Positions 1 to 64,000 of a stretch of DNA of 64,000 nucleotides are shown here, in pieces; the stretch's first letter is position 1; the number at the start of each line of letters is the position of its first letter. Where the stretch lies: assembly GCA_964247055.1 (NCBI GenBank), contig OZ176058.1:1-64000 (forward strand), given 5' to 3'. Below the pieces are notes generated by a model. It did no database searches, had not been told where the DNA came from, and worked only from the letters and a program-made list of their open reading frames with translations. Source of the DNA: Paragordius varius. Lineage: Eukaryota > Animalia > Nematomorpha. A program made the position numbers and the translations under genes.

Positions 1-14200: not shown

Positions 14201-16165
14201 TGCCCTCACCTCAGATACTCTTGAATGGAATAAACAGCACTAACATATATGGGTCAGATTTTATTAAGTTTATTAATTGTAAAAAAAGATACTGAGTTAT
14301 TTAATGCACATAATTTTATCTAATTTCTTTTTAACTTTAAGATTAAATAATTATTTGAATTCAATTTGTAGAAATGCATCGGAATATTGTTACGACTTAC
14401 ATGAGCATATATTAAATTCCAACCTTTCCCTTTCAATACAAGGGGCTCCAAAACACATTTTACCAAGTATTATTTGTTTTATTCACATTGTTAACCCCTG
14501 AAATATTGCATAATAAAATTAGTCTTTATTAAAAATATTTTTATAATAGAGTAAAAACTAAAATTATATATAAACGTTAACATATAAAGACAAATATTTT
14601 TTAAAAAAATTAACCATACTTTTTTAAACCTTATTTTCTTATCTAAATTTATAATATATAATTGATTTTGTCATCAATTTACATATCAATTCTAGAATTT
14701 GCAATCTAAACAATGAGTTATATTTTAAAATAGATTTAAAAAAGTATGGTTGTCTTTTGTTAAAAAGTTGTCTTTATATTTTACGTTTTGTCCGTATTGT
14801 ATATTTTGCGATTACGCGGATAGTTGTTAATAAATCAATATAATTAATGATGAAACCATATTTAAATTTCATAAATGTATTCAGGATTTATATGTTGACA
14901 ATAGATGATTCATTCTTTATCATTTAGCAAACTCCAATCCGATTGGTGATGGAATAGGTTCCTTCATACTTTTGTAAGGTTTTTAGAAATATATATTCTA
15001 TTTTTACCGGGGTACAGCAAAAATCAAACGTTCATAAATTCTAAATTCTATTGCTAACTTCAGCATAAAAAAATATTTAGTCTTTTTCATTTTATATTAA
15101 AGGGTAACTTAAATCATATCAGAACATGTAAAAGCGTTAACAATGGGCCTTTTCAGTACTATAATAATTAAAATGTTATGCATTCACTTTGCGATTGGGA
15201 TCGAAATGATAAATGCGAATAGTAGACAAGTTCTATATTTTAATAATTAAAAAAAAATCGCATTTTGTCGCACCTAAGGTCGAATACAACTAATTAGTCA
15301 ACCAAAAATAATTAAAAAATTTAAGTTTATTACTGATAAATAGGCTTTAATATAAATTGGATATTATTAAATAGTTTTCTTAAAAAGAGGTATGACGTCG
15401 ATAGTAGCTATATATTTTCCCCATCATCAGGTATGAGAAAATTTAGATGAATTTATAATTAAATATATTATTATATTAGTAAGATGTATTCGCTATCTTA
15501 TCTCCTGGTTACTCCGATTGGCTTCACACTTTGTGCAGTAATAGCTGTGGTTGTAAGTCTCCTAACAAGTAATTGTAATATCACATACAGTATTAATCTC
15601 ATATACGATCATATTTATAAACCCATGATTTTTTAATATAATCTACCCTTGGAAATGTAAAAAAGTATTCCTAATTTAAACAATTTATTATTTCGCGCAA
15701 AACGATGAACTGTATTTAAAAATCTAGGTAATCTTTTAAAAAATTATTCATCGTTATGTTTTTACTGTCTGTATAAATATATTTTACTCTAAAAAAATGT
15801 ATGATTTTTAGTATACCATATACAATTCAAATTCACCATTAAACAATTCAAATTTACCCTAAAAATAAATTATGTGTTTTCGGGCTAATATAACTCATTA
15901 TTAATATGGAATTAATTCTTTTCACATAGTTTATTATTTTTTCAATATTATTTTAATTTTAGACAAAATTTGATTTTTTAGATATATATAATTGTATAGG
16001 TAATTTTTAAGCTTAGAAAACCTATATTTTTTTAAGGGGAATTTGAACTGTAAATGCTGTATATATTTTCTATACATTATATTTTTTATAGATGGTACAA
16101 AGGATGCTAACCTGAATTTTGATGAGACTTTGCCTCTTCATCCGTGGATTGCTCGGAAACATTAG
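5289..16165 (+). CDS. Sodium:solute symporter, SLC5/SSF family, SMVT/SMCT/NIS-like (SLC5A5/6/8/12 group); 18 exons, 594 aa
   Basis: Exons, all with GT-AG introns and consistent phases: 5289-5422, 5448-5649, 5682-5750, 5776-5827, 5867-5934, 6813-6893, 8273-8349, 10352-10492, 10620-10749, 11187-11275, 11987-12117, 12305-12372, 12847-12933, 14101-14252, 14372-14466, 14928-14973, 15480-15568, 16092-16165 (1785 nt, ending TAG). The protein starts MIYTIAITDYLIIIIFF and contains SSF motifs DYAFIGDRNF..FSLLATQISA..GMPAEFY, YIQRRY, YTSIGGFKTVILTDVFQ, FDPNPT, SVQRY, YRYCDPL, LISGALSTLSSSFNSLAAV, FFLGMFVPWVN and YSLSY. Confidence 0.94.
9452..9612. mobile_element. Fold-back MITE, family 2 (TA-CA(A/G)TATGCATTTTAATG terminus)
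   Basis: Imperfect inverted arms (ggttgtttattttaca..ggcaatttg..tagtgtat / atacacta..caaattgcc..tgtgaaataaacaact). Related copies at about 13545-13640 and 57832-58022. Confidence 0.6.
9644..10225 (+). mobile_element. Non-autonomous Helitron (582 bp) in SLC5 intron 7
   Basis: Starts TCTATATATTTATAAAA immediately after an A (9643) and ends CTAG (10222-10225) followed by T, with no target duplication. Two GC-rich hairpins lie just upstream of the end (GAAGTCC-GAA-GGACTTC; CTCG.GCTGC-GTA-GCAGC.CGAG). Internal ~180-bp degenerate subrepeats (aagtccacaaaaat at ~9836 and ~10015). Confidence 0.88.
13731..13992. mobile_element. Tc1/mariner-type MITE, family 1 (representative copy in SLC5 intron 13)
   Basis: TA|CAGTAAAAA..TATACGGACAAAACGTAAAAATATAAGACAAATATT long TIR with its reverse complement ending ACTG|TA; TA flanks. 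Confidence 0.85.
15816..16057. mobile_element. MITE, family 3 (TA-CCATTTACA terminus, 21-bp subterminal repeats), in SLC5 intron 17
   Basis: Ends tata|CCATATACAATTCAAATTCACC ... GAATTTGAACTGTAAATG. Same family as 46821-47060, ~51587-51834, 53177-53563 and a partial copy at 53928-54090. Confidence 0.7.
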
Positions 16166-16386
16166 ATATATTATATTTGATCAATATTTTTCATATTTTA
16201 ATCAAATATTAAAATAATTTTCATTTTTGTCATCATAATTTTAAACCAATTTTTGATCATTACAATGAAATTTCTTGAAGCAAAAAATAAAATAAAAAAT
16301 TGTACTTTTGTCTTTTTTTATTATTTGAATGAAAGTGAAAAAGTTTAAATTTTTACTTTATATAAAACCAATTGGCCTCAAATATA

Positions 16387-16652
16387 CAGTAAAAATTATT
16401 ATAAGAACAAAACGTCAAATTATAAAGACCATTTTTTTCTACAAGCCAATGATACTTTTTTAAATCTTAATATATATTTATAATCGTATAACACATAAAT
16501 TGCTTATGTCATTAATTTACATCTTTATTTCCTACTTTATAGTTTAAAACAATGAGTTATCATAAAAATTAGGAAAAAGTGTGTTGGTCTTTAGAAAAAA
16601 CTATTTGTCTTTATATTTTTATGTTTTGTCCGTATAATATCAATTTTTACTG
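16387..16652. mobile_element. Tc1/mariner-type MITE, family 1
   Basis: TA|CAGTAAAAATT ... AATTTTTACTG|TA with the family-1 TIR. Confidence 0.8.
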
Positions 16653-17317
16653 TAAAAAATTACAAATCAACACTGTTGTGTTATTAAGATTTTTTGCAAA
16701 GTAATGAGCATATTTAACATATACAGTAAAACTCAAAACATAAGGCGAGAAATGTGGATCATAACGCTAAACTTTATAATGATTTGTACAAGAATAGAAA
16801 AAGATTTGAAAATTGTTGCCAACTCTAATTTTAGGTACTTAATTTTTACATAATCTAAAATTATTCGGAAAACCTATATCCAGCCTATTGTGAAAAAAAA
16901 ATTATTTTTGAATAATTTATGCTATTTTAATTACAATTTTTAAGTCCCTACCTATTTTCTTGGGCACAACCAGCTTGCTGCAAAAGCGATTGCTTAAATG
17001 TTTATTTTTAGCATCGCATCTGAAATAAATTTATCGCCTTTCTTAAACTATTTATCAATTATTAAAAATAAAATGTAATGCTTTTCATTCTATTTTGAAT
17101 ACCTCTAAATAGATTCATTAACCACTTGGCTTATTAATATTGGTGCCCCGTTTTTCACTAATTTTATATATAGAATATTTGTTCAATAAAGTTATTCCAG
17201 ATTTTAATAGATTGGACAAACGTGGAGAATAGCTGGTTTTTAAAATAAAATTCCATTAATGTTTGCCTTTTTAAATAAATACGCTATATGAGGAAAATTA
17301 AGACATTTTATACTCGT

Positions 17318-17348
<31 letters not shown>

Positions 17349-17425
17349 AATTTTTGGAACCAAATAATGGTTTCTCTGCCATAACATATATTTGGGAAAC
17401 AAAAGGCTTATTGGGGTTTATTATA

Positions 17426-17990
17426 CCTTATTTTTTAGAATTTTTAGCGTATTTTAATAGAAAATTTACCTTATTTTTTAGAATATTTAGCGTATTTTTT
17501 AGAATTTTTAGCGTATTTTAATGGGAATTTAACCGTATTTTTAAGAATTTTTAGCGTATTTTAAAGAGAATTTAACCTTATTTTTTAGAATTCTTAGCGT
17601 ATTTTTTTGAATTTTACCTTATTTTTTAATATTTTTAGCGTATTTTAATGAGAATATAACCTTATTTTTTATAATTTTTAGCGTATGTTTTAGAATTTTA
17701 GCGTATTTTTTAAAATTTGGGTATTTTTTAGAATTTTTAGCGTATTTTTTAGATTAGCGTATTTTAATGGGAATTTAACCGTATTTTTAAGAATTTTTAG
17801 CGTATTTTAAAGAGAATTTAACCTTATTTTTTAGAATTCTTAGCGTATTTTTTAGAATTTTTAACGTATTTTTTATAATTTTTAACGTATTTTTTTTAGA
17901 ATTTTTACCGTATTTTTCATAATTTTTAGGGTATTTTAAAGGAAATTTAAGCCTATTTTTTAAAATTTTTATTATATTTTTGGAATTTTT
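17426..17990. repeat. Degenerate AT-rich minisatellite (core TTTTTAGAATTTTTAGCGTATTTT)
   Basis: Many imperfect tandem copies; a shorter version of the same array is at about 43040-43240. Confidence 0.8.
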
Positions 17991-19136
17991 AGTATATTTT
18001 AAATGAAATCCTTTATTTTTCTTGTCATTTTTACATATTTTATTGGAAGTTTTAAACTTTTTTGCCTATATTTTAGACAAAAGGAATAATTATAAATTTT
18101 AAAATTATGTACCACCATCATCAATCAAAAAAGTTTAATTAAAACAAAATTTAGTGCAATTCCTGATATTTAAGCCCAGATTCTGAAAATATCTGCTTTT
18201 GAAAAACGGTGTATTCAAGAAAATCAAACAACCCTTTAACTAATTCACAATGTTTAATAAATTTTTCAAACAAAAAAATCTGGAGTATATAAATATAAAG
18301 AGTCGGAAATTTACAAAATTTTATTCGAATTAGATAGAAAAGGCCACAAATGTAACGTTAATATAACGAAAATTTATTTTTAGCCATATTTTTCAAAAAT
18401 AGGATAGTAAATTCGATGTTCAAGTTGGCAGGAAATAAACTTGATAGATAATTAATTTAACATCTTGAAATTATTTGTTAAATTCTTTAAATCAATTAAG
18501 ATTAGTTTATTCTGTTTTAATTTAAAATTATATTTCAATCCTAAATTAACAAAAAAAGACCCATACGACTAAAGCAAAAAATAAAATCACATGTTTTTAA
18601 CTTTTTTAAACTTGGTTTCCCGCTCTCAAAAATAAAAAAAAAACAAGAAAAATAATTCACATTTTTAGAGATTAAAAATAGTAATTCCACCCAACTAATA
18701 TATATATAAATATAAACAAGTGCAAATTTATTTAAGGATTTCTCGGGATTTCTTCAAGCATCGTACGAAATAGTAACATATAATGAAAACTAAATGTATT
18801 GCAACAATTTTCAAAGATAAAATTTAAAAGTAGATAGAAATCATTTGATTTTAAATTAGGCAACAAAGTAAACATTCTAACATTAGTTCTTTTAGTGGTA
18901 TTAAATGACTTCATTTAACGGAAATATTTTCTAACGATATTTAAATCAAAATCAGCATGCATTTCTATCAATTAACTTAAAACAACATGAAAAATATAAA
19001 ACTTACGGAAATTATTATCCAGGCAAAATCGTAAGGGCAAATGCCTTCATTGATTTCATTTAAGGTCCCAATGCAATTCACAAAGCATCCATTGTCTTGT
19101 ATTAAGTTTTCTAAAAATTAAAAATATTGTATATAT

Positions 19137-19174
19137 AGAGAGGGAACTCACGTGTACTCACGTGTTCCCTCTCT
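19137..19174. other. 11-bp perfect inverted repeat enclosing two tandem CACGTG E-box hexamers (3 identical copies: 19137, 36819, 44420)
   Basis: AGAGAGGGAAC-TCACGTGTACTCACGT-GTTCCCTCTCT, with CACGTG at 19149 and 19159. Confidence 0.75.
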
Positions 19175-20465
19175 TTCTTGTTCTGTCCAATTAAAAAAGT
19201 GCGCATATTCGAGAAATTTCGTTCCTTTTGTTTGTTTCGCCCAAAAAAACACATTTGAAAGATACACAGTCTTTCTTGTTCTTATGCATATAAAAATTAT
19301 AAATACGTAATATGATTATTACTAAATATGGTATTTTGTTTGTTTGTTATATAAATTCCTTTGTATGATGCAATAAAAATAAAAATAAAAATAAATTCCT
19401 TTGTATGATGCAATAAAAATAAAAATAAATTCCTTATGTGCACAAGTCTTAAAAAAATGTGTGTGTATTATATTATGTATTAAATATCCCAAATGAATAA
19501 TTTGAAATTTAAATTTCAGAATAAACATAATAAAACTGCCATCTTATTATTCAAGTATTTTTGAAAATTAGATGTTTACATGAAATATTTATTCTATGTT
19601 TTAATCTATTTAATTAATCAATAAAAATATAATATACCTAGGTGTAAATAATAATTTAGGATTAGTTAAGAAGCAAATTAATTCCTTTTAATTGATTGAT
19701 AAAGTTCAAATCTGTATATTTAGTTTTGAAAGTTAAAATTTAAAGATTTTACTTTAAAATATAAAAAGTGAAAATGTATTTTTATTTAATATAATTATGT
19801 TATAAATCAATCTCACCTTAATTCAAAAATGTTAAGAAAAAATTTAAAATAACATTGTCAACAAACCAAAAATGATTTGTTAGCCAAAAATTATTAAAGT
19901 AAATTATTTTTTTAATTAAGAAAAATGTTTTAAGAATTGAATAAGATTTGTAGAAAGTTGGTTTTTGATTTAATAAGGTTGCCTTTGTAATTAATACATC
20001 TGAAATCATTAACCCATTATTTTATAATCTTTTGATTATTATTGAAATTATTGGTTCGCAAACTAGTAAATTATTGGATATTTAAATAAGTGAAAAATAA
20101 AATTTAAAGTATTAGCCAATCTTATTCCTATGATAGTATTTTTGAAAAGCTAATGCGTTAAAATTATATAGAATCTAGACAAAAACATTGATTAAGTTCC
20201 TAAATAATAAGTTATTATTTAATTTTATGGTAACAATTGAGGTCAACACATAAATCCTACATTTTAAACAATCGCTTTTGGCAACTCATAAACGCTAAAA
20301 TTTTATTAAAAAAAGACAGATCTTTTATTAATTTAAAATTAAAAAGCTGGATAAACAATTTAATGTAGATAATTATCTCAATTAATCTTCTTATCTATTG
20401 GTAATATCGAATATAAATATTTGATTATTATACAAAATTGTCAGATTATTATTAAAATACACCTA

Positions 20466-20576
20466 GGGGTTTCGAGTTTGTGGGCTAGGGTTAGGGTAAG
20501 AGCTTGGAGTTGGTTCATTTTCTTAAAGAAGTCCGCAGGACTTCCTCGGGCTGCGAAGCAGGCCGAGACCCACGCA
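20466..20576 (+). mobile_element. H module copy 1: telomere-like G tract plus Helitron-type twin hairpins, lacking the terminal CTAG
   Basis: GGGGTTTCGAGTTTGTGGGCTAGGGTTAGGGTAAG..GAAGTCC-GCA-GGACTTC-CTCGGGCTGC-GAA-GCAGGCCGAG-ACCCAC. The hairpin 40-mer is nearly identical to the Helitron end at ~10178-10216. Confidence 0.7.
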
Positions 20577-20876
20577 TTTCAATTCAAATTTAATTTTTCT
20601 ATTAATCTTTTAATTATCTACTTAAAAATTACTTTCTAAAAGATGTTATATATTTAATATTTAAAGATTTCAATAACCTACGCCAAGATTTAATACTTAA
20701 TTTTATATTTTACAATAGTTACTCGAATTTCATTAAGGAAGATCAGCAGATATTTTTCTAGTAGCCTTAATAAGGTTGCATCCTGAATTAACTGAAACTT
20801 ATTTTTAATTAAATTTATTAAATAAATTAATATTTAACAAACATGACCACTTACGTTGAATCAAAATTTGTTTTAA

Positions 20877-21457
20877 CACTTGGATCAACACACTCATTAT
20901 AGTCCTTCGATTCAAATTGGGGTAGTTGGATACCCCAGGCCTGTTTAAAATCAAATACTTTAAAAAGTATGGAAGGAATCGAAATCATGGCAAAATTTTG
21001 CACTTATATAACATTAATAAACCGAAATATATAAAAAATTTTATTCAAAAATACTTGTAATTAATTATTTTGAGCTAATACTGAAAAGGTAAAAATTTAG
21101 TCAACGTGACATGTGTCAAATTGGAAAATTAAAAAATACTACAAAATAAACCGCTTTTTCTATTTCTATCGATGTTAGATGTAATTTATATAAAAAATAA
21201 GCTTTAGTTTTACCCTTAAAATTAAATGAGACGATATTTTGCAAAATTTTTGTAAAATAAAAATGACGTCGAAGTAGTTTGTGATTCAACTTTTTTTTCA
21301 AAACAAAATTTTATCAAGATATTTTGGCATATTTATATAATATTTATCAGGATAGAAGCATAAATTTTAATTGGGACCGTTTCCTTTAGTAGTTTTTTAA
21401 AAATTTTAATTTAAATTTAGTCTGGGGTATTTAGATACCCCAATTTAACTCGAAGTG
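20877..21457. mobile_element. piggyBac-type MITE (581 bp) with TTAA target-site duplication
   Basis: TTAA|CACTT ... AAGTG|TTAA, with ~35-bp subterminal inverted repeats containing GGGGTA..TACCCC. The paralogous block at 38461-38480 has the empty site with a single TTAA (aatttgttTTAAacattgtt). Confidence 0.85.
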
Positions 21458-21715
21458 TTAAACATTGTTAAAAACTATAAGTGAAATACTGGAATACTAT
21501 ATAAAGTACGTGTAAAACTTATAATAAGAAAATATCTGATCAGTTAAAAAAATATGCAAGGTTTAATTCTTTGAAAACGGGAACAGGTAAGGATGTGTTT
21601 AATATATTTTAACTCTATGCCCTGGTATAATTTTTACTTTTAACCAACATATACCTAGCATATACATAGAATTGTTTCAATTTATTGTGCCACACATGCA
21701 GGTGCAATACTTTAA

Positions 21716-21822
21716 GGTTTTCGAGTTTGTGGGCTAGGGTTAGGTGAGGGGGAGTTGGTTTATTATCTTAAAGAAGTGTTCAAGACTTCCTAGGGCTGCA
21801 CAGTAGGTCGAGACTCATGCAT
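21716..21822 (+). mobile_element. H module copy 2 (degenerate hairpins)
   Basis: GGTTTTCGAGTTTGTGGGCTAGGGTTAGG..GAAGTGTTCAAGACTTCCTAGGGCTGCACAGTAGGTCGAGACTCATGCAT; the flanks differ from copy 1. Confidence 0.65.
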
Positions 21823-24800
21823 ATTTAGAATAACCTTGCTGTTTTAAATGCAAAACAAATATTTATTTGATAGTTAAAATATTTAAATATATTCTACCAT
21901 TTTTTTGTTAAGTGTATCAAGTGTAAGGTAGCACATCATAGATGAAAGAAAAAATCTATATCTGAAATTCTGAGAAAATTTCATAAATTGTTGCATATGA
22001 ATAAGGTTAGTATAACAAAATAATAGTTTTGACTCTTGCTCTAATAATATTTGCAATTTTAACCCATAAAAATTGATTAACATTTAAACAATTTTATCCT
22101 TAAAAATTTATAATTAATATATATCCAAGCAAGTAATTTTTTAACAAAATATATGATAAAATTCAGAATTTCATATTCATACTACTATATTATATTAGCA
22201 CTTACAATATATAAATTGGATGTTAGTCAATAGCCAAGAATGTTTCTTCAAATTATTATGATGGTTTTACTGAATGTTTTACTAGGGCAAAATATATATA
22301 TTGTATATATATTCAGTGTTTTGTTAGATATCACAATTTTTAATTATAAAGAATATAACATCAACAGATTTTTATTCTAGAATTTATTTAAATGTCATTT
22401 AATTTTTAAAATATCGCTTATGCCAGATGGTACTCATAGATACATGAATTCAAATCCAAAAATTGTGGTTCGCTCATTTTAAGGAAAATTATGCTAAATT
22501 TTTTTGGAGCAGAAAGGTTTTTTATATTTTTTTTATTTTTTATAGATAATTGGTTATGAAAATGCCATATCAATTTAATATAATTTACGAAATTTAAATG
22601 TAATACGTTAAATTTCATACAAGATGTGGGACAAAACCAGGAAAAACTCGTGAGAAAACACGCCGATCAAATCATACATCAGCCACAGCAGTAAGCAACC
22701 ACATCAAGATGCACAAGTGATGAGGACATAACTATTAAAATGTTAAGTATTCAATAAATGCAAACCTATTTTCTTGTAAATTAGTATGCTTATTCAAAAT
22801 ATGACCACACATATACGTTTCGTATTTCTTGAAGCAAATAAAAAAATAATAAATTGTACTTGTGTCTTTTTTAATTATTTGAATAAAAGTACTTTTTGTA
22901 AAAGTTACAGTTCAACTTTATATAACCTAGTTTAAATATCAAACTTAATCCGACTCTTAGGCTATAAACATTTTTACAAACGTAATGAGCCCATTTAACA
23001 TATACAGTTAAACTCAAAACATAAGGCGAGAAATTACGATTATAACGTTACATTTATACGATCTTAGTAAGAATAAAAAAAGATTTAAAAAATTGTTGCC
23101 AATTCTAATTTTAGGTCCTTAATTTTACATAATCTATATGATATCTCTATTGAAAAAATTCTTATTTTTGAATAATTTATGCTATTTTAATTACAATTTT
23201 TAAGTCACTACTATTTTCTAGAACACAACCAGCTCGCTGCAAAAGCTATTGCTTAAATGTTTATTTTTAGCATTGCATATGAATTTATCGCCTTTCTATT
23301 TATCAATTATTTAAAATAAAATATAATGCTTTTCATTCTATTGACCTCTAAATAGATTTATTAACCACTTGGCTTAATGATTAATATTGGTGTGCCGTTG
23401 TTCACTAATTTTATATATAGGATATTTATTCAATAATCGGTTTCCATATTTTAATTGATTGGACAAAATTTCAACTTTGATATAGAACTTAGTTGTTTTT
23501 ATTTTAAAAGATATCGATTTAATTGAATGAATGGGCATCATATAAGGGAAATAAAAACCATTTTTTATTTATATTTTTTTTAATTTGAGCTTAAAATACC
23601 AGAGTTTTAGCTAAATTGGTCAGGTTTATTAATTTTATATTATTTCTGCTGTGTACATTAATGAGAAATAATAGATTACAAATAAACTGTTTTAAATCGT
23701 GGTTAATGCGATATTTAGCGAGGCTTTAGGATAAAAATTAATATAATCCGTCAAAACTTTTATGAAAACAATTACAGTTGTATAAAGACAAAAAAGTTTT
23801 TTATATAATTTTTTAAATCTCTTTAATCGTAAAAAATTCATATTACTGTATATTATATAAATGATTGTGTTACCAATTTTAATGCAATCGGATATATTTA
23901 TATAATATAAATCCAGATTAGAAATGTGTGGGTGTCTTTTAGAAAAAAACATTGTCTTTATGTTCATACGTTTTGTCTGTAATTTCAATTTATTCTATCT
24001 TCGGTCTTAGCTGACTATATTTATTTTAATATATAATAAGGCTGTTAATTATATTATAAAATATTTAGGCATGACTGAAATAAACTTAACAAGTCAATTT
24101 TGTGTTAGAGCAAATATACTGGCATTTAAAATATAATTTTGGATCTATGAAACATGACTAATGTTTGAAGTATATTATTAATATGTTTGATGTTAAAAAC
24201 ATTATTTTATCGTGTTAAATATTTATAAAACCACTATTTTCAGGATGCTATTGTAGAGTGAACGATTTTAAAAATACACAAATCCTAAATTATACAGACA
24301 GTACGTTATAATTTAATAGTTTATGATAACCACTAATAAACATTTTTCTGCAAATATAAGCTATTTTGTATGGTCGCATAATATTGGGACGACACTCAAT
24401 TACATTTTACAATTATCATTATATACGTTATAAATAAAAAATTACAAAATTATGGTTTTCTCTTTAGAATAATTATTTTCTGTTTATATTTATATTTTGT
24501 TTAAATTTCAATTTTTATTATAATAATCTGTAATGCGACTGTTTTATAGACCAATATCAGAGTTTTTATCTCTCCAGCTAATTTTAGCTAATTATAGGCC
24601 ATTTAATTAATGGCTAATTTACTCACGTATGACTTATGTGTTTGACGTAAGTATTTTACCGAAAACAAAACTATTCCAAATCCTCTCATAAATTAATAAG
24701 TTTTCAAATGCATAATTCAACTAAATTTTTATAAATTATTTATTCCACATATTAAATAATAGTAAGTAAAAAAATTAAAAGGACAAAATGTAAAAATATA

Positions 24801-25292
24801 AAGACAAAAATTTTTTTAAAAGACAATCATACTATTTAAATTTTGATATAGTTCAGTATAACTCAGTGTTTTACATGGCTAGTGAAATAAAGATATATAT
24901 TACTTACACAATTAATTCTACATTTTACAATCGTAACTAAATAGCTTATATGAGAAAAATGAAGGTTTTAAGAAGTGTGGTTGTCTTTTAGATAAAAATA
25001 TTTGTCTTTAAATTTTTACGTTTTGTCCGTATAATTTCAATTTTTATAAGTAAAAAGATCAATATTCCAAGTTCATGTTGATTACCAGTAATTATTGTTT
25101 TATATTAAATTATCCCAAAATTGATAAAATTTTTCCTAAAAGGCATTTTCATTTCATTTGACAATGGATTGAATCCATGGCATGTATTCTTTAACTGAGG
25201 TGAAGATAGTTTTAGCCAATTTACTTTATTACAGATTTATATTGAGAAGAATTTATTAAATTGCTTATCGTTAATGCATATCTATATAATTG

Positions 25293-26153
25293 CAGTAAAA
25301 ACTGAGATTATACGGACAAACTTGGAAATATAAAGACAAATATTTTTTTCAAAAAGAAAACCATACTTTTTTAATCTTGATTTTTTAAAATATAACTTAT
25401 CGTTTTAAACTACAAAGTTTAATATAGAAATGTCAATTGGTAACACAATCAATTATTTTTACGATTTCATGTTTTTCAAAGGATAAATTAAGGTTTAAAA
25501 AAGTTTGGTTGTCTTTTGAAAAAAAAATTTGATTTTATATTTTAAAGTTTTGTCAGTATAAATTTAATTTATACTGTAATTAACTCTATTATATAAAAAT
25601 CATAGCGCTTTTAAAGGTTTTCTTATATCAAATGTTGTGTAATAGTTAGTAGGATTGCTTTTGCAATAATTGTCCTTAATTAAACAAACGTTCGCTTAAT
25701 TGCGTTAGTTAATTATAAAACAAACCTTGAAATAATTTTATTTTTTTGGCTTTTTAAGAGGTAATCCCCTATGCAACATGAAAGAATTAACATTAAGGTC
25801 AGGTTTCAAGTGTTTTATTTAAATAGATATCCTTTAGATGTAAATACTGTTACATCTACAGTTTTTTCGCAAATATTACAGTAAGAATTGAATTATACGG
25901 ACAAAACGTAATAGAACAAATATTGTTTTTAAATGACAACCATACTTTTTAAATGTTGATAAATTTAAATTAACTTGTTTTTTATTTCCAAAATAAAATA
26001 TAGAGATGTATATTGGTAAATCAAGTCTATATATTAAAATCGAAATTAAATAACTTTCTGAAAATTAAGGTTTAAAAAAGTATGGTTATCTTTTAGAAAT
26101 AAATATTTGTCTTCATATTTTTACGTTTTTTCCGTATAATTTCGTTTTTACTG
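25293..26153. mobile_element. Two adjacent family-1 MITEs (25293-25576 and 25879-26153)
   Basis: Each has CAGTAA..TTATACGGACAAA at the left end and its reverse complement ending ACTG|TA. Confidence 0.8.
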
Positions 26154-26725
26154 TATTTATAAATGCCCGAAGCCCGTCGTTAATTTTAAGCTAAAAATGC
26201 GGATTACAAAGTAATCTGGAGACTCCTGCAAAGTTACTTTACAAACAGAAAATATTTAAATTATTCCGAAAACCTAATACTAAAATACTATTTTTCAAAA
26301 ACAACCACAATTTTTTAAACCATGACATTTTAGATATAAATTAATAAATTACAATTGTAAAATATGTTACTGTTTTAGTTATCAATATACATTTCCATAC
26401 TTTGCAGTTAAAACAATGAGTTTTATTAAAAACGTCAAATTTAAAATGAAAGAGGTCTTTTCAATAAAATATGTGTCCTTATATTTTTAAACTTTATAAA
26501 AATTTGTAAACGAATAAAAAGTAAGAAAGCACAAACACATTTATTTTTCGATATTTGGTATATATATAAATTCCAAAAATGTTGAATTTTGGCATTTTTG
26601 AAATTAAAAAATGTTGCACACATTGTAAGAAATAATTTTATATATAAATAAATATAATTTGCTATTAAAAGCTTTATGTTAGTAAAACTTATTATGAATG
26701 CGTTTAAAAAGGTTTTGAAAAAATA

Positions 26726-26905
26726 CAGTATGAGTAAGTATATCTTGCTAGAAAGTTATTAATTATTACCAAATAGTTAATACAACAAAGGGCCTATTAT
26801 TGGCGTATAGTTATTTTTCCACTTTTTACTATTATGAGCTAATAATATCGCCCTTTGTTGTATATATTTGGCAATAAACTTTATAGGAATATCTTACTCA
26901 TACTG
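26726..26905. mobile_element. 180-bp fold-back MITE, family 4 (Tc1/mariner-like)
   Basis: TA|CAGTATGAGTAAG ... CTTACTCATACTG|TA plus an internal inverted pair (tacaacaaaggg / ccctttgttgta). Confidence 0.8.
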
Positions 26906-27588
26906 TATAATACTGATCTGAAAAATTTGTTAAATTTTTCAACATAATATATTTGTTATAGCGAAATGCCAGATAAAAACAACGGAACCGTGGGCAGTAT
27001 AAATATTAATTATAAATTACAAAAGAAAATGAAAAAAAAATCCTTAAAATAAAATTTAAAGTCCAAATTATTATGCAAATAACTGTCAGCTCAAAAACTA
27101 AACGTCAATTTGGCGAAATTTAAGGCACTTTCGTGTTTATGTCTAAGAAGCGTTTTTTGTTTCGGATATAGATATCTTTAATTTGATATGATTCTTCTTT
27201 GACGATTTCAAAACTTTTTTAGTTTAGTTAATAGGTCATAAAAAGATTTTAACTTTCCAAATATTTACGCCTAGATTAAAAAAAGCAAATGTTGAAGTTT
27301 AAACTATTATATCCATTTTGAAATGAAAAAATAAAAGTTTTTTTAGTTTAAAGTTGACAGTTTATAAAATAATTTTCATATATATACGCCTAAATTTAAA
27401 AAAAAGCCAATGTTGAAGTTAACTATTTTTATCCATTTTGAAATGTAAAATTTTCAAAGTTTTTTTAGTTTTAGAGATGACAGTGTATAAAATTTGTTAC
27501 AATCCATTAATTTACGCCAAAAAAAACAAATTTTGAACTTTAAACTAATCCATTTTCAAATGTAAAAATAAAAAAATATAAAATGTGT

Positions 27589-27712
27589 TTAGAAAGAAAT
27601 GATTGAATATCTTCTGTGAGAAGAAGAGTTTTGCGGTTGAGGTAAAACAGCCGAAACATAATGGCCAGTAATTCTTGGTTGATAATTATGGTGAACAGTT
27701 TGATATTGAATA
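27589..27712 (-). repeat. Partial tandem duplicate of the terminal exon of the minus-strand paramyosin-like gene, within a degenerate tandem-repeat zone (~27240-27960)
   Basis: Reads IQYQTVHHNYQPRITGHYVSAVLPQPQNSSSHRRYSIISF* versus IQYQTVHHHSYNQPRISGHYVSAILPQPQNSSRRYSIISF* in the exon at 27831-28025. Confidence 0.75.
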
Positions 27713-27830
27713 TAAAATTTGTTACGATATCCATATATTTGAGCCAAAATATAAACAAATTATATAAAAAAAGCAAATTTTGAAGTTTAAACTATTATAA
27801 TCTATTTTGAAATAAAAAAAAGTAATCAGT

Positions 27831-30800
27831 TTAAAAAGAAATGATTGAATATCTTCTAGAAGAGTTTTGCGGTTGAGGTAAAATAGCCGAAACGTAATGT
27901 CCAGAAATTCTTGGTTGATTATAGCTATGATGGTGAACAGTTTGATATTGAATTCCAGATGAACCACCTTCAATAATACTTCCTCTACGACGTCTGTTTA
28001 CAGACTCTTCGAAATTATAGTAATCCTAATATATAGAGTAAAATTTGAAAATGTTTAGTAAGATTAAAGTGTTATTTAAGTACTTTTTAAAATAATTTGA
28101 AATTTAAAGTATTATTCAAGTACTTTTTAAAATATAACTTGTTTAAAGTGAAAATAATACAATAAAAATTGAAATTATACTATGGAAGGACAAAACGTAA
28201 AAATATAAAGACAAATATTTTTTTCATAACTGTACAAAAATTTAGGTTTATGGACTGACTACTCAATTATATATCAATTTATTACTTTGGAAAAATCAGG
28301 GTTTAAAATGTACACCTGTTTTTAAATAATTAATATATAAAAACAGTAATATTTGAAGTTTAAAAGTATTATTGAAGTACTTTTTGATATATATATTTCA
28401 ATTTCTCACAAGTAATACAATAAAAGTTGAATTATACTATGGAAGCAAAACGTAAAAATATAAAGACAAATATTTTTTTCTAAGACATACTATTTAAATC
28501 TATATGTTTTTAACTATAACTCATTATTGCCATCAGAAATTGAAATGTATACCGGTAAAACAATCAATTATATATTATACATTTGTAGTTATATAATTCA
28601 TAAAAGAAGAAAGGTTTAAAAAGTATACTTGTCTTTAAAAAAAATTTGTCTTTTTTTAGCCCGTATAATTTTAATTACTGTAAAATCTGAAAATTTCAAA
28701 TATAATTCAAGTACTTTTTGAAATATAACTGGTTAAAATGAAAATAATACAATAAAAATTGAAATTATACCAAATCGTAAAAATATACAGACAAATATGT
28801 TTTTCAAAAAGACAACTAACTATCTCTTTTGAATCTTGGTTCTTTAAATATATCTGATTGTTTTTAACTACAAAGTATAATATAGAAATTAATCAATTAT
28901 GTATTTTACGATTGTAACTAAATGTTTTTATAGGTTAAATTAAGGTTAAAAAGTATGGTTCTCTTTTGAAAAAGATATTTGTCATTATATTTTTACATTT
29001 TGTCCATATAATTTTAATTTTTACTGTATTCTTCAAGTACTTTAAAATTATAACTAGTTTAAAGTAGAAATAATAATTAGATGTTTGGCACCAGACTCAA
29101 TTATATATCAATTATATCACAAATAATATAGAGAATAAATCATTTTTTAAAATTGGCTGTTTTCAAAATATTGTTTAAATCTAATCGAAAAATGTTACTA
29201 ACATAGAGTAAAAATTGGAATTATATGAATTTTAATAAATTTGTAAAAACACGCAAAAATAGACAATAATTTTACACATTGATTTTTTTTAAAAAATGTG
29301 CTTTTTTTGTTTTTATAATTTTAATTTTTATAATGTATATTTGCCTAATCAGCTATATTTTAAGATATAAATATTTAATAGGTATTTTGAATACAAGCGT
29401 CTGAAAAATGAAGTACAGTAAAAACTGAAATTATACGGACAAAATGTAAAAATATTAAGACAAATATTTTTTTCTGAAAGATAGCCATATTTTATTATCG
29501 TAAATTTTCTCATATAACATATAATTATAATTGTATAATATATAATGGTTTTTTACCAATATACATATCAATTTCCTACTTTGCGATTTTTAACAATTAT
29601 TTGCATTAAAAAGTATGGCTGTCTTTTTTGAAAAAAATATTTGTCTTAATATTTTCAAGTTTTGTCCGTATATTTTCAATTTTTACTGTAAATTCAAAAT
29701 AAAACATACCATTTAAACCTCAAAACTCTCGAACATTAAAAATTCACCCTTAAACATTAAAATTTACCTTCGTTTTTTCACCCTTATAAATGGCGTTTTT
29801 GAAAATCAAAAATAAAAAGAAATTACAGTAAAAACTCAAATTATGGACAAAACGTAAAATTATAAAGACAAATAATTTTTTCTAAAAGACAACAATACTT
29901 TCTAAATCTTGATTATTTTCAATATAAGTGATTATTTATTCCACAAAGTATAATATAGAGATGTATATTGGTAACACAATCAAATATATATTTTATTATT
30001 GTAAATAATCATTTAATATGAGAAAAATTTAAATTTAGAAAAGTATGGTTGTTTATTATAAAAAAAATTTGTCTTTATATTTTTACGTTTTGTCCGTATA
30101 ATTTCAGTTACTGTATATTTTACGATATATGTTATATATACCTTTAAATATTTTTACTCTATATCGCTTATTATAAAAATTCAAATATATCCAATTAATT
30201 ACAGTAAAAATTCAAATTATACAGACAAAACTTGAAATATTTTTTTAAAAAGACTACTATACTTTTTTAATCTTGATTTTTTTTTAATTAACTCATTGTT
30301 TTAAACTACAAAGTATAATATAGTCAATTTGTAACTTAATTAATTGTGTATTTTACATTTGTTAAGTTTTAAAAAATTTTAGTGATCTTTTGAAATGTCA
30401 ATCTATATATTTTTACATTTTGTCCGTATAATTTCAGTTTTAATTTATATACCCAATCAATAATTTAACAAAAATTATTCGATTTCAACTTTTGCTGTTG
30501 ATATGATTAATATTTTTCGAATACTTTTATTTTTTAATTATTTCAAGTATAATATTATTTAATTAAGATCTAAAATTTGACTCATTGGTTTTTTTCAATA
30601 AAGATTTGAAATAAACCAAATTATATTATTGTTAATTTGACCCGAACCGGAAATTATGAATAGGATAGCAGAATTGACAAGTTATTTTTTAATATTACAG
30701 TAAAAATTGAAATTATACGGACATAATGTTAAAAATATAAAGACAAATAATTTTTTCCAAAAGACAACCATATTTTTTGAATCTTGATTTTTTTAAATAT

Positions 30801-33800
30801 AACTGAGGGTTTTAAACTGCAAAATATAAAATAGAAATGTCAATTGGCAGCACAATCAATTATGTGGTTTATAATAATTAAATTTTTATTTATTAAATAT
30901 TAAAATTTTAAATGGTTGTCTTTTAAAAAAATATATTTGTCTTTATGTTTTTACCTTTTGTCTTTATAATCTTGTTTTTAAGTGTAAAATTGAATAAAAT
31001 TGGTAACGCAATCAATGACATATTTTACGATTGTAATTTAAAGCTTTATATATTAAAAAAATGGATTTTTGAAAAGTATGGTTGTCTGTTGAAAAAAATA
31101 TTTGTCTTTATATTTTTACCTTTTGTCCGAATAATCCAATTTTTACTGTAATATTAATAGCATCATTTTAGAAAAAATTAAATTTAAGGATTAAAAATGC
31201 AATATTTTTTTGTTAAGTGGTTAGAATGTGAAAAGGCAAGGGGTGATATGTGTTGAGGATTGAAATTAAGGTAATTTGAAAATGTGGAATATATTGTTTT
31301 TACGAGAAAATTTTTTAAATAATAAGCGATTTTTTTCAGCCAGCCAAAAAATATAAACCTGCATTACTCTATATATATAAAACATGCATTTTTGGGATTA
31401 ATCTATAAAAAAAGGATAAAATTTCGATATTTGGCATTAAAATATATAAAAAGGATAAAATTTCGAGATATGTGCCTCAAAAACTACCTAAAATGAATGT
31501 TGATTTTAAGATTTATAAAATTAAAAAACGATAATAAAATTTTTAATTATCCTCTATATTTTTGAGTAAAAATTAATACTATACACAAACGTATATCTAA
31601 AAAAATTTTTTTTGCTAAGTTAGACATCTTTTTAAAACTTTTATATTTTTGAATATAACTTATATAATTTACAAACATATTATGTTTAACCAATTTGTCT
31701 GTATGTTTCCAATTTTTATTAGATCTTTTATCTAAGATTATATATATTTTTAAAATTTTTACAAAACGTAAAAATATAAAGACAATTATTTTTGCTAAAA
31801 GACAACATATTTTTTAAAAAATGAATTTTTGTTATATGAATATTTAATTATCGTAAACTACCTAATTGATTGTGCTATAATCTTACATTTCCATATTATA
31901 TTTTGCAGTTTAAAACAATCAATTATATTAAAAAAATCAAGATTAAAAAAGTATGGTTGTCTTTTAAAATGTCTTTATCTTTTTACATTTAGTCCGTATA
32001 ATTTCAATTTTTACTCTTTATACAGTTTGTGATAAATAATGTATATATGGTTAGACAAAAAATATTATAATAGTTGTCGATTTTATAAAATGGTGCACCT
32101 TAAAAATTTGGATTAAAAATTTATTTTAAAGAGCTTTAAAAAAACCTACTATTTCAAATTTTCTTGTATGGATAAAAAAATATAGGGAAAAGCTATGTAT
32201 TTGATCAAAATCCGTATTTATTTTCAATCATTTGCACATAACTGTAAGATATTTTATGTATTTTTAGATGTGGAAAATCATATATAAAAATAAAAGTATC
32301 ATCATATAGTATATATAATAATAAAATGTACAGTTAAATAGAGTTGATATTAGAGGCAAAAAATATATTTTCTTGTTGATGATAAAACAAAAAAAACGCT
32401 TTTTTAAAATATAAAAATATGATTGATTCAATATGCTCGTGATTGTTGTAAAAATATTATAAAATTGTTTCGTATATAAAGTTTACTCTCTACCTTACCT
32501 ATACTAGCTCTTAAATATAAAAAAAATTTACGAAAAATTAAAAAAATAAAACCAATTCGCACTGATATATATATATATATATATTTAAATTATGGCAAAC
32601 TTTAAAGATTATTCAAGTATTTGGTTGTTTATTATACAACAATCTATGAGTGTTAAATATATGTGTGTTATATTGCACTTCAAAAAGGATGCATAGTTTT
32701 ATTATTAATATGGTAGATTGATAAATACAATCAATATTAATATTTTTACAAATGTTGGGTTATTTTATGTGCAACATATCATGTCATAATAAGAAAATGT
32801 AAGACAAAAAATAGTAAAAGCAGAGTTAAATATAAAAAAAGATTTTTGATTTTATAAAAACTTTAATTATTGCCGCATATTACAAAATATAAGCTTTGCA
32901 GCCAAAAATTGGTAAAACATAAAAAGAAATACACAAATGTATACATATAAGATAGATAGATAGATGGTTGGATTGATATAAATTATGTTAACTGCAAAAA
33001 ACTTGGTTTATAATCTCGTTTTTTAAGAAAAGTAAGTTCTCTTTAAAAAAATTATAAGTAAGGGGGATGATATAAAGGAAAGAAACGGTCAGGGGGTGAG
33101 TTATCGAGATTTTTTACTTAAAAAGTAGTTTGATTTGTGTGAGAAAGCCTTGTAAAAGATGGGAGGCAAAAAGAGGGTTTAAAATAAGGTAGTCTAAATT
33201 TGTGTATATTTTAACCTCATTGGAAAAGGGTGAACAGTTGTTATTAATAGTAGTTGCTTGAAAATTTTAATTTTTTAGTTTTGAAAAGTGATTTCAAGAT
33301 TTTCAGTAAATTTCTTAAGGAAGGGTTTTTCTAGTTTGATTAATTGCAAAAACTTGGTTTATAATTTCGTTTAAGAAAAGTTTAGGACTACCTTTTAAAG
33401 AATTACAAGTGAGGGGGTGATATAAAGGAAAAAAACGATCAGGGGTGAGTTATCGAGAGTTTTTTAGTTTTGAAAAGTAATTTCTAAGATTTTCAGTTAG
33501 TTTTTAGAGTTTAAGGGTAAGGTGATTGACTGTTACTCACTCGAACGTAAGGGATAGCTGCCTGAGGAACCAACTGAGCTGTAACGATAGGGGCAGGCGC
33601 AGGCCCCACGAAAACTCCACCGCGGTTTTTAGCCCGCAATCTCACCAAATTATTTTCAGCCATTTCTGCCCGGGCTTCCTGATCTTCGAGTTCTTTCTGG
33701 AATCTTCGACTCTTTGCCAAGTGTTGGACTGCCAAAGTTTCCTAGGTTAAAAATAAAAAAGAGGTAATTTTCGATAATTATTATACAATTGAAAAAAAAG

Positions 33801-36336
33801 TTTGCTAAATTTAAAATGGCCATAAAACCTTGCTTAATTTACACTTTTGCCATAGCAATTTCAAAAGATCGAAAAAAAGACTAAATGAAAAATATTCCTA
33901 TAACTGTTTCAATAAAGCAATTTTAAAAATTGGAAAATATCATTTATTTATAATGATTTGATATCATATTTAGTTTTCCATTAGCTTTATAATGGCGATA
34001 AAATCTTGGTCAATTTACACTTCCTTTTGCAGTTACAAAGAGAAAAAAGGTGATATTAAAATTACTAAAATATTATATAATTTTCAAACAATTTAAACCA
34101 AAAACCGTGAACTTTGTAAATTAAATCAAATCCTTCACGAATTATATGAAAAAAAACATGCAAAATAAAATCATATTAGGTGCATTAAATTTTGATGAAA
34201 AGATTAAATTGTTTGTATAATAAAATCTACCCTAAGAATTATCCCCCTACCAGATAATGAATTTTAAAAAAAACCAAGTAATCTTCTTAATAAGTACTTA
34301 TCCAATTATTTTAGACTCAAGTTATTAAAACCTAACCGTTAATTTTTTAATGTGCTCTTTATAAGTATCAAAAAGATAAGTGGACAAAGTATTTCTTTCT
34401 ATGGAAAATTTGTATTTCTAAGTTATATATAACATTTGTTCAGAAATATTTTTAATACTTTACAAATATTATGAAATAAATTTTGATAACGGCAACATTT
34501 TCTTATACAAATATTTTTTTTTAAAGAAAAATTGCTTACAATACTCCGACTTGTTCTTTAGTTATTCAAATAACTAAAGTAATATATAATTTTTAAACAA
34601 CCTAGGCTAAAAACCTTAAACTATTGTAAAAAATCAAATTTTAAGATTCAAAAACTAAATATCCCTTGAGTGAGTAATATGTAAGCAAGTAAATGCTTAC
34701 AATATTTCCGACTTGTTCTTTAATTCAAATAACTAAAGTAATATATAATTTTTAAACAACCTAGGCTAAAAACCTTAAACTATTGTAAAAAATCAAATTT
34801 TTCGCGAATTATATGAAAAGAAACATACTAAATGGCTATAAAACCTAGGAATTACACTTGCTTTTACAGTTAAAAAGGTAAAAAAGGAGTTTAAATTAAT
34901 AAAGTAATATAAAAAAACTTAAGCCAAAAACTTGAACTTTTTAAATCAAACACCTTCACGAATTATATGAAAAAAAACATGCTTGGTCAATTTACACTTG
35001 CTTTTGCAGTTAGGGTAAAAAAAGATCTTCGAATTACTAGAGTATTTTATATCTAATTAAAGGACTTAAGCAAATATATCTGCATAGAACTATTAATAAA
35101 AATCAAATTTTAAAATTGAAAAACAAATATCCCTTGAGTAATTCAATGCTTACAATATTTCCGACTTGTTCTTTAGATATTCAAATAACTAGAGTATTTT
35201 ATATCAAAACTTAGGTCAAAAATATCTGCATAGAATTATTGATAAAAATCAAATTTTAGAAAAATATTAAATATCCCTTGAGTAATATATGTAAGCAAGT
35301 AAATGCTTACAATATCTCCGATTTGTTCTTTAGATATTCAAATTACTAAAGTAATATATAATTTTTAAACAACTTAAGCCAAAAACTATGAACTTTTTAA
35401 ATCAAATCCTTCACGAATTATATGAAAAAAAAAACATGCTTGGTCAATTTATACTTGCTTTTGCAGTTACGGTAAAAAAAGATCTTCGAATAACTAGAGT
35501 ATCATATATCATAAAAAGACTTAAGTCAAAAATATCTGCTTAGAATTATTATAAAACTAAAAATCCCTTAAGTGAGTAATATGTAAGCAAGTTAATACTT
35601 ACAATATCGACTGTTCTTTAGATATTCAAATTACTAAAGTAATGTATAAAATTAAAGGAAGGACTTAAGCCAAAAACCGTCAACTATTGTAAAAAATCAA
35701 ATTTTTCGCGAATTATATGAAAAGAAACATACTAAATGGCTATAAAACCTTGGTAAAATTACATTTGCTTTTACAGTTAAAAAGGTAAAAAAGGAGTTTA
35801 AATTAATAAAGTAATATATAATTTTTAAACAACCTAAGCTAAAAACCTTAAACTATTGTAAAAAATCAATTTTTTCGCGAATTATATAAAAAGAAACATG
35901 CTAAATGGCTATAAACCTTGCTCAATTTACATTTGCTTTTACAGTTAAAAAGGTAAAAAATGAGATATTCAAATTAATAAAGTAGTATAAAACAACTTAA
36001 GCCAAAAACCCCTAAACTATTGTAAAAATCAAACTTTAGATAAAAAACAAATCCCTCGATTAATTAAGTAAATGCTTACAATATCTCCGACTTGTTCTTT
36101 ATATTTTTTGAGCCTTTCATTAAGGAGGTTGATGGTATCGATGAAGTTTGTTGATTTCTGATGTTCTTCCTCAACCATAATAGTAAGTTCCTTAACTCTC
36201 CGGTCCTTTTTACGTAAATTCTTGTGTGTTTCTTGATGAGCTTTCTTTTCACTTTCAAACAGAGTTTCCAAGTCACGGACCTTTTAAGCAAAGTAAAAAT
36301 TAAAAAATATAGTAAATGTCCCCTTACCTCCGACAT
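27831..36336 (-). CDS. Paramyosin-like protein, C-terminal rod portion only, plus a novel Pro/Ser/Arg-rich tail (~201 aa model; 5' end uncertain)
   Basis: Exons on the minus strand: 36336-36328 (MSE, tentative), 36280-36080 (VRDLETLFESEKKAHQETHKNLRKKDRRVKELTIMVEEEHQK..KKYKEQVGDI), 33741-33541 (ETLAVQHLAKSRRFQKELEDQEARAEMAENNLVRLRAKNRGG..YVR) and 28025-27831 (DYYNFEESVNRRRRGSII..RRYSIISF*); all phase 0, GT-AG. Matches my recollection of the nematode UNC-15 C-terminus (IRDLETALDEE..LRKKDRRIKE..EEH..VRRYQHELEDAEGRADQAESSL..IRAKHR). If the GTGAGT donor at 33540 is not used, the protein ends VSNSQSPYP* at 33511. Confidence 0.78.
28150..32010. mobile_element. Cluster of about 9-10 complete or partial family-1 MITEs in the last intron of the minus-strand gene
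   Basis: Clear copies at 29416-29688 and 29826-30113; others near 28410-28680, 28730-29030, 30200-30445, 30700-31150 and 31760-32010. Confidence 0.75.
32985..33480. repeat. ~140-bp direct repeat, 2 copies (about 32985-33130 and 33340-33480)
   Basis: gcaaaaacttggtt..ataatttcg..gatataaaggaa..caggggtgagttatcgaga occurs twice. Confidence 0.7.
34100..36030. repeat. Complex tandem repeat filling the paramyosin-like intron; some units carry the exon 3' end and its donor site
   Basis: The motif (a)tgcttacaatat(c/t)tccgacttgttcttta, which is the exon/donor junction at 36074-36100, recurs at about 34533, 34693, 35146, 35302 and 35596, together with repeated blocks such as cgaattatatgaaaa..acat and aaccttaaactattgtaaaa. 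Confidence 0.8.
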
Positions 36337-36341
36337 ACTTA

Positions 36342-36564
36342 CAGTCATGTATCCTTTATTTTATCAAAAATTTATTTTTTTTCATTAAATGGGTATAATT
36401 TGGTAAAGAATGGAAAAAACAAGAGCTTTGTGGTAATTCTAATACTTTATAATGAATATGATATTGTAAATACCAAAAAGCTCTTGTTTTTTCATTCTTT
36501 ACCAAATATTTATATCCCCATTTAACGAAAAAATAACTTTGATAAAATAAAGGATACATGACTG
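36342..36564. mobile_element. 223-bp fold-back MITE, family 5 (Tc1/mariner-like), just upstream of the putative MSE start
   Basis: TA|CAGTCATGTATCCTTTATTTTATCAAA ... TTTGATAAAATAAAGGATACATGACTG|TA, with ~88-bp inverted arms and TA flanks. Confidence 0.88.
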
Positions 36565-38147
36565 TAGTTTTCTTAAATACTATATAAATTAAAACTATAC
36601 AGACAAGGATTAGCTATGATTATTTCCCGATTCTTGATTTCATTTCAATTCTATAACATTATATGAAAAAATATACTTTGTAAGCAAAATTAATTCTCAG
36701 TCCATGTAATTGCCGGAACAAGATAGACGGAAGAAGGCACGCATGCATATTGCATTGGAAAAATTTTAAAAATAAAAAAATTAAAAATGAATTTTGCCTA
36801 CAAATTCATTGTATATATAGAGAGGGAACTCACGTGTACTCACGTGTTCCCTCTCTTTCTTGTTCTGTCCAATTAAAAAAGTGCCCATATTCGAGAAATT
36901 TCGTTACTTTTGTTTGTTTCGCCCAAAAAAACACATTTGAAACATACACAGTCTTTCTTGTTCTTATGCATATAAAAATTATAAATATGTAATATGATTA
37001 TTACTAAATATGGTATTTTGTTTGTTTGTTATATAAATTCCTTAAATTCCTTAAATAAAAATAAATTCCTTTGTATGATGCAATAAAAATAAAAATAAAT
37101 TCCTTATGTGCACAAGTCTTAAAAAAATGTATGTGTTTAATATTATGTCAAATATCCCAAATAAATAATTTGAAATATAAATTTGAAAAAAATTTTAATT
37201 AAAACTGCCATCTTATTATTTGAGTATATTTGAAAATTAGATGTTTACATGAAATATTTATTCTATGTTTTAATCTATTTAATTAATCAATAAAAATATA
37301 TTATACCTATCAAAAGCTGTAAATAATAGTTTAGGATTAGTTAAAAAGCAAATTAATTCCTTTTAATTGATTGATAAAGTTCAAATCTGTATTTTTAGTT
37401 TTGAAAGTTAAAATTTAAAGGTTTTTTGAATTTTACTTTAAAATATAAAAAGTGAAAATGTATTTTTATTTAATATAATTATGTTATAAATCAATCTCAC
37501 CTTTATTCAAAAATGTTAAGAAAAAATTTATAACATTGTCAACAAACCAAAATTAATTTGTTAGCCAAAAATTATTAAAGTAAATTATTTTTTTAATTAA
37601 GAAAAAATGTTTTAAGAATTGAATAGTAGAAAGTTAGTTTTTGATTTAATAAGGTTGCCTTTGTAATTAATATATCTGAAATCATTAACCCATTCTGATA
37701 ATTATATAATCTTTTGATTATTATTGAAATTATTGGTTCGCAAACTAGTAAATTATTTCATATTTAAATAAGTGAAAAATAAAATTTAAAGTATTAGCCA
37801 ATCTTATTCCTATGATAGTATTTTTGAAAAGCTAATGGGAAATTTAAATTATATAGAATCTAGACAAAAACATTGATTAAGTTCCTAAATAAGTTATTAT
37901 TTAATTTTATGGTAACAATTGAGGTCAACACATAAATCCTACATTTTAAACAATCGCTTTTGGCAACTCATAAACGCTAAAATTTAATTAAAAAAAGACA
38001 GATCTTTTATTAATTTAAATTTAAAAAGCTGGATAAACAATTTAATGTAGATAATTATCTCAATTAATCTTCTTATCTATTGGTAATATCGAATATAAAT
38101 ATATGATTATTATACAAAATTGTCAGATTATTATTAAAATACACCTA

Positions 38148-38254
38148 GGGGTTTCGAGTTTGTGGGCTAGGGTTAGGATAAGAGGTTGGAGTTGGTTCAT
38201 TTTCTTAAAGAAGTCCGCAGGACTTCCTCGGGCTGGCAGGCCGAGACCCACACA
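38148..38254 (+). mobile_element. H module copy 3 (4-bp deletion removes the second loop)
   Basis: Same sequence and flanks as 20466 except GGGCTG-GCAGG in place of GGGCTGCGAAGCAGG, plus a few substitutions. Confidence 0.7.
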
Positions 38255-38773
38255 TTTCAATTCAAATTTAATTTTTCTATTTATCTTTTAATTATCTACT
38301 TAAAAATATAAAAGATGTTATATATTTAATATTTAAGATGAGTAGATATTTTTCTAGTAGCCTTAATAAGGTTGCATCCTGAATTATCTGAAACTTATTT
38401 TTAATTAAATTTATTAAATAAATTAATATTTAACAAACATGACCACTTACGTTAAATCAAAATTTGTTTTAAACATTGTTAAAAATAGGTTAACTTAATA
38501 CTATATGTAAAATACTGGAATACTATATAAAGTACGTGTAAAACTTATAATAAGAAAATATCTGATCAGTTTAAAAAATATGAGCAAGGTTTAATTTAAT
38601 TTGTGAAAAGTGTTAGAATATAGTCATTTTGAAAACGAGAACAGGTAAGGATGTGTTTTAAATAATTTAACTCTATGCCCTGGTATAATTTTTACTTTTA
38701 ACCAACATATACCTAGCATATACATAGAATTGTTTCAATGTATTGTGCCACACATGCAGGTGCAATACTTTAA

Positions 38774-38839
38774 GGTTTTCGAGTTTGTGGGCTAGGGTTA
38801 GGGTGAGGGATTGGAGTTGGTTCACTTTCTTAAAGAAGT
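38774..38839 (+). mobile_element. H module copy 4, truncated inside the first hairpin
   Basis: GGTTTTCGAGTTTGTGGGCTAGGGTTAGGGTGAGGGATTGGAGTTGG..GAAGT, then unrelated sequence. Confidence 0.65.
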
Positions 38840-39462
38840 TTCATGATTAAATAGTTTTGTAATAATATTGCATTATATTATATATGATTTACTACTAAAC
38901 CGTATATTTAATATTATACTTATGTGATAATGTAAGATTACCATCAATTAGACTTACGTATGATATGTTGAGAGTTTTTATTATTTGAATAATATATATA
39001 AACCTATGCTCGTTTCTGTAAACAAGAACATTGTATTAAAAATTATTATAACTCTCAAACATTACATTCTACACATATATTGTTACCCAATTTTTAATAT
39101 TTTTCCTAATTTAGACAAATGTTTTTTATATTTTGTCGAATTTGTTGAAATTAATTTAAAAAATATTAGAAGCATTCAGCAATTGGATATTTAATTGATT
39201 TTGTTTTCTTAATTTTGATGCTTAAATTTAATTAAAACCTATTTAATATTATTTTCTACAGAGAAATCGCTATTTTTTATTATAATATAATATATTTATA
39301 AAATAGCATGTTTATTTCAAACAAGACCACTTAAGTTTTAAAAATATAAAGTTGATTAAGTTTCAAAATGATTTGATCCCAAATTGCAACAATCTTTAAT
39401 TTTATAAGGAGAGAATTGGATGAAGAATTTTATTATATTTTTTAATGGGGGTAAGTTCTTTC

Positions 39463-39570
39463 TTTCGAGTTTAAAGGCTAGGGTTAGTGCGAGGGATTGG
39501 AGTTGGTTTATTATCTTAAACAAGTGTTCAGGACTTCCTAGGGCTGCAGAGTAGGTCGAGACTCATGCAT
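39463..39570 (+). mobile_element. H module copy 5 (copy-2 type)
   Basis: TTTCGAGTTTAAAGGCTAGGGTTAG..GGACTTCCTAGGGCTGCAGAGTAGGTCGAGACTCATGCAT; the downstream flank matches that of 21716. Confidence 0.65.
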
Positions 39571-42500
39571 ATTTAGATTAATCTTGCTGTTTTAAATGCA
39601 AAACAAAGTATTTATTAGAAAGTTAAAATATTTAAATATATTCTACCATTTTAAATTTTTGTTAAGTGTATCAAGTGTAAGGTAGCACATATCATAAATG
39701 AAAGAAAAAATCTTTATCTGAAATTCTGAGAAAATTCCATAAATTGTTGCATATGGATAAGGTTATAACAAAATAATAGTTTTGACTCTAGCTCTAATAA
39801 TATATGCAATTTTAACCCATAAAAATTGATTAACATTTAAACAATTTTATCCTTTAAAATTTATAATTAATATACAAATGGATATATAAATTGGATGTTA
39901 GTCAATAGCCAAGAATGTTTCTTCAAATTATTATGATGGTTTTACGAATGTTTTACTAGGCAAAATATATATATTGTATATATATATTCAGTGTTTTGTT
40001 ACATATCACAGTTTTTAATTATAAAGAATATAACATCAACAGATTTTTATTCTAGAATTTATTTAAATGTCATTTAATTCTTAATATCTTAAAATTATAT
40101 CGCTTATGCCAGATGGTACTCATAGATACATGAATTCAAATCCAAAAATTGTGGTTCGCTCATTTTAAGGAAAATTATGCTAAATTTTTTTGGAGCAGAA
40201 AGGTTTTTTTATATTTTTTTTATTTTTTATAGATAATTGGTTTTAAAAATGCCATATCAATTTGATATAAATATTTACGAAATTTAAATGTAATACGTTA
40301 AATTTCATACAAGATGTGGTACAAAACCAGGAAAAACTCGTGAGAAAACACGCCGATCAAATCATACATCAGCCACAACAGTAAGCAAACACATCAAGAA
40401 GCCCAAGTGATGAGGACATAACTATTAAATGTTAAAGTATTCAATAAATTCATTTGCATGCAAACCTATTTTCTTGTAAATTAGTATGCTTATTCAAAAA
40501 ATGACCACACACATACACGTTTCGTATTTCTTCAAGCAAATAAAAAATAATAAATTGTACTTGTGTCTTTTTTAATTATTTGAATAAAAGTACTTTTTGT
40601 AAAAGTTACAGTTCAACTTTATATAACCTAGTTTAAATATCAAACTTAATCCGACTCTTAGGCTATAAACATTTTTACAAACGTAATGAGCCCATTAAAC
40701 ATATACAGTAAAACTCAAAACATAAGCCGAGAAATGAGGATTATAACGTTACACTTATACGATCTTAGTAAGAATAGAAATAGATTTTAAAAAAATGTTA
40801 CCAACTCTAATTTTAGGTCATATATATTTAAATAATCTAAATGATCTAACCTATTGAAAAAATCTTAATTTTAATAAATTTATACTCATCTACCTATTTT
40901 CTAGGACTCAGCTTGTTACAAAAGCTATTGCCTATATGTTTATTTTAAGCATCGCATATGAAGTAAATTTATCGCCTTTCTTAAACTATTTATCAATCAT
41001 TAAAAATAAAATGAAATGCTTTTCATTCTATTTAGGATCCCTCTAAATAGATTCATTAACCACTTGGCTTAAGGATTAATTTTGGTGTCCCGTTGTTTAC
41101 TAATTTTATATATAGAGAATATTTGTTCAATAAAGTTATTCCAGATTTTAATAGATTGGACAAACGTGGAACATAGCTGGTTTTTTAAAAAGGTTTTCCA
41201 CTAATGTTTGCCTTTATAAATGAATACGCCATATGAGGAAAATTAAGACATTTTATACTAGTTATATATATATATATTATATAATTTTTGGAACCATATA
41301 ATTGGCTTTTCTGTCATAACATATATTTGGGAAACAAAAGGCTTATTGGGGTTTGGTATAAACCGTTGGCGGGATATTTACAGCGTTTTTAGGAAAAAAT
41401 ATTTTCATTTCATTAAAACATAAATGAATACAGTTGCCTTAGGTTAATATTAATATAAAGAGTAATAAGATATCATGATTGTGTATTTCAGTAATCCTAA
41501 CTATAAATGGAATGTTAAATGTTTATTTACTTTATTTAAGTTTAAAATTAAAAAGTTTAACATTAATCAAAATAACAGAATAAAAATTGTAATTATACCG
41601 ACAAAAAAAGTAAGAATATAAAGACAAAAATGTTGTTTCAAAAGAAAAATATACTTTTTAGACCTAATTTATCCTATAAAAATTAATCAATTACAATCGT
41701 AATCATATATAACTGATTGTGTTACCAATTATATCTATTATATACTTTGAAGTTTATAACAATCGGTTATTTTATAAAAATCCAGATGTCAAAAGAATTG
41801 TGTTTTAATATGAAATAGTAGTCTTAATAAAAGTTTTGTCCGTAAAAATTCAAATTTTAGTGTAGCTTTATTCTATCTTTGGTCATAGCTGACCTTGATA
41901 CCATGTATAATAATATTGTCTTGCAGATTACTTTTTCTTTAAGGTTCCGCCTATGGAATAATGTATAAAATGGGTGTCCTGATTAATTCTTTATATTTAG
42001 CCAAATGCGAATATTAAAAAAATTAAGGGTGATAGTTTGTATTAGTGCTGTATTCACTAAAATTAATAATTTAATTTTGTATCGATTTGACCGTTGTTGG
42101 CTAACGCTTTATTATCTGTATGTTTAATTATTTAAACACAGAAACGTAGGGGTGAAAAATACATGAAAAACTTATGTGGATACTCCTTTCAGTTATCTAT
42201 TCAGATTGAATTCATAAATACACTATTAATAAATATAAACAGACAACGTTAGAGGTAAAAAACAAATTATTTCCCTAAAAGATAACGATAATTTTTAATA
42301 CCATTCCAAATTTTACAATTTTTATTATATAGTTTATGATGAAAATATTAAGGTAAAAAATGTTTAATTTACATTTTAAAAGAAACATTAATTTTAATTA
42401 TTAATTTTTGTATATATGAATTATAATATGTTGTAATGCGATATAAACCAATATCCGAGTTTCTATCTTTCCAGCTAATTTCAATTAAAAAAATATTCAA

Positions 42501-45500
42501 TTTCTTTGATATACATTTTTGTATAATTGAGTTATTTTTGATCTTGTGTCATTTGTTGTGATTCTTTATTTTAATTTGTTTCGATTGTTGGATAGTTTTG
42601 TGCGTAAGTATTTTCAAAATCTAAAATATATTAATAGATAAAAATTAATAAATACAGTATTATTTGATTTATAAAGTGCAAAACTTTTTTTGCTCGTTTA
42701 ACCAATTAGTGGTTTTTAAAACAAATTTTTGTGGTTTAGTTAAATTAAGCTTTTTTAAGTGGCAAACTTAAAACCTCAAACAATTAATATATAAAATTTA
42801 CAATATCTATCATATTAAGCTCTACAATCATTAACTCTAGCCCACACAGTCAAAATCATTTAACCTTGCGTTGTTAATTAAACAATTGACATATTCTTGT
42901 GGAAATTTTCAATACGGTAATTATAAAATTTAGGGGTTTTTAGAGGATATTATAGAACTTGGATTTGTTATGATCTAGTGTTTTTTGGAAAACTGTAATT
43001 GTTAAAAAGTTTTATTTTTTTAAATGTTTTGTTAAAATGAATTTATAGCGTATTTTAATAGAAATTTAACCTTATTTTTTAAAATTTTTAGCGTATTTTT
43101 TAGAATTTTTAGGGTATTTTTTAGAATTTTTACCGTATTTTTTAGATTTTTTAGCGTATTTTAATGAGAATTTTTAGCGTATATTTTAGAATTTTTAGCG
43201 TATTTTATTGGAAATTTTCCTTTATTTTTCTAGTTTATTTACATATTTTATTCACCCTTTAACTAATTCACAATGTTTAATAAATTTTTAGAAGAAAAAA
43301 ATGCGGAGAATATAAATATATAGAGTCCGAAATTTACAAAATTTTATTCGAATTAGATTGAAAAGGCCACAAATGTAACGTTAATATAACGAAAATTTAT
43401 TTTTAGCCATATTTTTTAGAAATAGGATAGTAAAATCGATGTTCAAGTTGTAAACATGATAGATAATTAATTTAACATCTTTCTTGAAATTATTTGTTAA
43501 ATTCTTTAAATCAATTAAGATTAGTATACTTTGTTTTAATTTAAGATTATATTTCAATCCTAAATTAACAGGAAAAGACCCATACGACTAAAGCAAAAAA
43601 TAAAATCACATGTTTTTAACTTTTTTAAACTTGGTTTCCTGGTCCCAAATCAAAAAAATAATTCACATTTTTAGAGATTAAAAATAGTAATTCCACCCAA
43701 CTATTATATATATATAATATAAACAAGTGCAAATTTATTTAAGGATTTCTCGAGATTTCTTCAAACATCGTACGAAATAGTAACATATAATGAAAACTAA
43801 ATTTATTGCAACAATTTTTAAAGATAAAATTTAAAAGTAGAGAGAAAAATATCTATTGGATTAAATTAAGAAAAAAAATTTATAAACTAACATTAGTTCT
43901 TTTAGTGGTATTAAATGACTCCATTTACCGGAAATATTTTCTAGCGTTTTTCGAATTAAAACCAGCATGCATTTTAATCAAAACTGTTAACTTAAAACAA
44001 CATGAAAAATGTAAATCTTACGAAAATTATTATCCAGTCCAAATCGTAAGGGCAAATGCTTTCATTGATTTCATTTAAGGTCCCAATGCAATTCACAAAG
44101 CATCCATTGTTGTTTTAAATATTCTATGAATTAAATGCAAAAAAATTTACCTTAATAAATGTTTTGAGATATTAATTACATTGTTGTTTGATTTGCAGTA
44201 AGGATTAGCTATGATTATTTCCCGATTCTTGATTTTTCATTTCAATTCTAAAACATTATATGAAAAAATATACTTTGTAAGCAAAATTAATTCTCAGTCC
44301 ATGTAATTGTAGCCGGAACAAGAGAGACGGAAGAAGGCACGCACGCATATTGCATTGGAAAAATTTGGAAAAATAAAAAAATTAAAAATGAATTTTGCCT
44401 ACAAATTCATTGTATATATAGAGAGGGAACTCACGTGTACTCACGTGTTCCCTCTCTTTCTTGTTCTGTCCAATTAAAAACGTGTGCATATTCGAGAAAT
44501 TTCGTTCCTTTTGTTTGTTTCGCCCAAAAAAACACATTTGAAAGATACACAGTCTTTCTTGTTCTTATGCATATAAAAATTATAAATACGTAATATGATT
44601 ATTACTAAATATGGTAAAAATTTATATATTTTGTTTGTTTGTTATATAAATTCCTTAAATTCCTTAGTATGATGAAATAAAAATAAAAATAAATTCCTTT
44701 GTATGATGCAATAAAAATAAAAATAAATTCCTTATGTGCACAAGTCTTAAAAAAATGTGTGTGTATTATATTATGTATTAAATATCCCAAATAAATAATT
44801 TGAAATTTAAACTTCAAATTAAAATATTATAAAACTGCCATCTTATTATTCAAGTATATTTGAAAATTAGATGTTTACATGAAATATTTATTCTATGTTT
44901 TAATCTATTTAATTTATCAATAAAAATATATTATACCTATCAAAAGCTGTAAATAATAGTTTAGGATTAGTTAAGAAGCAAATTAATTCCTTTTAGTTGA
45001 TTGATAAAGTTCAAATCTCTATTTTTAGTTTTGAAAGTTAAAATTTAAAGGTTTTTGAATTTTACTTTAAATAAAAAGTCAAAATGTATTTTTATTTAAC
45101 TTAATTATGTTATAAATCAATCTCACCTTTATTCAAAATGTTAAGAAAAAATTTATAACATTGTCAACAAACCAAAATTAATTTGTTAGCCAAAAATTAT
45201 TAAAGTAAATTATTTTTTTAATTAAGAAAAAATGTTTTAAGAATTGAATAAGATTTGTAGAAAGTTGGTTTTTGATTTAATAAGGTTGCCTTTGTAATTA
45301 ATATATCTGAAATCATTAACCCATTCTGATAATTATATAATCTTTTGATTATTATTGAAATTATTGGTTCGCAAACTAGTAAATTATTTCATATTTAAAT
45401 AAGTGAAAAATAAAATTTAAAGTATTAGCCAATCTTATTCCTATGATAGTATTTTTGAAAAGCTAATGGGAAATTCAAATTATATAGAATCTAGACAAAA

Positions 45501-45778
45501 ACATTGATTAAGTTCCTAAACAATAAGTTATTATTTAATTTTATGGTAACAATTGAGGTCAACACATAAATCCTACATTTTAAACAATCGCTTTTGGCAA
45601 CTCATAAACGCTAAAATTTAACTAAAAAAAGACAGATCTTTTATTAATTAAATTAAAAAAGCTGGATAAACAATTTAATGTAGATAATTATCTCAATTAA
45701 TCTTCTCTCTATTGGTAATATCGAATATAAATATTTGATTATTATACAAAATTGTCAGATTATTATTAAAATACACCT

Positions 45779-45889
45779 GGGGTTTCGAGTTTGTGGGCTA
45801 GGGTTAGGGTAAGAGCTTGGAGTTGGTTCATTTTCTTAAAGAAGTCCGCAGGACTTCCTCGGGCTGCGAAGCAGGCCGAGACCCACGCA
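45779..45889 (+). mobile_element. H module copy 6 (essentially identical to copy 1)
   Basis: Same sequence and flanks as 20466-20576. Confidence 0.7.
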
Positions 45890-46412
45890 TTTCAATTCAA
45901 ATTTAATTTTTCTATTAATCTTTTAATTATCTACTTAAAAATTACTTACTAAAAGATGTTATATATTTAATATTTAAAGATTTCAATAACCTAAGCCAAG
46001 ATTTAATACTTAATTTTATATTTTACAATAGTTACCCGAATTTCATTAAGGAAGATCAGTAGATATTTTTCTAGTAGCCTTAATAAGGTTGCATCCTGAA
46101 TTATTTGAAACTTATTTTTAATTAAATTTATTAAAAATTAATATTTACTCACAAACATGACTACTTACGTTTTAGGAATTAAAATTTTTTTGAACATTGT
46201 TAAAATAGGTTAACTTAAAACAGGTATATATGAAATACTGGAATTATATATAAAGTGTATACTTATAATAAGAAAATATCTGATCAATTAATTTTATCGG
46301 TTATATATGTGCAAGGCTTTATTTTCATTTGTGATCTAATGATAAAAAGTGTTACAATATAGTCATTTTGAAAACAAGAATAGGTATTTATGTGTTTTAA
46401 ATGATATATCAA

Positions 46413-46495
46413 GGGGTTTCGAATTTGTGGGCTAGGGTTAGGGTGAGGGATTGGAGTTGGTTCATTTTCTTTAAGAAGTCCGCAGGACTTCCTCG
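46413..46495 (+). mobile_element. H module copy 7, truncated at the second hairpin and fused to the SLC5 exon-17 copy
   Basis: ..GAAGTCCGCAGGACTTCCTCG|TAAGATGTATTCGCTATC.. Confidence 0.75.
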
Positions 46496-47172
46496 TAAGA
46501 TGTATTCGCTATCTTATCTCCTGGTTACACCGATTGGCTTCATACTTTGTGCAGTAATAGCTGTTGTTGTAAGTCTCCTAACAAGTAATTCGAAATATCA
46601 AATACTGTATTAATCGCATATACGATTATAAACCCTAATTTTTAATATAAACTAACCTTGGAAATGCAAAAAAGTATTCCTATTTTACACAATTTCATAT
46701 TTTGCACTAAACGATGAATTGCAATTAAAAAATGGCTATATCAAAAAATTATTTGTCGTTATGTTTTTATTGTCTGTATAATAATATTTTACTCTAAAAA
46801 AATGTATGATTTATAGTATACCATTTACAATTCAAATTCACCCTTTAACAATTCAAATTTACCCCAAAAATAAATTATGTGTTTTCGGGATTATATAACT
46901 CATTATTAATATGAAATTACTTCTTATGGCATAGTTTATTATTTTTTTAATATTATTTTAAGTTTAAACAAAATTTGCTTTTTTAGATATATATAAATGT
47001 ATAAGTAATTATTGAGCTTAGAAAACCTATATTTTTTTAAGGGTGAATTTAACTGTAAATATTATAAATATATATATTATAGATTATTTCTTGTATAGAT
47101 GGTACAAAGAATGCTAACCTGAATTTTGATGAGACTTCGCTTCTTCATCCGTGGATTGCTCGGAAACATTAA
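46496..47172 (+). pseudogene. Duplicated 3' fragment of the SLC5 gene (exon 17 at 46496-46584, intron, exon 18 at 47099-47172); possibly part of a chimeric ORF starting at 46401
   Basis: Both exon lengths (89 and 74 nt), the splice sites and the stop (TAG changed to TAA) are kept, with a few substitutions (T>I, D>N, LP>SL). The intron still carries the family-3 MITE. Confidence 0.88.
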
Positions 47173-48789
47173 ATATAAATACTCCTTATTTTTTAATTAT
47201 ATTTTTATCAAATATTAAAATTCTCATTTTTGTCATCCTAATCCAATTTTTTGATTATTACAATCGAATTTCTTGAAGCAAATGAAAAAATAATAAATTG
47301 TATTTTTGTATTTTATTATTTTATAAATATAGTTTTTGGAGACTAAATTCAATTTTATATAAAACCAATTGGCCTCAAATATATAGTAATTTATACGAAG
47401 AAAACTCAAATTTAAAGACCATTTTTTTCTACAAGACAATGATACTTTTACAAACCTTAATTTCTATATATATTTATAATCGTATAACACATAAATTGCT
47501 TGTGTCATTAATTTACATCTTTATTTCCTACTTTATAGTTTGAAACAATGAGTTATCATTATAAAAACTGGCATTAGAAAAAAATATTTGTCTTTATATT
47601 TTTGCGTTTTGTCCGTATAATTTCAATTTTTACTGTAAAAAATCACAAATCAACACTGTGTGTTATTAATTTTTGCAAAAGTAATGAGCCTATTTAACAT
47701 ATACAGTAAACATAAGGAGATAAATGAGATTAATAATGCTAAAGTTTATAGTGATCTGTTGCAAGAATAAAAAAAGATTCAAAAAAAATGTTGCAAATTC
47801 TAATTTTAGGTCCTTAATTTTTACATAATCTACATAATATCTATACTTTTAAAAAATTCTTATTTTAAATGAATTTATGTCATCTACCTATTTTTTAGGG
47901 CACAACCATGCTGCAAAAGCTATTGCCTAAATGTTTATTTTTAGCATTGCATATAAAATAAATTTATCGCCTTTCTAAAACTATTGATCAATTATTAAAA
48001 AATAAAATGTAATGATTTTCATTCTATTTTGGATCCCTTTAAATAGATTTATTAACCACTTGGCTTAGGATAGTAATTTTGATGTCCCGTTGTTTACTAA
48101 TTTTATATATAGAATATTTGTTCAATAAAGTTATTCCAGATTTTAATAGATTGGACAAACGTGGAACATAGCTGGTTTTTTAAAAAAGTTTTCCACTAAT
48201 GTTTACAATCAATCGAAGCAAATAGGAATAGAATAAGCATGAAAATGTTAAAAAGATTGTTTTTAAAATTCATATCTGAGGATTAAAGAATAAATTTTAG
48301 ACTATTTAACAAAAAAAATATATAATAAATTTGATCACAAAAACGAATCCTTTTTATAGCTGTTTTTGTAAGCTATAGGGCATGTCTTTAAAATTCACAT
48401 TAATGCAAATTATATGCGTAATATATAATGAAATGCATAAAATATAAATGTATTCTAGGAAAACTACCTTTTTTGATATGTGTTATATGTTATGCAAAAC
48501 AAAAATATTTTAAACCTTTTTTAAAAACAGAAAACTCGATAGCATTTTGAATATATTTCTGTTCGCAAATGTATACAGATATTTAAAGAATGTCTATAGT
48601 TTTAGGGCCTATTTCATTGTAAGTAATTTATATATTTTGTTAAATAGTAATATACATATCTAAATTAGAAAATATTTTCTTATATATTATTCCCAATTAT
48701 TAATATATAACAATGATTTAGGTAACTAATGCTTTTTTAAATATTATTGTCGAGAAATTTCAAATAATTTATACGATATCCCTGTAAAA

Positions 48790-50270
48790 TTATTTTATTA
48801 ATAAATTTTCTGAATAAATCTTTTCCAATTTGGTAATGAAGTAAAATGTTAAAATTAATAGTAATTACAATCTTGTGTTTAAAATTTTAATAAATGCCTA
48901 TATTATGAATGCGGCCCGCGAAGCCATTTGTGTTTGACACACACCCCTGTTTTAGAACATATTCTACATAAATAGATCTAGAATATACAGTAAAAATTGA
49001 AATTATACGGACAAAACATAAAAATATAAAGACAAATATTTTATTTCCAAAGACAATTATACTTTTTAAAATCTATAATTTTTGATATATAAAATATTTA
49101 ATAACAATCGTGAATTAAATATTTGATGTGATACCAATTTACATTTTAATTTATATATTGCAGTTTAAAATAATGATTTATATTTAAAATCAAAATTTAA
49201 AAAATTAGTTGTCTATTTAAAAAATATTAGTCTTTATATTTTCAACTTTTGTCCGTATAATTTCAATTTTTACTGTATTTTATCAACAAATTTTCTGAAT
49301 AAATTTTTTCCAAATTAGTAATGAAGTAGCAAAAAATGTTAAAATTAATAGTAATTTTTACAATCTTGTGTTTAAAATTTAAAAAATGCCTATATTTTAT
49401 AAATGCGGCCCGCGAAGCTATTTGTGTTTGACACAGACCCCTGTTTTAAAACATATTTCACATAAAATTCCAATTATTATCTAGATCTAGAATATACAGT
49501 AAAAGTTGGAATTATACGGACAAAATGTATAAATATAAAGACAAATATTTTTTTCTAAAACACAACCTACATTTATATTAATTTATCCTAAAAAATGTTT
49601 TATTACAATCGTAAAATACACAATTAATTTTGCTAATTGACATTTCTATATGATATTTTGTATAAAATAATGAATTACATTTAAAAAAATCTAGATTAAA
49701 AAAATTTAGTTGTCTTGTTGAAAAAAATATTAGTCTTGACATTTTCAAATTTCCGTATAATTTCAATTTTTACTGTGTTTTATAAATAAATTTTCTGAAT
49801 AAATCTTTTCCAATTTAGTAATGAATTAGCAAAAAATGTTAAAATTAATAGTAGTTTTTACAATCTTGTGAAAATTTTAATAAATGCCTATATTTCATAA
49901 ATGCGGTCCGCGAAGCCATTTGAGTTTAACACACCCCAGTTTTAAAACATATTTCACATAAAATTCCAATTTAAAATCGATATCTAGAATATACAGTAAA
50001 AATTAAAATTATACGGACAAAATTTAAAAATATAAAGACAATTTTTTTTCAAAAGACAAACTACTTTGTATATCATAATATGTTTTAATATAACTAATTT
50101 AATCAGCTGTGAAATATAGATATTATAAAACACAATGAATTCTAAATTTTAAAATGTTAAATAACTAGCTAATATGAGAAAAATTAAGGTTTTAAAAAGT
50201 ATGGTTGTCTTTGAGATAAAAATATTTGTCTTTTACGTTTTGTCCGAATTTTAATTTTTACTGTATTTTT
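48790..50270. repeat. Three tandem ~490-bp units, each a hAT-like terminal fragment plus a family-1 MITE
   Basis: atgcggcccgcgaagc.atttg.gtttgacac..cccctg (minus strand CAGGGGT..GTCAAAC.CAAATGGCTTCGCGGGCCGCAT) at about 48908, 49402 and 49900, each followed by a MITE (48988-49275, 49497-49775, 49994-50263). Confidence 0.75.
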
Positions 50271-50459
50271 TTGTTAAATTCTTCCATATTGATTATATAA
50301 AATGACTTACGAGTGAAAATTTTATCAAAAATATTTTAGTTTTAGGACCTTTTTACTTCACAAAGCAATATAAATTTAATTTTTAGCAATATCGAGAGCC
50401 TGTGTTTTTAGTAATGTAACCACAATATTTTGTAACATTAGTAACGAATTAAAAAAGTT

Positions 50460-52277
50460 TTACAGTAAATATTGAAATTATACAACAAACGTAATAAATA
50501 AAAAATAAAGTAAAATCCGAAATTATACGGACAAAATGTAAAAATTTAAAGAAATATTTTTTCTAAAGGACAACTATTATATTTTAAACTTTGATTTTTC
50601 AACAATTATTTCATCACAATCTTAAATTTTATAATTGGGTGTATTACAGTAAAAATTGAAATTATACGGACAAAACGTAGAATATAAAAACAAATATTTT
50701 TTCCCAAAAGACAAGCATAATTTAAATATTGATTTCTCTTATATAAATTATATAATTACAATTATATAATATATATTTGATAGATTATCAATTTTATTTG
50801 CAGTTTATAACAATGGGTTATATTTAAAAAAATCATGATTTAAAAAGTATGGTGGTATTTTAGAAAAAAACATTTTATATTACATTTTTTTACGTTTTGT
50901 CCGTATTATTTCAGCTTTTCCTATATAAATTGTTTTCAGCATTATATAGTAAAAATATGATATTCTTTGAAATATAGAAATGTAACCTATTCTCGATTGA
51001 AATTAAGGAACTATTCCAAATATGTAATTATTTAACTTTATATTAAAATCAGTCTCATTCTACAATTGACTTAATCCAAGGTATGTATTCCTTGACTGAG
51101 GTAAAAATTTCAGGATTTTTTTGGTCTATTTCAACCAACTGCATAATAGTAACTAGTAATTCCAGACAATTTAATAATAGATTATTTATGATTTATATAA
51201 AAAATATTTTTTACTGGTAACAAATATTCTTATTATAGAGGCAAAACGTGAAAATGTAAAACTATTTTTTAGGCAAGACTTGTTTTTATATCACTGATTG
51301 TTTTCAACTGCAAAGTGTGGAATATGGGATGTATAGTAAAACAATCTATTATGTCTTTTGCAATTGTAACTGAATAATTTATATGGAAAAAATTAAGGTT
51401 TAAAAAATTTTTCATTTGTGTCCGTATAATTCCAATTTTTACTGTATATTCTTTCCATACTTTGCATTCAAACAATCATTTATACTATAGTTCATCGGTC
51501 TTTTAAAAAAATATTTGTGTTTATGTATTTTACGTTTTGACTTAATAATTTCAATTTTTACTGTAATTACCTGACTAATCTAGGATAATTCAAATTCACC
51601 CTCGAACAATCAAAGTCACCCTTGAACAATTCAAATTTACCCTTGAACAATTTAAATTCACCCTAAAAATAAATTATGTGTTTTTAAACTAATATAACTC
51701 ATTATTAATATAAAATATATCTTTATGGCATAATTATTTTTACAAATTTTATTTTTTAAAATTATAAAAAATATATAGGTAATTTTTCATCTTAAAAAAT
51801 TTATAAATTATTTGAGGGTGAATTTAAATTGTAAGTATATATTACATGACAAACGTTTCGCATGCCATATTATACTCCTGCGCAAATTCGATTCATTACT
51901 TTAACTTTATTGTAGGCATATTTGGTTTTGCAATCGATTTGTAATAAGTGATAAGCCACACTTCTTTCATTTTATCAGAAAATTTTCACTCGATTAAAAA
52001 AATAGAAAACCAAATAATGAAATTTTACAGTAAAAATTGAAATTATACGGACAAAATATAAAAATATAAAACAAATTATTTTTGCAAAAAACATAAATCT
52101 TAATCTACCCTATATAAATAATTTTCTTACAATAAAATTAATGATTGGTTACCAACATCTCTATTTAATAGTTTGACAATGAGTTATAATCACCAAAAAA
52201 TGAGATTTGAAAAGTAGGGTGTTTTTTAAAAAAAATATTTGCCTTTTTATACGTCCGTATAATTTCAATTTTTACTG
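50460..52277. mobile_element. Further family-1 MITEs (about 50645-50920, 51240-51445, 52028-52277) and a family-3 copy (~51587-51834)
   Basis: Family-diagnostic TIR sequences. Confidence 0.7.
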
Positions 52278-53176
52278 TAAGTCTGACCAACATTGTAACT
52301 TTTAAGCTAATTACAATAAGAATTAATATGATATAATCATTTTGATTTTTCTTATATAAACCATTTAATTAAATAAAATATATATGCTAATATTAATTTA
52401 CATTGCTCTAGCCATAATTTTTTCTTAAAAAATCAAGTTATACACCAAGCCTTCGAAAAAAATATTCTTTATTACTTTTTGTGATTATATGTATTTTACC
52501 TTTAAATTTTTACTTCCTACCATATAGTACAACAAAGATTTGTCTTAAAATTATAAAGCATATAATTTATTCATCATATTTTTTTCAGATTTATTATAGG
52601 CCCATCCAGTGGAACAGTCTCGGCCAGTAGTATTGAAGTATTCGTATTTGGTAAACAGATTAGATTCAAAAAATTATCTAAAGGAGCAGTTTCTGTTAAT
52701 TCAAGAATGGTGTATCACCGATGTGGGATGACTGGGCTTAATATCAAAAAAATTTCCTTTATGTTTTTATTCTAAATATAAGTTTTATTAATAAATATTT
52801 TATTTGTTAATAATATATTCATACGTTTGCTAAATTAATTCTTGTATTGTCATTCACGTATGGAATCCTTAAATTTTAACATAGTTTATCCAAAATATAT
52901 CCAAATTACATACAGTTTTTTAACTTCTAGATGTATAATGTTGGTTAACTCAGGGGTATGTCAACACAAATATTATGGCGGCTATTTTAATAATTTTTGG
53001 GGTTTTATATTTTTAGTCCAATTATGATTGATAAATAATCGTAACCATTTTGATTTAAACCCAATTATTTATTTTAATAAAAATTTTTATAGCACCTTTT
53101 TGTGCCAAAAAAAGTGTGTTGAACATCCCTGAGTAGCTTTAAAACCCGATTGAATTACACAGCTATATTTAATATA

Positions 53177-53563
53177 CCATTTACAGTTCAAATTCACCCT
53201 TGAACAATTCAAATTCACCCTTGAGCAATTCAAATTCACCCTTGAACAATTCAAATTCACCCTTGAGCAATTCAAATTCACCCCCTTGAACAATTCATAT
53301 TCACCCTAAAAATAAATTATGTGTTTTCGAACTAATATAACTCATTATTAATATGAAATATATGTTTTATGGTATAGTTTATTATTTTATATCATTTTAA
53401 TTTAAAACAAAACTTTTATTTTTGAAAAATATAAAATTTAGGTAATTTTTAATCTTAAAAAACATATATTTTATTTGAGGGTGAATTAAATTGTTCAAGG
53501 GTGAAATTGAATTGCTTAAGGGGGTAATTGAATTGTTTAAGGGTCATATTGAATTGTAAATGG
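53177..53563. mobile_element. MITE family 3, long copy with amplified 21-bp subterminal tandem repeats
   Basis: TA|CCATTTACA ... TGTAAATGG|TA; about six TTGA(A/G)CAATTCAAATTCACCC units in the left arm and 3-4 inverted units in the right arm. Confidence 0.85.
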
Positions 53564-55391
53564 TATATCACCAAATATCAAAATTTTTCTGATAAAATAT
53601 GAATCTTCCAAAGATTTACAATTACACCATAAAATCCATGCCTGCTGCGTATGCGATTAAAACTCCAAAAATAGCGGCGAAAAAGTTAAATTTTTAATTT
53701 TATATTTCTAAATTTATTTAAGCATAATTTTTATTTGGTTTACATACCTTTTAAGATAAGAGGTAATATAAAATAGCATAAAAGGTTAATGAAGTGTTAA
53801 ATAAAATTATAAAATAAAAGTTTAGTAAAAAATAATGGTTGCTATATTTTTCTATCGATGTATTTAATGAATAATTATATTGTGTAACTTGGGTGTCTAT
53901 ATATTGTATTTTTTTAAACGTTTGATACCATTTACAATTTTAATTCACCCTCGAACAATTCAATTTCACCCTTAAACAATTTAAATACACCCTCGAACAA
54001 TTCAAATTCACCCTTATACAATTTAAATACACCCTCGAATAATTCAAATTCACCCTCGAACAATTATTCTAGGTCACCCTAAAAATAAATTGTGTTTTCT
54101 TACATACGGAAAGTTTAAATAATTTATATGGATTCCTTAGAGTTCCCCAAACGTTGCTTCAAGGATTTCGTTATATGGTATACCTCCCACACAGCGACTA
54201 ATCCAAATAAGGCTTGCATAAATTTTTTCTATAAAACGCAAACTCGTATAGTCTCATAATTTATGGTAAAATTAAGATTTTAATGTCACGTTATTAGTTT
54301 TATATACACGGCGTATTTTACAGTAGATGGAGGATTGCCAGCGGTTTATTGAAAGTGACGGAAAATACCAAAAACCATGATTTAATCGCTACCATTTTAT
54401 AAATTACCCGAAAATTAGTTATTAAACTTAAAGAGTGTCGGAATTAATAGTAAGTTAAACAAAGCGCTTGACTAAAATATCTTTATATACTCAAAATAGT
54501 TAAAATCTTTGATGATTCCATCTTTTTTGTGTCTGTTTTTACAAATATTTTCTTTTGAGACACGTTATTTTTACATAGTAGTCTATTTAAAAAATGTGGG
54601 ACTATTCCTTATACTGGATGTAGGCAAAACCCTATTAAATTTAGTAACAAAACATCAATCTCTGAATTTTGCTTTAAATGCAGCCGACCCGCTAAAAATT
54701 TTGAAATTTATAATTTGCAGAAAAAGCTTACAAAATCTTACTTAAAATTAATATTTCTACCATATTTTTCTAAATTAATCTAATCAAAATGACAGAAACT
54801 AGAAAAATTGCTATATTGTGCTTGCATTTTACAGTTCATGTTTGTAATCTAATAATTTGTTTATAAATACCCATATAGATTTTTTAAGTCATAAGAGTTT
54901 AATTAGCTATAAATGCCTTCATGGCGTGACTGTAACCGCATTTAATAATAATCAATAAGTAATTTTCTAACATAAGTACATCATGAAGAATAAATTTAAA
55001 AAATTGTAAATGAAATTAAATGTAAAAATACCAAATTCGCATTGTTTAAAATTATTAAGGATACATGGTAACTTATGTAAACGGTTAAACTAATGTTGGG
55101 TTGATTGGGAACAAATATTTTAGAATAAAATTGCATTCATAATAAGCAATCAAACCTGTAATCAATTTTTGATTCGTTAAATAGCAAATACTCATTGTCC
55201 GAATACAAAGTAGAGTTTTAGAAATCAAACCCAACACCCATTTTTAAAGACATAACACGCTTTGAAACACAACAGATGGCGGAATTCTTTAATCGGATTT
55301 TAACTCATAAGCCTTTTAAAAGAGCCGGCTAAGTTTTCCAACACACACAGTGTAATAATGTAGAAACAATGAAAATGGGTACTTAGGCATA

Positions 55392-56630
55392 CAGTAAAAA
55401 TTGAAATTATAAGGACAAAACATAAAAATATAAAGACAACCATACCTTTTTAAACTCCATTATTCAAAATATAACTCATTGTTCAAATGCAAATTATAAA
55501 ATTGATATGTAAAATAAATGCACAATCAATTATGTAGTTTACGATTGTAATTAAATATTTTGTATAACAAAAATTAAGGTTATAACAAGTATGATTGTCT
55601 TTTGAAAAAAAATATTGTCTTTATAGTTTTACGTTTTATCCGTATAATTTCAGTTTTTACTCTATTGCTGGTGTGGTCGAGAACGTTACGTTTAAAGATT
55701 TTTTGATAATAATTAAAATTATACCTAAATTTTCTCATGATTTAGTAAAAATTCGCTTACAACTTACATGGGCACAAGCCTTAAACCTTTCGAGATTTCG
55801 ATTTCCAAAAAAGATATTGCCAAGGATTTTGAATTTGAAAGTCTAAAACAATAGAGTTGTTACATTGGATGATAGAGGAAAATAACGAAATACAGTAAAA
55901 ACTGAAATTATGCTATGGACAAAACGTAAAAATATAAAGACAAATATTTTTTTCACATACTTTTTATAACCTTAATTTTTGCCATATTAAATATTTAATT
56001 AAAATCGTAAAATACATAATTTTTTGTGCTATGAATTTACATTTTCATATTAAATTATGCAGTTCAAAACAATGAGTTATATTTAAAAAAATTAAGGTTA
56101 AAAAGTATGGTTGTCTTTTTAAAAAAACATTATGTCCGTATAATTTCAATCTTTACTGCAAATTAACTTATGGTTAACCATAAACTAGATGTCTACAGAC
56201 CCATCAAATTAAGACCATTTTTTAAGGAATTCACTCATAATCAGTTGCAATATAAGTAAAAGAGCTATAATTGTAAACGATATAGGCTTAAAATGGGAGG
56301 ATATGTAGTTGACTGGACCTAAGCTTATATTATGTTAATGAGACCGTAAAAATGATAAATACAGTAAAAACTGAAATTATACGGAAGGAAACGTAAAAAT
56401 AAAAAGACAAATATTTTTTTCAAAAGACAAAACCAAACTTTTTATAACCTTAATTTTTGCTCTATATAATATTTAATTACAATCGTAAACTACATAATAT
56501 ATTGAGGTATTAATTTACATATCTATTTTATATTCCGGTTTAAACAATCAGTTATATTTTAAAAAATTAAGATTTAAAAAATATGGTTGTCTTTTAGAAA
56601 AAAATATTTGTCTTTTTTACATTTGGTCCA
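55392..56630. mobile_element. Three family-1 MITEs (55392-55663, 55893-56158, ~56361-56630)
   Basis: TA|CAGTAAAAA starts with the family TIR and inverted ends. Confidence 0.75.
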
Positions 56631-57831
56631 TGTGAACTGTATGTGTTAAAAACACGCTGACCAGTTAATATATATTAAAAGCTTTATTTATATTTTCACT
56701 AAGAAACCCCCCCTCAATGACACCCCATATTTTTAAGCTATTTATTTATATTCATAAAAGTCCAGAAAAATTAATAATTTAAAAGTTTTTAAAATTAAGG
56801 AAACATTGAAAGATTCATATTGTTGAAGAATAAAAGCAGTAAGACGTGTTTTAGATCTCTTAGAAAAGTAAATTGAAACATTTTTTAATAAACATCAATT
56901 TTTAAATTTTGACGGTTCTCTATTGATTTAAATTATACAAAATATCAATACATTTTTTTACAAAAAAAACTTTCACAACCTTGAAATATGGTAAATAGAA
57001 AAACAACTATATTTATTGTCAATACAAATTCTGTATGTTAAAAATAAAAATCTCACAATTTACATGTTTTATAAAAGAAATATTTTCTCCACAAAAATCT
57101 TACTCTGTTTGTTTTGAGATTAAAGAAAATTAACTGAACCTATATTATTATATGTAATAAAAATAATTTTACCCATTAATCTCTGTGTTTTTTATATTTA
57201 AAAATATTCAAGGTTCAATAAAAATTAAAAGATGTTTTATGCCTAATACTTTTTCTTTTATTTAAAATCGATAACTATCGATATAATTAATATATATTTG
57301 TAAATATTTAAATTTATAATATATAAAACTTTTTGTGTTTAATATTTTTATAATTTTTATGAAATTCTACAAGCTAAATATAAATTTTATTAAAATCAAA
57401 CCAAATATACGTTTTTAAATATAATAAAATTGTCCAACAGAAAAATTTAAAAATTTATATATAACTAAAATAAAATTAAATTAAGATATAAATAATTATT
57501 TGAACGAAAAACTGTTGAAAAGACTTTTTGAAAGTTCAATGTCATAATAAAAAACATTAAATAATTTATTTTTTATATTTTCAAGCAAAAAAAAGATGAC
57601 ATCTGTCGCCATAAACCGAAAAAACATGCATTAATAAATAATTAGCTTTAAAAACAAATTACGCATTTCTTGTAAAAACAAAATAAAAGATTTAATATTA
57701 TTTTCTATTTTTTTGAAATATTTTTACTATAAAATCTTTGAGGGAAGCCAAAAAATATTTGTTTAAGCATAAATTAATTTAATAATTCAATAAATTTAAG
57801 ATTTATTTTAGTATTATAATAAAAATTAATA

Positions 57832-58022
57832 CAGTATGCATTTTAATGCTTACTTATTTCAGACTTTAGTTGGGGGCCATTTGAAACACAGGACATTAGT
57901 GTATGGGAAAAAACAACAAAATGTTTAAAAAACAATTTTTTCCTTTATTTTTTCCATACATTACTATCCTGTGTTGCGAATTGCCATACTATAGTGTTAA
58001 TTAAAAAACAACCATTAAACTG
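57832..58022. mobile_element. Fold-back MITE, family 2
   Basis: TA|CAGTATGCATTTTAATG start, inverted arms around tagtgtatgggaaaaaa / ttttttccatacatta; homologous to 9452-9612. Confidence 0.6.
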
Positions 58023-58790
58023 TTCAAAGAGAATTTTAAAATTTTAACTAGATATATTTTTACAAGGCAAACGAATATTTTAAAAATTGATTTTAAAAAT
58101 ACAAAATCGTGGTTTTGGTTTGTTAATCTCAATAAAATATAAGTATTTCATCTGGTAGAGGTTTGAAAAGGTATAATCTAAAATTTACTTTAATACTGTA
58201 ATATTCAGAAAAAATTTAAAAATTTTAACTAGATATATTTTTAAAAAGGCAAACATATATTTTAAAAATTGATTTTAGAAATAAAAAATCATAGTTTTGA
58301 GTTGATAATATTAATACAAAGTATATCTGGAAAAGGTAAGACATAACCTAAAAATTGAAATAATTATACGGACAAAACGTAAAAATATAAAGACAGATGT
58401 TTTTTTTTCAAAAAACCGCCCTACATTTTTTTAAAAAAATAATTCATTTTTAAAGGACAAAGCAAATTGAGATCTAGATTGATGACATAATCAATATTGT
58501 ATTTTAAAATTGTAATTAAATATTTATTCAATAAAAAGTACTGTTTAAAAAAGTATTAGGTTGTCTTTTTTAAAAAAATCTTTATATTTTTATATTTTTA
58601 GGTTTTATTAATTTTTTACAATATTTATAATTTAATTATTTTCTACTGTTTTTAAAACATAATATATTTAAATTAATTGTTGGACAATTTTACACAATTA
58701 AAAACTTTTTTTATTATAATTTTAAATTTTTTTAAATAACTTTTTCATGATTTAATTTATATATAATTTTAATAGGTGAATATATAATAG

Positions 58791-58821
<31 letters not shown>

Positions 58822-59439
58822 TATTTATTATTATTAAATATAAATAATTTTTGTATTGGGATAATTTAGGAATGCAGAAACATGAAAAGAACAGATTTTT
58901 TATTCAATATCCGATTTTCTAAAAATAAAAACAAAAAACAAAACAAAAAATATTTAATAACCCAATCGATTATTTCCGTAAATCTAAAATATATATATAT
59001 ATTAATTTATAATAAATATTTTTGTTAATTAAAAATATATATTTATTTGCATATTCCTTATATTTTTATATATTTTATTCGCTCACCCAGTTTTTAAAGG
59101 ATAGGTAATTTAAATAATTTTTGAAATTTTGAGTTTAATTTAATTTAGAATTTTTATATATTTTAATGATTTTTTAAATTTTTTGAAATTTTTAGAATGT
59201 TAAGATAAAATAATTTGAATTTTAGTAATTAGAATTATACGGACAAAAGGTAAAAATATAAAGACAAATATTTTTTTTGAAAGACAAACCACACTTTTTA
59301 AAAAATCTAAATGTTTAAATATAAATCATGGTTTTATTATATAAAATTAAAATTGTAACAAAGATTTTTTAAAATATTAGCTAAGTATTTAAAATAATCA
59401 AAACATAATTATTTTATAATACAGTAAAATTACACGAAA

Positions 59440-60000
59440 TATTTTTTTTCTAAAAGACAACCCTACTTTTAAAATCCAAATTTTTAAATATAATTTATGG
59501 TTTGAAAATTATAACTAAAGAGTAATTTTTTCGAAGATATTTAAAAATTAACTATGATTGTTTTTAAAATATTTAAATGCTTAAAATGCTGTATTGAATA
59601 TATATAATAAAATCTATACGGACAAATATTTTTTTTCTAAAAGAAAACCTACTTTTAAAATCCAAATTTTTAAATATAATTTATGGTTTTAAAATTATAA
59701 CTAAAGAGTAATTTTTTCGAAGATATATTAAAATTAACTATGATTATTTCATATAAAATATTTAAAATGATCAAAATATGTTTTTTAGATACAGTAAAAA
59801 TTACGCGGACAAATATTTTTTTACTAAAAGACAACCTTTCTTTTAAGATCTAAATTTTTAAATATAATTTATGGTTTTAAAATTATAACTAAAGAGTAAT
59901 TTTTTTGAAGATATTTTAAAATTAACTGTGATTATTTTTTATATAATATTTATAATGATCAAAATATGATTTTTAGATACCGTAAAACTTATACAGCCAT
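59440..60000. repeat. ~185-bp tandem repeat (3 units) built from a family-1 MITE half
   Basis: atattttttt.ctaaaaga.aacc..cttttaa.atc.aaatttttaaatataatttatggttt.aaaattataactaaagagtaatttttt.gaagatat at about 59441, 59625 and 59815. Confidence 0.75.
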
Positions 60001-62784
60001 ATATTTTTTTCTGAAAGAAATTAATTTTTAACTCCATTTTTTAAAATATAACTAACTCATTATTGTTTCAAATTGCAATTTACAAAATTGATATGTATAT
60101 TGGTGACACAATCAATTCTATATCTAACAATTGTAATTAAATAGAATAAATTTGGTTGTGTCTTTTGTTAAAAAAATTGTCTGTATATTTTTATGTTTTG
60201 TCTCTATAATATATTTCTGAAGGAAAAATTTTGGTTTTAAATGTAATTTTTTTATATTTTAACATTTTGTTCGTATATAATTTCAAATATTTTTGAATAT
60301 TTTAAAGTTTTTATTAATAAAAAATATTTTTTAACAATATTTTATTAATGAATTATTTAAATTTTTAGTATAAATTTTAATTTAGATTTTTTAATTAATT
60401 TTCTGGATTTTAAATTTATTTTATTATCCAAGGATTATTCAAAAATTACAGTTGTTTCCGAAATAAAAAAATTTCATTTTTAAATTTTCAATTTTTTATG
60501 TTGTTTAAAACATAAATATTAAAATTTGATCTAAATTTAATATAAAAAAATAATTTATATTAAATCAAAATTAATATATATTTTAAAAGTTTATATAATT
60601 TTATATCGCAGATATTTAAAAATTCGCTAAAATTTTACTAAATTTGAACAAAAATACCAAGGTTTCTAAGCCATATGTTGATTTTTAATTTTGATTTTTG
60701 ATATTTTTATCTATAAATTTTCAATTTTTAGCTATTTTTTATGTTTTTTTTCGATATTTTCATTCTCAATGACCACAATCTACATTCTAAATATATTTTT
60801 AATAAAAAAATTATTTTTAAACTCAAATCTCAAATAAAAAATTAAATTTTTCTAAAAAAATATTTTTATATCTAAAAAACGCAGCTGTTCTCAGTAATTC
60901 TTACGCAAATGCGCACAAAAAATATATTTTTTTCAAAACAATAAGCAATGTTATTACGTAATATAGTTTACGAAAAAATAAATTTTGTAAAAAAATTATT
61001 CTAGAAGCTTTTTTTATACGAATAATTTGGCATAAATTTAAAATATTTTAGTAATATTTTGTTGATAGGTTTTAAAGAGTTTAAAATATCCAAATATAAG
61101 CAAAATAAATTTTTTCCAATTAATGTTCAATTAAAAATATATAAATTATTGAAAAATTGGAACTTTTTAAGTATAAAAAATAAAAAAATGGTTAGAAAAT
61201 TTAATTTTAACTAAAAAATAGGTATAAAAACATATAATGAAATATTCCGGTTTTAAAATTAAGGTTATTTAGTGTGTTAATTTTCAATAACCTTTTATAC
61301 TATTTAATAAAAAATATTTTTTCCTATATTAATTTTATTGATTTTTAAAAATTAAGGCTATTTTTTTCATATTTTATTCTTAACCTTTCTTCAATTAAAA
61401 TAATTTTATATTAAAAAAATAATATAAACATAAAAAATAAGTATAAAAAAGAACCAAGTTACATATAAATAGCGTTTGAATTGTATTGGCTATTCAGTTT
61501 AATCATTTTTCTTTTTTACTATTTTACTATTTTAATTTTTTTGAAAAAAATCAATTATCATATTTATAAACATATTAGAAATAAATATATTAAACTTTAT
61601 TCTGCAAACAGATTTTATTAATTCTTAAAGCAAACAATCGTTTTTAATCCCCCCTCAGTTTTTTTCATTTATAATATCAGTTTTTTGCAAATTATTTAAT
61701 CTTTTAAACAATAAAATAAAGTTGATTCGCCATACCATTCCAAAGTTTAGAGGTAAAATCTTTTTAATTTGTTTAAATAAATATTTTAAATTTGACTAAT
61801 TTTTAATGTATATGGTCGATTCTAAAAGATACAGTAACTAAAATTATACGGACAAAATATTAAATATAAAGACAATTTTTTCTAAAAGAAACTCATACTC
61901 TTCAAACCTGAATTTATCCTCATTAAATAATTTAATTACAATCATACAATACATAAATTATGTAAACAATTTACATCTTAATTTTCTACTTTATAGTTTA
62001 AACAATGGTTATATCATTATAAAAATCAAGATTTATAAAGTATGGTTGTCTTATAGATAAAAATATTGTCTGTATATTTTGATTTTTTTTCCGCATAATT
62101 TCATTCGTTAGTATTGCAAAATTAAAAGACAAATGAAATAAATAAAGTTTGAAATCTCAATATAATAATTGTTTTAAGTGTCGTCTCATTCTTTAAGAAT
62201 AAATTTTCAAAAAACTTATCTGTAATTTTCAATTTACAAGACGAAATATTATTTTTATGACACTCCCCCCTAACCACTCACATTACAAATAATTTTAAAA
62301 CTATTCTATTTAACTCAAATCTTTCAATTACTGAAATTATACGGACAAAACGTAAAAATATAAACACCAATATTTTTTTCTAAAAGGCAACCATACTTTT
62401 TAAACCTTAAATTTTCTAATATAAATTTTATAATTACAATTAAATATATAATTAATGTCACCAATATAGATATCAATTCTATAATTTGCAATTAGAAACA
62501 ATGAGTTACATTAAAAAATGAAGTTTAAAAAAGTATAGTTTTTTAAAAAAATATTTTTTATATTTTTAAGTTTTGTCCGTATAATTTTAATTTTTACTGT
62601 CATATCAATTTTTTAAACCAATCTCTATTCCATATTTGGCAATCTAAAACGATACGCATTATTAAAAAATTAGGAGCCTAAAATATAATTATTTTGAAAA
62701 AATCATTAGTTTAATTTAGAAATTTAAAAATTCATATTTTAATTTTAATCTTTTTTTTACTTTTCAGAGTACTAAAATTTGAAA

Positions 62785-63840
62785 ATGTCAGCAATTATAA
62801 AGCGAACGCTTATTTCCAAAGACGTGGGTCCTTCCTCAGGCTTAGGTCTTGATGTATGGTCTCCAGAATTCAGTCGTTTACAAGTTAGTTTTTTTTAGAA
62901 TTTTAAAAAATTTTTTAAAAACTTTTAAAAACTTTATATATTTTTTTTTGGTTTATATTTTATTTTTATTTTTACGTTTACAAAGATTACTTGTTACTTG
63001 TAGTAATCGTAAAATGACCTTATTAAATTCATTTAATTTTAGCTGAATTATAATTGCAAATTTATTAAAATAGTTTTTAATTGTTATAAATACAGTGAAA
63101 ATTGAAAAAACGGACAAAACGTAAAAATATACAGACAAATATTTTTGTCTAAAAGACAAACCATATGCATTTTAAATCTTGATTTTTTAAATATAACTAA
63201 TTGATTTAAACTGCAAAATATAATATGGAAATTTAAATTAATATCACAATAATTTATGTAGTTTACGATTGTATATAAAAAGTATGGTTATCTTTTAAAA
63301 AAAAATATTTGTCTTTATATTTTTACGTTTTGTCCGTATAACAATTTTTATTCTACTTGTCAGTTTATTTGAATGCCTAATAAAATATTTTTTATCATTT
63401 GAAAAAAATATAGTTTCATACATTGTAAAAAATTTATTCAACTTTTATCAATTTATCCAATTGCTAACTACAGTAAAAATTAAAATTTTACAGACAAAAT
63501 GTAAAAATATTAAGACAAATTTTTTTTTCAAAAGACAACCGACCATACTTTTATAAACCTTAATTTTTCTAAATATAACTCATTGTTTTAACTTATATAG
63601 AATTGATATTTAATATTGGTGAGACAATTTATTCTGTAACAATTATAACTAACTAGCTAATATGAGCAAAATTAAGGTTTTAAAAAGTATGGGGTTATCT
63701 TTTAGAAAAAAAAGTTGTCTTTTTATTTTTTACGTTTTGTCCGTATAATGTCAATTTTAACTGTATATATATTTCATAATTAGGATAAGATCCGATTATT
63801 GGAGGAAGATTTAGATGCAGAACGAGAATTGCGCGCCAGA
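62785..63840 (+). CDS. Prm: Paramyosin, 5' part (first two coding exons; the gene continues beyond the window)
   Basis: Exon 62785-62883 (MSAIIKRTLISKDVGPSSGLGLDVWSPEFSRLQ, donor GTTAGT) and exon 63784-63840 (DKIRLLEEDLDAERELRAR, acceptor TAG, donor GTAAGA). SRLQDKIRLLEEDLDAERELR matches the ecdysozoan paramyosin N-terminal signature (S/T)RLEDKIRLLQ(E/D)DLE.ERELR. Confidence 0.9.
63093..63763. mobile_element. Two family-1 MITEs in paramyosin intron 1 (~63093-63340 and 63471-63763)
   Basis: TA|CAGT starts with the family TIR; the second copy ends 20 bp before the exon-2 acceptor. Confidence 0.78.
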
Positions 63841-64000
63841 GTAAGAATTTTTATTTTATTGAAAATTTCTCTTTTTATAAATTATATCTCATCTTACAAG
63901 TTTTTTGATACAAAATAATGTTAAAAGTCAATTATAATCCCTTAAATATACATAATTTTAAATTAATGATATAACTCAGTATTCTGTTTTTAATAATATA

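What the first reader, a model, noticed from the sequence alone, without database searches (positions are those of the whole stretch)
20466..46495. Seven copies of a ~110-bp module fusing a telomere-like tract to Helitron terminator hairpins, found at the rearrangement junctions
Seen: the module at 20466, 21716, 38148, 38774, 39463, 45779 and 46413 begins GGTTTCGAGTTTGTGGGCTAGGGTTAGGG, i.e. degenerate copies of this chromosome's own TTAGGG repeat. It ends in two hairpins nearly identical over ~40 nt to the 3' end of the intact Helitron at ~10178-10216. Unlike that Helitron, the module ends ACCCACGCAT instead of ATTCGCTAG, so the terminal CTAG is missing, and GTGGG/CCCAC can close a helix around the whole module. 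Three block junctions of the duplication lie in or at the module: copy 4 is cut in hairpin 1, copy 5 restarts the series after ~620 bp of unrelated DNA, and copy 7 is cut in hairpin 2. Established: Helitrons move by rolling-circle replication, and bypass of the 3' terminator is a proposed route to capturing flanking host DNA. Inference: this is a terminator-defective, telomere-seeded Helitron derivative that drives subtelomeric amplification and exon capture. The telomeric seed might target it to chromosome ends or recruit telomere-binding proteins. I do not recognise this combination from described elements, but I could not search for it.
Basis: partly seen in the sequence, partly recalled or inferred. 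Interest (0 to 1): 0.8.

Follow-up and report, generated by a model that had tools for sequence, protein, structure and literature searches.

The report
Orphan Helitron end with telomere-like tract
A ~120-bp cassette that joins a short telomere-like G-rich tract to the two terminator hairpins of a rolling-circle transposon (Helitron) is real, but it looks like a stranded transposon end copied along with large duplicated blocks, not an engine of chromosome-end rearrangement; its one odd feature is that it stays far better conserved than the DNA around it.

Summary
The sequence-level observation holds. Seven copies of the ~115-120-bp module lie at the stated coordinates. Each has a telomere-like G-tract followed by two hairpins that match 38 of 42 nt of the 3' end of a real Helitron at 9644-10225. 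All lack the terminal CTAG.

Most of the interpretation does not hold.
- The module is a family of at least 112 copies confined to about 14 clusters on seven contigs. These are regions of large tandem or inverted duplication, mostly 0.15-2.5 Mb from contig ends. Only this window's cluster lies beside a telomere.
- No Helitron left end was found near any copy, and no autonomous element ends in the module.
- Two of the three "junctions" are local events: a 46-bp hairpin deletion in c4, and unequal crossover between tandem modules in c2/c5. The "unrelated" 620 bp is an ordinary spacer, also present on contig C2.
- Only c7|46496 is a true heterologous junction, and it is the only one of its kind in the genome.
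- No copy has an extended telomere tract.

One thing is unexplained: modules are 96-99% identical between paralogous blocks whose flanks are only 47-90% identical.

Other first readers of this scan had already noted the module elsewhere in this genome.

Verdict: a Helitron-derived orphan right-end cassette, a new variant of a known kind, of moderate-to-low interest.

The parts
1..3690 (.). Terminal telomere array (CCCTAA)n with variant units (CCCTTAA, CCCTCTAA, CCCGAA) near the junction
9644..10225 (+). Canonical 582-bp non-autonomous Helitron: 5' TCTATATATT..., twin hairpins at 10177-10216, 3' ...ATTCGCTAG, inserted between A and T
   Evidence: Full-length copies at 86-89% identity on 10 contigs. 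An empty paralogous site lies at the C7 right subtelomere. The 5' 411 nt are shared with RepHel locus L039.
17429..18008 (+). 21-bp minisatellite that opens each duplicated unit. A second copy lies at 43039-43250, and the array is 4.8 kb long at the C2 paralog.
20466..20580 (+). Module c1: complete, with both hairpins, ending ACCCACGCATTTC; the fourth G-tract is mutated
21716..21825 (+). Module c2: old and decayed (84% to consensus). Its 5' half resembles c4 and its 3' half resembles c5, so it is the product of unequal crossover that removed spacer B'.
38148..38258 (+). Module c3: a paralog of c1 with a 4-nt deletion in the loop of hairpin 2
38774..38839 (+). Module c4: the 5' part is 96% to consensus with an intact G4 motif. 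Both hairpins and the tail were lost in a ~46-bp deletion (GAAGT|TTCATGA).
38840..39462 (+). Spacer B' between c4 and c5. It is not foreign DNA: it is 91% identical to the spacer after module u3 at C2:15025059-15025669.
39463..39573 (+). Module c5: an old decayed copy (82%) with eroded hairpin stems
45779..45893 (+). Module c6: identical to c1 over 112 nt
46413..46495 (+). Module c7: 96% to consensus with an intact G4. It is cut after CTCG of hairpin 2 and joined with 1-nt microhomology to X3.
46496..48204 (+). X3: an 83% copy of 15479-17264 (putative transporter exon plus downstream DNA). Homology starts at the base after an ...TATTAG acceptor in X0.
19126..20465 (+). Block A-up, the flank shared by c1, c3 and c6. 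Its copies lie at 36605-38147 and 44200-45778, with paralogs at C2:15.023 Mb and at C8:2.009 and 2.038 Mb.
20871..21462 (+). Young ~590-bp element of a very high-copy family, inserted in the c1-c2 spacer of unit I only

Best explanation
The module is a stranded right-terminal sequence (RTS) cassette derived from this genome's Helitron family.

What it consists of:
- About eight degenerate telomere-type units: TTTAAGGG, TTTCGAG, TTTGTGGG, CTAGGG, TTAGGG, TGAGGG, ATTGGAG, TTGG.
- These run directly into the family's two terminator hairpins.
- The last bases read ACGC-ATTTC instead of ACGC-TAG.

How it behaves (inferred):
- It has no left end in cis, so it is not mobile on its own.
- Its copies multiply passively. 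It lies in multi-module tandem series, with spacers of 0.4-1.25 kb, inside several-kb units. These units are amplified as large tandem and inverted segmental duplications in about 14 mostly distal clusters.

What happened in the window:
- One unit, ordered 21-bp minisatellite, Y, A, module, spacer, module(s), C, was triplicated.
- Unequal crossover between tandem modules, and slippage deletions across the hairpins, then produced c2, c3 and c4.
- One break at the base of hairpin 2 was joined to a copy of DNA from 15479 onward, giving c7.

Shown versus inferred:
- Shown: the derivation from a Helitron end, the genomic distribution, the absence of a nearby left end, and the nature of the c2, c4 and c5 events.
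- Inferred: immobility and passive spread.
- Open: why intact modules stay 96-99% identical. Ectopic gene conversion limited to the module, or selection on the cassette, are the candidates.
For: Helitron derivation:
- The 30-nt hairpin pattern has 497 exact hits. Most are the dispersed canonical type.
- The canonical element is a bona fide Helitron with an empty site.
- A RepHel-associated end reads ...GAGATTCACGCTAG.
- The module shares GG(A/T)TCATTTT upstream and ACGC downstream of the hairpins.

Restricted, clustered distribution:
- The 3' 20-mer has 66 hits and the 5' 18-mer has 112 hits, all in the same clusters on C1, C2, C4, C5, C7, C8 and C9.
- Copies often alternate + and - every 9-15 kb with a period of about 24 kb.
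- L029 and L030 are 100% identical inverted arms of at least 3.1 kb, with the module internal to the arm.

No partner left end:
- No LTS hit lies near any module.
- Sequences just 3' of modules do not resemble the LTS.
- RepHel loci lie outside all clusters.
- The LTS is essential for transposition and the RTS is dispensable in Helraiser (PMC4778049).

Local mechanisms:
- The spacer matches its C2 counterpart.
- c2 is a chimaera of c4 and c5.
- At least 8 of about 35 distinct copies carry deletions anchored in the hairpins. Two of these lie between GCA/GCA repeats.
- Breakpoints fall inside stems or loops, not at the expected cleavage site.

No link to telomeres:
-.

Larger repeat context:
- Module loci share further blocks (Q, P, S, R, T) in a fixed order and orientation.
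Against: - Modules are 96-99% identical where the 400-bp flanks of the same paralogs are 47-90% identical and full of indels. Passive hitch-hiking alone does not predict this.
- Only the canonical LTS was searched for. A different, unrecognised left end further upstream cannot be excluded.
- The 3' boundary is sharp and the 5' boundary fades gradually, as expected of a working Helitron terminus.
- Eleven of 14 clusters with a known distance lie within 1.25 Mb of a contig end. Some bias towards distal chromosome regions therefore exists.
The edges of the ~24-kb arrays were not examined.
Confidence: 0.6

Rival explanations
1. The module is the defective terminator of a still-active Helitron derivative. 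Its read-through amplifies subtelomeric DNA and captures exons, and the telomere-like seed targets it to chromosome ends.
For: - CTAG is missing.
- c7 is joined to a copy of exon-bearing DNA exactly at an exon start.
- Modules sit in amplified regions with a distal bias.
- RTS bypass does cause capture in Helraiser (PMC4778049).
Against: - No LTS lies near any copy.
- No empty sites and no dispersed insertions were found.
- Only one heterologous hairpin-2 junction exists in the genome.
- No new terminator lies downstream of X3.
- X0 is not preceded by a module.
- Only 1 of about 14 clusters is near a telomere, both orientations occur, and no copy has an extended telomere tract.
- Two of the three junctions are local deletion or crossover events.
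Confidence: 0.1
2. The module is the working right end of a separate non-autonomous Helitron lineage. Its left end differs from the canonical one and lies more than 1.5 kb upstream, for example before the minisatellite. Under this model the multi-module series are serial insertions next to older ends.
For: - The 3' boundary is sharp at GCATTTC and the 5' boundary fades.
- The termini are better conserved than the body, as is usual in Helitron families.
- The base before the conserved core is usually A and the base after the end is often T.
- A younger copy usually lies upstream of an older one in the same orientation.
- Other Helitrons here have an LTS, satellite, RTS layout (earlier notes s1-257470 and s1-323120; C6 array).
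Against: - The copies are not dispersed, unlike the canonical family.
- All paralogs of block A carry the module at the same nucleotide, and none is empty.
- Homology continues downstream of the module between paralogs.
- No conserved head precedes the minisatellite in the window or in C2.
- There is no CTRR terminus.
Confidence: 0.15
3. The cassette is actively maintained, which is compatible with an orphan-RTS origin. One route is selection for a host or transposon function of the G-quadruplex-plus-hairpin structure. The other is homogenisation by ectopic gene conversion, possibly triggered by RepHel nicking of orphan ends.
For: - The module is 96-99% identical against 47-90% for the flanks in eight paralog pairs.
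- c1 and c6 show 0 differences in 112 nt where flank divergence would predict about 5.
- Diagnostic variants are shared in a mosaic pattern across contigs.
- The structure is predicted to be stable.
- The consensus carries a perfect (G3N3)3G3 motif.
Against: - Many copies have decayed or been deleted (c2, c5, u4, L029_s and the truncated copies), so not every copy is constrained.
- No covariation is available.
- No RNA family matches.
- No neighbouring genes were found.
- Uniform conservation with sharp edges fits conversion better than function.
Confidence: 0.25

Closest known systems
Canonical Helitron (Helitron1) right terminal sequence, as defined for Helraiser/Helibat (PMC4778049)
   Same: Subterminal GC-rich hairpins a few nucleotides from the end. 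The 40-nt hairpin segment is nearly identical to the resident family's RTS. It sits on the same strand relative to an A...T context.
   Different: There is no CTRR/CTAG terminus, no 5'-TC left end in cis, no empty sites and no dispersed copies. A ~60-nt telomere-like G-tract replaces the usual upstream sequence.
Helitron-derived tandem arrays and subtelomeric expansions (Hydractinia and Nematostella, PMC11934779; Helitron 'many heads, one tail' satellites noted elsewhere in this genome)
   Same: Fragments of Helitron termini are amplified locally, with a bias towards distal chromosome regions.
   Different: Here the repeated piece is the right end, not the left. The spacers between copies are heterogeneous. 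Most of the copy number comes from 10-30-kb segmental duplications rather than from a homogeneous satellite.
Telomere-inserting Helitrons of Paramecium (PMC13085455)
   Same: Helitron ends are physically associated with telomere-type repeats. In this window the modules also point away from the chromosome end.
   Different: In Paramecium the repeats are true telomere tracts flanking whole elements at chromosome ends, with an absolute orientation bias. Here the tract is 1.5 perfect units inside the cassette, copies are mostly internal and in both orientations, and no complete element is attached.
Short interstitial telomeric sequences and hairpin or palindrome fragile sites
   Same: A short degenerate TTAGGG-like run sits at internal sites. 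Deletions are anchored in short inverted repeats and show 1-3-nt microhomology.
   Different: The tract is part of a fixed, copied cassette rather than independent insertions made by telomerase-mediated repair.

Membership tests
Helitron (Helitron1) transposon - complete element | 5'-TC left terminal sequence | tested here: not met
   The canonical LTS (W 9644-) gives no hit in W 10.3-64 kb, in the 30 module loci or in 30 kb of C2. The 100 nt after each module do not resemble the LTS. A divergent LTS is not excluded.
Helitron (Helitron1) transposon - complete element | 3' CTRR terminus | tested here: not met
   The module ends ...GAGACCCACGCATTTC. The canonical copies end CGCTAG or ACGCTAG.
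Helitron (Helitron1) transposon - complete element | GC-rich hairpin about 10 nt upstream of the 3' end | tested here: met
   There are two hairpins, with 7-bp and 10-bp stems and 3-nt loops. They match the resident RTS at 38/42 and are predicted in the DNA fold.
Helitron (Helitron1) transposon - complete element | Insertion between A and T without target duplication, shown by empty sites | tested here: inconclusive
   For the module, all six paralogs of block A are filled at the same nucleotide and no empty site was seen. The flanking bases are mostly A...T. As a control, the canonical element has an empty site on C7.
Helitron (Helitron1) transposon - complete element | RepHel protein in the genome to act in trans | tested here: met
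   PF14214 has 16 matches at about 10 loci, mostly with stops. A 259-aa ORF is classified as Helitron_like_N. None lies in a module cluster.
Telomere-associated / telomere-targeted element | Copies concentrated at chromosome ends in a fixed orientation and flanked by real telomere tracts | tested here: not met
   Only the window cluster is within 150 kb of a known contig end. Both orientations occur. Only one copy in the genome has two perfect TTAGGG units, and none has more.
Structured non-coding RNA gene | Match to a described RNA family | tested here: not met
   Rfam gives no match at gathering thresholds on the window or at E<=1 on the module.

The most novel reading that the evidence does not exclude
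The cassette is not debris but a maintained element. It would be an orphan Helitron terminator fused to a telomere-type G-quadruplex, kept nearly invariant across old paralogs because RepHel (or a host factor) still acts on it. Nicking or fork stalling at the cassette would then both homogenise the copies by ectopic conversion and seed the large tandem and inverted amplicons in which all copies reside.
Probability: 0.12. Interest if true: 0.7.

Novelty: new variant of a known kind. Interest (0 to 1): 0.33.

Why it matters
If the ordinary reading is right, this is a worked example of how a stranded Helitron end behaves. It is carried along by segmental duplication, reshuffled by unequal crossover between copies, and eroded by hairpin-mediated deletions. 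It is also a caution against reading junctions at repeats as evidence that the repeat drives rearrangement.

The part worth following is the conserved island. A 112-bp G4-plus-twin-hairpin cassette stays 96-99% identical while its surroundings drift to 47-90%. It occurs only inside about 1.2 Mb of amplified regions. If that reflects continued recognition by the transposase, or a host function, it would link orphan rolling-circle termini to concerted evolution or to amplicon formation.

Tried and rejected
1. A complete mini-Helitron within the 120 bp. Rejected: the core is preceded by T/A-rich, weakly conserved sequence, there is no TC start, and it bears no similarity to the LTS.
2. Tail-to-head concatemers. 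Rejected: spacers after modules do not resemble the LTS, and adjacent spacers differ from each other.
3. A piggyBac-like TTAA element suggested by ...TTTAA|GGG...TTC|TTTTTAA. Rejected: the downstream TTAA is absent in many contexts and there are no terminal inverted repeats.
4. Terminal inverted repeats of a ~10-kb DNA transposon, suggested by the alternating +/- copies. Rejected: L029 and L030 are identical over at least 3.1 kb in inverted orientation, so the modules lie inside the arms of large palindromic duplications.
5. A Pol III or small-RNA gene. No Rfam hit was found.
6. Helitron body homology upstream of L008-type modules. The match proved to be a palindromic MITE.
7. Coding genes next to modules. 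No Pfam hits were found. The loci just outside the clusters hold LRR genes and an LTR-retrotransposon integrase, which tell us nothing about the module.
8. Fetching canonical copies and array edges.
9. Two searches gave little. One search used a terminal H that excluded the consensus. One search was swamped by a high-copy ~590-bp element.
10. Identifying the organism. The Atlas search only confirmed RepHel. The host is an AT-rich animal and is not human.


Full report
**Setting.** The window is the left end of contig C9 (5.07 Mb) of a 110.6-Mb, 44-contig assembly. Bases 1-3690 are a (CCCTAA)n telomere, and the rest is about 24% G+C. Notes from other readers (paramyosin, SLC5, snRNA) indicate an animal genome. 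It is not human.

**Observation.**
- The 29-mer that opens the module matches six times with 3 or fewer mismatches, against 0 expected. A seventh, more diverged copy lies at 39463.
- The genome-wide consensus runs in this order: (AC)TTTAAGGGTTTCGAGTTTGTGGGCTAGGGTTAGGGTGAGGGATTGGAGTTGGTTCATTTTCTTAAA, then hairpin 1 (GAAGTCC-GCA-GGACTTC), then hairpin 2 (CTCGGGCTGC-GAA-GCAGGCCGAG), then ACCCACGCATTTC.
- GGGTTAGGG occurs in the 60-kb body of the window only inside modules (expected 0.009).
- The 5' half reads as about eight degenerate telomere-type units. In the consensus it forms a (G3N3)3G3 motif.
- The hairpins match 10176-10217 at 38 of 42 positions.
- Folded as DNA, the module gives both hairpins and the GTGGG/CCCAC closing helix. 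The canonical end gives the two hairpins only.

**The reference Helitron.**
- A genome search places the left boundary of the repeated unit at 9641-9644.
- The element is 9644-10225, 582 bp long. It reads 5' TCTATATATT... and 3' ...CGCTAG, and it sits between A and T.
- Full-length copies at 86-89% identity lie on ten contigs. The 30-nt hairpin pattern has 497 exact hits, mostly of this type and dispersed.
- The paralogous subtelomere at the right end of C7 has the empty site ...GCCTA|TTTATTTAT....
- Its first 411 nt recur upstream of a Rep domain in L039.
- A Rep-associated end reads ...GAGATTCACGCTAG, and RepHel fragments exist at about ten loci.
- The resident family is therefore a textbook Helitron1. 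The module shares its hairpins, a GG(A/T)TCATTTT stretch upstream and ACGC downstream, but it ends ATTTC instead of TAG.

**Genome-wide distribution of the module.**
- The 3' 20-mer has 66 exact hits and the 5' 18-mer has 112.
- All hits fall in the same clusters:
  - C1 14.61-14.67 Mb
  - C2 14.69 and 15.008-15.026 Mb
  - C4 0.72-0.96 and 1.22-1.35 Mb
  - C5 13.22 Mb
  - C7 8.52-8.73 Mb
  - C8 0.67, 2.0, 5.29-5.52, 5.94 and 6.05-6.20 Mb
  - C9 the window, 2.5 Mb and 3.47-3.57 Mb
- Within clusters, copies commonly alternate + and - every 9-15 kb with a period of about 24 kb.
- L029 and L030 are 100% identical inverted arms of at least 3.1 kb, with the module inside the arm.
- Using the contig lengths, 11 of 14 clusters with a known distance lie within 1.25 Mb of a contig end. 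Only the window's cluster is within 150 kb.
- No RepHel locus lies in a cluster.
- Only one copy in the genome has two perfect TTAGGG units before the hairpins, and none has more.

**Is it a transposon end in use?**
- Between loci with different flanks, homology is limited to about 120-135 bp. It ends sharply at GCATTTC and fades on the 5' side through a weak AGGTnnAAnnACTTTAA consensus. That asymmetry is what a Helitron right end would show.
- Against this, the canonical left end is absent from 54 kb of the window, from +-1.5 kb around 30 copies and from 30 kb of C2.
- Sequences following modules do not resemble it.
- All six paralogs of block A carry the module at the same nucleotide, and none is empty.
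- Module loci share further non-coding blocks (Q, P, S, R, T) in a fixed order and orientation. They therefore look like diverged copies of a larger unit rather than independent insertions.
- In Helraiser the left end is essential and the right end dispensable (PMC4778049). A right end alone should not move.

**The window's architecture.**
- The repeating unit is ordered: 21-bp minisatellite, Y, A-up, module, A-down, module(s), C-head, tail.
- Three units are present. Unit I spans 17429-23467. Unit II spans 36605-41360 and is truncated on its 5' side. Unit III spans 43039-46495.
- The paralog at C2:15.020-15.027 Mb has the same order, with four tandem modules u1-u4 spaced 768, 647 and 723 bp apart.
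- The 620 bp between c4 and c5 is 91% identical to the spacer that follows the complete module u3 on C2.
- c4 differs from u3 only by loss of about 46 bp, from GAAGT to TTCATGA.
- c2 has the 5' half of c4 and the 3' half of c5, which marks an unequal crossover that removed that spacer in unit I.
- c3 has a 4-nt deletion in a hairpin loop.

**Hairpin-anchored deletions elsewhere.**
- L045 holds three deleted copies, and the inverted C2 pair holds two.
- In all, at least 8 of about 35 distinct copies carry deletions with a breakpoint in a hairpin. Two of them lie between GCA/GCA repeats.
- The breakpoints lie in stems or loops, not at the position where RepHel would cut. This points to secondary-structure slippage rather than to transposase action.

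**The c7 junction.**
- c7 is cut after CTCG of hairpin 2. It is joined, with a single shared G, to an 83% copy (46496-48204) of 15479-17264.
- In X0 that point follows ...TATTAG, which looks like an exon start.
- This is a true heterologous junction. A pattern search shows it is the only one of its kind in the genome: the other four hits are duplicates of the L045 deletion, and two more are point variants.
- At least five other block edges in the window are not at modules.
- No hairpin or terminator follows X3, and X0 is not preceded by a module. The layout is therefore not what terminator bypass predicts.

**The unexplained part.**
- In eight paralog pairs the 112-bp core is 96.4-99.1% identical. 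The adjacent 400 bp on each side are 47-90% identical with many indels.
- The A-block paralog on C8 is 73% identical overall yet contains both exact diagnostic words.
- c1 and c6 have no differences, where about five would be expected.
- Other copies in the same units (c2, c5, u4 and the downstream copies in L014 and L029) have decayed at the flank rate.
- Variants such as GGGCTTCGAG or CATTTCC are shared across contigs in a mosaic pattern.
- The likely explanations are ectopic gene conversion restricted to the only shared segment, selection on the cassette, or descent from long-lived active masters. I cannot separate these with the sequence I could reach.
- No RNA family and no coding sequence explains the conservation.

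**Comparison with known systems.**
- Associations between Helitrons and telomeres or subtelomeres are already described. Paramecium has Helitrons that insert into telomere repeats (PMC13085455). Hydractinia and Nematostella have Helitron-derived subtelomeric arrays (PMC11934779).
- This cassette differs from both. The telomere-like tract is internal and short, the copies are right ends only, and they are mostly far from telomeres.

**Verdict.**
- The sequence features are real.
- The module is best read as an orphan Helitron right-end cassette, amplified passively and reshaped by recombination and hairpin slippage.
- The claims that it drives subtelomeric amplification, captures exons by bypass or is aimed at telomeres are not supported.
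- The conserved-island behaviour keeps a modest residual interest.

**Limits.**
- Only the canonical left end was tested.
- Counts rest on exact words and so miss diverged copies.

Noticed in passing
window 20871-21462: A ~590-bp element with GGGGTA...TACCCC-type inverted ends. It is inserted only in unit I. The genome search for the unit was swamped by this element (3556 first-look candidates for the whole query), and dozens of listed copies are 94-95% identical, so it is a very young, very abundant family.
   Followed up: partly
window 3806-9662 vs C7:9546261-9552598 (L049, L050): The first ~6 kb inside the telomere is 79-85% identical, in inverted orientation, to the last ~9 kb of contig C7. 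This is a shared subtelomere. The C7 copy preserves the empty site of the 582-bp Helitron.
   Followed up: partly
window 46495/46496 and 15478/15479: The duplicated segment X3 starts at the base after a ...TATTAG acceptor-like site of X0, that is, at an apparent exon start of a transporter-like gene. This could be coincidence, or a hint of an RNA-templated or splice-site-associated event. Whether introns are retained in X3 was not examined.
   Followed up: partly
G000 C4:1.22-1.35 Mb, C7:8.52-8.73 Mb, C8:5.29-5.52 and 6.05-6.20 Mb: Arrays 100-230 kb long with a period of about 24 kb, each unit containing inverted segments 9-15 kb apart. Together the module-bearing clusters span about 1.2 Mb. 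What these units contain is unknown.
   Followed up: no
window 17429-18008; L041-L042 (C2:15016000-15020800): A 21-bp minisatellite (TATTTTTTAGAATTTTTAGCG) is 0.6 kb long here, 0.2 kb at 43039 and 4.8 kb at the C2 paralog. On C2 an 18-bp minisatellite precedes it.
   Followed up: partly
G000 C6:6440241-6444027: A tandem series repeats the first ~400 nt of the 582-bp Helitron every ~1055 bp and then ends in one full element. This is the 'many heads, one tail' layout that others noted in this genome.
   Followed up: no
window 13728-13995, 25293-25581, 28745-29029 and dozens more; 9450-9616: A ~280-bp repeat family and a ~190-bp palindromic MITE saturate the window. They create spurious similarity between unrelated loci.
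   Followed up: partly
window 3560-3690: The innermost telomere units are variants (CCCTTAA, CCCTCTAA, CCCGAA). TTAAGGG is also the first unit of the module's G-tract.
   Followed up: no
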